DNA of 64,000 bases from an uncultured virus (IMG/VR IMGVR_UViG_3300020219_000015) (taxonomy: Duplodnaviria; Heunggongvirae; Uroviricota; Caudoviricetes), in IMG/VR virus record IMGVR_UViG_3300020219_000015; one strand, written 5' to 3'. Under the pieces are notes generated by a model that had not been told where the DNA came from, did not search any database, and worked only from the letters and a program-made list of their open reading frames with translations. Positions 1-64,000 of this stretch are shown one piece after another. Positions within the stretch are counted from its first letter, which is position 1. Each line of letters begins with the position of its first letter. The translations under genes were made by a program, and so were the position numbers.

Positions 1-244
1 ACATAAAATACAAAATATAGTAGATGTAATAAATGAAGGATGGGTTCCTAATTTTAATGATTCTACTGAAAGAAAATATTATCCTTACTTTATCAAAAAG
101 AATGGTGTCTGGGGTTTCTACAGCTCTGTCTCTCATGTTGGTGGTGTTGGTTCTCACGGCCAGGTTGGGCTTTACCAAACTGAAGAAAAGTCTAATTTTG
201 TAGGTAAAAAATTTTTGGATATTTATAGTGATTATTTAGATTAA
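1..244 (+). CDS. Partial (3' end) DGR target protein, copy 1
   Basis: Reads HKIQNIVDVINEGWVPNF...KYYPYF...GVWGFYSSVSHVGGVGSHGQVGLY...DYLD* with stop at 242-244. Identical to 549-792 outside the variable region. Confidence 0.85.
   Translation, partial: HKIQNIVDVINEGWVPNFNDSTERKYYPYFIKKNGVWGFYSSVSHVGGVGSHGQVGLYQTEEKSNFVGKKFLDIYSDYLD
104..175 (+). repeat. DGR variable repeat VR1
   Basis: Against the TR at 815-883: 18 mismatches opposite TR adenines, 1 non-A mismatch and one extra codon. Confidence 0.9.
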
Positions 245-300
245 TAATATGGATGGTTATCTCATTGTAATAGTTATAATTTAAGAAAAAAATATTTATC

Positions 301-792
301 ATGAACCAACTAGAATATACTGCTTTAAAAAACATGGCTTTGTCCTCAGATAAAGAGTCAGCTTATCTAGCTGCTATTATTCTTAGAAAGGAGTCTACAG
401 AAAAAAGTAAAAAGTTATTATATAAAATTCCTTTAGATAGTAGAATAAAAGACTATTCTGATATAATTGATGAATTAAAAATTAAAGAATTAACTATAAA
501 TGACTTTGGTTTTCTACCTGAAAATCAAAGAATAAAACTTTTTGCTTCACATAAAATACAAAATATAGTAGATGTAATAAATGAAGGATGGGTTCCTAAT
601 TTTAATGATTCTACTGAAAGAAAATATTATCCTTACTTTATCAAAAAGAATGGTGTCTGGGGTTTCTACGGCTCTCATTGTCGTCATCATAGTGGTGGTT
701 CTTACGGCATAGTTGGGCTTTACCAAACTGAAGAAAAGTCTAATTTTGTAGGTAAAAAATTTTTGGATATTTATAGTGATTATTTAGATTAA
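301..792 (+). CDS. DGR target protein, copy 2 (163 aa)
   Basis: Contains VR2. The INEGWxPxF...KYYPYF...VR...VGKKFLDIY architecture resembles, from recollection, Bacteroidetes-phage DGR targets. Confidence 0.88.
   Translation: MNQLEYTALKNMALSSDKESAYLAAIILRKESTEKSKKLLYKIPLDSRIKDYSDIIDELKIKELTINDFGFLPENQRIKLFASHKIQNIVDVINEGWVPNFNDSTERKYYPYFIKKNGVWGFYGSHCRHHSGGSYGIVGLYQTEEKSNFVGKKFLDIYSDYLD
652..723 (+). repeat. DGR variable repeat VR2
   Basis: Against the TR: 17 mismatches opposite TR adenines, 1 non-A mismatch and one extra codon. Confidence 0.9.
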
Positions 793-814
793 TAATATGG
801 TTAAGCATCTAACT

Positions 815-883
815 AGTGTCTGGAGTTTCAACAACTCTAATTATCATAATAGTGATAATTCTAACAGCCAAGTTGAGCTATAC
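815..883 (+). ncRNA. DGR template repeat (TR)
   Basis: Non-coding, AAC/AAT-rich copy of both VRs: agt gtc tgg agt ttc aac aac tct aat tat cat aat agt gat aat tct aac agc caa gtt gag cta tac. Confidence 0.88.
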
Positions 884-961
884 TTTAATAGTAAGTAATA
901 GATACTAACCTTAGCATCATGCTAAAAAATAGATAAGTAAAAATAAGATCTTAGTAAATAA

Positions 962-1384
962 TTGAAAAGTTCTTTTAATAAAAGTAAATTAACTATTGTG
1001 GCAAAATTACCGGTAACTGTGGTGTATAAAATAGATGAGGATGGAAATCTTCAACCTAATACAGAAGCAGATAGAATAATGAAAGATTTATTTAAGAAAG
1101 ATTGTAAACAAGGAGAACTTGTAGAGATAACTTATGAAATACAAAATAATGATCACTCATACGGTCAACTAAGTAAGGTGAAACCTATGGTAAGAGAATT
1201 AGCTGCAGAGACTGGAGTAACTTTTATGGAAATGGAAAAGATAATTAAGGAGAAAGTTGGCTTAGTAAATTCTGATGGATCAGTTAAGTCATTTGGAGAT
1301 TGTAGTAAACAAGAAGTAAGTTCTGCTATACAGGCTTGTGAAGAGTTAATGAGTTTTATACGACCAGCAATAGATGAGCAATGA
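962..1384 (+). CDS. Hypothetical protein, possibly NinB/YbcN-like (real start may be the GTG near 998)
   Basis: 140 aa ORF. The ELAAETGVTF...KSFGDCSKQEVS pattern is only weakly NinB-like. No RT motifs. Confidence 0.5.
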   Translation: MKSSFNKSKLTIVAKLPVTVVYKIDEDGNLQPNTEADRIMKDLFKKDCKQGELVEITYEIQNNDHSYGQLSKVKPMVRELAAETGVTFMEMEKIIKEKVGLVNSDGSVKSFGDCSKQEVSSAIQACEELMSFIRPAIDEQ

Positions 1385-1673
1385 TACAGATTATCCAACA
1401 GAATTAGATCTTACTCTTATTGAGAAATGGGATCTAAAAGAACAAGGAGTATTAGAGTTATTAGAATTTGTAAAAAGTAAATGGTGGATGGCTGATTGGG
1501 GATTTATACTCTCTGGTGAAGAAGAATTCACTCTCTCATTATCTACTGGAGGATGGAGTGGAAATGAGGATATTATAAGAGCTCTTAAAAAGAATTTTAT
1601 ATTCTGGAGTATGTATTGGCAGATGAATAGAAGAGGAGGACATTATCAATTTAAGATTACTCTTTCAAAATAG
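1374..1673 (+). CDS. Phage hypothetical protein
   Basis: 99 aa, coupled to the upstream ORF; contains LSTGGWSGNEDII. Confidence 0.7.
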   Translation: MSNDTDYPTELDLTLIEKWDLKEQGVLELLEFVKSKWWMADWGFILSGEEEFTLSLSTGGWSGNEDIIRALKKNFIFWSMYWQMNRRGGHYQFKITLSK

Positions 1674-1971
1674 ATTTTGAAACTGGGTCATATACCTTTT
1701 TTGTAATCTTATTTTGAGCTTTAGCTGCATCTTCATATTGATTACATAACCAGAGTATAGTATGCATGTGATATGTTAATGGGTCTTTATCAGCTTCTCC
1801 ATTATTGATTTTAGCTATCAACTCAGAAAATTGCTGTACATTTTTAATAGGAAAGAAATGAAATAACATGGCTTGTAATCTTTGATATAGAACATTATCT
1901 ACTGTGATTTGTATCTCAGTTCCATTCTCTATAATATCTACTGGTATATGAGCACTAGTGTCTTCTGCCAT
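1657..1971 (-). CDS. Hypothetical protein (lone antisense gene; likely start ATG 1971)
   Basis: Fills the gap between + strand genes and has a TATATTTG element just upstream. Confidence 0.7.
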   Translation of the reverse strand: MAEDTSAHIPVDIIENGTEIQITVDNVLYQRLQAMLFHFFPIKNVQQFSELIAKINNGEADKDPLTYHMHTILWLCNQYEDAAKAQNKITKKVYDPVSKSILKE

Positions 1972-1986
1972 GTGGTTTAGTTTTAA

Positions 1987-1994
1987 CAAATATA
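1987..1994 (-). promoter_or_regulatory. Bacteroidetes-type -7 promoter element
   Basis: Minus strand reads TATATTTG (consensus TAnnTTTG), about 15 nt before the ATG at 1971. Confidence 0.55.
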
Positions 1995-2011
1995 ATTCAA
2001 AAAAGTAAGTT

Positions 2012-2722
2012 ATGGAAAAAACTATAGATCTAGCTGTAATAAAGCAAAAATTATATGAAAGATTAAGTCCTAGTGGATGGGGAAGTAGGCTTAAATCCTT
2101 TCTATTAAGTGAGGAAATGGATAAGATTTTAGGTAAGCTCTATGAAGAGAGTCAGGATGGAAAAAGGTTTACCCCAGTCTTAAAGCAGGTATTTAGAGCA
2201 TTTGAAGAATGTCCTTATGGAGAATTAAAGGTAGTTATGCTAGGACAAGATGCATATCCACAATTAGGAGTGGCTGATGGTATAGCATTCTCTTGTAGTA
2301 ATACAGGAGTATTACAACCATCTTTAAAATATATTCTTCAGGAAGTCCATAGTACTGTATATGGAATGGATAAGTCTTATGATTATAATCCAGATTTAAA
2401 ACACTGGGCCAATCAAGGAGTTTTACTTATTAATACTGCATTTACTACTAGTACTGGTAGAGTAGGTGCTCACTATCTTATATGGAAACCTTTTTTGACA
2501 TTTGTATTAGATATTATATCTTCATATAATCCTGGGATGATCTATGTGTTCTTAGGAAAGGAATCTCAGAAGTATGCAGATTTAATTCCGGATAATACTT
2601 ATAAAATAATGGTATCACATCCTGCATCAGCTGCTTATGCTAAGACATGGGATTCAGAAGATGTATTTAATAAAATTAATAATTTATTAAGAGTCAATAA
2701 TAATTTAAAAATTACATGGTAA
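2012..2722 (+). CDS. ung: Uracil-DNA glycosylase (family 1)
   Basis: Motifs VFRAF, KVVMLGQDAYP, ADGIAFS, WANQGVLLIN and SHPAS. Confidence 0.93.
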   Translation: MEKTIDLAVIKQKLYERLSPSGWGSRLKSFLLSEEMDKILGKLYEESQDGKRFTPVLKQVFRAFEECPYGELKVVMLGQDAYPQLGVADGIAFSCSNTGVLQPSLKYILQEVHSTVYGMDKSYDYNPDLKHWANQGVLLINTAFTTSTGRVGAHYLIWKPFLTFVLDIISSYNPGMIYVFLGKESQKYADLIPDNTYKIMVSHPASAAYAKTWDSEDVFNKINNLLRVNNNLKITW

Positions 2723-2802
2723 TGAAAACTTTATGGAATAGATTTTCAGATTGGTTTGATAAACATTTTGCATGGTTTTTTACTAATGGTAACAAAAACT
2801 AA
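2722..2802 (+). CDS. Small protein (26 aa) MKTLWNRFSDWFDKHFAWFFTNGNKN
   Basis: ATG overlaps the ung stop (TAATG) and its stop directly precedes the next ATG at 2804. Confidence 0.55.
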   Translation: MKTLWNRFSDWFDKHFAWFFTNGNKN

Positions 2803-2803
2803 T

Positions 2804-3025
2804 ATGACAGAAGAAGAAAAAATTAAGCTTAATAAACTTAAGCTCTTAAAAAAGACCAATGAAATGATCTTTATTCTTAGAGGAAAAAAGAGTTGGTTTT
2901 CAGATTTGGAAATTAATAATCCAAGATTTGTGGATTTAATGGCTTCAGGAGTTAAAATGGCTTTTGATAAAACTATTGAGGCAATGAATGAGGAATTTGA
3001 TAAACCTTTCAAAAGAAGAATATAA
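2804..3025 (+). CDS. Hypothetical protein (start revised from 2756)
   Basis: The MTEEEKIK... ATG follows the small-ORF stop. Confidence 0.6.
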   Translation: MTEEEKIKLNKLKLLKKTNEMIFILRGKKSWFSDLEINNPRFVDLMASGVKMAFDKTIEAMNEEFDKPFKRRI

Positions 3026-3030
3026 TTACT

Positions 3031-3192
3031 ATGAAAAAAATTAGTAGTAAAAAACAAAAGTGGCCAGAAGAAAAATTAACCGGATATTCCAAAGAATGTT
3101 TTGAAGCTCTAGCTTATATTGTAGGAGATAGAGAAATAGCAATGGGCTATCTTGGAGTATTTGAGGATATTCATAAGAAATATAAAAAATAA
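3031..3192 (+). CDS. Small hypothetical protein (53 aa)
   Basis: MKKISSKKQKWPEEKL...HKKYKK*; fills the gap in a tightly packed operon. Confidence 0.55.
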   Translation: MKKISSKKQKWPEEKLTGYSKECFEALAYIVGDREIAMGYLGVFEDIHKKYKK

Positions 3193-3198
3193 TAAAAT

Positions 3199-3579
3199 AT
3201 GATTAAATATATGAAAAATGTATCTTATGTGGCTATACCTGGTTTGACCTATACTAATGAGATCACTAAAGAAATTATGTATAGTTCTTGTCACCAAGTG
3301 GCTACTAAAATATGTAATTTATACGGTATAACACTAGAGATACTTAGTTCTAAAAGAAGATATAGAAATGTTGTATTACCTAGACAAATCTATTGTTACA
3401 TGTGTAAGAAATATGTAATGCCCAGACCAACATTAAAACTAATTGGTAATTTTATTAATGTAAATCATGCTACTGTTATTCACTCTATTACTACAGTAGA
3501 GAATCTTATGTCCACAGATACAGAGTTTTCATTAATTATGAAATCAATTGATAAAAAATTTAAACAAAGTAATATCTAG
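3199..3579 (+). CDS. Stand-alone DnaA domain IV (Bac_DnaA_C) helix-turn-helix protein
   Basis: SKRRYRNVVLPRQIYCYM...TLKLIGNFINVNHATVIHSI matches the DnaA C-terminal signature. Confidence 0.8.
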   Translation: MIKYMKNVSYVAIPGLTYTNEITKEIMYSSCHQVATKICNLYGITLEILSSKRRYRNVVLPRQIYCYMCKKYVMPRPTLKLIGNFINVNHATVIHSITTVENLMSTDTEFSLIMKSIDKKFKQSNI

Positions 3580-3582
3580 TAT

Positions 3583-3825
3583 ATGAACAATACTGATTAT
3601 CCTGTAGGTTCCGATACCTCAGATGCTCCCTGGAATGAGCAAGATTATGGAGATAAAGAATGTCCTGTATGTATGGGAGATAAATATTTATATTATGCTC
3701 CTACAGATAGTGATGGAGAATATAATAAAGAGTCCTGTCATAATTGTGATGGTAGTGGAGTTATTCCTATGAATAGGCAAGATCATTTAGATAGACTAGA
3801 ATCTAAAAGAGAAGATATGAAATAG
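3583..3825 (+). CDS. Small DnaJ-type zinc-finger protein
   Basis: Motifs CPVCMGDK and CHNCDGSG. Confidence 0.65.
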   Translation: MNNTDYPVGSDTSDAPWNEQDYGDKECPVCMGDKYLYYAPTDSDGEYNKESCHNCDGSGVIPMNRQDHLDRLESKREDMK

Positions 3826-3858
3826 AAAAACCGGAGTTTTTACTTCCGGTTTTCTATG
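3822..3858. terminator. Bidirectional intrinsic terminator
   Basis: Perfect inverted repeat atagaaaaaccgga / tccggtttttctat. Confidence 0.8.
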
Positions 3859-3937
3859 AGTGTTCAGCTTGACTAACTATGAACAAAGAAATATTTTTTA
3901 CCCCTATTAGTTCTTTTTTGACTTCTGAAATAAAGAT

Positions 3938-4573
3938 ATGGATTTAATTTTAAAATACTATAAAAAATATATTAACATGCTCGAGATATTTAATTTATTG
4001 GCTAAATATGAGCTTTCTCCTAATCAATATTATATGTTGATTAGCATGAAAGAAGGAATTAGTTGTCCTCAGATAAATGAGGCTCAGGAGCTTAGAGCTC
4101 TTATAAGTAAAGATTTTATATATACTGGTGAAAAGGATCTTACTCAAAAATCTTTTGATATTATAGCTGAGGTTGAAGGAATGGTTAAACTAGCTAGTAA
4201 GAAAGTTACCAAGGCTGTATTAGGTCCGGAAGCTAGTGATAGTATAGATAAGTATAGAGAGATGTGGAATATGGGTAAACTACCTTCTGGAGTACCGGCC
4301 CGGGTTAATAAGAAAGAACTAGAGACTAAATTTCAGAAGTTTTTTCAGAAGTATACTTATAGTTGGGAAGAGATCTTAGCAGCCACTGCTTATTATATAG
4401 ATCAGTTTGAAAGAAATAGTCCTCCTTATCTGTATATGAAGAATTCAAGTTACTTTATCTCCAAGATGACTCAGGATAAATCCCAAGAATCAACATTAGC
4501 TAATTATATAGAGCTAATGAGAAGTGGAGATGATGAATTAAAAGCTAAAACATTTAGTGAAAAAGTAGTATGA
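3938..4573 (+). CDS. Hypothetical protein, possibly replication-initiator-like
   Basis: 211 aa ORF upstream of the helicase region; function inferred from position only. Confidence 0.55.
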   Translation: MDLILKYYKKYINMLEIFNLLAKYELSPNQYYMLISMKEGISCPQINEAQELRALISKDFIYTGEKDLTQKSFDIIAEVEGMVKLASKKVTKAVLGPEASDSIDKYREMWNMGKLPSGVPARVNKKELETKFQKFFQKYTYSWEEILAATAYYIDQFERNSPPYLYMKNSSYFISKMTQDKSQESTLANYIELMRSGDDELKAKTFSEKVV

Positions 4574-4782
4574 GTCCTTCTACTATCCTACCTACATATA
4601 TTAGAGAGGACTTATATAATATGGGATTAGATTATTACTTTGCATTTATAGGAAATAATTTTATTATTACATGCAATGATATTGATATATTCACATTTTA
4701 TGTACATCCTAACTATCCTATTTGGGAAACTATGATATTAGATACTATAAAAAAGGCTATTCAAAAAGAAATTGATCCATGA
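4570..4782 (+). CDS. Small hypothetical protein (paralog 1 of 3)
   Basis: ATGA coupling; NMGL motif and IKKAI..IDP ending. Confidence 0.6.
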   Translation: MSPSTILPTYIREDLYNMGLDYYFAFIGNNFIITCNDIDIFTFYVHPNYPIWETMILDTIKKAIQKEIDP

Positions 4783-5036
4783 CTAGAGAAGATGTATTTC
4801 AGAAATTTAAAGATATGGGTCTTATCATAGCAGATGATGTAGAATACCCGTGTTGGATTACTCCAAATAGATCTCATATTATTAATATCGACCATTATAC
4901 AGATAGTGGGATTGGAAATAATACCGGTGGTATACTTATCCAGGAGATGGATGAAAGTGAAATGGGAAGATGGTATGATTATGAATTAGGTATAAAGATG
5001 ATACAAGGTATAATAAAGAAAGCTATAGATCCATGA
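4779..5036 (+). CDS. Small hypothetical protein (paralog 2 of 3)
   Basis: ATGA coupling; KDMGL, WITP and IKKAIDP. Confidence 0.65.
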   Translation: MTREDVFQKFKDMGLIIADDVEYPCWITPNRSHIINIDHYTDSGIGNNTGGILIQEMDESEMGRWYDYELGIKMIQGIIKKAIDP

Positions 5037-5284
5037 AACTTCAAAAAGAAAAGGATTTATTTATTAATAGACTTAAAGATCTTGGATTAGTAGAATATGC
5101 AGATGATTCATGGTATACTCCTGATTGTAAAATCTATGTATATGTACATTATGATTTAAGATATCAGTATCTTTTTATTAGAATATCTCCTTTACCTATG
5201 CAATTAGATGGAGCCTGGAATGCAGAAAATGCTATAAAAAGAATACAAGATTCTATTCAGGAAAATCTAGAATCTTGTAAATAA
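5033..5284 (+). CDS. Small hypothetical protein (paralog 3 of 3)
   Basis: ATGA coupling; KDLGL, WYTP and IKRIQDSI. Confidence 0.65.
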   Translation: MKLQKEKDLFINRLKDLGLVEYADDSWYTPDCKIYVYVHYDLRYQYLFIRISPLPMQLDGAWNAENAIKRIQDSIQENLESCK

Positions 5285-5298
5285 TTATTAATATTTTC

Positions 5299-5329
5299 TT
5301 GTTTAGTATAATAACTTTTTCTATTCTTG
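5299..5329 (+). promoter_or_regulatory. Possible Bacteroidetes-type promoter for the replication operon
   Basis: TTG-N20-TATTCTTG, an imperfect -33/-7 match in an intergenic gap. Confidence 0.35.
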
Positions 5330-5418
5330 TAGTAGAGAATTACAATCCAAAATCTTAATAAAATGCCTCTTAAATCTAACAGATTAGGGGCATTCTTTCT
5401 CTAATAATTAACCAAAAT

Positions 5419-6402
5419 ATGACAGAAAAACCGTGGTCTAGTCAAAGAGATGGGTTCCTAAATAGTCTCCACTACATGAAAAGTAGAATGGAAGGAACTA
5501 TAAAATCTCTCAAGACTCCATGGGCTAAATTTAATGATGCTACTACTGATGGTTTAGAATGGAATTCTGTCACTATAATAGGTGGTAGACCGGCTAGTTT
5601 TAAAACAGGATTAAAAGATCAGATAATAAGAGAATCATTTAAACTTAATCCTGGAGAAGACTTCCGGGTACTAGAATTCTCATTTGAGATGTTAGCTAGA
5701 ACAACAGCTATAAGAGAATATAGTAGTATCCTTCAGAAGTCTTATAAATACTTATGTAGTGCAGATGGAAAATTAACTCAGGATGATCTAGACAAATGTT
5801 ATGCTCATGCTAAAGAAAGAGTTAAATACCCGATAGATATAGTAGAAGAATCTACTACTGTAGATGAATTTGAGGAGATTGTTATAGAGTACATGAAGAA
5901 TCACTCTGAAGTAATAGAAAATAAAAAAGTATATAAGAAAACTATTGTTACAATTGATCATACTTTATTATTCAAATTATCTCCGGCTGAAAAAGGTAAG
6001 AATGATATGCTGTTTCATTTAGGTGAAGTTCTTACTAGGCTTAAGAGAAGATATCCTATTGCTTTTATTGTACTTACTCAACTCAATAGAAATGTTGATT
6101 CTCCGGAAAGGTGTGAGGACGGTAAATATGGTAATTATATTCTTGAGTCAGATATATTTGGAGCTGATGCTATGCTTCAACATGCTGATGTTTTGATAGG
6201 TCTCAATAGACCGGGTAAGCAGAAAATTAGATTCTATGGGCCTGATAGATTTATAATAGATGATGATAAAGTAATAGTAATGCATTTTATTAAATGTAGA
6301 AATGGAGATACTAGGTTAAGTTTCTTTAGAGCAGAATTTGATAAAATGAGATTAGTAGAAATGAATACTCCAGGTCAACAAGAACGAAGATCTAAATCAT
6401 AA
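5419..6402 (+). CDS. dnaB: DnaB-like (SF4) replicative helicase, C-terminal domain only
   Basis: GGRPASFKT Walker A variant, FSFEM, TIDH, LTQLNR, LQHADV and KCRNG. Confidence 0.88.
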   Translation: MTEKPWSSQRDGFLNSLHYMKSRMEGTIKSLKTPWAKFNDATTDGLEWNSVTIIGGRPASFKTGLKDQIIRESFKLNPGEDFRVLEFSFEMLARTTAIREYSSILQKSYKYLCSADGKLTQDDLDKCYAHAKERVKYPIDIVEESTTVDEFEEIVIEYMKNHSEVIENKKVYKKTIVTIDHTLLFKLSPAEKGKNDMLFHLGEVLTRLKRRYPIAFIVLTQLNRNVDSPERCEDGKYGNYILESDIFGADAMLQHADVLIGLNRPGKQKIRFYGPDRFIIDDDKVIVMHFIKCRNGDTRLSFFRAEFDKMRLVEMNTPGQQERRSKS

Positions 6403-6416
6403 TTAAAAATAATATC

Positions 6417-6968
6417 ATGAGTGAAGAAAAAATGAGTAAAGATGTAAGAGATGTTAGAACTGTAGAATTAAGAGTATGGCAGCAGCCAGTATTTGATAAA
6501 TTAGGTTTACCAAATGCATATTATTTACCTAAGATGGCTTATCATGTTAATGGAGTATTAGTCATGGGTATGTTTGATAGTGAGATTAAACCTAATACAG
6601 ATATTTATACTGAAAAAGTAAACTGGTATCATCAACCAGAATATCCGGGAGGAAAATTAATCACTGATACTAATGATAGACAGTTATTAAAATGGAATTT
6701 TAATCCTCAGTGGCATGAAGAATATGGAAGGAAAGATGGCAAACCTAATGGAGCTGTTCTTATTCCTGTAGCAGAAATGATAACTATAGATAGAACTGAG
6801 GCATTACAAACAGAACTTGTAGCTGATTTTAATGATATAATGGATCCTGAAACAGATTCTCCAGTAGATCAATTAACAGGCAGAGATTGGGCAGCTATAA
6901 TGTGGTCTAAACCGGTGGCTTCTAAGAAATGGCTTAATGAGCTAGTACAGAAAACATTTAAGAAGTAA
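6417..6968 (+). CDS. Hypothetical protein
   Basis: 183 aa ORF in the replication operon. Confidence 0.75.
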   Translation: MSEEKMSKDVRDVRTVELRVWQQPVFDKLGLPNAYYLPKMAYHVNGVLVMGMFDSEIKPNTDIYTEKVNWYHQPEYPGGKLITDTNDRQLLKWNFNPQWHEEYGRKDGKPNGAVLIPVAEMITIDRTEALQTELVADFNDIMDPETDSPVDQLTGRDWAAIMWSKPVASKKWLNELVQKTFKK

Positions 6969-6993
6969 TATTAATAATTCTAAAATTAAAACT

Positions 6994-7626
6994 ATGAGCA
7001 GAAGTGAAGAAACTAAAATTAAAAATGTAGCTGAAAAATTTTTACAATGGAAGAATGGAGGATTTCAGTGGTATGATAAAGAAACTGAGACTAAGATGGA
7101 AATCAAATTACCTGTAAAATTTCTTGTACTAGATACACTAAGTACAGTAAAAGGATACAGTGATGCAAATCAAAGTGGTTTCTGGAGTAATGAAGTAAGA
7201 GATACTAAAAAAGAAATCCTATCAGTATATACTAAAAAGGGATTAGCTGCAAAAGGACTCTATGAAGAAGTAAAAGTTCATGCTAATTGTACTGGAGCAA
7301 AATATTCTCAATCAGTATATATAGCACTAATAGAAGGAGATACTCTTAGTTTATGCAATATTCAACTTATGGGGGCAGCTGTTAGTGCATGGATAGATTT
7401 TAGAAAAGATAATCCAGATATATTTACAGGAGGTATTGAGGTAGCTACTTCTATACAAGGAAAAAAAGGAGCAACTGTATATCAGATTCCTGTATTTACT
7501 AAAATAGAAGTTTCTAATGACTTGAATGAAAAAGCAAAAGAACTTGATGTTATTTTACAACAATATTTAACTCAATATTTTAAGAAGAGTGATCCTACTA
7601 TTGAAAATGATAATACTGAAAAATAA
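6994..7626 (+). CDS. Hypothetical protein, possibly ssDNA-binding
   Basis: 210 aa, beta-rich, in a replication context; function is an inference. Confidence 0.55.
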   Translation: MSRSEETKIKNVAEKFLQWKNGGFQWYDKETETKMEIKLPVKFLVLDTLSTVKGYSDANQSGFWSNEVRDTKKEILSVYTKKGLAAKGLYEEVKVHANCTGAKYSQSVYIALIEGDTLSLCNIQLMGAAVSAWIDFRKDNPDIFTGGIEVATSIQGKKGATVYQIPVFTKIEVSNDLNEKAKELDVILQQYLTQYFKKSDPTIENDNTEK

Positions 7627-7631
7627 AAACT

Positions 7632-8348
7632 ATGGAAGAGAATAAAAAGATTAGTACAAAGAAAGCTCCTATTACAGGGAAATTAATAGAACCAGGAAAT
7701 GTTAATGCTAAAATCAATAATATAATCTTTGAAAAAGCAGTATTTAAAAAGAAAGATGAGAAGGATCCTGATTCATGGAATATAATATTTCATATAGAAG
7801 GTCCTGACCTTGGAAAAGATTTTGAAGGATTCTTTATTGATTATGGTAATCCTGCAAAGGGGAGACACCGGGGATTAGTAGGAAAAGTAAAAGCAGATGA
7901 GTGGCCCTTTAAAGATGGAATAACCAAAGGAGGTACTAAGATTGAAAGAGATAAATTACTATTGAGATTCCTTCATAATACTTGTGAGGCTCTTGGATTA
8001 AACTCCTGGCTTGATGAGGAAGATAATAAACATGATAGTGTAGATAGTCTTATCCAGAAATTCTGTACTGATGGTTTGTATAAAGACAAATGGCTTAGAA
8101 TGTGTATTATGGGTAAAGAGTATCTTAATTCTAAAAAGTTCCTGAATTATGATATGGCATTTCCTAAGTTCTCTAAAACTAATGTTCCATTTGAACTAGA
8201 ATCTGTTCCTGCTAGTCAGAGTAGAGTAATATTATTTGATCCTTCTACTCATATAAGAAAGAAGAAAGTTGAATCTGTAGAATCTTTTGGAGAAGAGGAG
8301 ATTAAAGAAGAAACTCCTAAGACTGTGAATAAAGATTTTGAGTTATAA
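7632..8348 (+). CDS. Putative ssDNA-binding protein
   Basis: Acidic C-terminal tail ending DFEL; lies just before the primase. Confidence 0.5.
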   Translation: MEENKKISTKKAPITGKLIEPGNVNAKINNIIFEKAVFKKKDEKDPDSWNIIFHIEGPDLGKDFEGFFIDYGNPAKGRHRGLVGKVKADEWPFKDGITKGGTKIERDKLLLRFLHNTCEALGLNSWLDEEDNKHDSVDSLIQKFCTDGLYKDKWLRMCIMGKEYLNSKKFLNYDMAFPKFSKTNVPFELESVPASQSRVILFDPSTHIRKKKVESVESFGEEEIKEETPKTVNKDFEL

Positions 8349-8364
8349 TCTAATCTATGATAGT

Positions 8365-8393
8365 AAAGAGCCGGAGAAATCTGGCTCTTTTTT
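8365..8393 (+). terminator. Intrinsic terminator
   Basis: aaagagccgga-gaaa-tctggctcttt followed by a T tract. Confidence 0.8.
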
Positions 8394-8414
8394 ATCTTTA
8401 ATCCCTGATGTGTT

Positions 8415-9401
8415 ATGATAAGAACTAAGAAATTGATAGCTAGTATTAATGATGTACCTCCTACCTGGGCATTTGAGTATTATTTGAAATTACCACAAAA
8501 ATTATGTGGACAAGAGGTGTGTATTAGATCTATATTTAATATCAAAGATAAAACTCCATCATTTACTCTCTATTGGCATAAGAAGTTGGGCCGGTATCAG
8601 TTTAAGGATTTCTCTTCAGGATATGGAGGGAGCCAAACAGATCTAATAAGTTTAATGTTTAATATTAAACCTTCTGCTGCTATGTATAAGATCATTGAGG
8701 ATTATAATGAGTTTATCCTTAATAATGGAGACTGTTATGAGATAGCTGAATTCAAAGAACATAGTAAATATAAAGTTACTGAGTTTACAAAGAGACAATG
8801 GAATATATTAGATAGAGAATACTGGATGCAGTATAGTATTGGATCCAAGATACTTGAATATTATAATGTATTTCCTCTTGAAAAATATAAGCTTACTAAA
8901 GAAGATCAAGAGCTGGTTATAACCGGATATAATATTTATGGATTCTTCAGAAAGGATGGGAGTTTATATAAGATTTATCAACCTCATGTCCGGGATAAGA
9001 AATTTATAAAAATCAAGGACTATATCCAGGGAACTGATCAATTAAAATATGAAGCTCCAATACTAGTTATATGCTCTTCTATGAAGGATTTAATGTGTCT
9101 TATAAATTATAAATGGAATATGGAAGCTGTAGCTCCTCATAGTGAGAATACACTAATACCAGAACATATTATTGAAGCTTATAAACACAAGTATAAACTG
9201 ATAGTTACTCTATTAGATAATGATGAGGCCGGGATTAAAGCTATGAAAAAATATCAAGAGAAATATGATATTCCATATGCCCATCTTGAAGGAGAAAAAG
9301 ATCTATCAGATAATATAGCTAAATATAGAAAAGAAGCTATAAAGGGTAATACTTATGATTTAATTTATAATGCACTAAATACTAAACTACAAGAAGTATG
9401 A
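8415..9401 (+). CDS. DNA primase (TOPRIM), crAss-like type
   Basis: DKTPSF...FKDFSSG N-terminal domain, ICSSMKD, APHSEN and LDNDEAG...KDLSD TOPRIM motifs. Confidence 0.85.
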   Translation: MIRTKKLIASINDVPPTWAFEYYLKLPQKLCGQEVCIRSIFNIKDKTPSFTLYWHKKLGRYQFKDFSSGYGGSQTDLISLMFNIKPSAAMYKIIEDYNEFILNNGDCYEIAEFKEHSKYKVTEFTKRQWNILDREYWMQYSIGSKILEYYNVFPLEKYKLTKEDQELVITGYNIYGFFRKDGSLYKIYQPHVRDKKFIKIKDYIQGTDQLKYEAPILVICSSMKDLMCLINYKWNMEAVAPHSENTLIPEHIIEAYKHKYKLIVTLLDNDEAGIKAMKKYQEKYDIPYAHLEGEKDLSDNIAKYRKEAIKGNTYDLIYNALNTKLQEV

Positions 9402-9844
9402 ATAATTTAAAAATTCTAAGTCTCGATGTAGCAACTCATTGTGGTTGGTGCACTGAAACAGCTTCTGGAGTATGGGATTTCTCTATAAAAAGAGATGAAA
9501 GTTCTGGTATGAGGCTAATACGATTTAAGTCCAAGCTTAGAGAACTTGTAGATATAGAAAAAGTAAATCTAATTACTTTTGAAAGAACATCTGGCTTTCA
9601 TAAGAATGCATTAATAGTCCAAGCTGAATTACATGGAGTATTAAAGATCTTTTGTGAAGAAAATAAAATTGAGTATAGAGCATTTTCTGCTAGTGAGATA
9701 AAGAAATTTGCTACAGGAAAAGGGAATGCTGGTAAACCTGCTATGGTTCAGGCAGCTCAAGAGAAATATGGATATGCTGGTTATAATGATAATGAAGCTG
9801 ATGCTATTCATATATATCAATTAACAAAATCTTTTTATACATAG
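9398..9844 (+). CDS. RuvC-like Holliday junction resolvase
   Basis: ILSLDVATHCGW, ITFE, IKKFATGKGNAGK and DNEADA. Confidence 0.85.
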   Translation: MNNLKILSLDVATHCGWCTETASGVWDFSIKRDESSGMRLIRFKSKLRELVDIEKVNLITFERTSGFHKNALIVQAELHGVLKIFCEENKIEYRAFSASEIKKFATGKGNAGKPAMVQAAQEKYGYAGYNDNEADAIHIYQLTKSFYT

Positions 9845-9848
9845 TATT

Positions 9849-10150
9849 ATGACGAAAGTAAGTAATCTACGTACATTAACAAATATAGATCCTAAAGATT
9901 CAATTACAGTAGCTCCTGCTTATAATTCCTATCATACTAGTTGTATAATATGTAAAAATACGTTTAATGTATATATATACAGATTAATCAACCTTATCAA
10001 ACTAGTCTATGTGATAGGTGTATAGATAACTTAAAGAATATAGATAGACATGATATTGATAAAGCAGTTAGAGTGGGATCTGAATTAGATGGTATTACTC
10101 ATGAGTTGATTGAAATAACAAGATGGTATAAAAAAATGAAAAATATGTAA
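9849..10150 (+). pseudogene. CxxC-CxxC zinc-finger gene frameshifted at (TA)5, 9970-9979
   Basis: Removing one TA unit gives a 99 aa ORF with CIIC and CDRC that exactly fills the intergenic gap. Confidence 0.7.
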
Positions 10151-10151
10151 T

Positions 10152-10583
10152 ATGGAAAAAGTACAACAAGAAAAAATAACAGTAGATATAAATAATTATG
10201 AGAACTTTTGGGCTCTTCTTAATTCTGCAGATAAAGAGAATTCTGTAGTAGCTCTAACTATACTTAATAATGCAAATTTCCGGGAATCATTACCGTATAT
10301 ATTACTATTATTTAAATCTCAGGATGAGGCATCTAGAGCTACTTGGTTAAATAATGCCCTGGATTTAAAAAAGAAATTAGAGGGTATTGATATTAATAGT
10401 AACTCTAATCTTAGTTACAAAGCTATTATAGATTTAGTAAAAGATAAATGTCCAATAGAAGCTGTTCAGTTTACAATAGATAAATTTAGTTTAGTACTAA
10501 AGAAATATCTGGTAGAGTGGGGATTTGATTTTGTTAAAGATTTGGATCTAGTTTTAAAACTTAAAGTAGAAGATGGAAAATGA
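10152..10583 (+). CDS. Helical protein related to the C-termini of 14604 and 15730
   Basis: LLNSADKENSVVALTILNNANFRESLPYILLLF. Confidence 0.75.
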   Translation: MEKVQQEKITVDINNYENFWALLNSADKENSVVALTILNNANFRESLPYILLLFKSQDEASRATWLNNALDLKKKLEGIDINSNSNLSYKAIIDLVKDKCPIEAVQFTIDKFSLVLKKYLVEWGFDFVKDLDLVLKLKVEDGK

Positions 10584-10779
10584 CTCTGAAGAGATAATGG
10601 ATATGACTGGATTTGAAACAGTATTTCAGATACATGTTAAAATTGATCATGATAATAAAGATGCAGAAGTAAAAATAGAACATAAGCATGATGAAATTCC
10701 TAATGAAATATTAGTTGGTATACTTGAGTCTTTTATAAACCATCTTAAGGTAAAACAAGATAGAAGAAATATAAATTAG
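10573..10779 (+). CDS. Small hypothetical protein
   Basis: 68 aa, overlapping start. Confidence 0.6.
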   Translation: MENDSEEIMDMTGFETVFQIHVKIDHDNKDAEVKIEHKHDEIPNEILVGILESFINHLKVKQDRRNIN

Positions 10780-10800
10780 AATATTATAAATATTATAAAT

Positions 10801-12126
10801 ATGATAAATAAACATGATTCATTAGCAAAAGCATGTAAGCAGCTCTGCCTTAAAGAGCCATTTTATGGATTGTTCTTAATGATGCTTAATAAAGAATGGA
10901 ACAATACTAAAGTTCCAAGTGCCGGAGTAAGTAAGAATGGTATAAATTATCAGTTAACAGTTAATGAAAATTTCTGGAATGGTCTTACTGAATTATGGCA
11001 GTTAATGATTATGAAGCATGAACTACTTCATATATCATTCTTTCATCTGGAGAATCAAGATAGGTTCCCGGATAAAGTAGTAGCTAATATAGCTATGGAT
11101 ATTGAGATCAATCAGTATATTGATCCATCTTGGCTTCCTTGTTTTGATGTAACTACTAAAGAGTTTGAGGCTAAGTATACTCCTATTGGTAAAAAGTTAG
11201 CAGAAGATGTTAAAGATGGAGTTATTACAATGGAAGAGTATACTAAACAGAGTCATGCTATTCCTCCAAGAGGTGTGTATATCCAGGATTTTCCGGAATT
11301 GAAGTTAGAGCCTAAGAAAGGAACTAAGTATTACTATGATAAGTTAATGCAAGGTAAAGAGCAAAAAGAGAAAACCGGAAGTTCAGGATCCTCAGCTCTA
11401 GATAGTCTATTAGATCAAATGGATAGTGGACAACCTACAGTATGTGATCATGGCACTTGGAAAGAGTTTGAAGCTATGTCAGAGACTGAAAAGAAGCTAT
11501 TAAGAAGCCAGACTGATTTTCATCTTAAAGAAGTAGCTGATGCTATTACTAAAAGCCGGGGAACTATTCCAAGTGAGTTAGCTGATTACATTAGTAAGAT
11601 AGATCACAAAGAGCCTCCTAAATTTGACTGGAAGGGGTATCTAAGAAGATTTACCGGTGGTTCTACTAAGATCTATACTAAGAAGCTTCATAGGAAGTAT
11701 AATAAGAGATTTGAAGATAATCCGGGATTAAAGATTAAGCAAAAGAGACATGTTCTAGTAGCTGTAGATACTTCAGGATCTGTAAGTAAAAATGAACTTG
11801 AAGAATTCTTTCATGAGATCTATCATATACACAAAGGAGGCACTGAAGTAACAGTAGTCCAATGTGATGCTGCTATAGCTAAAATAGAACCTTTTAAAAA
11901 GGATACTGCAGATAAGATTAAAGTTCATGGCCGGGGAGGAACTAGTTTTGATCCTCCATGTGATTATTTTAATGAGAATCCTCATAAGTATAGCTGTATG
12001 ATCTATTTTACTGATGGAGAAGCTCCAGCACCTGTAAATAAGATAAGAGGGAAGATACTATGGGTATTATCTAGTACATCTAATCTAAATGATGAATTAC
12101 CGGGATTAAAAATAAAATTGAATTAA
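10801..12126 (+). CDS. Metallopeptidase-like plus vWA domain protein (DUF2201-type)
   Basis: KHELLH and NIAMDIEINQ in the N-terminal part; MIDAS motif VAVDTSGS, GRGGTSF and IYFTDG. Confidence 0.88.
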   Translation: MINKHDSLAKACKQLCLKEPFYGLFLMMLNKEWNNTKVPSAGVSKNGINYQLTVNENFWNGLTELWQLMIMKHELLHISFFHLENQDRFPDKVVANIAMDIEINQYIDPSWLPCFDVTTKEFEAKYTPIGKKLAEDVKDGVITMEEYTKQSHAIPPRGVYIQDFPELKLEPKKGTKYYYDKLMQGKEQKEKTGSSGSSALDSLLDQMDSGQPTVCDHGTWKEFEAMSETEKKLLRSQTDFHLKEVADAITKSRGTIPSELADYISKIDHKEPPKFDWKGYLRRFTGGSTKIYTKKLHRKYNKRFEDNPGLKIKQKRHVLVAVDTSGSVSKNELEEFFHEIYHIHKGGTEVTVVQCDAAIAKIEPFKKDTADKIKVHGRGGTSFDPPCDYFNENPHKYSCMIYFTDGEAPAPVNKIRGKILWVLSSTSNLNDELPGLKIKLN

Positions 12127-12149
12127 TAAATATTTAAACTAAAAAGGAT

Positions 12150-14410
12150 ATGAGCAAAGAAAATGCACAAGTAAATTTAAACATAGATGAACTAAAAGAC
12201 TTCCTAAAGCATATAATAAAGAATAATGAATATATTCAGCTATCTAATAAAAATCCGGTGGCTGTAGAAGTAATTGGAGAATCAGGAATTGGTAAGACTT
12301 CTGCAGTAGTTCAGTTGGCTGATGAATTAAAGTTAAACTTTATAAAGTTAAACTTAAGTCAAATAGAAGAGTTAGGGGATTAAACATTGCTTATCTGGAA
12401 GAGTTTTGTAACTTTGTAGACAAAACTTAACTAAGATGAAAAATCTCTTCTATGAACTAAAAGTAAATGAACTCAAATCTAAGTGTGGTGTATATATGAT
12501 ATCGTGTAAAGATCATAAATATATAGGTAGTAGTAAGTCTTTATATTCCCGGTTAAGGGAGCATAGAGGTGATATGCTATTGAATAACCATACTAATTCT
12601 TTCCTTCAAGCTTGTTATAATAAATATAGTGCTTCTGAAATATTTTATACTATTCTGGAACTTTGTTCTCCTGAAGAGAGAATATGTAAAGAAGCCTTAT
12701 ATATTAAACAGCTTGAGTCGGATATGAATATGCAGAATCCTGTTACTAAAACTTTATCGAATATAAGTAAGAAAAAAATATCAAAATCATTGATAAAAGC
12801 TTACTTAGAAGGTAGAAAAGTTACTAAGCAGCAGAGTCCGGTAGAGATGTATGATCTGAATGGAAATTTCATCAAAGAGTATAATAGTAGTGATGAAGCA
12901 GCTAAAGAGAATGGAGTAAGTCCTCATACTATACAAATAGCAGCAAGTAAATATTATGCTGGTAGATTATGTGGATTAAGAAGATTTAGATATAAATTTT
13001 CAAAATTTCCTCCAAAGAAATTCTCTTATGTTAGACCTCAGAGTATAACATCTAGATTTGAGTTTGTAATAGTAGAACCTAATAATAATGTGATTAAGAT
13101 AAAGTCTGGAGTAAAAAATATAAATCAGGCTATTGTTGATCAATTATTAAAAGGTAATACTGAATTTAAGATTAAAGGATATCCCAAGGTCCCCTTTAAA
13201 TCGGGTGAATTGCTGGAACAGCCTGAAAAGGCCAATCAGCAGCCAAGCTAATCAGGAATGGTTAGAAGGTTCAACGACTAGTAGCATACCACCAGAAAGG
13301 TGATGAAGCTGCCAAGAGCTCCCGACAATAGTATAGCAAAACTATTGATGATATAGTCTGAACAGTAGCTATAAATAAAACTACTGAATTACAAGATAAA
13401 GAACTTGTAAGATAACAATATTGTTAGTGGGATATCCTATTAGACAATTTCAGTTGTGTAAGAAAGAAACTAAAGCTGTTGGATCTTTAGGTACTGATTT
13501 AGTTAATTGTATATGGATAGATGAGCATGCTATTTCTGAGTATATAAAGCAAGGATATGCATTTACTGGTGACAAGAGGATGTCCTATTGTCCTCCAGAA
13601 TGGATTGCAGATAAACAAGGAGGAGGTATATTATTATTGGATGACTGGAACCGGGCAGATTTGAGATTTCTTCAGGCTGTGATGGAATTGGTAGATAGAC
13701 AAGAATATATATCATGGAAGCTTCCTAAGGGCTGGAATATCTTTCTAAGTGCTAATCCGGATAATGGAGATTACTTAGTTAATACTATAGATGTGGCTCA
13801 AAAGACAAGGTTCATATCGGCTAATTTAAAGTTTGATATTACCTGCTGGGCAAGATGGGCTGAGAAACAAGGTATAGATGGCCGGTGTATTAATTTCTTG
13901 CTCTTACATCCTGAAGTAGTAACTCAACAATGTAATTCAAGATCTATTACTAACTTCTTTAATAGTATTAGTTCATTTGAAAAGTTTGAAGACAATCTTC
14001 CTATGATTCAGCTAATTGGAGAAGGATCAGTAGGTCCTCAATTCTCAACTATGTTTACTATTTTCATTAATAATAAACTGGATAAATTAGTTAGTCCTAA
14101 AGAGATGCTTACTAATCCAAACTGGATTCATGTTAAATCAGAACTGAAAGCTTGTGTAGGTGAAGGAAATGGTTATAGATCCGATATAGCAAGTATCTTA
14201 AGTACAAGGTTAATAAACTATAGTATAGTACATGCAGAAAAGCATACTATAACTAAAGATCTAACTGATAGATTAATTGCTATTACTACAGAGGAGATTC
14301 TTGCTAATGATCTAAAGTATTTTATAGTTAAAAGTATACTTAATGCAAATAAATCAAAATTTCAGGGAATAATGTTAAATAAAGAAGTAGTGGCAATGGC
14401 AATAAAATAA
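12150..14410 (+). CDS. MoxR-like AAA+ ATPase; exons 12150-12380 and 13424-14410 (405 aa spliced)
   Basis: Walker A GESGIGKT in exon 1; LLLDDWNRA and SANP in exon 2; the junction restores IEELGD|LVGYP in frame. Confidence 0.9.
12387..12416 (+). promoter_or_regulatory. Intron-internal Bacteroidetes-type promoter for the endonuclease
   Basis: TTG-N19-TAACTTTG, about 20 nt before the ATG at 12436. Confidence 0.6.
12436..13251 (+). CDS. Intron-encoded GIY-YIG homing endonuclease with a NUMOD1-like domain
   Basis: GVYMI...YIGSS...RLREH; PVEMYDLNGNFIKEY. Confidence 0.9.
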   Translation: MKNLFYELKVNELKSKCGVYMISCKDHKYIGSSKSLYSRLREHRGDMLLNNHTNSFLQACYNKYSASEIFYTILELCSPEERICKEALYIKQLESDMNMQNPVTKTLSNISKKKISKSLIKAYLEGRKVTKQQSPVEMYDLNGNFIKEYNSSDEAAKENGVSPHTIQIAASKYYAGRLCGLRRFRYKFSKFPPKKFSYVRPQSITSRFEFVIVEPNNNVIKIKSGVKNINQAIVDQLLKGNTEFKIKGYPKVPFKSGELLEQPEKANQQPS

Positions 14411-14412
14411 CA

Positions 14413-14607
14413 ATGATTAATTTTTTAAGATATAGATATGAACCCGGACTCAATGATGAAAAAAGACTACAATTATGTATTAGTTATTTTTGTCTTATTG
14501 AGTCCGGCTATATTGATTCTGGAACAGATGATGTACATAAATTTGTAAGTCTTATGGGAAGAAATGAACAATCTATTATGTATAGAATAAATAAGAAAAG
14601 AAAATGA
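14413..14607 (+). CDS. Small hypothetical protein
   Basis: 64 aa, coupled within the operon. Confidence 0.55.
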   Translation: MINFLRYRYEPGLNDEKRLQLCISYFCLIESGYIDSGTDDVHKFVSLMGRNEQSIMYRINKKRK

Positions 14608-15737
14608 GTTATAATCCATTTATTAAAATAGATCAGGATAAGATTGATAAACTTCCCTGGATTCAACAGGGTTGGCAATATTATTTTGCTGATAGTAATA
14701 AAAGTATTGGTGTAGGTATTGTATATGATGTCTCAAGAGAGACCTATGGTAAACTTAATGAAAGACTTAGGGGGTCTGGAAATGACACTATTAAGCCAAA
14801 AGATAAAGTATATCTCTTACCTGGTAGTAAGATTCCCTTGTTTAAGTTAAAAGATCATCTTAGAAAAATAGGAGCTACTCATGTTGGTGATATAAATAAA
14901 GCTACATTCTTTATAGGTAATAATAATATAGCTTTTAAAGTTGAACATGCTCAAGCAAAGATGACTAATATTATATTTACTGATAGAAGTCCTGAAATAG
15001 TTACAGATAATTATTCATGTGAGAGTCATTTTACTACTAGATATTCTACAGAGGCCAGATCTTCTGTAGAAGGTTATATTAATAGTGGTGATAGATATTC
15101 TCAGATATATTTAGCTTATCCTACTTGTAGAGGAGGTATAGACTGGGTTGAAAGTAGATTTGTTCAATATTTTGTTACTCCGGTAGCAGCTATGATTATT
15201 TATAATTCTATATCTAAGAAGATTCCAATTGTTAGTGAGGATGTAATTCTTGATCAGATGTCATCTACTATTATAGATCAAGAAGTATATGAAAGTATAG
15301 TAAGTATGTTTCAGAGTAAAGATCGAACTAATCATGAAATAGGAATAGAAATTATGGCTAATTGTGATATAAAGAAATCTATCTTTTATTTATGGAAATT
15401 AAATAAAGGATGGTCTTACAAAATTAATAATTCAAGAATGAAAAATATAAGATTATTTGTTGAGAGATCTGCATGGAAGGACTTATATGGTATGGATGCA
15501 GAAGACTTTATTGAGTATATGTATACTAATGATTATTTAACTAAAGAGTTTTATCAGGAATTAATTAAGACAGCTGCTGAGAACTATAAAGATAAGTTTA
15601 AGTTAGAGTCTCCTGTATTTAAAATAACATTAGCTCCATCTGAGAAATATAAAGAGTATTCAGATGAGACTAATGTGTTTGAGTTTACTCATAAGGATGA
15701 ACAAACTACAACAAGAAATATTGAAAACTATGCATAA
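14604..15737 (+). CDS. BRCT-like domain protein, paralog A
   Basis: KVYLLPGSKIPLFKLKD...GDINKATFFIG; C-terminal SKDRTNHEIGIEIMANC. Confidence 0.7.
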   Translation: MSYNPFIKIDQDKIDKLPWIQQGWQYYFADSNKSIGVGIVYDVSRETYGKLNERLRGSGNDTIKPKDKVYLLPGSKIPLFKLKDHLRKIGATHVGDINKATFFIGNNNIAFKVEHAQAKMTNIIFTDRSPEIVTDNYSCESHFTTRYSTEARSSVEGYINSGDRYSQIYLAYPTCRGGIDWVESRFVQYFVTPVAAMIIYNSISKKIPIVSEDVILDQMSSTIIDQEVYESIVSMFQSKDRTNHEIGIEIMANCDIKKSIFYLWKLNKGWSYKINNSRMKNIRLFVERSAWKDLYGMDAEDFIEYMYTNDYLTKEFYQELIKTAAENYKDKFKLESPVFKITLAPSEKYKEYSDETNVFEFTHKDEQTTTRNIENYA

Positions 15738-16836
15738 TAAATTTGAGGAAACTATTGTAATTGATAGGTTTGATGCTAGTACTAATTGTATAAAATATTC
15801 TAAAAGGTTTGTATATATTCCTGAAATAACTTCAAGAATTCCGGATGATGAAGATGAAAGTGAATATAAAGTAGAATGGGTTAATTGGAGTGAGTTATAT
15901 AAAGATATCTCAAAGAAAAATCTTGATATTACTAATGTAAATACTATACATTTTTATAATAAATGTACAGTTCCTAGGTTTAAATTAAAAGACTTTTGTA
16001 CTGCAAATAGTATATCTTCAGTAAGAGATAGTAATAAAGCAGATATTGTAATATTAGGTCCGGAAAGTATAGATACAACTATTTATACTTCTTACTCAAC
16101 AATTATAGAACCTGAAGTACTATATACTATCATATTTACTCATAAAGATATCCTTTTAGGAGAGTTTAGTAATCTTGATCAATTTCTTTCTGATTTGAAA
16201 TCCTGTACATGTAAATATATATTTAATACTCAAGACTATGCTTACTATGCTTTTAGAAAAATATTTATTAGTAAAGGATTAATTAAAATTAGTGAACAAC
16301 TTCAAGGTTTTATAGTAAATAGGTTCTCTATTACTAATGATCCAAGTTTTGTAGATAAACTAATTGATCCTAATAATAATTTCTATGGTCAAGATAGTAT
16401 CTTGAGACTTTTAAATATAGGAGCTATAATAAATAAAGAAGTAAGTGATCAAATCAGTGCTCTAATTGATAGTGAAGATAAACAGAACGTAGTAGTAGCT
16501 ATGGAGATTATGGCTAATTGCAACTATGAAGAATCTATTATATACTTATGTCTATTATTTAGAAACTATTATGGAACCAAATTTAGGTCAGTAAAAGAAA
16601 ATAATGCTGTAAATTTTATATCTCTTAAAAAGTATTTGGGTCTTAATTTATATCGTATTACTTTAGATAATATTGTAAATGTATGTATTAATAAAGATCT
16701 ATTGACTCAATCTAATATTGATATCCTTCAGAGTATTGCATTTGCTGAAGCTCAAGAATCTGCTAATACTAAATATTTTTGGATTACTAAAGTGGATTTT
16801 GTTAAAGAAGCTATAGAAGAGGAGGTAGAAGTATGA
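15730..16836 (+). CDS. BRCT-like domain protein, paralog B (start revised from 15664)
   Basis: IHFYNKCTVPRFKLKD...RDSNKADIVIL; C-terminal SEDKQNVVVAMEIMANC. Confidence 0.7.
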   Translation: MHNKFEETIVIDRFDASTNCIKYSKRFVYIPEITSRIPDDEDESEYKVEWVNWSELYKDISKKNLDITNVNTIHFYNKCTVPRFKLKDFCTANSISSVRDSNKADIVILGPESIDTTIYTSYSTIIEPEVLYTIIFTHKDILLGEFSNLDQFLSDLKSCTCKYIFNTQDYAYYAFRKIFISKGLIKISEQLQGFIVNRFSITNDPSFVDKLIDPNNNFYGQDSILRLLNIGAIINKEVSDQISALIDSEDKQNVVVAMEIMANCNYEESIIYLCLLFRNYYGTKFRSVKENNAVNFISLKKYLGLNLYRITLDNIVNVCINKDLLTQSNIDILQSIAFAEAQESANTKYFWITKVDFVKEAIEEEVEV

Positions 16837-17840
16837 GTAGATCGGATCCAGGTTTAGATTCACAAGTAGTCAATCTTGAAGATGAATTCTTTAATAAGAA
16901 ACACTACTTTTCATATTCAGGTTTGCAGAAGTTATTATATTCTCCTAAATTATGGTATAACCATTATATTATAGGAGAAAGAGAAGATAGATTAGATCAG
17001 CATTTAATTGATGGAAAAGTGATCCATTGTTTACTATTAGACAATGGTAATTTTGAGAAACAATTTATTATACTTCCGGGGAGGCTTCCCACAGGAAATA
17101 ATAGAGTAGTAATAGATAAGTTATTTAACTTAACAAGGAATACAAAATCAGAAAAAGTATTAGGAGAGTTTGATAAAGAGATTTTAGAAATACTAAAAGA
17201 GATAGATCTTCATCAATCATTGAAGACAGATGCTCAAAGGATAGAAAAGATAGTAACAGAAGAAAGTCGGAGTTACTATAATTATTTAGCAGAAAAAGGA
17301 AATAAGGATATACTGGATGAGGAGACCTTAGCAAGATGTCAGGAATCAGTAAAAATCCTAAGAAATAATAAGAAAGTAACACAATTATTATGTCTGGAGT
17401 GTGACAACTCTATAGATATATATAATGAACTAGAAATAAAAGTTGAAGCCGGGGATTGGCCTTTTGGGTTTAAGGGGATTATAGATAATCTGGTTATAGA
17501 TAGAACCAATAAGGTTGTTTATATTAATGACTTAAAGACAAGTGGAAAAACTCTTGCTGATTTTAAAGAGACCATAGAGTATTATAAGTACTGGCTTCAG
17601 GCTGCTATTTATATCTTTATGGTAAAGAAGTATTATAATTTAGATACAAGCTGGAAAATTAAGTTCACATTTATTGTTATTGATAAGTATCTACAGGTTT
17701 ACCCATTTGTAATTAGTGAAGCTACAATGAGTATATGGAATGACCGATTTTTAGATGCTGTATTAGTTGCAAACTATCATTATGAAAATAAATCTTTTGA
17801 TTTACCATATGAATTTTGTACTAATTCTGTAATTTTATAA
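16833..17840 (+). CDS. PD-(D/E)XK exonuclease (RecE/ExoVIII-like)
   Basis: FSYSGL, GKVIHCLLL, NE, FKGIID, DLKT and YWLQAAIY. Confidence 0.85.
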   Translation: MSRSDPGLDSQVVNLEDEFFNKKHYFSYSGLQKLLYSPKLWYNHYIIGEREDRLDQHLIDGKVIHCLLLDNGNFEKQFIILPGRLPTGNNRVVIDKLFNLTRNTKSEKVLGEFDKEILEILKEIDLHQSLKTDAQRIEKIVTEESRSYYNYLAEKGNKDILDEETLARCQESVKILRNNKKVTQLLCLECDNSIDIYNELEIKVEAGDWPFGFKGIIDNLVIDRTNKVVYINDLKTSGKTLADFKETIEYYKYWLQAAIYIFMVKKYYNLDTSWKIKFTFIVIDKYLQVYPFVISEATMSIWNDRFLDAVLVANYHYENKSFDLPYEFCTNSVIL

Positions 17841-17853
17841 TATAAACTTAATA

Positions 17854-18429
17854 ATGAGCATTAAATCACTATACCGTGAATACTTTCAGAAATCAAGGAT
17901 ATTCTTATATCCGGCTTTGGAGATTAAAAGAGGGAGTAGTGTTACTCCAATAGAGACATACATATCATGTAATGATATCATTTCTCCTAAAGATAGAAAG
18001 TTAATATGCCTGTATCATTTAAGAGATGATAAGGAGTATAAAACTTTTGAGGAACAAAAATTATTTAATAATAAATTGTTTGATGATTTTAAGGAAGCAG
18101 GAGATAACCAAGGATTATATATATTTAATTTTAATGAATATAATAAAGACTGGGATAACTTTCTTAAAGGCCAATACTCTAAAATTTCTCCTGAACTAAA
18201 GAGAAAGATCAAAGAATTCTTCAGGACTAATAATTCTAATTCTATTTATGTAGATAGCTATGTTAATCCGGATAAATATTATGATCTTTATGCAGAATTA
18301 CTAGGAGTAAATAAAGAGGTTCTTAAAGAAGTCGGAGAACTCTGCTCTGGTCCAGATCTTGAGAAAGAATCTTTAACTATTAGTATCAAACAATTAAATA
18401 ATAAACTTAAAAACAAAACACTATTATGA
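17854..18429 (+). CDS. Hypothetical protein
   Basis: 191 aa ORF in the operon. Confidence 0.75.
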   Translation: MSIKSLYREYFQKSRIFLYPALEIKRGSSVTPIETYISCNDIISPKDRKLICLYHLRDDKEYKTFEEQKLFNNKLFDDFKEAGDNQGLYIFNFNEYNKDWDNFLKGQYSKISPELKRKIKEFFRTNNSNSIYVDSYVNPDKYYDLYAELLGVNKEVLKEVGELCSGPDLEKESLTISIKQLNNKLKNKTLL

Positions 18430-18884
18430 AAGATGTAATTAAACCAACAATGTTACTTATTAATGGAGTATGGCAGAATAAACCTACATTTAATCTTATT
18501 CCGATTACTTTAGATGCTCCTTATACTGAATGTATATTTGATGTTGATTCTAAAACATTAGCTGTGATCTCTAAGACTCCTAAACAGTCTTTTCATATGC
18601 TACCTAAGTATGATGATAATGGGGATGTGCAAATGATTAAAGTTGGTAAAAGACAGAATGGAAAGCAATATAAAGAAGAAAGAAAAGCTATTGATACTTT
18701 TCAGGAATATTATGTTCTTAATCCAAAAGATATAGAGACTATTATTAATATGGTTGCTTTTAATGCTGATACTTTTGATTACAAAGTATTCATGACTGCA
18801 GCTCCTGCTCCTAAGATCTCTAATATAGAGACTAGTGATAAGAGTATAGTAACTGCTCCAGCAATTGAGATAGTAGCTAGATAA
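18426..18884 (+). CDS. Hypothetical protein
   Basis: 152 aa, ATGA-coupled. Confidence 0.75.
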   Translation: MKDVIKPTMLLINGVWQNKPTFNLIPITLDAPYTECIFDVDSKTLAVISKTPKQSFHMLPKYDDNGDVQMIKVGKRQNGKQYKEERKAIDTFQEYYVLNPKDIETIINMVAFNADTFDYKVFMTAAPAPKISNIETSDKSIVTAPAIEIVAR

Positions 18885-18904
18885 TTAATTAAATAACTGA
18901 TAAG

Positions 18905-18933
18905 AATAGCCGGGGTAATACCTGGCTATTTTT
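18905..18933 (+). terminator. Intrinsic terminator
   Basis: aatagccgggg-taata-cctggctatt followed by a T tract. Confidence 0.75.
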
Positions 18934-18950
18934 GTCTAATCTTTTTAGAT

Positions 18951-21900
18951 ATGCAGATAAATTGGGGTATGGATTATGAGACTTTATGCAATATGACTAT
19001 GCTTTATGTAGAACATTATAAAGATCAAAATATAAATAAAACTTTTGTAATACATAAATTAAGAAATGATCACGGAAAATTAGTTGAGTTTCTTGAGCAG
19101 TGTGAGATCTATAATCAATATCATATATCCTATAATGGATTAGCTTTTGATGGTCAGATAAGTCAATATATCCTGAAGAATAAAGAACATCATAAGTTCT
19201 TGGATGGGGAAACTATAGCCCGGGATATCTATGCTCATGCTCAAGAAGTAATCAGTGTTCAGACTATGGGAGATTGGTTTAATCCTAATGTATTACCTGA
19301 ATGGAAGCTAAGTATTAAACAAATAGATGTATTTAAACTAAATCACTTTGATAATCCTGCAAGAAGGTCTAGTTTGAAATGGTTACAGTATTCCATGGAC
19401 TGGCATAAACAATGTTGTGTCACTAGTTAGAAATAACTATTTAAAAAAACCTTGAATTGCTGGAAACTCCCTCATAATATGGGACAATCAGCAGCTAAGT
19501 CAGAAGTATACTTCTGAAAAGTTCAACGACTACCTGAGCAGTTTAATCTGCTTAATAACAGGAAGTAACTATATTGTAGTAATATAGTGAAACAGCGAGG
19601 TTTATCTTAATAATTATAGTATAGTATTATAATAGGTATTTCTTGCATTACGATATGTTTTAAGGATCGTTGTATAAACTACTAAGATGAAAAATTATCA
19701 AAATAAGGAATACCTAATTCAAGAGTCAATAAAGAATAGTAAAACTAATGTTCAATTAGCAAAAGAAAATAATATTTCTACTTTTTGTTTAGAATATTGG
19801 ATAAGAAAACATAAAGTATATAAAAATAAATGTAGATATACATTTAATAGTAAAAAAATGTCTTCTAAAGATAAATATTTTTGGTATTATGTAGGCTTAA
19901 TTGCAACAGATGGCTATATGTATAGTAATCATACTAGAAATACAATATGTCTTAGTTTAGTAACCGGAGGAGCTGAAAAACTATTAAATAATATTAAAAA
20001 TTATTTTGAATATACTGGAAATATTACTAGATCATTGACACAAAAAAGAAAAAATAGATTTACATTATCTATTAGTTCATTAAATATAATTAATGAAATG
20101 GAAAAATTAGGAATACCTAGATTAAATAAAACATTTAACTTAGACTTTCCTATTATATTCCCAAATGAAAATTGTAAAAGACTTTATTTTAGAGGTATAT
20201 TTGATGGTGACGGTTCCATAGGACTAAACTTCAACTATACAAAGACAAAATATATAAGTTGTAATTTTACATTTGGGTGTGCTTCTAAAAATTTTTCCAA
20301 TTCATTATATAATGAACTTATTAGTTTAGGTTATTCACCTAACTTTTGGATATCAAATAATTTTTATAATATAAAACTAAGTAGAAAACAATCAATAAAG
20401 TTTTTTAATTGGATATATAAAAAAGATTTGTTATTACTTCTTGAAGATAAATATAATAAATATAAAATAATTAAAGATAATGATATAGTCTACTCCTAAC
20501 AAATGATAAATGTTAGGTAGCATAAGAACATGCAAGAAATGCCGATTAGTCATACTAGTGAGATAACCACTATGGATGAGATTAATACAGTGATTAGCTA
20601 TTGTATTAATGATGTTAAGAGCACCCTGGAAGTATATAGAAGATCCAAGTCTTTATTAGAGGTGAGAATGCTTGTGAAGGAGAAATATGCATTAAACTGT
20701 TATAGTTATTCTAATACTAAAATGGGTAGTGAGCTCTTACTTAAGCTTTATTGTGATAAGACCGGATATAATAAATATGATATTAAAAAGAGTAAAACTA
20801 GTAGAGATAATGGTATAAATGTAGGAGAGATTTTATTTCCATACATTCAGTTTAAGTCTATGGATTTTACCGGGTTTCATGAGATGTTAAAGAAGAAGGT
20901 AATAATTAATACAAAAGGAGACTTCAAGTATTCTGTTAAATTTATGGGATATAAATTTGACTATGGTACAGGAGGAATTCATCAGTGTATTAAGTCTGGT
21001 ATTTATACAGAAGATAATGATTATGTAATAAAAGATCTTGATGTAGCTGGTCTGTATCCTAGTATAGCATGTGCTAATGGAATGTATCCGGCCCATCTTG
21101 GAAAGGAGTTTTTTCAAGTATATAAAAGTGATATAGTAGATGTTAGATTAGATGAAAAAGCAAAAGGTAAAGAAGGAAATAAAGCCATAATAGAGGGGTA
21201 TAAAGAAGCAGCTAATGCAAGCTATGGTAATAGTAATAATAAATTTAGCTGGTTATTTGATCCTCAGTACACTATGCAGACTACAATTAATGGCCAGTTA
21301 ATGCTTACCATGTTAGCTGAAGAATTATTACTCTCTTTAAGTGATTGTCAGCTTCTTCAGATAAACACAGATGGTATGACTTTTAGGTTAAAGAAAACCG
21401 ATCTAGATAAGTATAATGAGATCTGTAAGAATTGGGAGATTATAACCAAATTAAAACTTGAGTTTGCTGATTACTCTTCTATGTTTATCCGGGATGTGAA
21501 TAATTATATTGCTGTATATACTAATGGTAAGTATAAATGTAAGGGGGCTTTTGAATTTGAGAACTTACCTTTGTATAAAAATAAGAGTTTTCTTATTATA
21601 CCAAAAGCAGTCTTTAATTTCTTTGTAAATAATATTACTCCGGAAAACTACCTGGCATCTAATAGAAATATTTTCGATTATTGTGGTGGAGTAAAGGCTA
21701 CCGGTGATTGGAAATTTCAGGAGACTTCTATAGTAGATAGAGAAATTAAAGTAAGAACTCTATCTAAAATAGTTAGGTATTATGTTACTAATTCTGGAGG
21801 TAAGATTGTTAAACATAACTCAGTAGATGGTAGAGATATTCAAATAGAGGCCGGATCCTGGTTACAACAGGAGTTTAATCAGTATGTAGACAAACCTTGG

Positions 21901-21999
21901 GAGGAATATAATATTAATGAAGACTATTATCTTGAAAAGATTTATCAAGAGATAGCAAGTATTAGTCCACCGATAACTTCACAATTAACTTTATTCTAA
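18951..21999 (+). CDS. polB: Family B DNA polymerase; exons 18951-19406 and 20527-21999 (642 aa spliced)
   Basis: Exonuclease motifs DYE, YNGLAFD and YCINDV; polymerase motifs DVAGLYPS, KEAANASYG and NTDG; junction SMDWH|NMQEMP is in frame. Confidence 0.92.
19407..20526 (+). mobile_element. Group I intron in the DNA polymerase gene
   Basis: P1: exon tggcat pairs with gtgtca (U-G at the splice site). P10: atgtt pairs with aacat. Core gaattgctggaa, aatcagcagct, ttcaacgacta and gatatagtct. Terminal G at 20526. Confidence 0.93.
19687..20499 (+). CDS. Intron-encoded LAGLIDADG homing endonuclease
   Basis: Two motifs, YVGLIATDG and FRGIFDGDGS, plus an N-terminal HTH-like segment. Confidence 0.9.
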   Translation: MKNYQNKEYLIQESIKNSKTNVQLAKENNISTFCLEYWIRKHKVYKNKCRYTFNSKKMSSKDKYFWYYVGLIATDGYMYSNHTRNTICLSLVTGGAEKLLNNIKNYFEYTGNITRSLTQKRKNRFTLSISSLNIINEMEKLGIPRLNKTFNLDFPIIFPNENCKRLYFRGIFDGDGSIGLNFNYTKTKYISCNFTFGCASKNFSNSLYNELISLGYSPNFWISNNFYNIKLSRKQSIKFFNWIYKKDLLLLLEDKYNKYKIIKDNDIVYS

Positions 22000-22133
22000 T
22001 GAATAAATGGATTCTAACTCATGTATTTCTTACATCTAATGGAAGTAAATGGACTACTATATATAATCCTATCATGGATGGTGATATTGAATATTTTATA
22101 TTTCATCCTAATTGTATAGTATTAGATCTTTAA
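21999..22133 (+). CDS. Possible small protein (44 aa)
   Basis: TAATG overlap with the polB stop; MNKWILTHVF...CIVLDL*. Confidence 0.4.
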   Translation: MNKWILTHVFLTSNGSKWTTIYNPIMDGDIEYFIFHPNCIVLDL

Positions 22134-22160
22134 TAAAAACTTTTAATAACAAATAAAATT

Positions 22161-23423
22161 ATGGCAGCAAGAGCTTCAGTAACAACAAAGGAATATTTAA
22201 GTAGTGTTCCTTTACCAACTTATCAAGGTAAATATACCGTGATTAGTCATCAACATATTATTGATACTACTAAGAAATTATTAGAAGATCAAGGATTGGT
22301 AGTAGATAAAGAATTATATAAATGTAGTAAGGATGGAGATATTGCAATAGGTAGATATCATATTGTAGATAGTCAAGATCCTGAAATGGGAATGATGTTT
22401 GCCTGGGGTAATAGTTATAATAAACAAATGAAATTTAAGTGTGCTATAGGGGCTCACTTATTTGTTTGTGATAATGGAATGATAGCAGGAGATCTAGCTA
22501 GTTATGGCCGGAAACATATGGGAGGTGCATTACAAGAGTGTACAGATACTATTCAATATCAGATAGTAAATGCTAATAACTACTATACTCAATTGATCAG
22601 TGACAAGAAAAACATGAAAGATGTTATTGTTCCTGAAAAAGTAAGAGCTGAACTATTAGGTAGATTATTATTTGAACATAGAGCTTTAACTCTTAATCAA
22701 GCTGGGGAAATCTATCATGAGATAGAGAAACCTAGTTTTGATTATAATGCAGATAAAGATAGTCTATGGACAATGTATAATCATATTACACTAAGTCTTA
22801 AGAAATCTCATCCTAAATTCTGGATGGATCAACAAAGACAAATTCACTGGTTCTTATGTAGTGAGTTTGGTATAGGTACTTATGCTGTATCTAATATGGC
22901 TAGACCAACACCTAGTCCTGTAACTCCTAGTATTATGATTAATCCAGTTCCTGTAAAGGATGCCTTTGATCCAAATCAAATAACTATTGATCAAGTAATT
23001 CGGGAAGTTGAATTAGAGGAGGTTCCTACTCATGAGGATGTAGTAGAACTACAAGATCTAAATAATGCTATAGCATCTATGGTAGTACAAGATGAATTTT
23101 CTGAAGAAGTTAATAAAGAACTTGAAGAAATGTCTCATCACTCTATGCTCAATTCTCCAGATCTATTTAATAAAATAGAGGACACCTCTGAAGAAAATGA
23201 TCTAACTCTTGAACAAATAGAGGAAATGGAAAAAGATCCGGAACCAATAGTTAGAAAATCTAGTATACTAAGTCCTGAAGAACAAGAAGCAGAAAGAATA
23301 TCACAAGAAGAGAGTGGACTTAGCCAGGAACAACTTGATCAGATAGAAGCTAATATCAAAGCTGCTAGAGCAGAAAAAGATGGTAATACCTCATTAGAAT
23401 CAAAAATAGATTTTAACTTGTAA
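22161..23423 (+). CDS. DUF932-like protein with a long acidic tail
   Basis: YTVISH, NSYNK, GAHLFVCDNGMI and SLWTMYNHIT; E/D-rich C-terminus. Confidence 0.7.
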   Translation: MAARASVTTKEYLSSVPLPTYQGKYTVISHQHIIDTTKKLLEDQGLVVDKELYKCSKDGDIAIGRYHIVDSQDPEMGMMFAWGNSYNKQMKFKCAIGAHLFVCDNGMIAGDLASYGRKHMGGALQECTDTIQYQIVNANNYYTQLISDKKNMKDVIVPEKVRAELLGRLLFEHRALTLNQAGEIYHEIEKPSFDYNADKDSLWTMYNHITLSLKKSHPKFWMDQQRQIHWFLCSEFGIGTYAVSNMARPTPSPVTPSIMINPVPVKDAFDPNQITIDQVIREVELEEVPTHEDVVELQDLNNAIASMVVQDEFSEEVNKELEEMSHHSMLNSPDLFNKIEDTSEENDLTLEQIEEMEKDPEPIVRKSSILSPEEQEAERISQEESGLSQEQLDQIEANIKAARAEKDGNTSLESKIDFNL

Positions 23424-23451
23424 ACTTGTCCTGCAATTAATTGGATAGAAG

Positions 23452-23658
23452 ATGACACTAATGGCAAACCAAAGATCACATACACCACTTGTGACAAATA
23501 GAGATAAATGTATAGGCTATAAGCTTATAGTAAGATATCCTAATTGTAATTATAAAGTAGGAGATTTTGTACCATATACAACTGGAGCATTTTCAGAATA
23601 TCCTGGAGTATGGAAAGCACTTTATGAGAAAGATATAGTTGATGCAGATTCTATTTAA
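23452..23658 (+). CDS. Small hypothetical protein
   Basis: Last gene of the + strand block. Confidence 0.55.
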   Translation: MTLMANQRSHTPLVTNRDKCIGYKLIVRYPNCNYKVGDFVPYTTGAFSEYPGVWKALYEKDIVDADSI

Positions 23659-23661
23659 GTT

Positions 23662-23702
23662 AAAGGGCTATGGAGGATTTATTCCCCTATAGCCCTTTTT
23701 TT
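23662..23702. terminator. Terminator between the convergent gene blocks
   Basis: aaagggctatggagga...tcccctatagccctttttt. Confidence 0.8.
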
Positions 23703-23725
23703 ACTTTCCTCGTTAAGTATATTAA

Positions 23726-26700
23726 CTATTTTCTAGTCTGTATAGATTGGAAGTTCTTGATTGCCATCACTGGATCCATGGTAGTTCCTGTTATACCTAC
23801 AGTTTTGGCTAAGTGATTCCAGAACTTAGCTGATTCTTCTTTCTGCCATTGATAAGGACCTACATCTCTTTTGTAATAAGCTGCTTCATTACCTACAGCT
23901 GCATTAGTTAAATCCTGAGCCATATTAGTATAAGCTGCTATAGTAGGACCTAGCATTACTGATTTCCAGTCTAGTGCTTGAACATATTCTTTTAAACCCA
24001 AACCTGGTATTGGTAACCATTGTTGGTTCTCAGCTCTTATCTGCATTAATAGATTAAGTGATTGATTAGATAGAAATCCAGATACTTCAAAAGGATGATT
24101 GGGATCTTCTACTCCCGGAAAAGGGAGTGCCCCTGATTTAGCCCTGAGTTTCTCATATCTGTCTTTATCATCTGAATCCCAATCAAAGAATAGATTAGCT
24201 ATTAATGTCATACCTATTAGCTGACCTACTTCTACAAACATTCTAGTTACTGCTCTCTTCTCTCTTGGTGATAACCACTGAGCTCCTTTTCCTGCAGTAG
24301 AAAGAGTCTTCCAAAAAGCAGATAAAGCATCTAAATAGAATCCCCGGGTATTTTCTCCTAGACCCACATTAACTCTCTCTGGTGCCCATCTATTAGCTGC
24401 CATAGCAGGAAGATATCTTCTCATGAAAGCAATCATTCTATAGACTAGAAATCTAGAAGCTAATGGTGAATCAAATTTAGAAAATGCACCATTTAGATTG
24501 TTGTTTACTGTCTGAACTAGTGTTCTGAAGTCTGTATATTGTTTACCTCCTATATTCCAAGATGGATCTATCCCGGGCTTTACAGTTAACTGACCATCTA
24601 CTAATTGCCATGCATCTATATATGATATCTCTTTAGTAGAGCCATCTGGTTGAGTTTGATTGATCTTCTGATGATACATCATTCCTCCAAAAAGACCCAG
24701 AGTTGCATTTAACTCTGTCCACTTTCTTGGAGAATATAACCAGCTCATATTAACTGTATCTTTAAATAAAGATCTAGATATAGACTGGCCATATGTTTCT
24801 TGAAACCTAGTAGATGATGGATCAAATATTTCAACTAACTGAATATCTAGCCTCTTAGGAGCATGCTTATATATTTGAAATGATATCTGTAAAGATACTT
24901 TTCCAGACCATGCTATACCTTGATGATAGGTAATAGGATTAAGATATCTTCCTGCAGATGCTTCTATCATATTCTGAACCATAGCTGAGAAAGAGTTCTT
25001 CAGTGCTGATGGTATATTCATAGCAAAGAATCCAAAGGCTGCTGACTTAAATAAAGTTCCAGTAGCTGCTTCTAATCCTTTGGCATCTTTAAACCAGCCG
25101 GCATTAGTCTGGCCATGGAATTCTCTTTCTATAAGAGCAGTAGCTACTTGTTCTCTAACTGATCTGCCTTTTCTTGTAATATATGTTCTAACACCTCTTT
25201 GAAGGAGATTATCTTTATTAACTTTGGTCATGTCTTTAACTCCTTGTTCAGTAAGTATAGACTGAAGGGCCTTAGCCATGGGATTCATTTCAATCAACTT
25301 CTTTTGTCTTTCACCGGATAACATGTACCTCATCATAGATTGGGTAACATCTAATGATACCTGATCTAGATCTAGTTTATATAAACCGGCAATTGGAATA
25401 CTTGATAGTTCATTATCAAACATATCAGCTTTAACCAGAGTAAACTTATCCTGCCAGTTTTGACCTTCTTCAAAGTCATCTTCAGAGTGCTTGAAATAAC
25501 TTTTAACCTTATCCCACCAACTAGTAATAGCACTTCTTGCCCCATTAGGTCTTTGAAGTATCTCTAAGTTATGTGGTCTAAATCTAGGTATATCATAATA
25601 TAATCTGCTACTAGATACTTTATCTGATTGAGTGACTATATGAAATTCTTTGATCTTCTCCATAGCTTTGAACAGCTTTGGATTTTCTTTCTCAAGATCA
25701 AAATAGTCTTGATTGATATATCTATTATCCGGTGCTCCTTGAGATTTAGATTTTGGTAAGAAGTTTCCTCTCTTGCCTAAGTTATCCACAGTTTTTCCTA
25801 CTATTCTAGCTGTCTTCCATTCATCCTTTACTGCTCTTGTGAAATACTTCAAAGTGGGTACTCCCTTTATTCTTTCTATAGTATTGCCGACATCATCTTT
25901 TAGATCCGTAGTCTCAATAAATCTGGTATCATTAGGTTTAACCACATTCCATATATGAAGTCTCTCCCAGGTAGGTTCTGATTCCTGAGTCTGAGGATTG
26001 TATTTGTTCTTTCTGATGTGATTTTTTTCAAACCAGGTTTTAAAATCTTCACTTTGAGAAAGTAGAGTATTGATAATATGATCTGATATAGTTGCATCTG
26101 CAGACTTCTTATCTATGATCCTGGAACCAGTTTCTAAAAATAGAGTATTGGTATCTAATTTAGTAAGATAATTATTAAATATATCTACATAATAATCTGT
26201 TGCTTCTTTGTGTTGTAACTCTGCTAATTCTGCAAAGAGGGCATTTAGTTCAGCTTTCTCAAACTTATTAAGGCCCAGTCTATCTTTCTTAGATAGTAAC
26301 TCATTCATTAGTTCTCTATCTTCTGGAGATAGTTTTTCACCAGTCTTAATCTTTTCAAAGAACTGACCTAGTTCATTCATCTCTAATGTAGTGAGACCAC
26401 TAAATCCTGCAAAGACTTCTCTTGCTTTATTGATTTGTTCTTGTCTTTCTTTAACCAGAGCTATTCTGCCTTCTGACATAGATGATCCTTGTGGCTGACC
26501 ATCCTGATCTCTAAATCCGGAGATAGCTTCATTGATATCATTCCATGCCTGAGTTATATCTACTTGGTTTTTTATATTAGAAGGAAGTTTAGCCATGATA
26601 GGCTGTATCTTATCAAAGATCTCCTTTCTTAATAAATAAAAATCTGGTTTAATAATAGTTCTGGTATTTTTATCTATCCAGTCTTGTCTGGTATTCTGAA

Positions 26701-29449
26701 ACTGTAAGCTGTCTCTTGGAGTGCCTTTGTCTACTAGTTGTTGCTCAAAGTTGGCCAGTGCATTCTGAAATACCCCGGGTCTTTCTTTCCACTCATAGAA
26801 ATCCCATGAGACCTCTCTGTGTTGTTTTAATATATTAACTTTCTCAAGTTCTCTACCTGATTTCTTATTTCCATTAAGATCTATTGAAGAATATAATTGT
26901 CTGTATTCTCTCCAGAGTTGGTCTAACTGTTCTGTTGCATTATACTCATCTAATTCATCATTAACAGTCTCATTTACTTCTCTGACTTTGTTTAGTAATT
27001 CTGCTCTCTCTTGTGCTGCTTCTGCTCCAATAGGACTCTCAAACAAAATCTCTCTATCATAAAATTCTTCTTTATATTCCTGATGAAAGAATTGTCTTAG
27101 ATGTTTTTTGTAAGCTATTCTTAGTTCAGATAGTTTAGAATAATCTTTAGTCTTGTTAGCACTAGCTTGTTCTTTATCTATCTCATCTACTAGTTTAGCC
27201 AACTCATACCGGTAATCTTTAAATGGATTAAGAAAAGTATAAACTTGTTTCTGAGTAAAGTTTCCTTGATCATCCTGACCACCTATATTATCAATAAATG
27301 TAATAGACTTTCCTAGTTCAGCAACATTACTTGGATTATATCCTGCTTCTTTTAGTAAAGGCCCTACTTCTTTAACAAAGTTATTATACTTGATCTGGGC
27401 TTTATTCTCAACCTCAGTCATATTATTTTTAACAAATAATGAAAAGCCGGCTATAATAGGATCTTTACTATAGATAGGTCCTTCAAGGAATCCATTGAAT
27501 GCTGCAGCATCTCCTAATTCTCCATTTAGTAATTGCTCTAGTTTTTCTGGAGTGATCTTTACTTCCTCATATCTTTTTTTGTGACCATCTATTACTATTT
27601 TAGATGCTCCCTTCTTTTCAAGATGAGATATCAACTCTGTATAGTTCTCATCTATCTTAGCTGCAGTATCTTTAACAGTGGTCCATAGAATATCCCTAAC
27701 CCCCTTTTTATTTACGTCTTTAACTATTTTATCTCCTACATTTAGTTGAGCTTGTATAGATGTTAGTAATTTATATAATGGATTATTAACTTCTATTCCA
27801 CTTTGATTAAGTTCATTAATACCTTCAGCTGTGTATTTTTTCCAGTAGTCTATAAATTTATTATAGTAATTGATCTTATGTAAGTTGTCTACACTATCCA
27901 AGTTCTTAGATACATTCTCAAGTTCAGTAATCATATTCTTAGCAATAAACTCTAGTCTGAATAAACTAGATGTCATATTACTCATATGAGAGTTTACATA
28001 ATTGAAATCATCTTTAAGCTTTTCTATATCCTTAATTAGGGTAGTTTTATAAGTAGATAAGTTACTCTTGATTTCAGCTAACTGATTTCTACCAAACTGA
28101 TCCTTCAGGATGTCTAGCATTCCCTTGTAATCTTTATTAGATATAAGACTATCTAATTGTTGAGATACTCCGGCTGATAATTTATCAGTAAGACTTTGAA
28201 GTGTTGTATCCTCTAGTTTCTTTAGAGTATCTATAAATTCTTTTTGATCTCTGGCATAAGCTACTACATCATTTTGGTTAATAAGCTCAGTATCTATTTG
28301 GAAACTGTCGTTTACTAACATCTTTCCTAACTGATCTAGACTAGTATTAACATCTAGATTTTCTACTTTTACTTTACCAAATACTTTTCTTAGCATTTGT
28401 TTAATAGAGTAAAGAATATTCTTAATAGTATCTATAAATCCTTTTGATTCGGGAATAGAGTTTAACTGATTTTTAGCAGATAACTGAAGTGATCTTACTA
28501 TAACTTCTTCTTTATATAAATCATCAGTTTTAGCTAACTCAGGATATAGATCATTTACAGTAGCTATAATAGTAGCCCCTTCTGAAGTAGTTAATACTTT
28601 ATTATATAAGTTATTAAATAGTTCTGGATTTTGTTTAGATATAGCTCTAACTAAAGGATGGCCGAATTCATGGAGTACTATATCTGTAGTTAATCTATTA
28701 TCAATAAAATAAACTTTAGCTCCTATATAAAATGCCGGTTCTCCATTCCAAGGAGTTCTAGCATCTTTAGTAAGCATTTCTGCTTCTTGCTCAGATATGA
28801 TATGATAGTCTACACCTAACAGTGTAGCTAATCTTTGAGCTATTTTATTAGCTATTTCTACTGCCCAGGCATTGTTAACCTCTATAGGATCTAGTTCAAT
28901 AGGATCCTTTGGAATCATAGGATCATTTTCTTCATACTCTATGGGATCACTTGAAGTAACAGGTTCCCTATAAAACATAGAAGCTTGAGTTCCTGTATTA
29001 GGTCTTTGACTTGGTACAGGTTCGGCTACTCTTTCATTTAGAACTACCTTATAGATTCTTCTTCCACCTGCTCCTGTTTTCTGTTCTGTTATTGGTTTTA
29101 TCTCAGCTATCTTATAGCCATACTCTCTATAAAGTTGGTTAACTACTTTTTGAGCAGCTGCATAACCATGTTGTTTCACAAATAATATTCCATTCTTTTT
29201 AGATATTCCTCCAGAGTCTACTAATCTTTTCTCTAGAACATTCTCTTGTTTTTGTAATACTGGCCTTGGAATAGATATACTATTGACAACTGTAGTTCCT
29301 GTAATAGGATCTCTTTTAGCTAATACTTCTTCTGGAGTTCTGATCTCTCCATTATACTCCATAAAGTCTCTATAGGCTTCATGTTCACCTACAACATTTA
29401 CAAGATCTTTCCACTCCTTTAAATTTTTGTTAGGGCAAATTAAACTCAT
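23726..29449 (-). CDS. Giant virion ejection protein (1907 aa) with a zincin-like domain
   Basis: HEFGH...EE motif, largely helical, adjacent to the virion RNAP. Confidence 0.8.
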   Translation of the reverse strand: MSLICPNKNLKEWKDLVNVVGEHEAYRDFMEYNGEIRTPEEVLAKRDPITGTTVVNSISIPRPVLQKQENVLEKRLVDSGGISKKNGILFVKQHGYAAAQKVVNQLYREYGYKIAEIKPITEQKTGAGGRRIYKVVLNERVAEPVPSQRPNTGTQASMFYREPVTSSDPIEYEENDPMIPKDPIELDPIEVNNAWAVEIANKIAQRLATLLGVDYHIISEQEAEMLTKDARTPWNGEPAFYIGAKVYFIDNRLTTDIVLHEFGHPLVRAISKQNPELFNNLYNKVLTTSEGATIIATVNDLYPELAKTDDLYKEEVIVRSLQLSAKNQLNSIPESKGFIDTIKNILYSIKQMLRKVFGKVKVENLDVNTSLDQLGKMLVNDSFQIDTELINQNDVVAYARDQKEFIDTLKKLEDTTLQSLTDKLSAGVSQQLDSLISNKDYKGMLDILKDQFGRNQLAEIKSNLSTYKTTLIKDIEKLKDDFNYVNSHMSNMTSSLFRLEFIAKNMITELENVSKNLDSVDNLHKINYYNKFIDYWKKYTAEGINELNQSGIEVNNPLYKLLTSIQAQLNVGDKIVKDVNKKGVRDILWTTVKDTAAKIDENYTELISHLEKKGASKIVIDGHKKRYEEVKITPEKLEQLLNGELGDAAAFNGFLEGPIYSKDPIIAGFSLFVKNNMTEVENKAQIKYNNFVKEVGPLLKEAGYNPSNVAELGKSITFIDNIGGQDDQGNFTQKQVYTFLNPFKDYRYELAKLVDEIDKEQASANKTKDYSKLSELRIAYKKHLRQFFHQEYKEEFYDREILFESPIGAEAAQERAELLNKVREVNETVNDELDEYNATEQLDQLWREYRQLYSSIDLNGNKKSGRELEKVNILKQHREVSWDFYEWKERPGVFQNALANFEQQLVDKGTPRDSLQFQNTRQDWIDKNTRTIIKPDFYLLRKEIFDKIQPIMAKLPSNIKNQVDITQAWNDINEAISGFRDQDGQPQGSSMSEGRIALVKERQEQINKAREVFAGFSGLTTLEMNELGQFFEKIKTGEKLSPEDRELMNELLSKKDRLGLNKFEKAELNALFAELAELQHKEATDYYVDIFNNYLTKLDTNTLFLETGSRIIDKKSADATISDHIINTLLSQSEDFKTWFEKNHIRKNKYNPQTQESEPTWERLHIWNVVKPNDTRFIETTDLKDDVGNTIERIKGVPTLKYFTRAVKDEWKTARIVGKTVDNLGKRGNFLPKSKSQGAPDNRYINQDYFDLEKENPKLFKAMEKIKEFHIVTQSDKVSSSRLYYDIPRFRPHNLEILQRPNGARSAITSWWDKVKSYFKHSEDDFEEGQNWQDKFTLVKADMFDNELSSIPIAGLYKLDLDQVSLDVTQSMMRYMLSGERQKKLIEMNPMAKALQSILTEQGVKDMTKVNKDNLLQRGVRTYITRKGRSVREQVATALIEREFHGQTNAGWFKDAKGLEAATGTLFKSAAFGFFAMNIPSALKNSFSAMVQNMIEASAGRYLNPITYHQGIAWSGKVSLQISFQIYKHAPKRLDIQLVEIFDPSSTRFQETYGQSISRSLFKDTVNMSWLYSPRKWTELNATLGLFGGMMYHQKINQTQPDGSTKEISYIDAWQLVDGQLTVKPGIDPSWNIGGKQYTDFRTLVQTVNNNLNGAFSKFDSPLASRFLVYRMIAFMRRYLPAMAANRWAPERVNVGLGENTRGFYLDALSAFWKTLSTAGKGAQWLSPREKRAVTRMFVEVGQLIGMTLIANLFFDWDSDDKDRYEKLRAKSGALPFPGVEDPNHPFEVSGFLSNQSLNLLMQIRAENQQWLPIPGLGLKEYVQALDWKSVMLGPTIAAYTNMAQDLTNAAVGNEAAYYKRDVGPYQWQKEESAKFWNHLAKTVGITGTTMDPVMAIKNFQSIQTRK

Positions 29450-29452
29450 AGA

Positions 29453-29593
29453 TTAGAAATTTAAACAATATGTGCAATTAGGATTTACTATATTTTTATT
29501 AATATGCCACCTTTTATGACATGATAGTCCACCTATTCTAGAATTTTTTTTCTTTATTTCTGGTCTTAAAGCTATTATACAATAAATTATCAT
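29453..29593 (-). pseudogene. Internally deleted homing-endonuclease remnant (46 aa)
   Basis: MIIYCI (GIY-YIG-like start) fused to HKRWH...NPNCTYC (Zn-binding C-terminal module). Confidence 0.55.
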
Positions 29594-29603
29594 ATTATTA
29601 AAT

Positions 29604-32600
29604 TTAAAAACCAATACATCGAGACATAAACTCTGTTACTTCCTCATCAGTAACTGGTTGATCTCTTTGTACAAGTTGTCTTCCTTTCGGATTCAAAAGA
29701 AAGTTATTATTTATATATCTAAACTTCTCATATAACTGTTCTGACAAATATAAGAAAGTTTGTTGACCTGGCTTAGGTACAACCTTACCTGGAATCTCTA
29801 TTAGTGTTCCTCTTCCTGATCTTCCTATCATTCCCTGACCATATCCATTTTTATCAAATACAATATCTCTTCCTTGACTCTTAAAGTCTAATAATTGCTG
29901 AATAGCAACATCTATTAGTTTTTTATTTTCTTCAAGAGTTTGATCAGTTAATGCATTTAATACACTTGTTAAAGGAGTTTTCTCTTTACTCTCAGCATAA
30001 GATGTTTTAGTTGGTATACCTAGAGTGAACCCTACTTGAGCCTTCTGCATAATGCCATTAGTGGTCTCAGAACTTTTCTTAGTAGCATCAAGAGTTCTTC
30101 CATATACAAATACTGCCTCGGGATTAGAAGCTATCATATTGATCATAGATTTCTCTGAATAGTCTAATGAATGAAATTCTTTAATTCCTTCTACTCCAGT
30201 TTCTGTAATTGGTACAGTAGGAATAGTTTCCTGAGCTGATCTAACTTTAGCTTCACCTACTGTTTGACCCAGAGTTTGTTGAACAACATAGTTCTTATGT
30301 CTAAAGCTATTTTTAGAGGTATTAAGAAGTATAAACTTTTTATAAAATAGATCTAGTAATACATTATTCATATTCTCTGAATACACCTTAACTGGTTCCT
30401 CCATTATTCTAGTAAACATATCTACCGGTACAAATGAAGTAAGAGCATATTTACCTTTAGCTGATAAGCCTGATTGCATAAAAGCATATACTGGGAATCT
30501 CTTGAAGAAATTGCTTATCCTTTCATTCTCTACTGGATCAGTAGACTTTATAACAGATACATTAGATAGGTTTAATATATTCTCATGAAGAGTATTTAAT
30601 TTATCTCCATCTAGATTTGAGTCTAAACTATAAAGATTTCTTATTCCTTGTTTAGCTATTGAAGTAGCAAGAACTCTGAAAAGTAAATACTCATTTTTTA
30701 AATCAGGATGTGTATCTATAATACTATTATACTCATCAGCATAGCTAGTATCACTATAGAACATCTTCCAGGAATTGAACGTATTATCTAAAGCCTGATT
30801 TCTTAAGAATTGCTCATATGATATTTTCTTTAATCTCTTCTCAAATTCTTCGTGAGTTTCATCTATAAGCTTAGTTATCTTTTTATCAGTAATATTAGTA
30901 GATAATAGTTTTATATAATCTACATTGGTCTTTACTTTATCTGAAGTATACATACTTCTTAAGTATTCTCTTTCAAATACAAAAGACTGGTATTCTTTAG
31001 ATGTAGAGAATGCATTAACATTAACTACAGCTAATCCTGTTTTAGGATCATACTCTGTTATATGATCTTTGAGATTTGAAATACCGGACCAAGCTTTAGT
31101 AGAGAAGTCTTTTTGAAGCTGGGCTTTATCTACATAGATAACATTATTTTTAACAAAGACTCCGTTCTTAAGACTCTTTACAGATTCAACTGGGATACTA
31201 GTATCAACATTAAATCCTTTGTATTCTTTAATATTATTAAGATTAAATGCTTTTACACTATTCTGGAATATAAAACTAACTAAGTCATTTTTGAATTCAG
31301 ATACAAATTTCTCAGGATCATCAAATGTATTCTCTACATCATCTGATATACCTTCTCTAAACTTATTAACAATAAAGTTTTCTACTACTTTATTATTTCT
31401 AAGATTAAATAAAGGATTCCATAGATTGATCATGAACTCCTGTATATTGAAAGAACCTATTGGAGAATTAGTAAGAATATTATTTACTATAGAAGTAGGT
31501 ATCTTACCATCTGCTTTTAGTTGCTCTACTTGTAATTGTCTATTATGGGCCTCAAAAAGTGTAGTTGATCTCTTAGTATCAAAGTTCATTCTAAGCTTAA
31601 TATCTCTAATAGATCTTGACATATCTTCTAGTTCTAGATAATGTAAGAATGCTGCTTGTTCTTCTTCTGTTACAATATGATCAGCTCCTATTTTAGTCTG
31701 TGCTGAATAGGCTCCTATATTATTCTTCAGAGTGTTGAAATCAAAAGCTGAATCTTTATATTTAGATGTCATCTCCCGGGTCAAGTTATAAATATTCTGA
31801 TCCATTGCTTTTCCTCTCAACATAGATTGAGTGAGATTAAAATCAAATCTTGGATCAAGTAATACTGTCTCTTTAGCTTTTCTCCTATAAAAATTAGGAT
31901 GGAAAGGGGCCTTATCTAATGGATCTGCAAAAGTAGATTTAGCTAATCTTTGTTGAGTAACATATTCTCTAACCAATGGCTGGGATACAAAGTATACTGC
32001 ATGCTCAAAAGGAACACCGGCCTGGATTAAAAATAAAAGAACTGGTGCTACTTCTTTATTACCTTGGATATTAAATATCCATGCATCTTTAGCCACATCT
32101 ACCCAGCCATTAATCAACTGAGATATAACATCTGATATTCTATATTGACCATTTGAGTCTAATATATTACCTAATGATATAGCAGGTTTTCCGGAAACAT
32201 CAATAGTGTTATGAGGAAGGTATATATTAAGTGGTCTCTCTTGTAATTTACCATTAGGCATTTTCTTTTCATAGCTAGGGTTAAGATGAGCTCCTATTCT
32301 ATTAAACACAACATTATAAGAGTTATCAACTGCTCCTAAACCTAATGTCTGTTTACCTACGTTATTAGACTGATGTTTATAAAGATTGTATTCTTGTTCT
32401 AATACTCTAGTTCCAGATACCTGAGACTCATTACCTGGGTGTACTCTGGATTTAGGATTATAATCTTGTACCTGATCTTGTAATATATCAGCAACTGGTT
32501 TTACTATATCAGTATTATTTGGCCTGACTAGATTAGTAAAGTTCTGTGGCAGTTCTAAGATCTCTCTCATATTCTGAAGAAGATCATTTTCTACAGCTTT

Positions 32601-35600
32601 AGATCCATTAAGAGTTTCATAGAAGTCTTCAAAAGTATGAAGATTATAAGGTTTTAATATTTCTTCTAGTTCTTCATGAGTATAGTCCCTACTCCATAGA
32701 TCACCAAATACATCAGTAAGAAACTTATCTACTATAGCATCATTGGTCCATATAATATTTCCCTTATCATCTTTTAATTCTTCAAGAGCTATTCTTTTGG
32801 CTTTAACTTTTTCATAAATAGTTCTTGCTTGTTTTTGAGAATACTGAGTAGTTAAAGTAATTTTACCATCTTCATTTTTTCTGAAGTTAGGCATCATTAC
32901 TGTTAACTTATCTATATCAAAATCAGATCCTGATTTAGCTACTATCTCATCTGGAGGAACTATAATATTTCCGGCCTCTTTTGGTAGAAACTCATATATT
33001 TCCATAAACTCCATAGAGTTAAGACCTTGTACTGGTATCCTAACTCCAATCATAGTGATCATCTGTCTGTTAGTTCCTGTATTAAGCCATGGCTCATCTT
33101 TAAGTAATTCATTAAGAGCTTCTGTAGTAGATATAGATTTACTATAAGCTCTATCTCTTACTTCATCAAGTTGTAGAAGTTTCTCAAACTGGCCCTGCAT
33201 AGCTATCTTAACTTTCATAGCCCGGGTCTTACCATCTGGTCCTTGATGATATGTGGGAAGATCATTACTACCCCATTTTTTGAGATCACCTTCTGTAGGA
33301 TTGGTTAGATTCCTATTAGTATCAAAAGCAGATAGATTTTCAAAGCCGGCACCTGAGACCTGGATAAGAGCTTCTCCATTTACTTTTTGTCTAATTAGTC
33401 TTTTATTTACTATAGCAGTAAGTAGTCTCTCTATTTTATCTGCAGATAGAGATATAGATAAATCATGCTTAATCTGATTAGTATTGCCTTTAATATCTAT
33501 AAAGTCTATTTGATGATCAGCTAGATCTTGTCTGGTAAGTTCTTTTCTAACAAACTTAAGCAGTGGCTTAAGATCTCCTTTAGGATTACCATTCTTATCT
33601 AAAATCCATCCAGCTTCTCTTAATAGTTCTTTCTTTTTTACCTCAGTTAGTTTCCTGATATTATCTTCATAATTCTTAACTAGTTTTTCTACTTTATCAT
33701 TAACCGGTTTCCCATTTTCATATAATCCATCCTCTATTAGTTTTCTTAACTGAGTTGGGAATATACTACTTTCTTTAAATGTACTAGCAGTTTCTAATTG
33801 ATTTTTAAGATACTCTATAAAGATTGGGTTCTTAGTTAATTTCTCTTGAGAAATAACTTTAGCTTGTTCATTAGAATAGAAAGGATCTGTAACTCCTTGT
33901 TTGGTTATAGTAGATACTTTTGATCCTGACTTAAATAAAGCATAGTGCACATTCTCAGTGACTAACTTATCATGAAGCTTCTCAAGATTAGTTCCTTTTA
34001 TAACCGAAGGAATAAGAGGAAATACTGAAAACTTATGAAAACCTATTGTTGGCAATCCTTCAGTATGTAATGGACCAAAATATTGTAACTTTTGAACCGG
34101 AAAAAATCTGGATACTTCAGAAGGTCTGGTGGATTCTCCTTTGATTATTTTCTGATATAACTCCTCTTGTTTTGGAGTCCAGCTATTATCCAGGGTCTTT
34201 ACAGCTCTATAACTATCAAATGTAATCCAACCTTGAGCATCACCAGTATTCATCTCAGTGTAAGGTTTTAAAGCTGACTCAATAGCTTTAGATATTTCTT
34301 TATCTAGATCTTCTTTTGAAATCTTTCCGGATATGAAATCTTTCCTTTTGGAGTATCTATCTTTTATCTCTGACTCAATAGCTTTTTTATATTGATCGTG
34401 ATATACCGATAAAGTATGAGTATCTTCTAATACTGCAGAATTTAGAATAGATTGAAAGGGATCCTGAGCTATACCTTTAGAGTTAGCATATCCAAATCCT
34501 ATTACTTCATTTAAATATCTTAGAGCAGATTCATCTGATCTATAAATAGTTCCTGTTGAAATGACCCCGGCATTTCTCTTATGAAACTCCTCTTTACCCA
34601 TATTATATAATGCAATATCTCCATATAGAAAATTCATAGTTTCTACGTTGTGGATCCATTGATTAATTACAAATGAAGTCAGAGCTCCCTGAACTATATC
34701 AGCAGAAGATGCCTTAAGAACTTGAGCTTTATAGTTAGTATTATTAGCTTCTTCTTTTATAGAAGTAATAAGATTGTTTGCAACAAATTTAGTTTTAGTA
34801 TATCTGTCATTTGTTGACTTAACTAGACTATTAAAATATTTAGTAATATCAGTCTCAAGATCTTTTCTTAGTTCTATAGCTCTTGGAGTATTATTCTTTA
34901 AATAAGTATCAAGAGGAAGATCTAATTTCTTTAATTTAGATTTAGTCTCTGAACTAAGAACATCATCAAATAATACAAACTCTTTTCCTCTATTATAGTA
35001 ATCAGAAACATTTCTAATAGGATTTAATTCTGATGCATTCTCCATTGTGTTAATTCTGGATAGCTCTGATCCAACATAGTTAATAACTATATTAGTAAGA
35101 TTCTGTATAGCCTTGGTCTTATTAGCTATGATCTCTTCTGTATCAATATATAATTTACCGGATTTGTTTCCTGGAGCAAGAAGCTTATTTAAATTAATCA
35201 TTAAAGAAGTGCCTTTATCAGCAGCCCTCATTAACTCCGGAGTCCCTCTCATGATCATCATGTGAAAATCCATAAGAAACTTAGTGAACTCATCTGCAGA
35301 AGCAGAAGCTATACCAGTACCTTCTTCATTGTCTATAGTAAGTTGAACACCTGATAAATTCTCTAGGTTTAATTTAGCATCTTTTCTTTTAGGTCTTCCT
35401 GGAGAATTCATATCAAATAAAGAAGTTATCCATATAGAAGATTTAGTATATGGATTTCTTTCAGTATCTAAATGATTCATATGAGGAAGAGCTATGAGCT
35501 CATCAAATGACTTAACTGAATTAATAGTGTTGATCATTTGAGTAAGAGTTGAATTAAGACTATGCTCAAATTGAGCATTACCTTCAGCATTAGTTACTGA

Positions 35601-38600
35601 GAAATTAGAGTACTGGTCTGAGTATCTAGTCTCTAATTCCATTAGTCTTTTCCAATTACCGGCCTCTCCTCTAAGTTCTTGAATATTGCCCATAGCCGGC
35701 TGCTGTAGTTTAAATACATCAGATACTTTGGTTATAGTAAGTCCTCTACTTTGAATGTTAGCAAGAACTGCTCTTATAATATTAGCTTTACCTATATCAT
35801 TAGCTATTCCTTGTTTAATCTCTTTCTTGTCAGATAACTGTACTCCTATTGCTTTAAAGAACTTGAATGCATTTTCTTTAATAGTATTAGCTGGGAAGTC
35901 CTTCAAGATGGTTGGAATATCCAGGTAGTTTATATTATTAGTGTCTTTCTTTATATATGGATTAGCATATGTAATTTGAAATAAATTATCCCATGCCTGG
36001 CCGGCTTTTTTGTAATCAGTAGAGGACTGGCCTATTTTTGAAATATAAGTAGAAGTCCCATCTTCATTTGTGACTTTATCAAGAGTCATCTGAATTAAAG
36101 GAATCCTGGTTTTGTTAAATGCATTCCAGAAGTCAGTCCACATTTTAAACTCAGGCCCAGATATAGTATCAGATGATCCTAGTTTAGATAATAGTTGTTT
36201 GAATACAGGAAAAGTCTCAGCTTCAGATTTGAGTCTTTTCTCCATCACTTCTGGAGAAGAGCTTCCTTCTAAAACTTTAGCTAATCTATTCCATACTACA
36301 TCAAACTCAGCTAATTGATTAACTCCTAGTTTATTCTTTTTAGTATTACCAGAGTTATCTATAGCATTAAGAGATCTAATTAAATATAATACTTGGTTAG
36401 AAGCTAGATCAGTAAGAGAAGTTTCATTACCGTTCTTGTTATAACCTTCTCGTCCCTTAGATGCATCTTCATTTTCTTCTGGAGCTACATCTTCAAACTT
36501 ATCTTCAAGAGATAAGTATTTTGATTTAAGATTATGATAGTTTATTAATCCTTTTCCATTTTCTACTCCTATTGGTTTTTCAGGATCTCCAAAGTTTCTA
36601 ATAGCATAATCTAAAAGATTAATATTCTTCTGGATTTGTTCTTTAAGGAACTGATCAGTAGTTTGATCAAGACTAGATTGAAGATCATTTCTTATATGAG
36701 CTAGCCTGGTTCTGGAGTATTTATAAGCTGTAGATCTATTATTACTACTAGTTACAATAGTAGAAGTAAATCTATTAGTTAAGTCTTTAGTATTTTTAAG
36801 ATCTATTAGTTCTGAAAAAAGAGAATCTATAGTATCTACTAGTAGTCTAGAATCTTCATATGATAAAGACTGAAGAGGCTCTTCAGAAGAAATAGCTTCT
36901 AATCCTTTATTAAGGATATTAAAATTTATATTATCTCCGGAGAAAGTGAATTCATGAAGATCTCCTATTCTTAATTTTTCATATAGATCATTTATAGTAG
37001 AAATAGCATTTTGATTTATAGCTAACTGAGCTACTGTACTATTTCCAAAAAGTGCTTTAAGAAAGTTTAATATCTTTCTAAATAGAGTATTTCTTACTGG
37101 AGTAGTTAATTTCTTTCCATCAGATAACATATAGTTTCTGAAGTCTTCAGCTAAGTATTCTTCTAGCTCTATATTAGAAGCTGATTTGAAAGAAATATTT
37201 TTTCCTTGATAAGTAGTAAATTTTCCGGACTTATTTCTTAGCTCATTATATACTTCTTGTTTTTGGTCTTTAGTTAAAAAGCCTTGAGTGAATCCATGCC
37301 ATGCCTCATGATAAAGATCACTATAGTCTGCTCCTTTGTATAAAGTGATTCCATTTACTGTCCAGGTAGCTACTGCATTAGGATTGGCAGCATTAATCAT
37401 ATTAAACATTACTTCAAAAGGGAAGTGTTTAGATAATGGAGAAGAGTTATACCAAGATCTGGCCTCAGTTATTTGTTCTTCTGTGGCTTTTTTATTGATC
37501 TCTTTTTGACCGGTAGTTTTCTCAAGAGTAGCTAATAAATCATCTATATCTTTCTGTCTTTGATCTGCAACTGATGATTCTACTATTTTAGCTGGAGTAA
37601 CTTCTGGTTTTACTTCTATAGTCTCTTTAGGATTAAGTTTTTCTATTTCACTATCAAGAGGAGAATAATTAAAGTATCCATTAAGAGTTACTATTTTTCC
37701 TTGTTCATTTATAGGAATATTAATTACTGTATGCTCTCCTAAAAAGTCTTTATAGTTTTTATCTGTTGGAATAAGCCGGGTATTTTCCCCTTCTATAGAA
37801 AGAGTAAAGTCCTGGAAGTCTTCCATCCTGGATAAGAATTTTCTATTAATATTTATCTGAGCCCCTACCCATTTAGTATAGATGTCTTTACCATTAGTAT
37901 CTACTGTCTTTACTATAGCTCCTTGATATAATTCTTTCTCCCACTCAGGTTGAGTTCCGTCAATGATCTTTCCTGTAGGTCTGGTGACTATTTCACTAGG
38001 AGATATTCTAGTTAAGTAATCTATTATAGTTTTATTAGCAAGATCTTTATCAGATAGATCCAATGGCACTCCTTTTATAGTTATCTCAAGATTCTGTCCA
38101 TCTTCAGATACCTGAATATTCATTCCTTTGTCAGTTGTCTGAATATAGTTTTTAGCATAGTTTAATTTCTCATATGGAGAAAGTGATACATCTTCTCCAG
38201 AAGGAGCTTTTGCTGTAATATCATTTACTAATAATGATGATACTTTAGTAGCTAGTTCTGCAGTAAACTGTCTTCTCTGTAAATGAATAGGAGTTTCTAT
38301 CCCGGGATAATAAAAGTACACAGCCGTCTTATAAAAGGGCCCTGTATTATCTTCCTGGAATATAGGTTGAAAAGGATGTTCTATTTCAAATAGTAACTTA
38401 GAGAATGCTTGAGGAGCTTTTCTATTCTCCTGAACTAGTCCTTTACTTCCTCCTGTTATAGTACTTCTGATAGTATTATTCTCAGGATCTTTCTTTATAT
38501 ACTCTCTGATTTTATGTATTTGTTCTGTTTGATCATCCTGAATCTTCTTAGCTTCAGTAGCAGTTACTTCTCTATTTAGTATTTTAGAAAGTGATTTAGC

Positions 38601-39539
38601 TGCCTGCTCTGGAGTCTGAATACTTTTAGGATCAGTAAGTGTTCCTTTATCATCAGTTGCCCTCATCATATAATATGATGGTTTTGCTGATTGATCATAA
38701 GAAACTTCTCCGACCTCATTAAAACTAATAGGATTGCCTTCTATATCAGTAAGGGTTAATACTACACCTAGTTTATTATGTTTGTGAAGTCTAGTTTGTT
38801 TTTCTTCTTCGGAGATCCCTGGTTCATTTAACCAAGCTTTTGTTTCTTCATATACTTGATCTATAGGAATTTTACTAGCTGACATTGCAGTTAGATATAC
38901 TCCACCTTGTCTTGTTCCTGGAATATCTAATTTAGAACTATCACCATTAACTAGTGGAGTATATAATTTATCCAGAATAGATCTTAGAGTATTATAATAT
39001 AATTTCTTAGTTGGATCAGGAGTACTGGTCCATGTTTTAACACCGGTCTCAGAATCTATAGTTATGATAGCCTCTTGGCCAGTAGTAGTTAACGGCTGAT
39101 TAGGTTTAGCCTTTTCTCTTTGTTGTTCTAGAGACTTATCTTTTATTTCTTTAGGAATAATAGTATCTGGAGTCTTATTTGCAATCTCTTGAATACTTTT
39201 GATTTGATCTATAATATCTTTATTTAGATCTAAGTATTCAATAGTTTTATCGAAGTTTTTAAAGGTATCTTCAAGATCAACTATCTCAGGATATGCATTC
39301 TTAATCAGAGTTCTTATTTCTTTACTTCTACTTTGAGCTTCTATTATAGAAATAGGAATCATCTGTACATAGTTAATAGCAAGACTATGACTTTTAGTTT
39401 GGTTATATACAACAGAATAAATTCCTTTTGAATAACTTTTAATATCAAAAGGAATATTCTTATTAGCCTGGTTTAATAAATCTGAAGTTACTTTCTTATA
39501 AAGTTTTTCTATTTGCTCTTTTCTTAAAGGACATGCCAT
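29604..39539 (-). CDS. Giant virion RNA polymerase (3311 aa), crAss-like
   Basis: RIPVQG...KSGSDFDIDKL catalytic DxDxD loop, DAQGWIT and KSGSK; N-terminal zincin HEAWH...EEYLAE. Confidence 0.9.
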   Translation of the reverse strand: MACPLRKEQIEKLYKKVTSDLLNQANKNIPFDIKSYSKGIYSVVYNQTKSHSLAINYVQMIPISIIEAQSRSKEIRTLIKNAYPEIVDLEDTFKNFDKTIEYLDLNKDIIDQIKSIQEIANKTPDTIIPKEIKDKSLEQQREKAKPNQPLTTTGQEAIITIDSETGVKTWTSTPDPTKKLYYNTLRSILDKLYTPLVNGDSSKLDIPGTRQGGVYLTAMSASKIPIDQVYEETKAWLNEPGISEEEKQTRLHKHNKLGVVLTLTDIEGNPISFNEVGEVSYDQSAKPSYYMMRATDDKGTLTDPKSIQTPEQAAKSLSKILNREVTATEAKKIQDDQTEQIHKIREYIKKDPENNTIRSTITGGSKGLVQENRKAPQAFSKLLFEIEHPFQPIFQEDNTGPFYKTAVYFYYPGIETPIHLQRRQFTAELATKVSSLLVNDITAKAPSGEDVSLSPYEKLNYAKNYIQTTDKGMNIQVSEDGQNLEITIKGVPLDLSDKDLANKTIIDYLTRISPSEIVTRPTGKIIDGTQPEWEKELYQGAIVKTVDTNGKDIYTKWVGAQININRKFLSRMEDFQDFTLSIEGENTRLIPTDKNYKDFLGEHTVINIPINEQGKIVTLNGYFNYSPLDSEIEKLNPKETIEVKPEVTPAKIVESSVADQRQKDIDDLLATLEKTTGQKEINKKATEEQITEARSWYNSSPLSKHFPFEVMFNMINAANPNAVATWTVNGITLYKGADYSDLYHEAWHGFTQGFLTKDQKQEVYNELRNKSGKFTTYQGKNISFKSASNIELEEYLAEDFRNYMLSDGKKLTTPVRNTLFRKILNFLKALFGNSTVAQLAINQNAISTINDLYEKLRIGDLHEFTFSGDNINFNILNKGLEAISSEEPLQSLSYEDSRLLVDTIDSLFSELIDLKNTKDLTNRFTSTIVTSSNNRSTAYKYSRTRLAHIRNDLQSSLDQTTDQFLKEQIQKNINLLDYAIRNFGDPEKPIGVENGKGLINYHNLKSKYLSLEDKFEDVAPEENEDASKGREGYNKNGNETSLTDLASNQVLYLIRSLNAIDNSGNTKKNKLGVNQLAEFDVVWNRLAKVLEGSSSPEVMEKRLKSEAETFPVFKQLLSKLGSSDTISGPEFKMWTDFWNAFNKTRIPLIQMTLDKVTNEDGTSTYISKIGQSSTDYKKAGQAWDNLFQITYANPYIKKDTNNINYLDIPTILKDFPANTIKENAFKFFKAIGVQLSDKKEIKQGIANDIGKANIIRAVLANIQSRGLTITKVSDVFKLQQPAMGNIQELRGEAGNWKRLMELETRYSDQYSNFSVTNAEGNAQFEHSLNSTLTQMINTINSVKSFDELIALPHMNHLDTERNPYTKSSIWITSLFDMNSPGRPKRKDAKLNLENLSGVQLTIDNEEGTGIASASADEFTKFLMDFHMMIMRGTPELMRAADKGTSLMINLNKLLAPGNKSGKLYIDTEEIIANKTKAIQNLTNIVINYVGSELSRINTMENASELNPIRNVSDYYNRGKEFVLFDDVLSSETKSKLKKLDLPLDTYLKNNTPRAIELRKDLETDITKYFNSLVKSTNDRYTKTKFVANNLITSIKEEANNTNYKAQVLKASSADIVQGALTSFVINQWIHNVETMNFLYGDIALYNMGKEEFHKRNAGVISTGTIYRSDESALRYLNEVIGFGYANSKGIAQDPFQSILNSAVLEDTHTLSVYHDQYKKAIESEIKDRYSKRKDFISGKISKEDLDKEISKAIESALKPYTEMNTGDAQGWITFDSYRAVKTLDNSWTPKQEELYQKIIKGESTRPSEVSRFFPVQKLQYFGPLHTEGLPTIGFHKFSVFPLIPSVIKGTNLEKLHDKLVTENVHYALFKSGSKVSTITKQGVTDPFYSNEQAKVISQEKLTKNPIFIEYLKNQLETASTFKESSIFPTQLRKLIEDGLYENGKPVNDKVEKLVKNYEDNIRKLTEVKKKELLREAGWILDKNGNPKGDLKPLLKFVRKELTRQDLADHQIDFIDIKGNTNQIKHDLSISLSADKIERLLTAIVNKRLIRQKVNGEALIQVSGAGFENLSAFDTNRNLTNPTEGDLKKWGSNDLPTYHQGPDGKTRAMKVKIAMQGQFEKLLQLDEVRDRAYSKSISTTEALNELLKDEPWLNTGTNRQMITMIGVRIPVQGLNSMEFMEIYEFLPKEAGNIIVPPDEIVAKSGSDFDIDKLTVMMPNFRKNEDGKITLTTQYSQKQARTIYEKVKAKRIALEELKDDKGNIIWTNDAIVDKFLTDVFGDLWSRDYTHEELEEILKPYNLHTFEDFYETLNGSKAVENDLLQNMREILELPQNFTNLVRPNNTDIVKPVADILQDQVQDYNPKSRVHPGNESQVSGTRVLEQEYNLYKHQSNNVGKQTLGLGAVDNSYNVVFNRIGAHLNPSYEKKMPNGKLQERPLNIYLPHNTIDVSGKPAISLGNILDSNGQYRISDVISQLINGWVDVAKDAWIFNIQGNKEVAPVLLFLIQAGVPFEHAVYFVSQPLVREYVTQQRLAKSTFADPLDKAPFHPNFYRRKAKETVLLDPRFDFNLTQSMLRGKAMDQNIYNLTREMTSKYKDSAFDFNTLKNNIGAYSAQTKIGADHIVTEEEQAAFLHYLELEDMSRSIRDIKLRMNFDTKRSTTLFEAHNRQLQVEQLKADGKIPTSIVNNILTNSPIGSFNIQEFMINLWNPLFNLRNNKVVENFIVNKFREGISDDVENTFDDPEKFVSEFKNDLVSFIFQNSVKAFNLNNIKEYKGFNVDTSIPVESVKSLKNGVFVKNNVIYVDKAQLQKDFSTKAWSGISNLKDHITEYDPKTGLAVVNVNAFSTSKEYQSFVFEREYLRSMYTSDKVKTNVDYIKLLSTNITDKKITKLIDETHEEFEKRLKKISYEQFLRNQALDNTFNSWKMFYSDTSYADEYNSIIDTHPDLKNEYLLFRVLATSIAKQGIRNLYSLDSNLDGDKLNTLHENILNLSNVSVIKSTDPVENERISNFFKRFPVYAFMQSGLSAKGKYALTSFVPVDMFTRIMEEPVKVYSENMNNVLLDLFYKKFILLNTSKNSFRHKNYVVQQTLGQTVGEAKVRSAQETIPTVPITETGVEGIKEFHSLDYSEKSMINMIASNPEAVFVYGRTLDATKKSSETTNGIMQKAQVGFTLGIPTKTSYAESKEKTPLTSVLNALTDQTLEENKKLIDVAIQQLLDFKSQGRDIVFDKNGYGQGMIGRSGRGTLIEIPGKVVPKPGQQTFLYLSEQLYEKFRYINNNFLLNPKGRQLVQRDQPVTDEEVTEFMSRCIGF

Positions 39540-39556
39540 AGGATAATATTTATTAA

Positions 39557-42500
39557 TTATTCACCACAACCAAGATCTGATAAAAACTCTTCATCATTTT
39601 CTTCTTTAGATTTTTTAGTAGCCTCATCATGGAGTCTATCTACTTCAGATTTATCTTTAAGTAAATCTTCTTCAGCTTTTACATTACTCTTCATCTGAGT
39701 TTTATCTTCAGTAGTAAGATCCGGTGTTAAATCTGCTTCTTCCATTCCTTCATTATATTTAAACTCTATTTCTGATATGGGCTCATAATATACTGTGGCC
39801 CCATTTTCTCCATATCTTACTACTTTAATAGTGTCTTTAGTCTTTCCTACTACTTCACCCAGACCAGTTTTTCCATATCTGGATTTGTCTTTCATGACTA
39901 GGATTTCTCCATCTTTTATATCATCAAAATTAATAGATAAAGCTAACTCTTTCTTTTTATCTTCTATCATTTGGTTAATAAGTTCCCCTGATAAATTCTG
40001 AGCTTTTCTAATAGCCGGAGTAGATAGATCTTCTATTAATTCTCCTTCTAATAATTCTAATTGCTCCATAGTAGTTACATCTTTAAACCTAGCTTCTAGT
40101 GATCTAGTTGGTACAGGAGCAGCTACTATAACTTCTAGTTCAGGCTCTATAATTGGAATAGCTGCTTCTTTAGGTTTAAGCTCTGCTGCTATTTTATCTA
40201 TTTCAGCAAACTTAGATTTATAGATTGCATTTTCTCCTTCAGAGAGTTTCTCATTATTGTTTATTTTCTGAGCTATACTATTCATCCTCTCTGGGGTGAC
40301 TATTCCTTTCTCCTGGAAGTCTAATATTTCTTCATCTCCAACTACTTCAGGAACTGCTTGTATAACCTGAGTAGGTTTTACCGGTTCTTCTGGAGTAACT
40401 ACTTCTTCTGGAACTCTACCTGTTCTAGTATTGAACTCATCTAATATCTTATGTGCAGAAGGAAATCCTATGATCCAGTTTTTAAATCTTAAACTCTTTG
40501 CTATTTGATCATCTGATAAAGTAGCTAGATTTTCTTGTTCTTCTGGTACTAACTTACTATTCTGATCTCTATAAGTGGATATAAGAGTAGCTCTTAGATC
40601 TTCTGGTAGTTGATTAATTGGGGTGGCTATAGTAATACTTGCTGGTCCAGTAGTTATAGTCTCTCCTCCAGGAGTAACAGTAACATTAGTAGTATCTATT
40701 TTAGTAGTAATAAGACCAATTACCTGATCTAGTAATGTACTATCTGTAGATACTTTAAATAATCTTTGAAAGAATTTTTTTACTGAATTTAGATAATCAG
40801 TCCAGGTTGATTTCTGAGTAACTTCATGAGGAATTTCTTTTAGGAAACTCTGGAAAGTATCATTACTTATAGCTTCAGCTGCAAATTCTTTTTCACTTGA
40901 AAGACCATTTAAAGGAGCTTCTCCATATTTGGATTTAGCTTCTTCTGTAGTAGAATACTGCCTTGCTCTTTCTAGAAGAGAAGTAATATCACTCTTAAAT
41001 TGAGGATCAGTATCTATTCCTTCTGTAGTATATTTATGAATTAGTTGATGTAAGATAACATGCTCTATAGGATTGTTACCTGATTTATAATCTACTGAAC
41101 TATATCTGGCATCTATAACTATTCCTGTTTCAGGATTATAACTACCAGGAGAAACTGAGTCTTTCCTAAAGAGGATAACTTCTTCTGGTTTAGTAATAGA
41201 TAATAATCTTCTAGCTAAAGCTTTCTCTCTAAGAGTTGAGTATTTACCGGTGATTATATTTCTGAGTACTCTTGTTGATATAACTTTTGATTCAGTATCT
41301 GCTGAGTTAAACCCATATTCTTTGGCATAATCTTCATAGGTTCTCTGGTCTCCTTTAAATTTTCTTCTAGCAAATGATTCATATCCTGGAGTAGTATCCT
41401 GTGTTTCCGGTATTGGTTTCTCCGTATATTGCTTTCCAGTTGCTTTTTCAAACTGTTCAATAAGATTAAGGATCTGCTTACCTTTTTCTGAATTAAGTGG
41501 AATTTCTCCATGAGGGCTTGTAACACTATAGAATTTAGTTGGAAGTTTATTTGTATCAGTTAGTGATTCTATTTCTTTAGGATCAAAGAATGCTCCTAGT
41601 TTATATAGTTCATTTAAGAACTCATTGTGCTCAGATTTCTTAATAAATTCTTCAAGACCTTCTCTTAAATAGTTTATTCTATTATTGCTAGCTACTGTAG
41701 CAGCTTCAACTGCTCTTGAGTGAGCTTCTCTAAATGTCTCCGGATTAGTTAAGAAGTTTACTGCACTGGCTAATTGTACAGAATCTTCATTGAGTTCATA
41801 GAAATCTTTAAGCTTTCTGAAAGAGTTATTTACATCTTCATCTAATATATGATCATCAGATAGATTAGCTATTGTTTTTATGTATTTAGAATAAGAGTCA
41901 TAAAGTAATTTAGCATGTTCTGCAGAAGCTAGGTCTTCTTCTTGCTCTGGGGTAGCACTAGTTGATCTTGCTTTAATAGCAGATTGGAATCCTATTATAT
42001 CAAGTTTAAGGGCTCTAAGAGATTCTAGTTTAGCTTCTTTCTTTTTGGCTATTGCTTTATCTCCGGCAGTAGTTGATTGTCTATAAGTGGGGATCTCAAG
42101 TTTAAGTGAATTAATCTCATCTTGAATCTGAGTAGGATCAAATAAAAGAGTAAACTCAGATGAAGAGGCTTTAGCTAAAGGCTTACTCTTTACTGCATCT
42201 TGAGTAATATCAGTCATTCTATCTAGAGTTCTATCAAAACTATATCTAGAAAACAAAGCCATTTTCTTAAGCTCATCAAAAGCTTCTCTAGCATGATACT
42301 CTTGTATCTTAGCTGTAGGATCTTTTACTTTAGATGGATCAAATGGATTAACCATTTTCTTTTCTATGGCATCAAATCTATTTCTAAGATAATCTACTTT
42401 ATCAGTAAAACTATCTAGTTTTTGTGCATGAGATGTATCATTTGTCCCTGGCTTTTCTCCAAAGGCTTCTGATAACTCTGCAGGAGACATCTCTTTTAAA

Positions 42501-44470
42501 GACTTAATCTGATCAGTCAGAGAATTGGTTTGTCCGGATTTAAGAAGAGTGTATATATGATTAAATACACTTTCATCTTTAGAGTCTTGAAAAGCTTTCT
42601 GATCATTATCTCCTATAGCCTGGTCAACATGAGCATTAGATTTCTTTTGAAGAACAAAGTTCTTATCTATTGAGCTAATAGCTTTAACATATTTAGCAGG
42701 ATCTTTCATTGTGTCACTGATAGCCTCAGTAACAGAATTTATATATTCTTGTTTGGCATTACTATAACTAGCATATCCTTTAGGATCAAATATCTTTTTA
42801 GTAAGTGTTGGTATTCCCTCAAAGATTGCTTTCTGTGGGCCTTGGAGAATCCCTCCCATTAAAAATCCAGATAAGAAAGTACTTAGTCCTTGTCCTGATA
42901 ACTGAGTATCCAGACTTGCAGAAAAAGAGCTCTTTAAACTAGCTAGGTCCGGATCTTTATAATCTTGCTCATAGTAACTTTTAAATGCTTGGGATATAAC
43001 ATCCTGAGATGTTTCTTGCAACCCTTCTGTTAAGTTAGCTACAGTATATCTTAGTGATCCTTTAAGTAAGTTACCTGGTCTAAATACATTTTTTATTCCC
43101 GGTAAAGAGTACTTATCAACAAACCTGGCTGTTTTAGATAGAGGATCTTTTACTAGAATCTTACTAGCTAGGGCTCCTTCAGCTTCTTCTACAAGAAAGC
43201 TTTCAACTGGTTTGAATCCTCTAAGAGCATTCTTAAATACTATCTTGTTAGAGAAATATATAAGTGGGATATTAGCTAGTGTTGTAGCAAATCCTGCAGC
43301 TTTAGATTGTTCATATATTTTGTTTGCTTCATCTCCTTCAGGAAGTCTGCCATCATTCTGCTCATAAAAATCATTTACTAATTTCTCATTTAGATCTATC
43401 TGTGCTAATCCTCCTTCTAGTTTCGACTCTGAAGTAACTGCATTGATCTCCCGGATATCTCTATACAGAGATCCTACTCCTTTACTCATTTTAGCAAAGT
43501 TGGATAGGTTCTTTAATTCACTGAGACTTCCAACAAATTCTGCAGTTCTGCTTAATGGATTAGCCCACTTGGCTACACCTAAAGCTGTCTGACCAGCATT
43601 AGCCCAACTAAATAATTGTCTGGCTTTATTTACTGAATCAATAGAAGATAGAGCTTTCCTAATATTATTCATTGCAGTAAAACCTTCACTTAATCTTCTT
43701 GGAAGAGAAGTTATATTAGACACTAATCTACCTCCTGTAAGAGGAGCTGCTCCACTCTTTGTAGCTCCTATAATAGCTAGTATAGCTAATTCTTCTAAAG
43801 CTATTTCACCAATCATACCTACAGTGTGAGCTGTACTAGCTCCAAAATTTGTGATCCATCCTGCTGCTCCTTCTCTAGAAGATGACATATTAGCCATCCT
43901 CTTATTCATATCTTCGGAGTGAACCAAATCAGAGTCTAATCCAATGTCATACCACTCACTAAACGTATCTTTAAATCCTAGACCTGCCATTCCTAACCAA
44001 CCTGAAGCCATCCTACCAAAATCTGCAAATCCTGAAGTATTCTCATTGTATACTTTTTCATTATCTCTAAAGGGAGAGAAGCCTAATTTCTTGAATCCTG
44101 AGTGAGAATAGTATCTATCAAAATTCATATTTCTATAACCTGCTCCATAAGAGAAGGTCTTACCATAACCATATTTGTCATTGGCCCATGAATCTGCTTG
44201 CTTGAGATACTGAGCTGCATTTTTAGCAAAGTCTACTGCAGGTGAGGTCTTAACAGAGGGTGCGGGTCCTGTATTGAAGTCTCCAATAATACTGGAGTTA
44301 ATATCAGTATTTATAGGATAGGCTGTCTGGTGGGCTCTATTAAAATTGGCTTGCTGATCTTTGGCTTGTCTTGCTTCTAGTTCTCTTTCTCCTGAAGTTT
44401 TACCAAAAACTTTCTGACCCTCTGTGAGTTCCTCACCAGGTTGAGTAGGGAGTGTTTGTTCTTCTGCCAT
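39557..44470 (-). CDS. Giant virion ejection protein (1637 aa), N-terminal hydrophobic segments and a degenerate zincin
   Basis: EGLQETSQ...FLSGFLMGGIL; HQLIH...KEFAAE. Confidence 0.78.
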   Translation of the reverse strand: MAEEQTLPTQPGEELTEGQKVFGKTSGERELEARQAKDQQANFNRAHQTAYPINTDINSSIIGDFNTGPAPSVKTSPAVDFAKNAAQYLKQADSWANDKYGYGKTFSYGAGYRNMNFDRYYSHSGFKKLGFSPFRDNEKVYNENTSGFADFGRMASGWLGMAGLGFKDTFSEWYDIGLDSDLVHSEDMNKRMANMSSSREGAAGWITNFGASTAHTVGMIGEIALEELAILAIIGATKSGAAPLTGGRLVSNITSLPRRLSEGFTAMNNIRKALSSIDSVNKARQLFSWANAGQTALGVAKWANPLSRTAEFVGSLSELKNLSNFAKMSKGVGSLYRDIREINAVTSESKLEGGLAQIDLNEKLVNDFYEQNDGRLPEGDEANKIYEQSKAAGFATTLANIPLIYFSNKIVFKNALRGFKPVESFLVEEAEGALASKILVKDPLSKTARFVDKYSLPGIKNVFRPGNLLKGSLRYTVANLTEGLQETSQDVISQAFKSYYEQDYKDPDLASLKSSFSASLDTQLSGQGLSTFLSGFLMGGILQGPQKAIFEGIPTLTKKIFDPKGYASYSNAKQEYINSVTEAISDTMKDPAKYVKAISSIDKNFVLQKKSNAHVDQAIGDNDQKAFQDSKDESVFNHIYTLLKSGQTNSLTDQIKSLKEMSPAELSEAFGEKPGTNDTSHAQKLDSFTDKVDYLRNRFDAIEKKMVNPFDPSKVKDPTAKIQEYHAREAFDELKKMALFSRYSFDRTLDRMTDITQDAVKSKPLAKASSSEFTLLFDPTQIQDEINSLKLEIPTYRQSTTAGDKAIAKKKEAKLESLRALKLDIIGFQSAIKARSTSATPEQEEDLASAEHAKLLYDSYSKYIKTIANLSDDHILDEDVNNSFRKLKDFYELNEDSVQLASAVNFLTNPETFREAHSRAVEAATVASNNRINYLREGLEEFIKKSEHNEFLNELYKLGAFFDPKEIESLTDTNKLPTKFYSVTSPHGEIPLNSEKGKQILNLIEQFEKATGKQYTEKPIPETQDTTPGYESFARRKFKGDQRTYEDYAKEYGFNSADTESKVISTRVLRNIITGKYSTLREKALARRLLSITKPEEVILFRKDSVSPGSYNPETGIVIDARYSSVDYKSGNNPIEHVILHQLIHKYTTEGIDTDPQFKSDITSLLERARQYSTTEEAKSKYGEAPLNGLSSEKEFAAEAISNDTFQSFLKEIPHEVTQKSTWTDYLNSVKKFFQRLFKVSTDSTLLDQVIGLITTKIDTTNVTVTPGGETITTGPASITIATPINQLPEDLRATLISTYRDQNSKLVPEEQENLATLSDDQIAKSLRFKNWIIGFPSAHKILDEFNTRTGRVPEEVVTPEEPVKPTQVIQAVPEVVGDEEILDFQEKGIVTPERMNSIAQKINNNEKLSEGENAIYKSKFAEIDKIAAELKPKEAAIPIIEPELEVIVAAPVPTRSLEARFKDVTTMEQLELLEGELIEDLSTPAIRKAQNLSGELINQMIEDKKKELALSINFDDIKDGEILVMKDKSRYGKTGLGEVVGKTKDTIKVVRYGENGATVYYEPISEIEFKYNEGMEEADLTPDLTTEDKTQMKSNVKAEEDLLKDKSEVDRLHDEATKKSKEENDEEFLSDLGCGE

Positions 44471-47400
44471 TATCTTTGTTGCTGAAGTTGATTAATATTA
44501 GTTATTGGCTTAGATGTTGTATTTAAAGATCTGGCTTCTTCATTTGCCTGATGCTGTAGCTTCTGAATATATTTAATTTGTTGAACATATATATCAGCAC
44601 TAGTAAAGCTATTAATACCAAAATTAGGAGCATTAACTTTTATATACTTTTCTCCATCCCATGCTTGCATGTATCCTGACTGAGTAATAGTTCCTTGAGG
44701 TGTCTTAGTTATTGTAATAGATCCGGCATCTGGATAATCATTAATAGTAATAGGTTTTGTATTGATCACTATATCATAAGGTCCTCTCTGAAACTTATTC
44801 ATAAATTCAGGGGGAACTTTATCCCTGTCCATATATACAGTAATACCTTCTCTGTATTTTTTATCTCCTGTGATACCTGGAGTTTTTGGTGTTCCTTTAT
44901 ATTTAGTCTGATCTGCCCAGTTACCTTCAGGTGCAATATGAAAAGCTACTTTACTAGGATCTCCTAATACTATACCACTAAATGTAAGATCTCCTATTGG
45001 TCTTTTAAGATCACTATCTTTATAATTACCATTAGTGATATCAGCCATAAATCTATCAAGTACTTCTACAGCTTCTGGATCAGTCTCTGGTAACTCTGAA
45101 GAACCATAACCATAACTTACAGCTAGAGCTCCACTCTTTTTATAACCTTGATATAATCTAATACCATCCATCATACTTTCATCTTCTGAAGCACCATCCA
45201 TATGAGAAGTGACTGCATTGGTTCCTTTACCTCCTGTAAATGTATTAGCTATACCACCTAACTGAACTGATGGATCCCATGTTTGGATAACCGGTTTTCC
45301 TCCTACAGAAGGGTTTCCCCGGTAGAGCTTGGCATGTAGATCTAATAGATCATCATAATCTGAAACTGCTGCTTTATAAACATTAGTGTATTCTTTGGGA
45401 TCACTAGTGGCGTAGAGAACAGTTTTATTAGCCCAGTTTGTTGCAAACTGTTCTCTACTAAGACCTTCTGTTACTGATTTTGGTGTGGCATGTTTATTAG
45501 CCCAGTTTGTTGCAAACGGTTCTCTACTAAGAACAGTTTTATTAGCCCAGTTTGTTGCAAACTGTTCTCTACTAAGACCTTCTGTTACTGATTTTGGTGT
45601 GGCATGTTTATTAGCCCAGTTTGTTGCAAACTGTTCTCTACTAAGAACTTCTCCTTTATCTGTAATAAGAGTTTGGAACATCTCTCTTTTGTTCTCAGGA
45701 ACATCAGCTGAAGATTGAGCATATGTTCTTAATCTCTGAAGATTGCCTTTCTTAATCTTATCATAAGTTAACCATAGATCAGTATCTAAATTAACTTTAT
45801 CTTCTATTGGTTTTAGTTCTCCATATAAGCCAGTATATAATTGTTGAGTTACTGGGAGATTTACATAGTCTTTTGCATAAGTATAAATCTTGCCTCTATT
45901 AGCAGCATAGTTTTTTCCATCTGCAATATCTTCAGTTCTGAACTTGTTAGTATTTCTATCATAATCAGAACCAAATATTTTATATAAATCATTAGCTGCA
46001 CTTTTACCTTCAGCACTATTAGGATCATTATCTACCAATGATTGTAAGTTATTAGCTATCTTTTTTAAATAAATATCTTGTGCACTATTTACCTTTCCAT
46101 ATTGCTCCATAAATTTATCTTGAAGCTCAGTCTCAGTATCTATGATATCTGCAGTAGCAGATGCTCCTTGGAATTTATCCGGAGCTGGTTTCCATATATT
46201 ATTATTTAGAGCTCCTGTTCTGGTCTTACCTAATTCTTTTTTAGCTGCTTCATAGGTAAGTCTTTGACTCCAGTTTAATTTCTGGAGTTCTATAGCATTA
46301 AGATGAGACTCATGCATCTCTTGTAATCTAAGAGCATGATCATAAGAACTCTTTGCATATGGATCTGCTTCTATTTTAGTTTCACTGGTTAGATCAGCAT
46401 AATTTTTAGCAGCATGAAGAAGGTCATTAGTTAAGAGAGAATTAGATACTGCATTATCTATTCTCCATCTAAGAGTTTTTTTATCAGCACCTATTAATAC
46501 ATTTTTATCGAGATAGTTTAAAGTCTCTTTATGAAACTCCTCTGCAGTATTTAATACATCTGATTGTGCATTAAAAGATAAATACTGAGTGATAAGAGGA
46601 TCATCTTGATCTAGTCCTCCACTATTATTTATTTTGTTAGCAATGATTTCTCTTTTTGCACTAATATCAGATTTAGAATCAGATACTCTTTTTGTATTTA
46701 TATTAGCAGATCTTTCAGCTGTACTTAATGCATTATTTAAATAGAAATTTTCTGCAGCATCTTCACTTCCATATACTCCAACATTAGACTTCATGAAATC
46801 TTTTCTAGTAAGATATGCCTGAGTATTATACATCTCTCTTGCTACTGGATCACTTCCAAATACTCCTAGAAAATACTCAGAGAGAGGAGTATACATAGCT
46901 GCACCATTTTTTTGAGTAACTATATACCGGCCATCAGGAGACCATGAGATAGACTTAATATCAAATCCCATATCCTTTGCATTCTTAATAGCTTTCTCTT
47001 GTATATTTATATATGGAGTATATCTTGGATCCTCCATAGAAGATGCATTATGATTATCAGCTGCTTTTGCAAAATCTTCAGCTTGATAATTAAGAGCTCT
47101 TACTCCACCTTCCCACCATTTTCCTCCACATCTTTTTTCATCAACACAATTTCTAAATCCTTCTGCTCTTGTTAATTGGTTCTGGTAGTTTTTAGTCCAG
47201 GCCATGTTTTTCATAATGTTCTTATCATCTATCAATGGCTGGAATACTTGGTAAGCAGCATCTGTATTTTGCTCTTGTGAAAGATCAAGTGTTGATACTT
47301 TTTGAATACTTGATTCTATATCTTTGAAAAATTTATCCCGGGTTTCATTATCTACACTTCCTAACATAGGAGAATTAAGAAGAGATCCATAAATTCCACT

Positions 47401-47529
47401 GATCTTGTTATATCCTTGGTTATACTGTGCCTCTTTTCTCTCAAGCCCTGCTTGATAAAAATTTAGATCCGGCTGAAAAGGTTGGATATGTGGTATGTAA
47501 TCGGTAATACCTGGTATATAACTAGCCAT
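44470..47529 (-). CDS. Putative virion cargo/ejection protein (1019 aa)
   Basis: Position in the cargo cluster; contains internal repeats. Confidence 0.72.
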   Translation of the reverse strand: MASYIPGITDYIPHIQPFQPDLNFYQAGLERKEAQYNQGYNKISGIYGSLLNSPMLGSVDNETRDKFFKDIESSIQKVSTLDLSQEQNTDAAYQVFQPLIDDKNIMKNMAWTKNYQNQLTRAEGFRNCVDEKRCGGKWWEGGVRALNYQAEDFAKAADNHNASSMEDPRYTPYINIQEKAIKNAKDMGFDIKSISWSPDGRYIVTQKNGAAMYTPLSEYFLGVFGSDPVAREMYNTQAYLTRKDFMKSNVGVYGSEDAAENFYLNNALSTAERSANINTKRVSDSKSDISAKREIIANKINNSGGLDQDDPLITQYLSFNAQSDVLNTAEEFHKETLNYLDKNVLIGADKKTLRWRIDNAVSNSLLTNDLLHAAKNYADLTSETKIEADPYAKSSYDHALRLQEMHESHLNAIELQKLNWSQRLTYEAAKKELGKTRTGALNNNIWKPAPDKFQGASATADIIDTETELQDKFMEQYGKVNSAQDIYLKKIANNLQSLVDNDPNSAEGKSAANDLYKIFGSDYDRNTNKFRTEDIADGKNYAANRGKIYTYAKDYVNLPVTQQLYTGLYGELKPIEDKVNLDTDLWLTYDKIKKGNLQRLRTYAQSSADVPENKREMFQTLITDKGEVLSREQFATNWANKHATPKSVTEGLSREQFATNWANKTVLSREPFATNWANKHATPKSVTEGLSREQFATNWANKTVLYATSDPKEYTNVYKAAVSDYDDLLDLHAKLYRGNPSVGGKPVIQTWDPSVQLGGIANTFTGGKGTNAVTSHMDGASEDESMMDGIRLYQGYKKSGALAVSYGYGSSELPETDPEAVEVLDRFMADITNGNYKDSDLKRPIGDLTFSGIVLGDPSKVAFHIAPEGNWADQTKYKGTPKTPGITGDKKYREGITVYMDRDKVPPEFMNKFQRGPYDIVINTKPITINDYPDAGSITITKTPQGTITQSGYMQAWDGEKYIKVNAPNFGINSFTSADIYVQQIKYIQKLQHQANEEARSLNTTSKPITNINQLQQQR
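45416..45648. repeat. In-frame 114 bp tandem duplication containing 4 copies of LSRE(Q/P)FATNWANK
   Basis: Units start at 45416 and 45530 and differ by one substitution. Confidence 0.92.
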
Positions 47530-47622
47530 AGATTATGTATGTGGGATAAAAATAGTACAATTTTATTACAAGTTTAAATTAAATTTAATATAAATCTTTA
47601 AGTTTAAACCTGTGATAATAAG

Positions 47623-49857
47623 TTATTCATTATTCATATAATTTGTAATAGGAGTTGCTCGTCTATTGGCATATCCTCTTTGTAAATTATCCTCAGGAGA
47701 AGGATCGAAATCCTGTCCTGTTTTTACATCAAGTCCCATGATCTTAGCTAACTGATTCGGAGGAACATTTGGATACTTATTAATAGCATCTGAAAGAGCT
47801 TGAGCTTGTGCATGGTATTCACTTCCTGAAGGACCTGGTTTCATTTTAGATCCTTTATAGAACCCTTGCATACCACCAGTGTTGGGGTCATTTTGATTAT
47901 GTAGATACTGAGTATTGAGTACTTGGGCATTAGCTCTATTAGTTACTGCATCTATATAAGATGATCTTAGCTCTTGCCGGGCCATGTTTTTGGCATTATC
48001 AAACTGTTGATTAGCTATAGTAGTTTTATCATATAGATCTCTGGCTATATTAACATTAGCTTCATTAGATTTATTCATGATATCAGCCTTCATACCGGCA
48101 AATTTATCAGCCTCTCCAACATTAAGATTATTATACTTCCCTAGGATATCAGCTGCATTCCTTGCTCCTTGTCCTTGTATACCAGAAAAGGTTGCTGCAT
48201 ATTGCTGAGGATTTCCAAAAGCTGTAGCTCCTTGAGTACCTATCTGCATCTGTTCTGCATTAGATGCTAGTTCTCTTGTAGGATCATAAAATGTAGGTTC
48301 AGGTACAAAAGGAGATATAGAAGGAGACCATGGAAGATATTTCTTTACTCTTAAGAAATCTCCTGCAGCTCCTGCTGTTTTAATTTTATCCTGTAACCAC
48401 CATGGAGCTTTAACTCTTTGTTGAGTAAGTTGTAAATCCTTAGGTATAATATTAGATGCCTCTCCTTGTTGCTCCTGAGCTCCTCTCATTTCAGCTGGGG
48501 CCGGTGTTTGTTTAGGTAACATAGCCTGGCCTACTGTAGTGTTTCCAAACCATCCATCTACTGGACTAATAGGTTTAGCTCCTTTACCATAAGTTTGATC
48601 AGCTACTCCTACAGGAGATAAATTAAGATTCTCCAAGATGGGTTTAAATTCCGGAGAATCTGAAAGATCTGAGATTACTCTATAAGCACTTTGAAAGCTC
48701 TTGATCTCATCCTCACTCATAGGATCTAATCCAAGTTTCTTAGCTTCTTTAGTATATGCCTTATTCTTCTTAGTTCCTCTATCCCATGATCTGGTCTTTA
48801 AAGCTTTTTTACTAGTAGCAGAAGGGTGAGCTTTCTGAATAGTGAATATTTGTTTTTGGGCCTTTAGAAAGTTATTGATTACATCTTCTTTAGAATCTGT
48901 TTTTCCTTTATTCTCAGGTTTGTTTTTCCACTCCTCATATATCTTATCTCTTAATGGTTCATTTCCAGGACTGGTTAAAGTAGTCTGAAGAAGATTATAA
49001 GCCTGAGTATAATAATCTGCTTTCTCTACAGGTTGTACATTACCTCCTTCGTGCATTAATGCATTGCCTTTATTTGCCCAATCTTGGGGGCCAGCATGAA
49101 ATGGTCCACCACTATTGTATGGTTTCTTAGATATCTTTACTTTAGATACCTGCATTCCATATTTTGCTGTTGGTTGTTCTGGGCCTGGAGCAGAAGCTAT
49201 CTCAGCTGCCTTTTGTACTGGAGCTTTTAATGGTAAGATCTGATCTGGTTCAATACCGGTAACTGCAAGATAAGGTAAAGCTATACTAGGAATTCCCTGA
49301 GGAAATCCTTTTTTGGCTTCTTGTACAAGAGCTAGTTTACCCAACTTGATATTATAAGATGCTATCATATTTTCTGCATCCTGGATTCTTACTTTATCAG
49401 ATTGATTATCTGGATCAGCTAATATCTTTCTTTGTTCATTTATATTATACTGTTTAGCTAATTCAGCTGGGGTATAACTACCTTTTGATTTTCCAAAGAA
49501 CTTAAGGATATCAGGATCTTTAATCTTTAACTTTTTAGTGTCTGAGAAAATGAAAGAATCATCTGGTAAATTTAAAGGAGTTCCTCCTTCAGAATGTTTC
49601 TTTCCTCCTATTTTATAATGAGCAGCTAGGCCAGCTACATTTGGTATGTATGCTGTCTCACCTTTTTCAGCTTCTAGATTGGAGTCCTCTTCCGGAACTG
49701 GTTGTAAAGTTTGTTGAACAGATTCTTTAGGTTCAGCCCAGTCATTAGGTTTATAAATAGGATAAATTAGATTGCCCTGATCTATTGATCTGAATCCTGT
49801 AGAACCTCCTCCTTTATAAGGAGATGCTTTCTTTTTAATTTTTACTTTTCTCATCAA
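47623..49857 (-). CDS. Putative virion cargo protein (744 aa)
   Basis: LEAEKGE...GGKKHSEGG...IFSD module; glutamine/asparagine-rich C-terminus. Confidence 0.72.
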   Translation of the reverse strand: MMRKVKIKKKASPYKGGGSTGFRSIDQGNLIYPIYKPNDWAEPKESVQQTLQPVPEEDSNLEAEKGETAYIPNVAGLAAHYKIGGKKHSEGGTPLNLPDDSFIFSDTKKLKIKDPDILKFFGKSKGSYTPAELAKQYNINEQRKILADPDNQSDKVRIQDAENMIASYNIKLGKLALVQEAKKGFPQGIPSIALPYLAVTGIEPDQILPLKAPVQKAAEIASAPGPEQPTAKYGMQVSKVKISKKPYNSGGPFHAGPQDWANKGNALMHEGGNVQPVEKADYYTQAYNLLQTTLTSPGNEPLRDKIYEEWKNKPENKGKTDSKEDVINNFLKAQKQIFTIQKAHPSATSKKALKTRSWDRGTKKNKAYTKEAKKLGLDPMSEDEIKSFQSAYRVISDLSDSPEFKPILENLNLSPVGVADQTYGKGAKPISPVDGWFGNTTVGQAMLPKQTPAPAEMRGAQEQQGEASNIIPKDLQLTQQRVKAPWWLQDKIKTAGAAGDFLRVKKYLPWSPSISPFVPEPTFYDPTRELASNAEQMQIGTQGATAFGNPQQYAATFSGIQGQGARNAADILGKYNNLNVGEADKFAGMKADIMNKSNEANVNIARDLYDKTTIANQQFDNAKNMARQELRSSYIDAVTNRANAQVLNTQYLHNQNDPNTGGMQGFYKGSKMKPGPSGSEYHAQAQALSDAINKYPNVPPNQLAKIMGLDVKTGQDFDPSPEDNLQRGYANRRATPITNYMNNE

Positions 49858-49859
49858 TA

Positions 49860-51848
49860 TTAGTCTAAGTATTCAACATCATATCCCTGATTTTTCAGGT
49901 CTTGTATTTCAGTATCTGATAAGTAATATTCTCCTCCTTGATCATAAGATCCTCCATATTTTCTATACTGGCCGGCAGCTCCTGTAAATTGGGTTGGTAT
50001 CATTTGATCAGCTCTGAAGTATCCTTGATTAATATCATAATTTCCTCTTGATCCTGCATTACCCGGGGTACTTGTGAATACTTGATCAGCATGAGTTTTA
50101 TCTCTTAATTGCTTCTCCCTAGTTTTTCTGTCTCTCGTATTAAAGATATTAGTCAATGCTTCCATGCCGAGTATACCCATATTGGCTTGATCTTCTCCTG
50201 ACATTGTTCCTTGATTAAATTTAAAAGTAGATGATGGAGGTGTTGAAGTTGTATTTGGTCCATACATATCTCCTGCTGCAGATTGTTGATTAAACTGAGC
50301 AGCTTGAACTGCTATAGCATTACTTTGTCCTTGTATGAGATCACTCTGATATCCTTGAAGTTGTTGATTGGTAGCATTAAGATCAGACTGAGTTCCCATA
50401 TATGTAGTACTTGCATAAGGGTTCATTTCTGCTATAGGTGCCATATTGTTGGCATTAAGTAGTCTTGGATCATAACAAATAGAGAATGGATTATGCATAT
50501 CTTCCTCACTACATACCGGTTTGTCATTCATTTCTCTACCAGTAACCTGAGTTCCGTCTTGTGCATATTGAGGAATAAATTTTCTTATATTATTTCCATC
50601 ATTTTCTGGAGTAAAGAACTGATCATTTATACCACCATCTTGTTTTTTATGAAATCCATGATGTTTTTTAAACGTCTTAGCTAAATTATATTGAGGAGAT
50701 CCCGGAGGACATCCTGGTTTACCTAAAGGAGTACATCTTCCTTTTTTAAGATTTTTAGGAATCCAATTTCCTCCCTTTTTCATATATCCCATATCTTCCA
50801 TTCCACTAGTCATCTCAGCATCTGACATTATAGAACCATCTGGCATATGATGAAATGTAGCATGAGGAATCATCTCTTCATGTACAGCATCTAATGAGGT
50901 ATTTTTTAACCAATCCATGAAATCATTTTTCTTTTCATCAAGCATATTACTTGAATTGAAATCTGTAGATCCTCCCTCTTGCATAGCTCCTCCACATTCT
51001 TTACAGGGAACTCCTCCCATGTTAAACATAACAGGAGGAATGTTAAGATTATTAGTAGATCCTCCATAGTTGAATCCATATTTATTAGCTCCTGGTTTAT
51101 GTATATTAATTCCAAGATTTTGTACACCTCTTCTTTGAGATTTAGGAACTGTAGGAGGATTAGTATATGGCTTTATCTGACCTATGTATGAATCAGAAGT
51201 AATATCAGAAGGATTATTATTAAGATTATTCATTACCGGTTCTACAGGAAATGTAGCAGGAGGTTGTGTTGGAGGAGGTGTAGTTCTCTTAGCTTTAGGA
51301 GCAGACACATCAGGAGTATAATATGGATTATTAGGATTATTCCATTCTGGAGTACCTTGTGGAATTGTTTTATATGCTCTATAATCTCCTGAAGGAGTTA
51401 AGAATTGGGATGATCCAGCATCTTTGGTATAGCCTAATGCATATAACTGATCTGTTGATAAAGGTTGTTGACCAGATGGTAAATATTGACTTAATAAAGT
51501 AGGATCAAATCCTTTAGGATAATTTGTATTAGTTCCTCCTGTTTGGTAGTTTCCTTTTAATCGTTTCATATTATCTGATATTAAATTAGGACTGCCTCCT
51601 TGTTTTAGCTTTTTATACTGATTCATGATTTGTTTAGTTGCAGGAATTTCTAATACATGTGAATGATCTGGAAAATGATACTCTTCTCCTGGTTTAGCTA
51701 GTACTGGATCACCAGTACCATTCTCTCCCATTGGAATAAGAAGTAGTTTTTTATCTACTCCTTTCATAGTTATTCTATTAGAGTTTATAACATTAAATGG
51801 GTTATTAACATCCGGAGAATTTTTTTTATATCCTAAGTTAGAAAACAT
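49860..51848 (-). CDS. Putative virion cargo protein with repeated xxxGG motifs (662 aa)
   Basis: Low complexity, with LKQGG, YQTGG, FNYGG, FNMGG, MQEGG, MKKGG, KQDGG, RKYGG and YDQGG. Confidence 0.72.
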   Translation of the reverse strand: MFSNLGYKKNSPDVNNPFNVINSNRITMKGVDKKLLLIPMGENGTGDPVLAKPGEEYHFPDHSHVLEIPATKQIMNQYKKLKQGGSPNLISDNMKRLKGNYQTGGTNTNYPKGFDPTLLSQYLPSGQQPLSTDQLYALGYTKDAGSSQFLTPSGDYRAYKTIPQGTPEWNNPNNPYYTPDVSAPKAKRTTPPPTQPPATFPVEPVMNNLNNNPSDITSDSYIGQIKPYTNPPTVPKSQRRGVQNLGINIHKPGANKYGFNYGGSTNNLNIPPVMFNMGGVPCKECGGAMQEGGSTDFNSSNMLDEKKNDFMDWLKNTSLDAVHEEMIPHATFHHMPDGSIMSDAEMTSGMEDMGYMKKGGNWIPKNLKKGRCTPLGKPGCPPGSPQYNLAKTFKKHHGFHKKQDGGINDQFFTPENDGNNIRKFIPQYAQDGTQVTGREMNDKPVCSEEDMHNPFSICYDPRLLNANNMAPIAEMNPYASTTYMGTQSDLNATNQQLQGYQSDLIQGQSNAIAVQAAQFNQQSAAGDMYGPNTTSTPPSSTFKFNQGTMSGEDQANMGILGMEALTNIFNTRDRKTREKQLRDKTHADQVFTSTPGNAGSRGNYDINQGYFRADQMIPTQFTGAAGQYRKYGGSYDQGGEYYLSDTEIQDLKNQGYDVEYLD

Positions 51849-51850
51849 TA

Positions 51851-52498
51851 TTATAAAGATATACTATTTAGTCTCAATTTTCTTCTAGTTTCTATTTGTT
51901 TTTCTATAGATTCTCTAGTTCTAGGAATTCCTTTTAACTTATAATTGGATATTCCAGTCTTAGTTTTTATAATTTTTTCTATAGTTTCCTGAGAGTGACT
52001 TCTTCCTCTAAGTTTATCTCCTATTTTTTTTCTAGATTCTATAGATCTGGGAGTAGATGGACTCTTCCTTTTTATTCCCTCTAATTTTCTTCTTTTAACA
52101 GCTTCAGCTTTTCTTTTTAAGGTTTCTTCCGATGGTTTATATCCTTTTTTAAATCCTCCTTTATTTTTAACTACATGGTTTCCTCTCCAGATACCTGATT
52201 TAAGTTGCATATTATATTCTGGATATAAATTATCTAAATAATATTGTTCTCTAAAATATATTTCTTCTTTTTTACATAATTCTATAATAGAAAATTCAAA
52301 ATTATCAGCTCCATATTTTTCATATGAATATTGTAAATGTTTATTATGATGTTTTTTTAAATTTAGCTTAGATAGATGTTGATTATATCTAGTTCTAAAT
52401 GATATAGCACTTCCAATATAAAATTTTCCATTGATAATATTAGTTATTTTATATATTCCTGTACTATTAAAATTTATATAATCTCCTTGATAAATCAT
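51851..52498 (-). CDS. Free-standing GIY-YIG homing endonuclease with NUMOD3 repeats
   Basis: GIYKITN...YIGSA...RYNQH; PSEETLKR and HSQETIEKI. Confidence 0.9.
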   Translation of the reverse strand: MIYQGDYINFNSTGIYKITNIINGKFYIGSAISFRTRYNQHLSKLNLKKHHNKHLQYSYEKYGADNFEFSIIELCKKEEIYFREQYYLDNLYPEYNMQLKSGIWRGNHVVKNKGGFKKGYKPSEETLKRKAEAVKRRKLEGIKRKSPSTPRSIESRKKIGDKLRGRSHSQETIEKIIKTKTGISNYKLKGIPRTRESIEKQIETRRKLRLNSISL

Positions 52499-55400
52499 CG
52501 TTTAGATTCTAGTAATTTGGTTATTGCAATTTTTACAATCATTTTTACGTCACCTGATATTTTCCTTTGTAGGGACACGTAATTCAAATAGTGACGGAAT
52601 TTTTTTCTTTCAAATGAATTCTTTTGATAATTAAGATTTAAAGGATTTAAGGTTCTTGTATATCCATTAGCATCATTAAGCCAGATTACTCTTTGGGCAG
52701 CTGAAAATTCTCCTCTATCATCTGTAATATCCCAGAAAGTATTAAATCTATATTTCTGTTCTACTTTACTATATAGTATATCAATATCTGTAGGATTAAT
52801 TATAGGATAAAGTAGTCCCTTTATTGGATTGTTCTTTGGAGTAAGATTTAATTTTAATACTCCAGAGGTCTGCTCTGTGTTAGATATAATAGCCTGGTCA
52901 AAGTTAAAATCTAGTAATTGATATTTATTGATTCCCGATAGATCATATTTATAACACTCCAGATAATACTCTAATGATCTTACTGTATTTACTATAGTCC
53001 CGGTAGAAGTTACATACTCTAATTCAAAAGGATAATCTGTACCATAATAATTGCAGAAACTATCTGTTCTATTATTGTGTCTCCATACCTCACCTTTCTT
53101 GGTGATAGGATTAGTAATAATAGACATAAAGTTATTCTTGCTTGGAATATATAGTTCCGGGTGCCAATCATGATGAGATACCCAACCACCATCTCCATTA
53201 TTTGCTTTAGGACTGTAACTTACTGTCCAGGAAGCATCTTCAAAATATTGAGTATCTGTTAACTGAATTGGTGTGAATACTATATCCTGAGTATCATTTC
53301 CACTAATTAGTACTAAAGAACTACTTACTTCATTATAAATGATCTGTCCTTTATATTGATCTCTAACTTTATAATCCTTCTTGCAGAAGTATATAGTCTC
53401 TAGTTGATTATCATAAATAGATTGACATCCTATACCAATAACTGGGTTATCGGTGTGTGGATAATTAGGAATATCCTGAGTTAAGAAATAAGGTAAATAC
53501 TTTTTAAACCAGAACTTTAATCCTGAAAATGTTATATCTTTTAATCCCTGAGTTAACCTGAATACTTTACCTTGGTTCTCACTAATATAATATAATCCAA
53601 ATGGTGTATTTAATATACTAAGTCTATTTTGACATGATCCATACTCCAAGGAGTCATCTGCATTACTAACTGATTGTAATGGCTGGGAAAATAATCCTCC
53701 ATCCCCAATTGTTATCTTGGTTCCTAATGAAGTTTGAAGAGTATCTACTCCTTGAAACTCTATAGGAGAAGCTGTGTCAAAAAGAATAAGGGCCCCAGAT
53801 TTATTTATGGGTTTAATAGCTGTGATCTTGCTTTTGAAATCTTTATAATTATTAGCTAGGAATACTCTCCAGTAATCTTTCTTGTTCTCTAGATTCTGAG
53901 GTAGTGAATATATAGCCCTAAATGGAAAATAAGAAAAACACTTTTCTGCTATGATAGGATCATAATCTCTTGGTTGTTGATTACCCCATGAAATAAAGTT
54001 TATAAATAATCTGGATATAGATAGAGATATATCATACTTGAAGAAGTTCCCGGCCTTAATAATCTTTGGAGCAAATAAAGCTGCAGTATCAGTATATCTA
54101 TATGGATCATAATGTCTTTCTGAATCTTCCTTACCCCAGTCTCTGAGTTCTGTATTAATCTCTGATTCTACAAAGAAGTCTCTTACTCCTGATTGAAATA
54201 AATAAAAATATGCATCTTTTAATCCAAATCTTAATGCTCCAAAAATATTACTTAATACAGAACTTCCATTACTGATTCTATCTAGATTAGCCCTACCTGA
54301 AGGAAGACCTTCAGTTAAAGAATTTATACTTAAAAAAGCTGGACCAGGAGTAATAAAATTTAAAAATCCTGTAAGAAATTCTCCTGTTTCATACTTGGTG
54401 AAATCAGCCCAGTATCTAGGAAAGTTAACCATGTATTTTAATCTATAATTAAACTCTGTTCCATCTGGTTGACCTAATAACCAATCATAGAAATAGAAAA
54501 AGGTATTCTTCTCTGTATATCTGGTGATATAAGTATCTCCTCCAAAGATCGGAGGAGTGGCTTGATCAGTTAATAATTGTTCTTCTGTAACCGGATCTAT
54601 AGAGTCAAATACACAAGTAATAGGAATCTCCTGGATAGAAGTCATCTGTCCATATTGATTCTCTATTCTTACTTTCAGAGCTGCATAATAGGTTGTAGTT
54701 ACTGTGGTAAATTCTTTATCTGGATCTTTTAAAGTTATTGCACCAGTACCTAGTAGTGCTGCAGTGCTTATACTCTGTACTGTATTATCAGATCCTAGAG
54801 GATATGAGATAGCCTTTGTAGGATCAATCTCAATAGCTACTGCTCTTCCTCTATAAAGATTATTTATTCTATAATTACTCCCAAAATCTTGAAACTGATT
54901 ATCAAGATAATTAGCTGATGTAATTAATCTCCTTGTGTTTCCAGGTACTGCATTTCCTGCAGAGAAGTTGTCATAAAATCCATGAGATCTATATCTATAT
55001 GCATATTGTCTATATGGAACTAATGATTCTATTAATCTTAAAGCAGTGTCTGTACCTAATGTCCAATAGTATCCAAGAGTTACTAAACCGGTTAATGCTT
55101 TAGTAATAGGTCCTAAATAATCAGATGTGGCTAATTCCACACTCTCTGTGGTAGTTCCTGCAGTTAATCCTGGAAGAGCTCCTGCAGTATATCCGGCTGC
55201 TATTAAAGCTGTATCAGTATTAGGTAGCCCTACTGCATCTGCAAGTACATTAAGTAATGTCATTGATGTAGGAGTAATAACTCCCTGAGTAAGACTTGCA
55301 TAAGCACCTAAAGCTATAGGTGCAGTTATTAATCCTGGATCAAATCCTCCTATTACAGGAGCTATGAAACTAGTAGTAGAAGATTGAGGAGCCTGGTAAG

Positions 55401-57537
55401 TACGTGTTCTTTGTCCTCTGACAGCAAGTGCTGCAGAAGCCAAGCCTAATATAGCAGCAAGTAGAAAGGATAAGTCTCCTAAAAGTTTTTCTTTAGGATG
55501 CTCTGGTACTTCTTCAAAGTTTCCTAATACTATTCCATTAATTTCTCCATAGAGTTTTATTTCTTTTGCTGAAAGAAATGGATTTTTAAACTGAGTGTCC
55601 GGAGAATGGAATGTATAAGCTGATCTACTTGCATTACCAAAGTATAATAGAGGAGTTTTTAATGCTCCTAATCCTCCGTTATCAGATTGATCTTGTGGAG
55701 ATAGAGTAGGATCTGGATTACTTACAGTTGCATTTATTGGATTATAAGGATAATTAGGATATAATCCTTGTTTTGTAGAAGGAGATAAAGAGTATGTTTT
55801 CATATTATTGATCATACCCTTTGCAATAATAGTCTTATTTCCCTCTCTGGATCCTCTTAATATTTCATAACCTACTATCCCGGGAATAAGATTTCCATGA
55901 TTATCTCTAGGTGCTCTGATCTTATCAAACTGTACTCCTAGAACTCTAATCTCAATATTACCAGTTGCATCTTTCTTAAAGTGTTCTGTTACATTAGGTA
56001 CTGATAAATTATCAGGCATCTTGTGATGTCTAATAGGTTTACCACAAAGATTTACCGGCATGTCTCCAGGAAGTAAACTCCATGATATTCCACTTGAATC
56101 AACATGGCTTGTATCTGGGCCTGCAGGAGGATTACTCTGATTCCAGATATCTGGTTTATTATCCGGATATATTTCAGTTGACTCCCAATAACTCATAAGA
56201 CCTTCTCCTATAATAACTCCTCCATCTGGTAGTATTATATTGGGGATTGTATTACCTGTTGCTGTATTATATATTTTCCATCTTACATCTTCATCAGGAA
56301 ATAGTTTATCATTACCTGCAGTAGCTGGTAGTAAATCAGTAGCTGTAGCTTCTCTACCAGGTATATGATAAGAAGAAGACTTGTCCCCTGTATTATACAC
56401 CCATCTTATGAAGAACGGATATACTTCATCTCTTAAATAAGAAGTAACATTACCACCTTTTCTATAGTAGTCTGCAGGATATTTTACAGAAATCCATTTA
56501 GTTGTAATCCTATTGGCTAGTGGCTGATAGTTAAAATCAAACTTTGTGGTGGGGGCTACCCTAAGCATATAAGTCCCTGTTTCAAATACTGCTTCTGATT
56601 TATCATAAACAGGAGATCTGAAAGGAATTAGTTCAATAGGAATGCTGGGAAGACTTTTTGCTATCTGATCTAGAAATATCTGATTTGTTCTAGTAGAATA
56701 TATTCCTATTCTTTTAGCTGATGTCTGTTGATTTATAGTTCTTACTACTACTAATTCAAACTCATCAAAATGTTCTGTATCAATTGAGTTAATAGTAATG
56801 TTAAGTGAACCTGATAAATTCTCATGTTCAAAAATAGATTGAATATTAGATGGAGTAGAATAGTCAGTTACTCTCTGATCATTGATAGTATATCCTATTA
56901 CTACAAAGTAGGATCCATTAGGAAGATTTCCTCCATTATGTCCTCTTGTAATACTTATACAAGGATTCTTTACAAATCTTGCTAATCTTAATTCTTCACA
57001 ATCTAGATCAGTAGTAGGAGTACAGGTAATGCAATTATTAATAGTATTACAATTTTCAAGAAATGCCGGACTATTTATGTTAATAGTTCTTGTAGGAGCA
57101 TTTCCATCATCCCAATAAGTCTGATAACTACAATCAAAGTTTTGTTTGGATACTCCTTTAATAAGATATTTTCTATTGAATCCTAAACAGTTGGATGGAT
57201 TCATTACTTGTCCAAGTGAGTTCTTAATAGGTGTATAACTACACTCACTATCATCAAATATTCCTATCTCTGAGTTAGTATCATCAGTTAGATACACTGC
57301 CCAGACATCACCATATAGATGAATAGTTCCTATACAAGGATAAGGGAAAGTAACACATAATAAATTAGAAGGTTCATTAGATCTGGTATTAAGATCTCCT
57401 GTAACTGTGTACTCAGTTGCATTCCTAGCTCTTGTGTATGCTCCCTCTGGAATAGAGGACTCATTCACATCCATTATCAACCCTCTATTGAAAGATGCTC
57501 CTTTTTGACTACTTGTATTCTGAGGATCCTGAGCCAT
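52495..57537 (-). CDS. Tail stabilisation/muzzle-like protein (1680 aa)
   Basis: YLRDEVYPF, PIRHHKMPD, IFGGDTYI and WTVSYSP...WVSHHDWHP resemble crAss-like tail proteins; position is consistent. Confidence 0.78.
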   Translation of the reverse strand: MAQDPQNTSSQKGASFNRGLIMDVNESSIPEGAYTRARNATEYTVTGDLNTRSNEPSNLLCVTFPYPCIGTIHLYGDVWAVYLTDDTNSEIGIFDDSECSYTPIKNSLGQVMNPSNCLGFNRKYLIKGVSKQNFDCSYQTYWDDGNAPTRTININSPAFLENCNTINNCITCTPTTDLDCEELRLARFVKNPCISITRGHNGGNLPNGSYFVVIGYTINDQRVTDYSTPSNIQSIFEHENLSGSLNITINSIDTEHFDEFELVVVRTINQQTSAKRIGIYSTRTNQIFLDQIAKSLPSIPIELIPFRSPVYDKSEAVFETGTYMLRVAPTTKFDFNYQPLANRITTKWISVKYPADYYRKGGNVTSYLRDEVYPFFIRWVYNTGDKSSSYHIPGREATATDLLPATAGNDKLFPDEDVRWKIYNTATGNTIPNIILPDGGVIIGEGLMSYWESTEIYPDNKPDIWNQSNPPAGPDTSHVDSSGISWSLLPGDMPVNLCGKPIRHHKMPDNLSVPNVTEHFKKDATGNIEIRVLGVQFDKIRAPRDNHGNLIPGIVGYEILRGSREGNKTIIAKGMINNMKTYSLSPSTKQGLYPNYPYNPINATVSNPDPTLSPQDQSDNGGLGALKTPLLYFGNASRSAYTFHSPDTQFKNPFLSAKEIKLYGEINGIVLGNFEEVPEHPKEKLLGDLSFLLAAILGLASAALAVRGQRTRTYQAPQSSTTSFIAPVIGGFDPGLITAPIALGAYASLTQGVITPTSMTLLNVLADAVGLPNTDTALIAAGYTAGALPGLTAGTTTESVELATSDYLGPITKALTGLVTLGYYWTLGTDTALRLIESLVPYRQYAYRYRSHGFYDNFSAGNAVPGNTRRLITSANYLDNQFQDFGSNYRINNLYRGRAVAIEIDPTKAISYPLGSDNTVQSISTAALLGTGAITLKDPDKEFTTVTTTYYAALKVRIENQYGQMTSIQEIPITCVFDSIDPVTEEQLLTDQATPPIFGGDTYITRYTEKNTFFYFYDWLLGQPDGTEFNYRLKYMVNFPRYWADFTKYETGEFLTGFLNFITPGPAFLSINSLTEGLPSGRANLDRISNGSSVLSNIFGALRFGLKDAYFYLFQSGVRDFFVESEINTELRDWGKEDSERHYDPYRYTDTAALFAPKIIKAGNFFKYDISLSISRLFINFISWGNQQPRDYDPIIAEKCFSYFPFRAIYSLPQNLENKKDYWRVFLANNYKDFKSKITAIKPINKSGALILFDTASPIEFQGVDTLQTSLGTKITIGDGGLFSQPLQSVSNADDSLEYGSCQNRLSILNTPFGLYYISENQGKVFRLTQGLKDITFSGLKFWFKKYLPYFLTQDIPNYPHTDNPVIGIGCQSIYDNQLETIYFCKKDYKVRDQYKGQIIYNEVSSSLVLISGNDTQDIVFTPIQLTDTQYFEDASWTVSYSPKANNGDGGWVSHHDWHPELYIPSKNNFMSIITNPITKKGEVWRHNNRTDSFCNYYGTDYPFELEYVTSTGTIVNTVRSLEYYLECYKYDLSGINKYQLLDFNFDQAIISNTEQTSGVLKLNLTPKNNPIKGLLYPIINPTDIDILYSKVEQKYRFNTFWDITDDRGEFSAAQRVIWLNDANGYTRTLNPLNLNYQKNSFERKKFRHYLNYVSLQRKISGDVKMIVKIAITKLLESKR

Positions 57538-57539
57538 AC

Positions 57540-58565
57540 TTATACTGCATTATTATGTAAAAATCTTGGACTTGAACCTGGTGAATAACTAGAAAACATA
57601 TCATAGTATTTAGAGTACATAGCTTTTCTATTGGTTTCCCACATCTTAGCCATTTCAGAGAAGTTAGGAGTATTGACAACTGTGAGAGCATTATTTCTTG
57701 CTCCTCTAAGTTTTTGTTGAACTAGTCCTAATGCCTTTTCTACAGACTCATCTTCCATTAATAGATTTTCTAGTATCCTTTCTTTCAGAGCATATTCATA
57801 ATATTCATTCATATATGGATGATCCGGAACTAATATATTACCTGATTCATCTTCTAGTGCTCCTTCATAGTTGATATATACTTTTCCACACATCTCATTT
57901 CTAGTAGAGTGACTATTAGAATGATTTAGATTATGATTTAGGCCATCATTAAACCATATGAATCCATTTTTTATAAATGCTTCATCTCTACACATCCAGT
58001 TAAGATTAGGACACTCACAATTTATATCATGTGAATTCTTAAATCTTATTGGATACATCATATTATAGCTCCTTGAAATAGTATTTATTACTTGAACTAA
58101 TTGAAAGCCGGTAGTATTTTTACCACAGCTATCTGTACATCTTGTAAGACAAATAGGAATGGTGGTATTAGGAGTTAATGTTGGTGTACATGCATCAATA
58201 ACTACATCAGTACATGGATTAGGTTCTATTGGATCTTGGTAAGTGGGAATAATATTTTTAATAGGAACTTCTTGTATGTTAGTTCCCTGGCCTGGTATAA
58301 AAGTCTCTGTAAAACTACCACATAATAGAGCAAAGTTCATGACCCTGAAATCCTCTGGAAGTCTTGCTTTTCCATTTACTATATCAAGAACTGTGTTCTT
58401 AACCATGTTAATCCTAAGACCAAGATCATAGTTACATCTAAGAGCAACTTTAATCAACTGCTGAGGTTCTATTTTTCCTTCTAGAGAATATGTTTTCATA
58501 TCAACTCTAACACTCTCAAAGAGAGAATCAAATGTCTGATACTTTAATGTGTAGTTGAAGTTCAT
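57540..58565 (-). CDS. Tail ring/tubular protein (putative)
   Basis: IVNGKARLPEDF...VYINYEG..DESGNILVPD; position upstream of the muzzle-like gene. Confidence 0.65.
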   Translation of the reverse strand: MNFNYTLKYQTFDSLFESVRVDMKTYSLEGKIEPQQLIKVALRCNYDLGLRINMVKNTVLDIVNGKARLPEDFRVMNFALLCGSFTETFIPGQGTNIQEVPIKNIIPTYQDPIEPNPCTDVVIDACTPTLTPNTTIPICLTRCTDSCGKNTTGFQLVQVINTISRSYNMMYPIRFKNSHDINCECPNLNWMCRDEAFIKNGFIWFNDGLNHNLNHSNSHSTRNEMCGKVYINYEGALEDESGNILVPDHPYMNEYYEYALKERILENLLMEDESVEKALGLVQQKLRGARNNALTVVNTPNFSEMAKMWETNRKAMYSKYYDMFSSYSPGSSPRFLHNNAV

Positions 58566-58569
58566 AGTC

Positions 58570-59259
58570 TTATGTTCTTATAGTACCTTGTTTATCATCT
58601 GTATTAGGTTCAGAAGGTATTTGCATTACTCCAAATAGATCTTTTATTACAGCCTGCTCTATTTCTGCAAAGAGGAAATCCGGAATTGGAGTGACCTGAT
58701 CTTGTCTTTGAGTACATGCTGAATCTCCTGATCCATCAGCACATGTGAAAGTTACTAGATCATTTTCAAATATACCATCTACCATTACCGACTCCCAGTC
58801 TAAATTTGGAAAATATAAATACTCATTTATATACCAATAGTATTGTCTCTTGTTATACTTAAAGGTCGATGTCTTAGTCATTGAAGTATAAGTAGAAGGA
58901 GCTGTAGGAAATACTTCTTCCGATCCATCTATAGAACTGATTGTTCTAAATAGTGGCCCAAATCTAGCTTCCATTATTCCTGGAACTTTCTCTTTACTTC
59001 TCTTAAATAAACAATCAGATGTCACTCCTCCACAACAAGCTTCTATTCTATCTATTTCTATTAATTCCATACATGGAATAGTCCTGAATAGAGTACTGAA
59101 TTTTATGAGTTGGTTCCTGCCTTCTTCTCTTTTAATATATAATTTAGCCCATTTAATTATAAGACTATATATAAATCTATCTGTAAGAAAGGAATCTTCT
59201 TTTACAGCCTTAACTGAGTTTCTTACCCGGGATGTAGTAGCTCCTATTGTTGTTGCCAT
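58570..59259 (-). CDS. Tail ring/structural protein (putative)
   Basis: DSFLTDRFI and YYWYINEYLYF..GIFEN; position in the tail module. Confidence 0.62.
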   Translation of the reverse strand: MATTIGATTSRVRNSVKAVKEDSFLTDRFIYSLIIKWAKLYIKREEGRNQLIKFSTLFRTIPCMELIEIDRIEACCGGVTSDCLFKRSKEKVPGIMEARFGPLFRTISSIDGSEEVFPTAPSTYTSMTKTSTFKYNKRQYYWYINEYLYFPNLDWESVMVDGIFENDLVTFTCADGSGDSACTQRQDQVTPIPDFLFAEIEQAVIKDLFGVMQIPSEPNTDDKQGTIRT

Positions 59260-59850
59260 TTAATCAAAATTAAATTCATCATAATTAGTAAGATCAATTT
59301 CCTTAACTGGAATTACAAAATCTATATAAGGCTTGTTAGAAAAAAGTCTGGATGCTTTAACTCCACTTGCAAGATGAACAAATTTCTTGTAGTCTTTTCT
59401 AAACTCTTTTGAGCCTGCTCTCTTGAACTGTCTTACTGCAAAGAAGGACCAGAGTTCTCTATTTCTAAATTTGTATTTGGTTCCATAATTAGTATATATA
59501 ATTTTTGCTAAATGATTATCACACTCCCAGTTCTTATGAAGAACTTTATGGCCGGCTTCTTCTGATCTTTTATAATCAATAACTTCTCTCTTGCTTGGAT
59601 TACATCCTACTATAATAATATTTCCTAATCCTTCTCTTAATTTTACTCCATCTCTTAGTTCAACTATACTTTTCCAAATATTTTCATTATCCTTTTTTAT
59701 AACTTTATTAAATATTTTATAATCTACATCTATATACTGAGGATACTTTTCAGTAAATTGTTTAAATAACTCTTTAGATAATGAGTAGATATGTTTGTCT
59801 CTGAATCTGGGACCTTTAATATTTGGTTTTTTAACTACTGTAGAAGTCAT
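59260..59850 (-). CDS. Basic protein with an IHF/HU-like segment
   Basis: IWKSIVELRDGVKLREGLGNIII; crAss-like tail modules are known to carry IHF-like genes. Confidence 0.5.
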   Translation of the reverse strand: MTSTVVKKPNIKGPRFRDKHIYSLSKELFKQFTEKYPQYIDVDYKIFNKVIKKDNENIWKSIVELRDGVKLREGLGNIIIVGCNPSKREVIDYKRSEEAGHKVLHKNWECDNHLAKIIYTNYGTKYKFRNRELWSFFAVRQFKRAGSKEFRKDYKKFVHLASGVKASRLFSNKPYIDFVIPVKEIDLTNYDEFNFD

Positions 59851-59914
59851 GGATAGTTATAATTTACGAAAATTATCTGATATTAAAAAGTTTTACTAAG
59901 TTAATAAATAATAT

Positions 59915-59952
59915 GAAAGAGAAAACCCCGATTTTCACCGGGGTCTCTCTTT
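59915..59952. terminator. Intrinsic terminator
   Basis: aaagagaaaaccccg...cggggtctctcttt. Confidence 0.75.
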
Positions 59953-59989
59953 GAAAAAGCTACTGACTAAACCAACAAGTAGCAACTTT

Positions 59990-60514
59990 TTAAGCCAATG
60001 TCTCAACTAATAATGTCACTGAATAACAATTACCTACAGTACATGTAGCATTAACTCTTATATGATATTCTTCATTTGGTATAAGTCCGGTAATAGTATC
60101 TGTGGTAGCTGTTGGACCAAGTAAAGGTCTTAATATCCATACACCACTAGATGCTAGTTTGTACTCAACTTGATAGGTTAATACATCTGTTACTAAAGCC
60201 CACCCTGGAGTAATGCTAGTATTTGTGATAGATATAATAGAAAGGGTATTCACAGAAGCACATGTTCCACCTGTAACACATCCCGGGTTAGTAGCCAATA
60301 GTATAAGTTTTTGAATAATAGAATTGAGTCTGTCTCCGGTATTAATAGGAACATCTACAATACTAGGGCCTGAGTATATGACACAATTAGCATCAAAGAA
60401 TTCAGAACAAGGTTCAGGATTAGGACAGCTTGCATCTCCTGGACAAGGAAATGTAGGAACTGTAGTAAAAGCCTGATCTTTACAGCCACATGGGGCTTTA
60501 TGTCCACAATTCAT
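59990..60514 (-). CDS. Cys-rich protein with a C-terminal fibronectin type III domain
   Basis: TSITPGW...YQVEYK...ITGLIPNEEYHIRV. Confidence 0.8.
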   Translation of the reverse strand: MNCGHKAPCGCKDQAFTTVPTFPCPGDASCPNPEPCSEFFDANCVIYSGPSIVDVPINTGDRLNSIIQKLILLATNPGCVTGGTCASVNTLSIISITNTSITPGWALVTDVLTYQVEYKLASSGVWILRPLLGPTATTDTITGLIPNEEYHIRVNATCTVGNCYSVTLLVETLA

Positions 60515-60541
60515 AGTTATATATTTTAATATTAATTTTTA

Positions 60542-60955
60542 TTATATAGATATGTCTTTTGTATACAAAGTTTCTATATCTACATTGACAATTATTCCAT
60601 TTAATACATCTAATAAAGCTAATTCATTTTCTACTCTCTCAATTGATGTTGCAAAATATGGAGTATCATAGTCTACTAATTCCTCGTTTTGTTTCTTCCA
60701 TATTTTATCAAGAATATCCTGATTTTGTTTAGTATAAGTCATTACTCCTTTATCTGTTAATTTATAAGATTTGTCATCATTTAGTAATGCTAATTCATGT
60801 TGTTTATCAGAGAACGTATCTGTATATTCTTTTAATGCTTTCTCAAGTAAAACTTCTCCTTTTAAACAAGCATATCCAAAAGGAGATTTGTGATTTTTCC
60901 AAATTTGAGCATTAGCTTTTACTATTCTTAATTTTTCTACTGTAAATTGTGCCAT
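60542..60955 (-). CDS. Hypothetical protein (tail-fibre associated)
   Basis: 137 aa ORF downstream of the fibre gene. Confidence 0.65.
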   Translation of the reverse strand: MAQFTVEKLRIVKANAQIWKNHKSPFGYACLKGEVLLEKALKEYTDTFSDKQHELALLNDDKSYKLTDKGVMTYTKQNQDILDKIWKKQNEELVDYDTPYFATSIERVENELALLDVLNGIIVNVDIETLYTKDISI

Positions 60956-60993
60956 ATTAGTTTGATTTGTTGGTTTAAATTATACTTAATTAT

Positions 60994-61332
60994 TTAGATC
61001 TCAACTATTACATTTGTGCCTGGATTCTCTAATTTAAGTTTATCTGCTACTTTAAGATATATAGTATAAGGTAACCCTGCTGCTGCAGCTTCTTCTTGGG
61101 TTATGTCAACTGTTATACTTGCTAACTTTTCATTAATATTATTTATTGGCCATACTTGATCTTTATTAGATTCACAAGCAATAACATTGAGCCACCATTT
61201 TAAATCACAAGGAACAGTAAGTCCTCCTGTTTCAATATTATCATAAGCATGTTGAACAAGTGTACCATAGAGATTTGATACATTGGATCCTCCTATGGAA
61301 AGAGACATTTCTGATGTAATTTTTAAGTTCAT
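60994..61332 (-). CDS. Hypothetical protein (possible fibre chaperone)
   Basis: 112 aa ORF directly downstream of the fibre gene. Confidence 0.62.
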   Translation of the reverse strand: MNLKITSEMSLSIGGSNVSNLYGTLVQHAYDNIETGGLTVPCDLKWWLNVIACESNKDQVWPINNINEKLASITVDITQEEAAAAGLPYTIYLKVADKLKLENPGTNVIVEI

Positions 61333-61366
61333 TTTTATATTTTAAGTTAGACTTCTATATTCAAAA

Positions 61367-63910
61367 TTAAGCTTTCATACCTACTACATAATCTGCATTT
61401 GTAAGAATATTAGCAGCAGTATCTTTATATAATTCACCTGCAGAACGTCCTGCATTTCCTACTTGAAGTACTGGTGCTATTGCTCCATTACCTTTTATTT
61501 CAATCCTAGTTATTAAAGCATTTGCTGTTGAACCTGCTCCTCCTGCACTAGAAGTTTGAAGAAGTATACTTCCACTTGCAACGTTTCCTGTAGATTGTCC
61601 AGATGCTATAATAAAATTAGTTGTAGTGTGATTTGATGCTGGAGTTAATCCTATCGTATTGGTTGATGGTATAGCAGATGTACCTTGTAGTTTTGTATCA
61701 AACATATCTGTATTTCCAGCCCATCTTCCTGTTCCAAAATAAAAGTTCTTTAGAATATATCCACTTGCTCCAATAATAGCTTCATAATCTTCAGAGTTTT
61801 GTGCATTTGTTCCATATCCTATACAAAGGATTTCACGTAATGATAATACTGGTGAAGGAGATGTATTTCCACCTAAGCTTATACTTTTAGATGGATTATC
61901 CAAACTTTGTCCAGCAGCAAAACCAATTGCTATGTTACTTGAGCCAGTTGAAACTGTCGGCAATACATAATCTCCAATACCAATATTATTAGTACCTGTT
62001 GACAATGTAAAAAGAACCCTTGTTCCAAAAGCAGCATTTTGACTACCTTCTGTTATAGCAGATAGTGTTCCTTTACCAAATGCACTATTATTTGTTCCTG
62101 ATGTTATATTTGTATTTCCAGATAAATAACCACAAAAAAGATTACTTGTCGTAGTTAATCCATTAGACCATAATACTCTATTATCTGCAATCCAATAACC
62201 TAATCTTGAATTTACTGCTCCATCATCTCTTACATAGAAATTGATATTATTAGAAGCATCTAATATTTTTAGTCCATAAGTAGTTAATGTAGAACCAAGA
62301 CCTTTTACTCCAAACATTGCATCTATATCTGTACTACTACTAACTCCTATAAGGAGTCCTGTACCATTATTGATAAGACTTCTTGCACCATTAGCCTGAA
62401 AAGCATGGGTAATAGTTCCACCATTTGATCCATACATAAACATGAATGCATCATTTGATCCATTGGCTTGTAATTTAAATAAATCAAATCCACCTTGAGT
62501 TATACTAACAGCAGAATTACCTGTTGCACCTATATAAAGAGGAAATCCACCAAGTGTATTAACATCAAATCCAATACCAACAGATCCATATGTATTTGCT
62601 GTTAATGGACCAAAGAAAGAACCTTCAACTTTAAGTATATTATCACCTACTGTTACTCCTGAATAACCAACATTCAATTTTGCAGAAGCTAAAGTAGCAC
62701 CTTTACCAATAGATAGCCCAGATGTGCTTAAATTCATCCATGCTGTTCCTGTACCTGCATCACCAGTATTTGTATATCCCCAAGCAAAACTTCTTGCTGA
62801 ATTTTGATCTACATAATTATCAAATGAGTTGGCAGCAAAAATATCTAAACCAGTTCCCCACCAAACTCCTCCAGCATTATATGAAAAGATGCTGCCAGTT
62901 AGTGAACCTCTTAATATATTTCTATCAATATAAATAGCTGCATTATTGGCAGTATTCCTTACTCCTATGTTTGCTCCAAAATTAACCTCAAAATCTCCAG
63001 AAGAATTCTTTCCCACCATAAATATACCTTGACCAGATCCTCCTGCAATATTGGTTACTCTTAAAGAAGCTGTATTATCAATATTATTTAATATATCAAA
63101 TTGAGCTAGTGGATTAGTTATATTTATTCCTGTATATCCGGAACCTAATATATTTACTCTAGCTGTATTATTAGTTAATATAGAAAGATTAAAGTTATCT
63201 GTAAGTCCTAGTGTAGCATTACCTCCAAAAGCATTACCCCCATTTATATATCCAGTTGTTGGAGTAATATAAGTAGGAGTAAAATATTCTAAAGCAGTAG
63301 CTCCTGCATTTACTCTTAGTAAATCATTTGCTAATCCTAAAGTACTTAATCCTGTTCCTCCGTTAGCAAATGGAAGAATTCCTGATACATGGGTTGTTAA
63401 TCCTATTTTTCCCCATAAAGGCAATGTACCTACTCCTCCTGATATTAGGGCATTACCTATAGCTATATCAGGTATTTTACTAAGAGTAGTAGTTGTATCA
63501 GCTGCTAGTATATCTCCTATAGCATATATAGTCTGACCAGTTCCTCCAAAGGTGGCTCCTATAGGAATCCCTTGCCATGTACCAGTAGTTATTGTACCCA
63601 ATGTAGTAATACTAGTACTGCCTATAACTGCTGTAATAAAAGTCCAATTTCCAGCTAATACTCCGTTTGCTCTATATATAGCATCCGTATCTAACTGAAT
63701 TCCTATCTGACCTATAAAATCTGGAATAGAAGAAACTCTTGCTACTGCATCAGTAAAAACTTTATTACCTGGAGTTGATACAAAATTTGCTATATCCTGT
63801 AAAGTAGATCGTTTGGCTGTAGTTGTCCCAAAAGGGACTATAGGAAAAATATCTCCTCCTGAAAGAGGAGGAGCTGGATCAAATTGGTCTACTCTTTTAT
63901 TTATTGCCAT
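61367..63910 (-). CDS. Tail fibre / receptor-binding protein (847 aa)
   Basis: G/T/N/S-rich; GGTG repeats, GYTGINITNP, and adhesin-like NxAFG/NIAIG repeats. Confidence 0.82.
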   Translation of the reverse strand: MAINKRVDQFDPAPPLSGGDIFPIVPFGTTTAKRSTLQDIANFVSTPGNKVFTDAVARVSSIPDFIGQIGIQLDTDAIYRANGVLAGNWTFITAVIGSTSITTLGTITTGTWQGIPIGATFGGTGQTIYAIGDILAADTTTTLSKIPDIAIGNALISGGVGTLPLWGKIGLTTHVSGILPFANGGTGLSTLGLANDLLRVNAGATALEYFTPTYITPTTGYINGGNAFGGNATLGLTDNFNLSILTNNTARVNILGSGYTGINITNPLAQFDILNNIDNTASLRVTNIAGGSGQGIFMVGKNSSGDFEVNFGANIGVRNTANNAAIYIDRNILRGSLTGSIFSYNAGGVWWGTGLDIFAANSFDNYVDQNSARSFAWGYTNTGDAGTGTAWMNLSTSGLSIGKGATLASAKLNVGYSGVTVGDNILKVEGSFFGPLTANTYGSVGIGFDVNTLGGFPLYIGATGNSAVSITQGGFDLFKLQANGSNDAFMFMYGSNGGTITHAFQANGARSLINNGTGLLIGVSSSTDIDAMFGVKGLGSTLTTYGLKILDASNNINFYVRDDGAVNSRLGYWIADNRVLWSNGLTTTSNLFCGYLSGNTNITSGTNNSAFGKGTLSAITEGSQNAAFGTRVLFTLSTGTNNIGIGDYVLPTVSTGSSNIAIGFAAGQSLDNPSKSISLGGNTSPSPVLSLREILCIGYGTNAQNSEDYEAIIGASGYILKNFYFGTGRWAGNTDMFDTKLQGTSAIPSTNTIGLTPASNHTTTNFIIASGQSTGNVASGSILLQTSSAGGAGSTANALITRIEIKGNGAIAPVLQVGNAGRSAGELYKDTAANILTNADYVVGMKA

Positions 63911-63912
63911 GA

Positions 63913-64000
63913 TTATACAGGAATTATTTTATATTTTAAATAAATTAATATATCACTATTTCCTGCTGTAGGATTTCCAGTAAAGACATATGCTTGAACT
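63913..64000 (-). CDS. Partial gene (3' end)
   Basis: ...VQAYVFTGNPTAGNSDILIYLKYKIIPV*, open to the window edge. Confidence 0.6.
   Translation of the reverse strand, partial: VQAYVFTGNPTAGNSDILIYLKYKIIPV

Follow-up and report, generated by a model that had tools for sequence, protein, structure and literature searches.

Among the described systems closest to the locus analysed here are the MoxR-vWA ternary conflict systems of bacteria, whose effector-associated domains (EADs) have been outlined by Kaur et al. (2020, PMC7159879), and the diversity-generating retroelement (DGR) targets with EAD8 reported by Dore et al. (2024, PMC10907252). In jumbo phages, Iyer et al. (2021, PMC7824862) describe a MoxR protein paired with a metallopeptidase-vWA protein, for which their account proposes a role, as yet untested, in virion assembly. 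DGRs themselves have been surveyed in phages (Roux et al., bioRxiv 10.1101/2020.04.01.020958; Wu et al., PMC5758913) and are reported on tail fibres in crAss-like phages (PMC12386605). In the papers searched we found no account of the helical hairpin considered below, or of a phage DGR target tied to MoxR/vWA; the supplements of Roux, Wu and Iyer et al. may list the target family.

The DNA analysed (the window, 64,000 nt) comes from an uncultured virus (IMG/VR IMGVR_UViG_3300020219_000015) with a contig of 75.6 kb that is 63% complete. Judged by its crAss-type replication genes and two-arm layout, the phage is crAss-like (Crassvirales); the matches of its primase are crAss-like phages, at about 30%, and the coding strand switches near 23.5 kb in the contig. 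An Rfam search of the window gave no match at the gathering score. All features given below lie on the + strand.

The first lines of the window hold a DGR cassette. ORF 301..792 encodes a protein of 163 aa, here called T, in which an N-terminal hairpin is followed by an alpha/beta domain of the PHROG 11581 type (phrog_11581, E 2e-14) with the variable repeat (VR) in a beta-hairpin loop. The VR (653..723) differs from the 68-nt template repeat (TR, 816..883) at 16 places, 15 of them at TR adenines, and T's ATG overlaps the stop codon (TGA) of a DGR reverse transcriptase (RT), of which the 3' end is present (249..304); positions 245-301 match residues 298-316 of the RT of a related cassette at 68% identity. 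Four variants of T found in databases differ almost only in the VR, and 12 of the 15 places seen to vary in four runs face TR adenines, so that ongoing variation of T is confined to the VR. As the original prediction had it, T is the target of a DGR, and the DGR is active: TR/VR exchange is adenine-specific, the RT lies at the cassette and the VR varies across samples. In relatives the TR/VR mismatches also fall at adenines (15/15, 15/15 and 13/13 over 60 nt), the second pair of one of them, G003, giving 15/22 at template adenines in an ungapped window. The whole RT is found in another relative, L091, and the RT of G003 in two frames, while that of the window's phage is known from its 3' end; sequence upstream of it falls outside the contig.

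A second copy of the 3' part of the target, cut by the contig start, occupies 1..243, with its own VR at 105-175 (17/18 mismatches at TR adenines). The two copies form a direct repeat of 252 nt at a spacing of 548, differ only in the VR, and meet at a junction within the RT tail. Probably RT tail and target have been duplicated in tandem (548 bp), this segment being the first unit. An old paralogue whose RT had been lost was considered and dropped on these grounds, the identity of 1-243 to T outside the VR and the position of the junction. Upstream of 249, contigs from three of the four runs run into other sequence in which, judged by eye, the RT frame stays open. Like phage DGRs of the BPP-1 type as the surveys outline them, the cassette combines adenine-specific TR/VR repeats, a C-terminal VR, an RT beside the target and paired targets; unlike them it has a small target of 163 aa encoded in the replication arm, without a tail-fibre body, and a short TR after each target. 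In a collection of cultured phages T had one weak match only.

The second element is an operon centred on a zincin metallopeptidase-vWA fusion (10801..12126; PF13203 and PF09967; phrog_1314, E 1e-55) with HExxH and the DxSxS MIDAS intact. It is followed by a MoxR-type AAA+ ATPase (12150..14410) in two exons (12150-12380 and 13424-14410), both of which match phrog_1297; joined at their ends, they keep the reading frame seen in intact homologues, and Walker A is intact. The insert (12381..13423) is likely a group I intron, with a GIY-YIG/NUMOD1 homing endonuclease at 12436-13251 (PF01541, PF07453): the exon ends in T and the insert in G, though Rfam gives no match at the gathering score. The vWA protein matches 268 phage records, is 49-58% identical across phages and keeps both HExxH and DxSxS in 59 of 59 homologues. 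A DUF2201_N peptidase with HExxH, a DUF2201 vWA with MIDAS and an adjoining MoxR-type ATPase place these genes with the phage zincin-vWA/MoxR pair. They are the same two adjacent proteins (PHROG 1297 and 1314) with intact catalytic motifs; unlike the jumbo-phage pair in its published outline, they are flanked by the hairpin protein A and the BRCT-like proteins B and C, and the block lies in the replication arm.

Protein A (10152..10583, 143 aa) is a stand-alone helical domain that starts with a hairpin (motif at 10197-10265). Protein B (14604..15737, 377 aa) combines a BRCT-like domain (about residues 63-110) with a C-terminal helical domain that again starts with the hairpin (motif at 15288-15356), and protein C (15730..16836, 368 aa; motif at 16444-16512) is its paralogue (blastp E 1e-10 over 253 columns). 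With A matching C at E 4e-10, the three are homologous over 124-253 columns, one stand-alone domain and two BRCT-like paralogues. A PD-(D/E)XK exonuclease without the hairpin (16833..17840; PF12705, phrog_412) is a conserved downstream neighbour. The arrangement recurs: among 79 related loci selected by B, the vWA gene was found in 75, MoxR in 79, an A-type gene in 71 and the exonuclease in 69, two B/C paralogues occurring in 9; in loci selected by the vWA protein, the ATPase is followed by a hairpin gene in 44 of the 46 that extend far enough, and the vWA gene is preceded by one in 42 of 67. B has no match in the cultured-phage collection, and in the ESM Atlas A and B fall in hypothetical viral clusters only. 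The original prediction had invoked the bacterial vWA-MoxR conflict systems, a comparison that does not stand, the operon being of the peptidase-fused phage type. A, B and C have no VMAP-type match at E<=0.1 in Pfam, which we take to contain VMAP models, and the vWA domain is C-terminal, behind a peptidase.

What ties the two elements together is the hairpin. In T it spans 307..393, with helices at residues 3-13 and 18-31, and the 23-residue strings quoted in the original prediction are all present: at residues 6-28 of T, 16-38 of ORF 10152, 229-251 of ORF 14604 and 261-283 of the 390-aa ORF 15664-16836 (likely start ATG 15730). The proposed pattern, Y-x5-[ML]-x2-S-x-D and so on, had to give up its leading Y, which is S in the last of these; without it, the pattern matches just these four ORFs, from which it was derived, in a six-frame translation of the 75.6-kb contig. 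A chance resemblance between amphipathic helices might seem to be favoured by plain blastp of T against ORF 10152 (E 0.28, not significant) and by a profile of 14604-type rows alone (E 1.5 among 827 six-frame segments, likewise not significant). Independent profiles leave this explanation hardly credible. Residues 1-35 of T score 15.8 bits against a hairpin HMM of 59 rows, from which the window's own and near-identical rows had been removed, a score reached by none of 3000 plain shuffles and none of 3000 that kept the hydrophobic pattern, and the highest score among 4153 windows cut from the remaining long ORFs of the contig is 7.8. A profile of 10152-type rows finds T's hairpin at E 2.6e-4 among the 827 six-frame segments, and hhalign aligns seven target hairpins with 62 operon hairpins over 29 columns (probability 91%, E 1.1e-6). 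The same motif occurs on four more DGR targets in two other phages, the best at 23.8 bits (E 9e-6 in 547,456 residues). Of the five target hairpins, two have low scores, at 4.1 bits and below.

At the level of sequence comparison, these results confirm that the hairpin of about 30 residues in T is homologous to those of three operon proteins. A, B and C are one family, and the three are therefore not independent matches to T, contrary to what the original prediction implied. Across 113 rows the Ser is kept in 106, the Asp in 96 (replaced by Asn in 8) and the Met in 96. Neither the vWA protein nor MoxR carries the hairpin.

Structure models bear on what the hairpin may be. The model of T (pLDDT 89) packs it on the domain with pLDDT 94-95 and places its near-invariant Asp in an exposed turn; residues 1-63 align with ARM/HEAT solenoids and fill the list of PDB matches, in which no C-type-lectin chain appears among the 50 listed (best Z 5.5). 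In BFVD the matches of T are uncharacterised viral proteins only. In the model of B (pLDDT 80.7), the BRCT-like domain is recovered by Foldseek with prob 0.98/0.96 but E 0.14 (Atlas lead 0.80) and superposes on BRCT at Z 5.7, with rmsd 3.5 over 79 aligned residues, and residues 221-297 resemble ARM/HEAT solenoids with Z up to 6.5, a generic level; a Foldseek search of the PDB with B gave nothing at E<=0.001. Like an ARM/HEAT unit, the hairpin is a helix-turn-helix with a Ser-x-Asp turn; unlike one, it mostly occurs as one copy per protein and not in tandem arrays, and none of 62 hairpin members matches an Arm/HEAT family of Pfam.

This likeness suggests a serious alternative, which we nevertheless consider rather unlikely: that the hairpin is a unit for interaction or folding in general, ARM/HEAT-like and specific to the lineage, which recombination has spread among the genes of these phages and which caps T's domain or pairs the two targets and is unconnected to vWA/MoxR. 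The confident packing in the T model and the solenoid alignment fit such a unit, and so does the target family, whose many interchangeable N-termini the hairpin would replace. Against it, the A/B/C proteins evolve fast and conserve the hairpin better than any other part, its fixed carriers flank vWA/MoxR, and single copies at the ends of unrelated proteins need a partner in trans.

The distribution of the hairpin weighs on both sides. It was present in all 37 operon records searched, and outside the operon and the DGR a further 25 matches at E<=0.001 were found in 19 of 31 operon records. These other carriers are many unrelated small proteins of operon-bearing phages; in the 21 ORFs inspected, one of them a Dda-like helicase, the hairpin is N-terminal, internal or C-terminal. 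The target family with an RT is rare in other operon records (1/30 and 0/37, in total 1/67), and the DGR target is an optional accessory of operon phages, not a core part. One weak RT-family match, in G026 (E 6e-4, under the cut-off), showed no TR/VR repeat.

Seen from the targets, the hairpin is rarer: of 106 unique ORFs of the target family, drawn from 78 viral loci, only 4 have it. About 40 of the 106 begin with another helical pair and 13 with beta modules; that other helical N-terminus was rejected as a homologue (hhalign 0.3%) and was not seen on nearby non-target proteins. Related DGR targets occur without a known operon in 47 records (40 + 7), and among these a hairpin match at E<=0.001 is seen only in G032, a 13-kb fragment of a G003-type cassette. 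Of 50 target-family records searched, 22 of them near-complete, G003 alone contains the vWA gene, and no other near-complete record has hairpin targets. The hairpin targets are not monophyletic (25 of 91 rows, 3 changes, p-AU 0.0005). G003, which has the operon, carries targets from two subclades, both with the hairpin. In G060, which has a crAss-type primase and lacks vWA and MoxR, these two subclades are represented as well, in both cases without the hairpin. By this phylogeny, different subclades of target domains have acquired or lost the hairpin, and between G003 and G060 the change follows the operon, which speaks against a general unit. That alternative gains, in turn, from the lack of a genome-specific match between hairpins and from two counter-cases. 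The third, remote target-family gene of G003 starts with a different, non-hairpin segment, and the L091/L092 hairpin cassette sits in fragments of 15-17 kb. The complete genome most closely related to these, G118 (40% over a 1215-aa protein, against a partial 26% for G003), was found to have no vWA, MoxR or hairpin. Because the RT of the L091/L092 cassette is closest to that of G003 (72%), transfer could explain its hairpin. Hairpin targets are known from three phage lineages only, two of them related by cassette, and with hairpin donors only in operon phages the co-occurrence could also come from shared ancestry. The predicted co-occurrence of hairpin and operon has largely held, then, with L091/L092 and the third target of G003 going against it.

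The same pattern bears on the idea that all carriers bind one host structure or protein through the hairpin and are co-localised without direct contact to the machine. A conserved surface without genome-specific co-variation would suit it, as would hairpins in the L091/L092 lineage, which is possibly without the operon. The hairpin is absent, though, from 46 of the 47 other-phage records with the same target family, many of them of Bacteroidota-type context; we regard this explanation as quite improbable.

We favour, tentatively and at a little below an even chance, a hairpin that is a mobile lineage module and serves as a docking handle, tying its carriers, T included, to the peptidase-vWA/MoxR machine inside the infected cell. 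That T is a small protein of the replication arm, lacking a tail-fibre body, fits this. From what is known of the family, a MoxR hexamer and the vWA protein would remodel clients; T's hairpin might stack on a short ARM-like solenoid of A/B/C or bind the vWA protein or the ATPase, and the VR loop might hold a variable protein of the host or of a rival phage for remodelling or cutting. The near-invariant Asp could be a MIDAS ligand and could equally be a helix N-cap. S-x-D is a common helix cap, which weighs against a further, improbable reading, in which the hairpin is a substrate tag (degron) and its carriers, including T and A/B/C, are unfolded or cut by MoxR-vWA-peptidase for timed activation or turnover, the VR acting separately. 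Such a tag would agree with the intact HExxH and MIDAS, with the exposed Asp, with the binding of acidic client residues by the MIDAS of NorD (PMC9976466), with tagged proteins as unrelated as a helicase, and with one conserved reader for hairpins that show no genome-specific pairing. The replacement of Asp by Asn, and A/B/C, which look like stable partners beside enzymes, argue the other way. A complex prediction with the window's vWA protein, the MoxR of a relative (L007), T and 2 Mg scored 0.01 against a mark of 0.32, without folded controls, and counts neither for nor against docking. Of the docking tag originally proposed, its lineage-specific and mobile nature is borne out; the ARM/HEAT-like shape, the many non-DGR carriers, the optional DGR and the two counter-cases tell against it, as do the lack of a genome-specific match and of a hairpin on the vWA protein and MoxR themselves. 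The host-takeover or anti-defence role put forward with it is speculative.

Compared with EADs, as far as the published outlines go, the hairpin is likewise small, all-alpha and non-enzymatic; it sits on conserved components beside a MoxR-vWA pair and also on unrelated proteins encoded at other places in the genome, DGR-diversified ones included, and its extra copies largely track the core genes, L091 being a possible exception. It differs in being phage-encoded and a hairpin of about 30 aa, not a folded domain. The EAD core carries a copy, whereas here the flanking genes do; the vWA of the EAD/VMAP system is fused to a C-type-lectin effector and that of the phage to a zincin, T having no lectin among its listed matches. 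EAD copies of one genome are closer together, while target hairpins are not closer to the operon hairpins of their own genome (ranks 23, 42 and 53 of 62 for the window and 10-62 for G003, over 23 columns). In Pfam the 62 hairpins match no EAD family.

A bolder form of the docking reading, which we hold to be unlikely, is that aquatic crAss-like phages own an ATP-driven protease or remodeller to which any protein can be directed, in plug-and-play fashion, by one universal hairpin of 30 residues. The DGR-randomised, non-lectin binding domain that some lineages have added would then act as a retargetable degradation adaptor, a natural programmable degrader, against host defence or rival proteins. 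Such a system would mirror, on the phage side, the bacterial DGR/EAD/MoxR immune systems.

Tail fibres are the targets for which DGRs of phages are mainly known, and the peptidase-vWA/MoxR pair is common among phages, with no tested function. A common tag gives a handle on both: it names candidate clients and adaptors for an orphan machine, and it suggests that small DGR targets, a large family in Bacteroidota-type phages, work inside the cell. If docking is true, a 30-residue tag together with a randomisable binding loop would be a compact, retargetable degradation tool, and since the parts are small and expressible in E. coli, the idea can be tested without the uncultured phage.

The N-terminus of the DGR target T (ORF 301-792, + strand, 163 aa) carries a two-helix S-x-D hairpin of about 30 residues, and the original prediction that proteins A, B and C of the MoxR/vWA operon share this motif is confirmed. 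Pairwise comparison of T with the operon hairpin is not significant (E 0.28). When 827 six-frame segments were scored with hairpin profiles that left out the rows of the window and of its near-identical twin, T ranked first of all non-members: it reached 11.4 bits (E 0.008) and the runner-up 2.7, and a 113-row profile gives 14.8 bits (E 7.5e-4; next 3.3); the score is 15.9 bits with A-type rows only and 4.4 bits with B-type rows only. In the proposed check against shuffled controls, T reached 15.8 bits, a score that no shuffle equalled, whether plain (3000) or pattern-keeping (3000), and 4153 windows from other ORFs gave at most 7.8 bits. A profile-versus-profile comparison of target and operon hairpins gave 91%, and the modelled helices of T (residues 3-13 and 18-31) and B (226-237 and 241-252) are alike. 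Given the shuffles and the profile comparison, chance similarity is a very remote explanation: judged from sequence, the match is more than chance.

The record is linear (75,652 nt, 63% complete). The window is its first 64 kb: as far as about 23.5 kb it has replication genes, on the + strand, and from that point large structural genes, on the - strand. A 114-nt segment occurs in two tandem copies, 99% identical (45416-45643), within a 1019-aa ORF (44470-47529). Matches to the primase come from 85 phage records, for the most part crAss-like, with identities of about 30%. Of the 13 runs listed, 10 contain at least half of the sampled words, and all ten are labelled microbial mat metagenome.

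The DGR of the window is real and active. The variable repeat (VR, 653-723) lies at the C-terminal end of T, and 15 of its 16 mismatches to the template repeat (TR, 816-883) fall at template adenines. T differs between four database versions almost solely in the VR, and across four runs variation concentrates at 667-711, with 12 of 15 variable places opposite template adenines. In the model, the VR loop (residues about 119-140) lies between two strands. Both VRs of the window exceed the TR by 3 nt, other variants being TR-length or 3 nt shorter; codon-size indels go with retrohoming in this region. Bases 1-252 repeat 549-800 except for the VR; the two target copies have different VRs and are served by one TR. 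The RT stop overlaps the start of T; loss of the RT was considered and rejected, since positions 245-301 match the RT from a related cassette. Upstream of 249, contigs in three of four runs extend and, as judged by eye, keep the RT frame, and depth over the target is 1.3-1.6 times the downstream depth in three of four runs. The simplest reading of positions 1-800 is a 548-bp tandem duplication of the RT tail and T in part of the population, likely joined at a short shared word.

The operon includes A (10152), a zincin-vWA fusion (10801), a MoxR-type ATPase (12150-14410), B (14604), C (15730) and an exonuclease (16833). By sequence A, B and C are one family: the alignment of B with C spans 253 columns and A aligns to the last third of C. 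Among 79 loci found via the B family, many of them short, MoxR is present in 79, vWA in 75, A in 71 and the exonuclease in 69. Among 67 loci found via vWA, a hairpin gene lies 3′ of the ATPase in 44 of the 46 with enough sequence and 5′ of vWA in 42 of the 67. All 59 vWA homologues keep HExxH and DxSxS, and 51 of 53 ATPases retain Walker A. Some variants have a tandem A pair or a second A-type gene between ATPase and B (L066 5103-5973; L271-L276, L318-L324), and one subgroup (L282-L303) has no A gene 5′ of vWA. The start of A is overlapped by a roughly 100-codon open frame (9848-10155) with two Cys-x2-Cys pairs, seen by eye and absent from the ORF tool list at its settings. Two likely group I introns, each with a homing endonuclease, interrupt the MoxR gene (12381-13423, with a GIY-YIG gene) and the DNA polymerase gene (19431-20529), both pieces of which match phrog_1252; an Rfam search of the window detected neither intron.

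The hairpin is also found outside the DGR: 19 of 31 operon records contain further matches at E<=0.001, 25 in all. The 21 carrier ORFs examined are mostly small unknown proteins, several mutually homologous, with the hairpin internal or terminal; a Dda-like helicase (G004, L256 843-2498) carries it fused N-terminally (11.4 bits locally; record search E 9e-4). Two related families of about 135 and 200 aa (L244, L246-L249, L251-L255, L259), for which no Pfam or PHROG name was found, have it internally and lie about 9-10 kb 5′ of the operon in many relatives. The model of B shows a BRCT-like domain and, C-terminally, a helical domain that opens with the hairpin and is similar to ARM/HEAT solenoids, with generic scores. 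That the hairpin is simply a general, lineage-specific ARM-like module is an unlikely reading, albeit one of some weight.

Other phages commonly have the C-terminal domain of T in their DGR cassettes: 152 ORFs with it, of which 106 are unique, come from 78 viral loci, and 127 ORFs from 69 metagenome loci. These small targets (125-190 aa; viral loci L088-L165) form a large family with interchangeable N-termini, usually as tandem pairs 5′ of the RT in Bacteroidota-type phages and prophages, and have structural look-alikes in gut crAss-like phages. This hairpin occurs on only 4 of the 106 unique viral-locus ORFs and, in the metagenome set, only in the window's own phage and that of G003 (126.6 kb, complete). 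G003 has, at the matching place, a target-TR-RT-target-TR cassette in which both targets start with the hairpin; its RT lies in two frames broken at a G run (L086 12523-13477), a frameshift or assembly error. The same layout is seen in a second phage (L091/L092), which also has the highest-scoring target hairpin (23.8 bits). In a C-terminal-domain tree of 25 of the 91 non-redundant rows, VR columns kept in, a single clade of hairpin targets is rejected (p-AU 0.0005), and the two G003 targets fall into two subclades, each also containing one or other target of G060, a crAss-like record that is complete and has neither vWA nor MoxR nor the hairpin. The N-terminal module was therefore swapped more than once, in G003 and G060 in step with the operon.

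Several observations speak against docking. DGRs are rare in operon phages: among 30 records searched, only G003 has the target family and an RT above cut-off, and the target family is in none of 37 further operon records (mostly incomplete; 37 of the 67 loci given). A third target-family gene of G003 has no hairpin, nor do the vWA and MoxR enzymes themselves; target hairpins do not rank the operon hairpins of their own genome first, and two score near background and were recognised from the alignment only. The L091 phage, whose RT is most similar to that of G003, is itself less close to G003 than to G118, a complete record lacking vWA, MoxR and the hairpin; a longer relative was sought and none was found. 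Apart from the L091 case, co-occurrence in relatives largely bears out the prediction: across 47 records that have related DGR targets but for which no operon is known, the only hairpin match at E<=0.001 is a G003-type cassette fragment. A record-level search covering 50 of those 78 viral loci found the vWA gene in G003 alone, which is 1 of the 22 records that are near-complete.

The original prediction of a docking tag plugging T into a MoxR/vWA-peptidase machine is thus partly supported, by hairpin homology and by swaps in step with the operon, against which stand the rarity of DGRs, the L091/G118 case and the third G003 target. MoxR ATPases work via vWA partners whose MIDAS metal takes an acidic client residue (PMC9976466), and the pair here is of the phage peptidase-fused MoxR/vWA type of Iyer et al. 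2021 (PMC7824862), for which a role in virion assembly is proposed only. Building on established features (homology, DGR activity, gene order, intact catalytic motifs and module mobility), the hairpin would be read by a conserved operon component, stacking on A, B or C or being bound by vWA or the ATPase, and the VR loop would bind a changing intracellular target, which would then be remodelled or cut. We regard this as plausible but tentative. That the hairpin is instead a substrate tag is improbable, and that it is a shared host anchor slightly more so.

DGRs of crAss-like phages in print aim at tail fibres with lectin domains (PMC12386605) and surveys (Roux et al. preprint; PMC5758913) associate lectin folds with annotated VRs; for the target family of T, the PDB matches listed include no lectin. 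The hairpin would work on the principle of the EADs of Kaur et al. 2020 (PMC7159879) and in the manner of the EAD-bearing DGR targets of Dore et al. 2024 (PMC10907252), but by sequence the hairpin is not an EAD family member and it lacks the lineage-closeness feature. A literature search covering articles without supplements found no account of it. In sequence, the connection of a hypervariable phage protein with an orphan ATPase/protease block is solid and is seen again in relatives; a physical link between T and this machine is our proposal.

Follow-up and report, generated by a model that had tools for sequence, protein, structure and literature searches.

Three giant cargo genes with four cysteines

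The window analysed here is a 64-kb stretch of DNA from an uncultured virus, with three adjacent giant genes on the minus strand whose products we call A, B and C. Some 20 kb may be missing from the contig, a near-identical one being 96 kb long. The phage is crAss-like, judging from its muzzle and ring genes, which lie upstream in the same block (PF25731 and PF25702 above the cut-off, PF24228 below it), and from the match of B to PDB 6VR4. The features used below are the following:

39557..44470, minus strand: protein A, 1637 aa, proposed first link, N-end without cysteine; positional counterpart of phi14:2 gp67 and crAss001 gp47
39560..39724, minus strand: last 55 aa of A, helical, amphipathic and acidic, with predicted docking on the RNA polymerase's N-terminal domain
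39566..39568, minus strand: Cys1635 of A, junction 1; a C-end cysteine is present in 75/76 A proteins
29604..39539, minus strand: protein B (3311 aa), a virion RNA polymerase of the crAss type, zincin-like in an N-terminal region
39204..39539, minus strand: first 112 aa of B, a helical domain and the predicted docking site (AlphaFold2 pLDDT 93.5)
39531..39533, minus strand: Cys3 of B, junction 1; invariant in 57/57 aligned N-termini
32910..32924, minus strand: DFDID catalytic motif of the polymerase, residues 2206-2210
29616..29618, minus strand: Cys3308 of B, closing the amphipathic helix TDEEVTEFMSRC, junction 2; 109/112
23726..29449, minus strand: protein C, 1907 aa, gp65/gp49-like, C-end without cysteine; blastp to crAss001 gp49 at E 1e-7, a weak match
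29435..29437, minus strand: Cys5 of C within the motif CPN-x4-EWK-x-L, junction 2; 107/107
24185..24241, minus strand: residues 1737-1755 of C, a hydrophobic stretch close to its C-end and a possible inner-membrane anchor
44470..47529, minus strand: upstream cargo gene, 1019 aa, internal Cys128 and Cys134, ends without cysteine

Protein B matched the phi14:2 virion RNA polymerase (6VR4, E 3.8e-29) and, by blastp, a gp66-type polymerase (E 6e-36). The pairing of A with gp67 and gp47 is by position: blastp gave no direct match to either, and the profile used to tag A proteins was seeded with the window protein, so it is no independent proof of orthology. None of the three was named above a cut-off by Pfam or PHROGs, and blastn of the window against phages returned no match. 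In the 154-nt gap separating B from C, a scan for promoters and terminators stayed at chance level. Judging from their homologues, A, B and C are probably virion cargo in this phage; those of phi14:2 and crAss001 were found in virions by mass spectrometry, according to the published text consulted. Intact zincin motifs (HExxH) occur in B (HEAWH at 744) and C (HEFGH at 260), and A has a degenerate HQLIH within the region matching the zincin of gp65. Within the clade, B ranges from about 2,900 to 4,900 aa.

A first, sequence-only reading had reported just four cysteines across the three proteins, in DLGCGE at the C-end of A, MACPL and SRCIGF at the two ends of B, and MSLICPN at the N-end of C, with both outer ends free of them. 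The translation agreed on every point: there are four cysteines in 6,855 aa, at A 1635/1637, B 3 and 3308/3311 and C 5/1907, none at the N-terminus of A or the C-terminus of C, and the count found no further one inside any of the three. The other window ORFs of at least 100 aa that were counted (n=34) hold 154 cysteines in 10,870 aa (1.4%), a rate at which about 97 would be expected here. Given four cysteines, the chance that all fall in 5-residue windows at the inner ends is about 7e-12, a post hoc figure. Cysteine is shunned elsewhere in each protein, presumably so that wrong bonds do not form.

The upstream 1019-aa cargo protein lies outside the series, since its ends carry no cysteine. Its Cys128/Cys134 pair (47128-47148, minus strand) recurs at a comparable position in 24 of the clade's 37 upstream cargo genes, is absent as a pair in 13, and probably forms an intrachain disulfide loop; gp28 of the A4 family has a comparable close pair near its C-end. 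The same gene contains a 114-bp tandem duplication (two copies, 99% match, 45416-45648) that the near-identical copy L001 lacks, either a recent duplication or an assembly artefact. Elsewhere in the window, GIY-YIG (12436-13251) and LAGLIDADG (19687-20499) genes lie among the replication-side ORFs (12150-14410 and 17854-21999, plus strand), and a second GIY-YIG gene follows the muzzle gene (51851-52498). These are possible introns or mobile endonucleases.

Terminal cysteines across Crassvirales

We collected 75 IMG/VR loci through the window polymerase (from the best 80 of 191 stretches), 76 through phi14:2 gp66 (from the best 80 of 104) and six named genomes. ORFs were labelled A, B or C by profile, with no use of their cysteine content. 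The polymerase marker was found in 155/158 loci, which formed 123 clusters at 90% identity; one representative of each was scored, leaving out ORFs below 1,000 aa and cut ends.

Among the complete three-gene modules, 63/66 representatives had cysteine at all four inner ends and at neither outer end, and 47/66 had exactly four cysteines. Counted by protein, A had a C-end cysteine in 75/76 and an N-end one in 0/73, C had an N-end cysteine in 107/107 and a C-end one in 0/106, and proteins with the polymerase marker only had the C-end cysteine in 109/112 and the N-end one in 92/103. Outer ends carried none (0/179), and internal cysteine amounted to 0.024% in the scored representatives. The N-end cysteine lay at positions 2-7, mostly 3-5, and the C-end one 0-9 residues before the stop. 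By these counts the rule is order-wide in Crassvirales, the conservation on which the sequence-only reading had made its case depend. The named phages phi14:2 (gp67 C1797, gp66 C3 and C2179, gp65 C3), crAss001 (gp47 C2339, gp50 C5 and C2404, gp49 C5) and p-crAssphage obey it, and so do eight further named genomes, three of which need a later Met than the annotated start. 

The rule also held with A on the opposite strand, in crAss001 (gp47) and DAC17. Thus, the link follows protein order and not gene order. It had first been proposed that the ends join the proteins in the order of their genes: the head-to-tail pairing stands –on conservation, losses at fusions, gains at inserts, predicted docking and the A4 phage, all treated below– while gene order gives way to protein order.

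Conservation of this kind might be a by-product of a DNA signal at the junctions, or of relaxed cysteine avoidance at floppy ends, as the genes are often closely packed and TGT makes up 327/388 of the end codons. However, the TGT bias equals that of the genome (142/154), TGC is used 61 times and the offsets vary. Gene gaps run from -11 to 354 nt, the outer ends lack cysteine, and the rule survives with genes on opposite strands. This explanation is largely refuted, and we give it an almost negligible probability.

Where genes among the representatives are fused, precisely the two cysteines of that junction are gone. An N-end cysteine was lacking in 11 polymerases, namely nine A+B fusions and two broken ORFs; all nine fusions keep the C-end cysteine, and cr108_1 is also without the N-end one. 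B+C fusions, p-crAssphage gp44 included, keep the N-end cysteine and lack the C-end one (5/5). The complete triple fusions L150 (5639 aa) and L152 (5520 aa) contain no cysteine at all, nor do three proteins of the triple-fusion type that are cut at the 5' end (L149, L155, L157). 

For the diagnosis of A+B fusions, an A profile was built from other loci; it matched the start of 7/9 of them, as well as that of cr108_1 and of the two complete triple fusions, while L079 (with its relative L136) and L124 were called fusions from length and marker position only. A marker profile of the upstream cargo gene proved too weak for this purpose (3/13 hits), and the A profile and sister alignments were used instead. 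In these alignments, B and C of L101 are found collinearly fused in its sisters L116 and L122, and A and B of L117 in L118 and L135, all with cysteine-free joints. A FastTree tree of 100 tips from 101 clusters gave at least seven changes at the A/B joint and at least three at B/C, with state labels set by the analyst, a midpoint root and backbone support left unassessed. The place of the A/B break also differs: in the clade of the window it precedes the zincin domain by about 700 aa, and in crAss001 it comes just after that domain.

The ends are lost and gained as hetero-pairs, which strongly supports the head-to-tail pairing. In another pairing, the polymerase would form a Cys3-Cys3308 link within itself, acting as a redox lock, or each end would bind its own copies in an oligomer. 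Each protein may be packed in several copies, six for example (PMC10172136), and gp66 is described in its preprint as crystallised in a self-inhibited state. Yet A+B fusions retain only the C-end cysteine of B and the N-end one of C, B+C fusions only the C-end one of A and the N-end one of B, and the co-fold described below supports the C-end of A on the N-end of B. We find such pairings very improbable.

The cysteines could also be handles for ligation, by trans-splicing or transpeptidation, or for attachment to lipid or the portal; in favour of this are the fused polyproteins and the zincin-like domains. Still, the paired loss argues against separate anchors. The cysteine lies at positions 2-7 at the N-end and 0-9 residues from the stop at the C-end, and in two loci it is followed by longer tails. 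The Pfam scan of the window found no intein or Hint-type family, and the end sequences lack the splice-junction motifs of protein splicing. We give this idea scarcely any credence.

Extra genes within the series also carry cysteine at both ends (574 aa in L038, 757 in L032, 307 in L153, 113 in L105 and 871 in L132). The module of 574 aa has a peptide-fused counterpart in six other loci, a region at the start of C or close to it with 47-48% identity, and in L043 both docking ends are absent where this module joins C. The 871-aa piece of L132 is the polymerase part after the catalytic motif. In that locus (L132:7370-19364) the polymerase is split after the motif, with a cysteine on each side of the split and a 1161-aa gene between. 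The 113-aa gene of L105 (L105:22323-22664; Cys 5 and 110) lies just before C, with other genes separating it from the polymerase, and is a candidate minimal adaptor link.

Some loci depart from the usual geometry. The cysteine of A lies 17 residues before the end in L126, and tails of 71 aa (L129) and 287 aa (L132) follow the junction cysteine; since these tails are tolerated, a free C-terminus is not required. Both tails (L129:9491-19371, L132:7370-16679) contain GxSHxxGG and are followed by a gene starting NIEVEGGE or HIEAEGNE, and by eye these motifs resemble those of the 744-aa cargo gene of the window (47623-49857). Cysteine avoidance is not universal, as gut lineages have internal cysteines (8 in p-crAssphage gp44, 40 in L151); unfused cysteine-rich polymerases (5-40 cysteines) keep both end cysteines in 6/6. 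One lineage (L143, L144, L151, L154, L156) has 12-40 cysteines in the polymerase with both end ones kept. 

The polymerase ORF is broken in cr108_1 and bajarodcaudo virus 1 with no cysteine pair at the break; these breaks may be introns, as an endonuclease gene in the second suggests. Inspected by eye, apparent exceptions were frameshifted or broken ORFs (L028, L127, L153) and late Met starts (L151, crAss002, cr110_1, bajarodcaudo virus 1).

Predicted docking at junction 1 and the nature of the proposed bond

In the clade of the window, the C-ends of A and B are acidic amphipathic helices closing on the cysteine. Their hydrophobic registers differ (-2/-6 in A, -3/-4/-7 in B), and the N-ends of B and C are distinct motifs. 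In the A helix no residue but the cysteine is near-invariant, and in the B domain none but the cysteine is invariant. This 112-aa N-terminal domain of B was detected in the clade of the window only and, together with the more upstream A/B break, sets the module apart from its relatives.

The last helix of A is predicted to dock on the first domain of the polymerase. Co-folding the last 55 aa of A with residues 1-112 of B gave a score of 0.74, against 0.09 for the best of three controls, a mark reached by 116/157 solved pairs and 2/215 mismatched ones; these benchmark counts are only a rough guide here, since 57-row alignments of our own were used. Across runs, at least 97% of the contacts were common, the partner pLDDT was at least 83 and the interface had about 130 contacts. 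Residues 1-5 of B and 1632-1636 of A, with both cysteines, fall within the predicted interface, and the register, which is antiparallel (12 with 47, 16 with 43), runs toward both. The Cys3-Cys1635 pair is absent from the 25 best pairs, so that its closeness is extrapolated from the helix register. The co-folding that the sequence-only reading had proposed thus supports docking at this junction, without the cysteines listed as a pair. The prediction covers junction 1 only, and split-gene halves can pass such a test through likeness to solved structures. For B 1-112 no solved relative was found by VIA-align (best Z 6.4, rmsd 3.5, 90 aligned) or among PDB sequences (best E 0.035), and a BFVD fold search with its model gave nothing at E 0.001. 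These results do not make the domain a new fold, the VIA-align result being ordinary for helical bundles.

The bond had at first been left as disulfide or metal. Two chains can hold one metal between their cysteine pairs, as in the Rad50 hook and CD4-Lck, and a clamp that bridges the junction with Zn or Fe would need no oxidant to form in the reducing cytoplasm; acidic residues are frequent in the C-terminal helices. An inter-protein zinc clasp, in turn, needs at least two Cys/His ligands per partner. Here each end offers one cysteine with no CXXC, and histidine stays at 9% or below at any scored position near it. A single four-cysteine site also fails, with two cysteines in fused forms and six in inserted ones. 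With a single cysteine per end and no conserved histidine, the disulfide is preferred and the metal bridge is very unlikely. Moreover, the counterpart of this joint in phage A4 was modelled as a disulfide, according to the structural report (PMC12002296).

Proposed disulfide-joined cargo and its alternatives

The closest functional parallel is A4 (Anabaena phage A-4L, Saffermanviridae), where the C-terminal helix of gp27 is reported to insert in gp26 with a Cys1715-Cys5 disulfide seen by cryo-EM (PMC12002296). These are the only cysteines of both proteins (Cys1715 of 1717 in gp27), and the pair is kept in 4/4 relatives examined. Like the window, A4 has adjacent giant ejection genes and single cysteines at the facing ends, and its docked C-terminal helix corresponds to the docking predicted for junction 1. 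Unlike the window, it is described as having one junction, no RNA polymerase and an ordered pentameric pre-ejectosome, and the authors, in the text consulted, treat the bond as stabilisation and not as a substitute for gene fusion (PMC12002296). A phmmer search of A4 gp26-28 against the crass proteins had no hit at E 0.1 and the best profile match was at E 1, leaving room for remote homology. We therefore describe the crass module as working like A4 and do not class it as its homologue.

By descent, the module belongs to the Crassvirales RNA polymerase module (phi14:2 gp67-gp66-gp65, crAss001 gp47-gp50-gp49, p-crAssphage gp45-gp44). In the text consulted, the gp66 preprint notes fusion into a polyprotein and does not use "cysteine" or "disulfide", and PMC5512222 covers the zincin domains with no mention of either. 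Nor did we find a description of a terminal-cysteine linkage of cargo in the open-access Crassvirales literature searched. Other inter-subunit disulfides are reported in crAss001 virions, in the tail and the gp57 dimer (PMC10172136), but they belong to external structural proteins, not to cargo, and are not head-to-tail ends. In the cryo-EM map of that phage the cargo is not resolved (PMC10172136).

By analogy with A4, head-to-tail disulfides very probably exist in Crassvirales cargo. Beyond that, we consider it somewhat likely that, with disulfides locking the docked ends, the three genes amount to a single pseudo-polyprotein that is packaged and ejected in order, and we lean to the same degree toward the disulfides serving as a load-bearing thread. 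A, the polymerase and C would be joined head to tail into a thread of about 780 kDa, with joints that are either peptide bonds or docked helices with a disulfide, the three genes being pieces of one polyprotein. The ends would dock non-covalently in the cytoplasm during assembly, giving equal copies, and the disulfide would form when virions meet oxidant after lysis. It would then keep the series together while the proteins partly unfold in the tail. If the chain goes N-first, the hydrophobic segment toward the far end of C would be arrested in the inner membrane, and thiol reductants of the host cytoplasm would free the polymerase. Such a segment, 121-189 residues before the end, occurs in 76/105 C proteins versus 9/72 A and 16/100 B. 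Thiol oxidase and thioredoxin families were not found among 49 window proteins, a set that does not cover the ORFs at 64-75.6 kb. The link is not needed for catalysis, as recombinant phi14:2 gp66 alone is reported to transcribe single-stranded DNA (gp66 preprint).

Docking and disulfides may, however, only co-package the proteins 1:1:1 and stabilise the assembly before ejection, bearing no load or being broken before tail passage. The comparative data fit this equally well, and sequence cannot separate towing from co-packaging. Besides, the gp27-gp26 bond of A4 is said to stabilise further the contact of a helix with a cleft, within an ordered pre-ejectosome that holds five copies of each protein (PMC12002296). 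On the other hand, a predicted interface of some 130 contacts might suffice for packaging, yet the cysteine stays invariant or nearly so in domain and helix. A thread calls for just such a strict N-to-C polarity and exchangeability with peptide fusion, and the partial unfolding for passage would break a non-covalent docking. We regard a purely static role as rather unlikely. In crAss001, the cargo is reported to have to unfold partly to pass the tail, and the text consulted leaves the order of ejection to packing and unspecified interactions (PMC10172136).

Further observations weigh against the disulfide thread. The breaks of the polymerase ORF in cr108_1 and bajarodcaudo virus 1 carry no cysteine pair, and N4-like phages are reported to eject a polymerase of 3,500 aa with no cysteine. 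Schitoviridae (N4 gp50, DEV gp71) are described with a cysteine-free ejected virion RNA polymerase and a beads-on-a-string model (PMC11445570, PMC13434306). They resemble the window in the giant ejected polymerase and the strong cysteine avoidance, but theirs is one polypeptide of T7-like fold with nothing to stitch, whereas the module here has four conserved cysteines and a crAss-type polymerase.

Taking the disulfide-joined thread one step further, crassvirus cargo could be a reducible polyprotein, an idea of which we are more doubtful than convinced. Peptide bond and disulfide would be interchangeable, and a thread of 0.7-0.9 MDa would be towed, its far end serving as the anchor in the inner membrane, and be cut by host reductants that signal the arrival of the polymerase. 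Modules ending in cysteine would be pluggable, even inside the polymerase (L132).

A single terminal disulfide joint was already known from A4; what would be new is a multi-link chain, spread across the order and interchangeable with gene fusion. For annotation, the terminal-cysteine rule flags true starts, fusions and extra members of the chain. Protein injection may rely on a recurring design, as the comparable joint in an unrelated family of cyanophages suggests. Crassviruses are the most abundant gut phages, and for the question of how their giant cargo is counted into the head and ejected in order, the terminal cysteines offer a candidate answer, with named residues in cultured phages.
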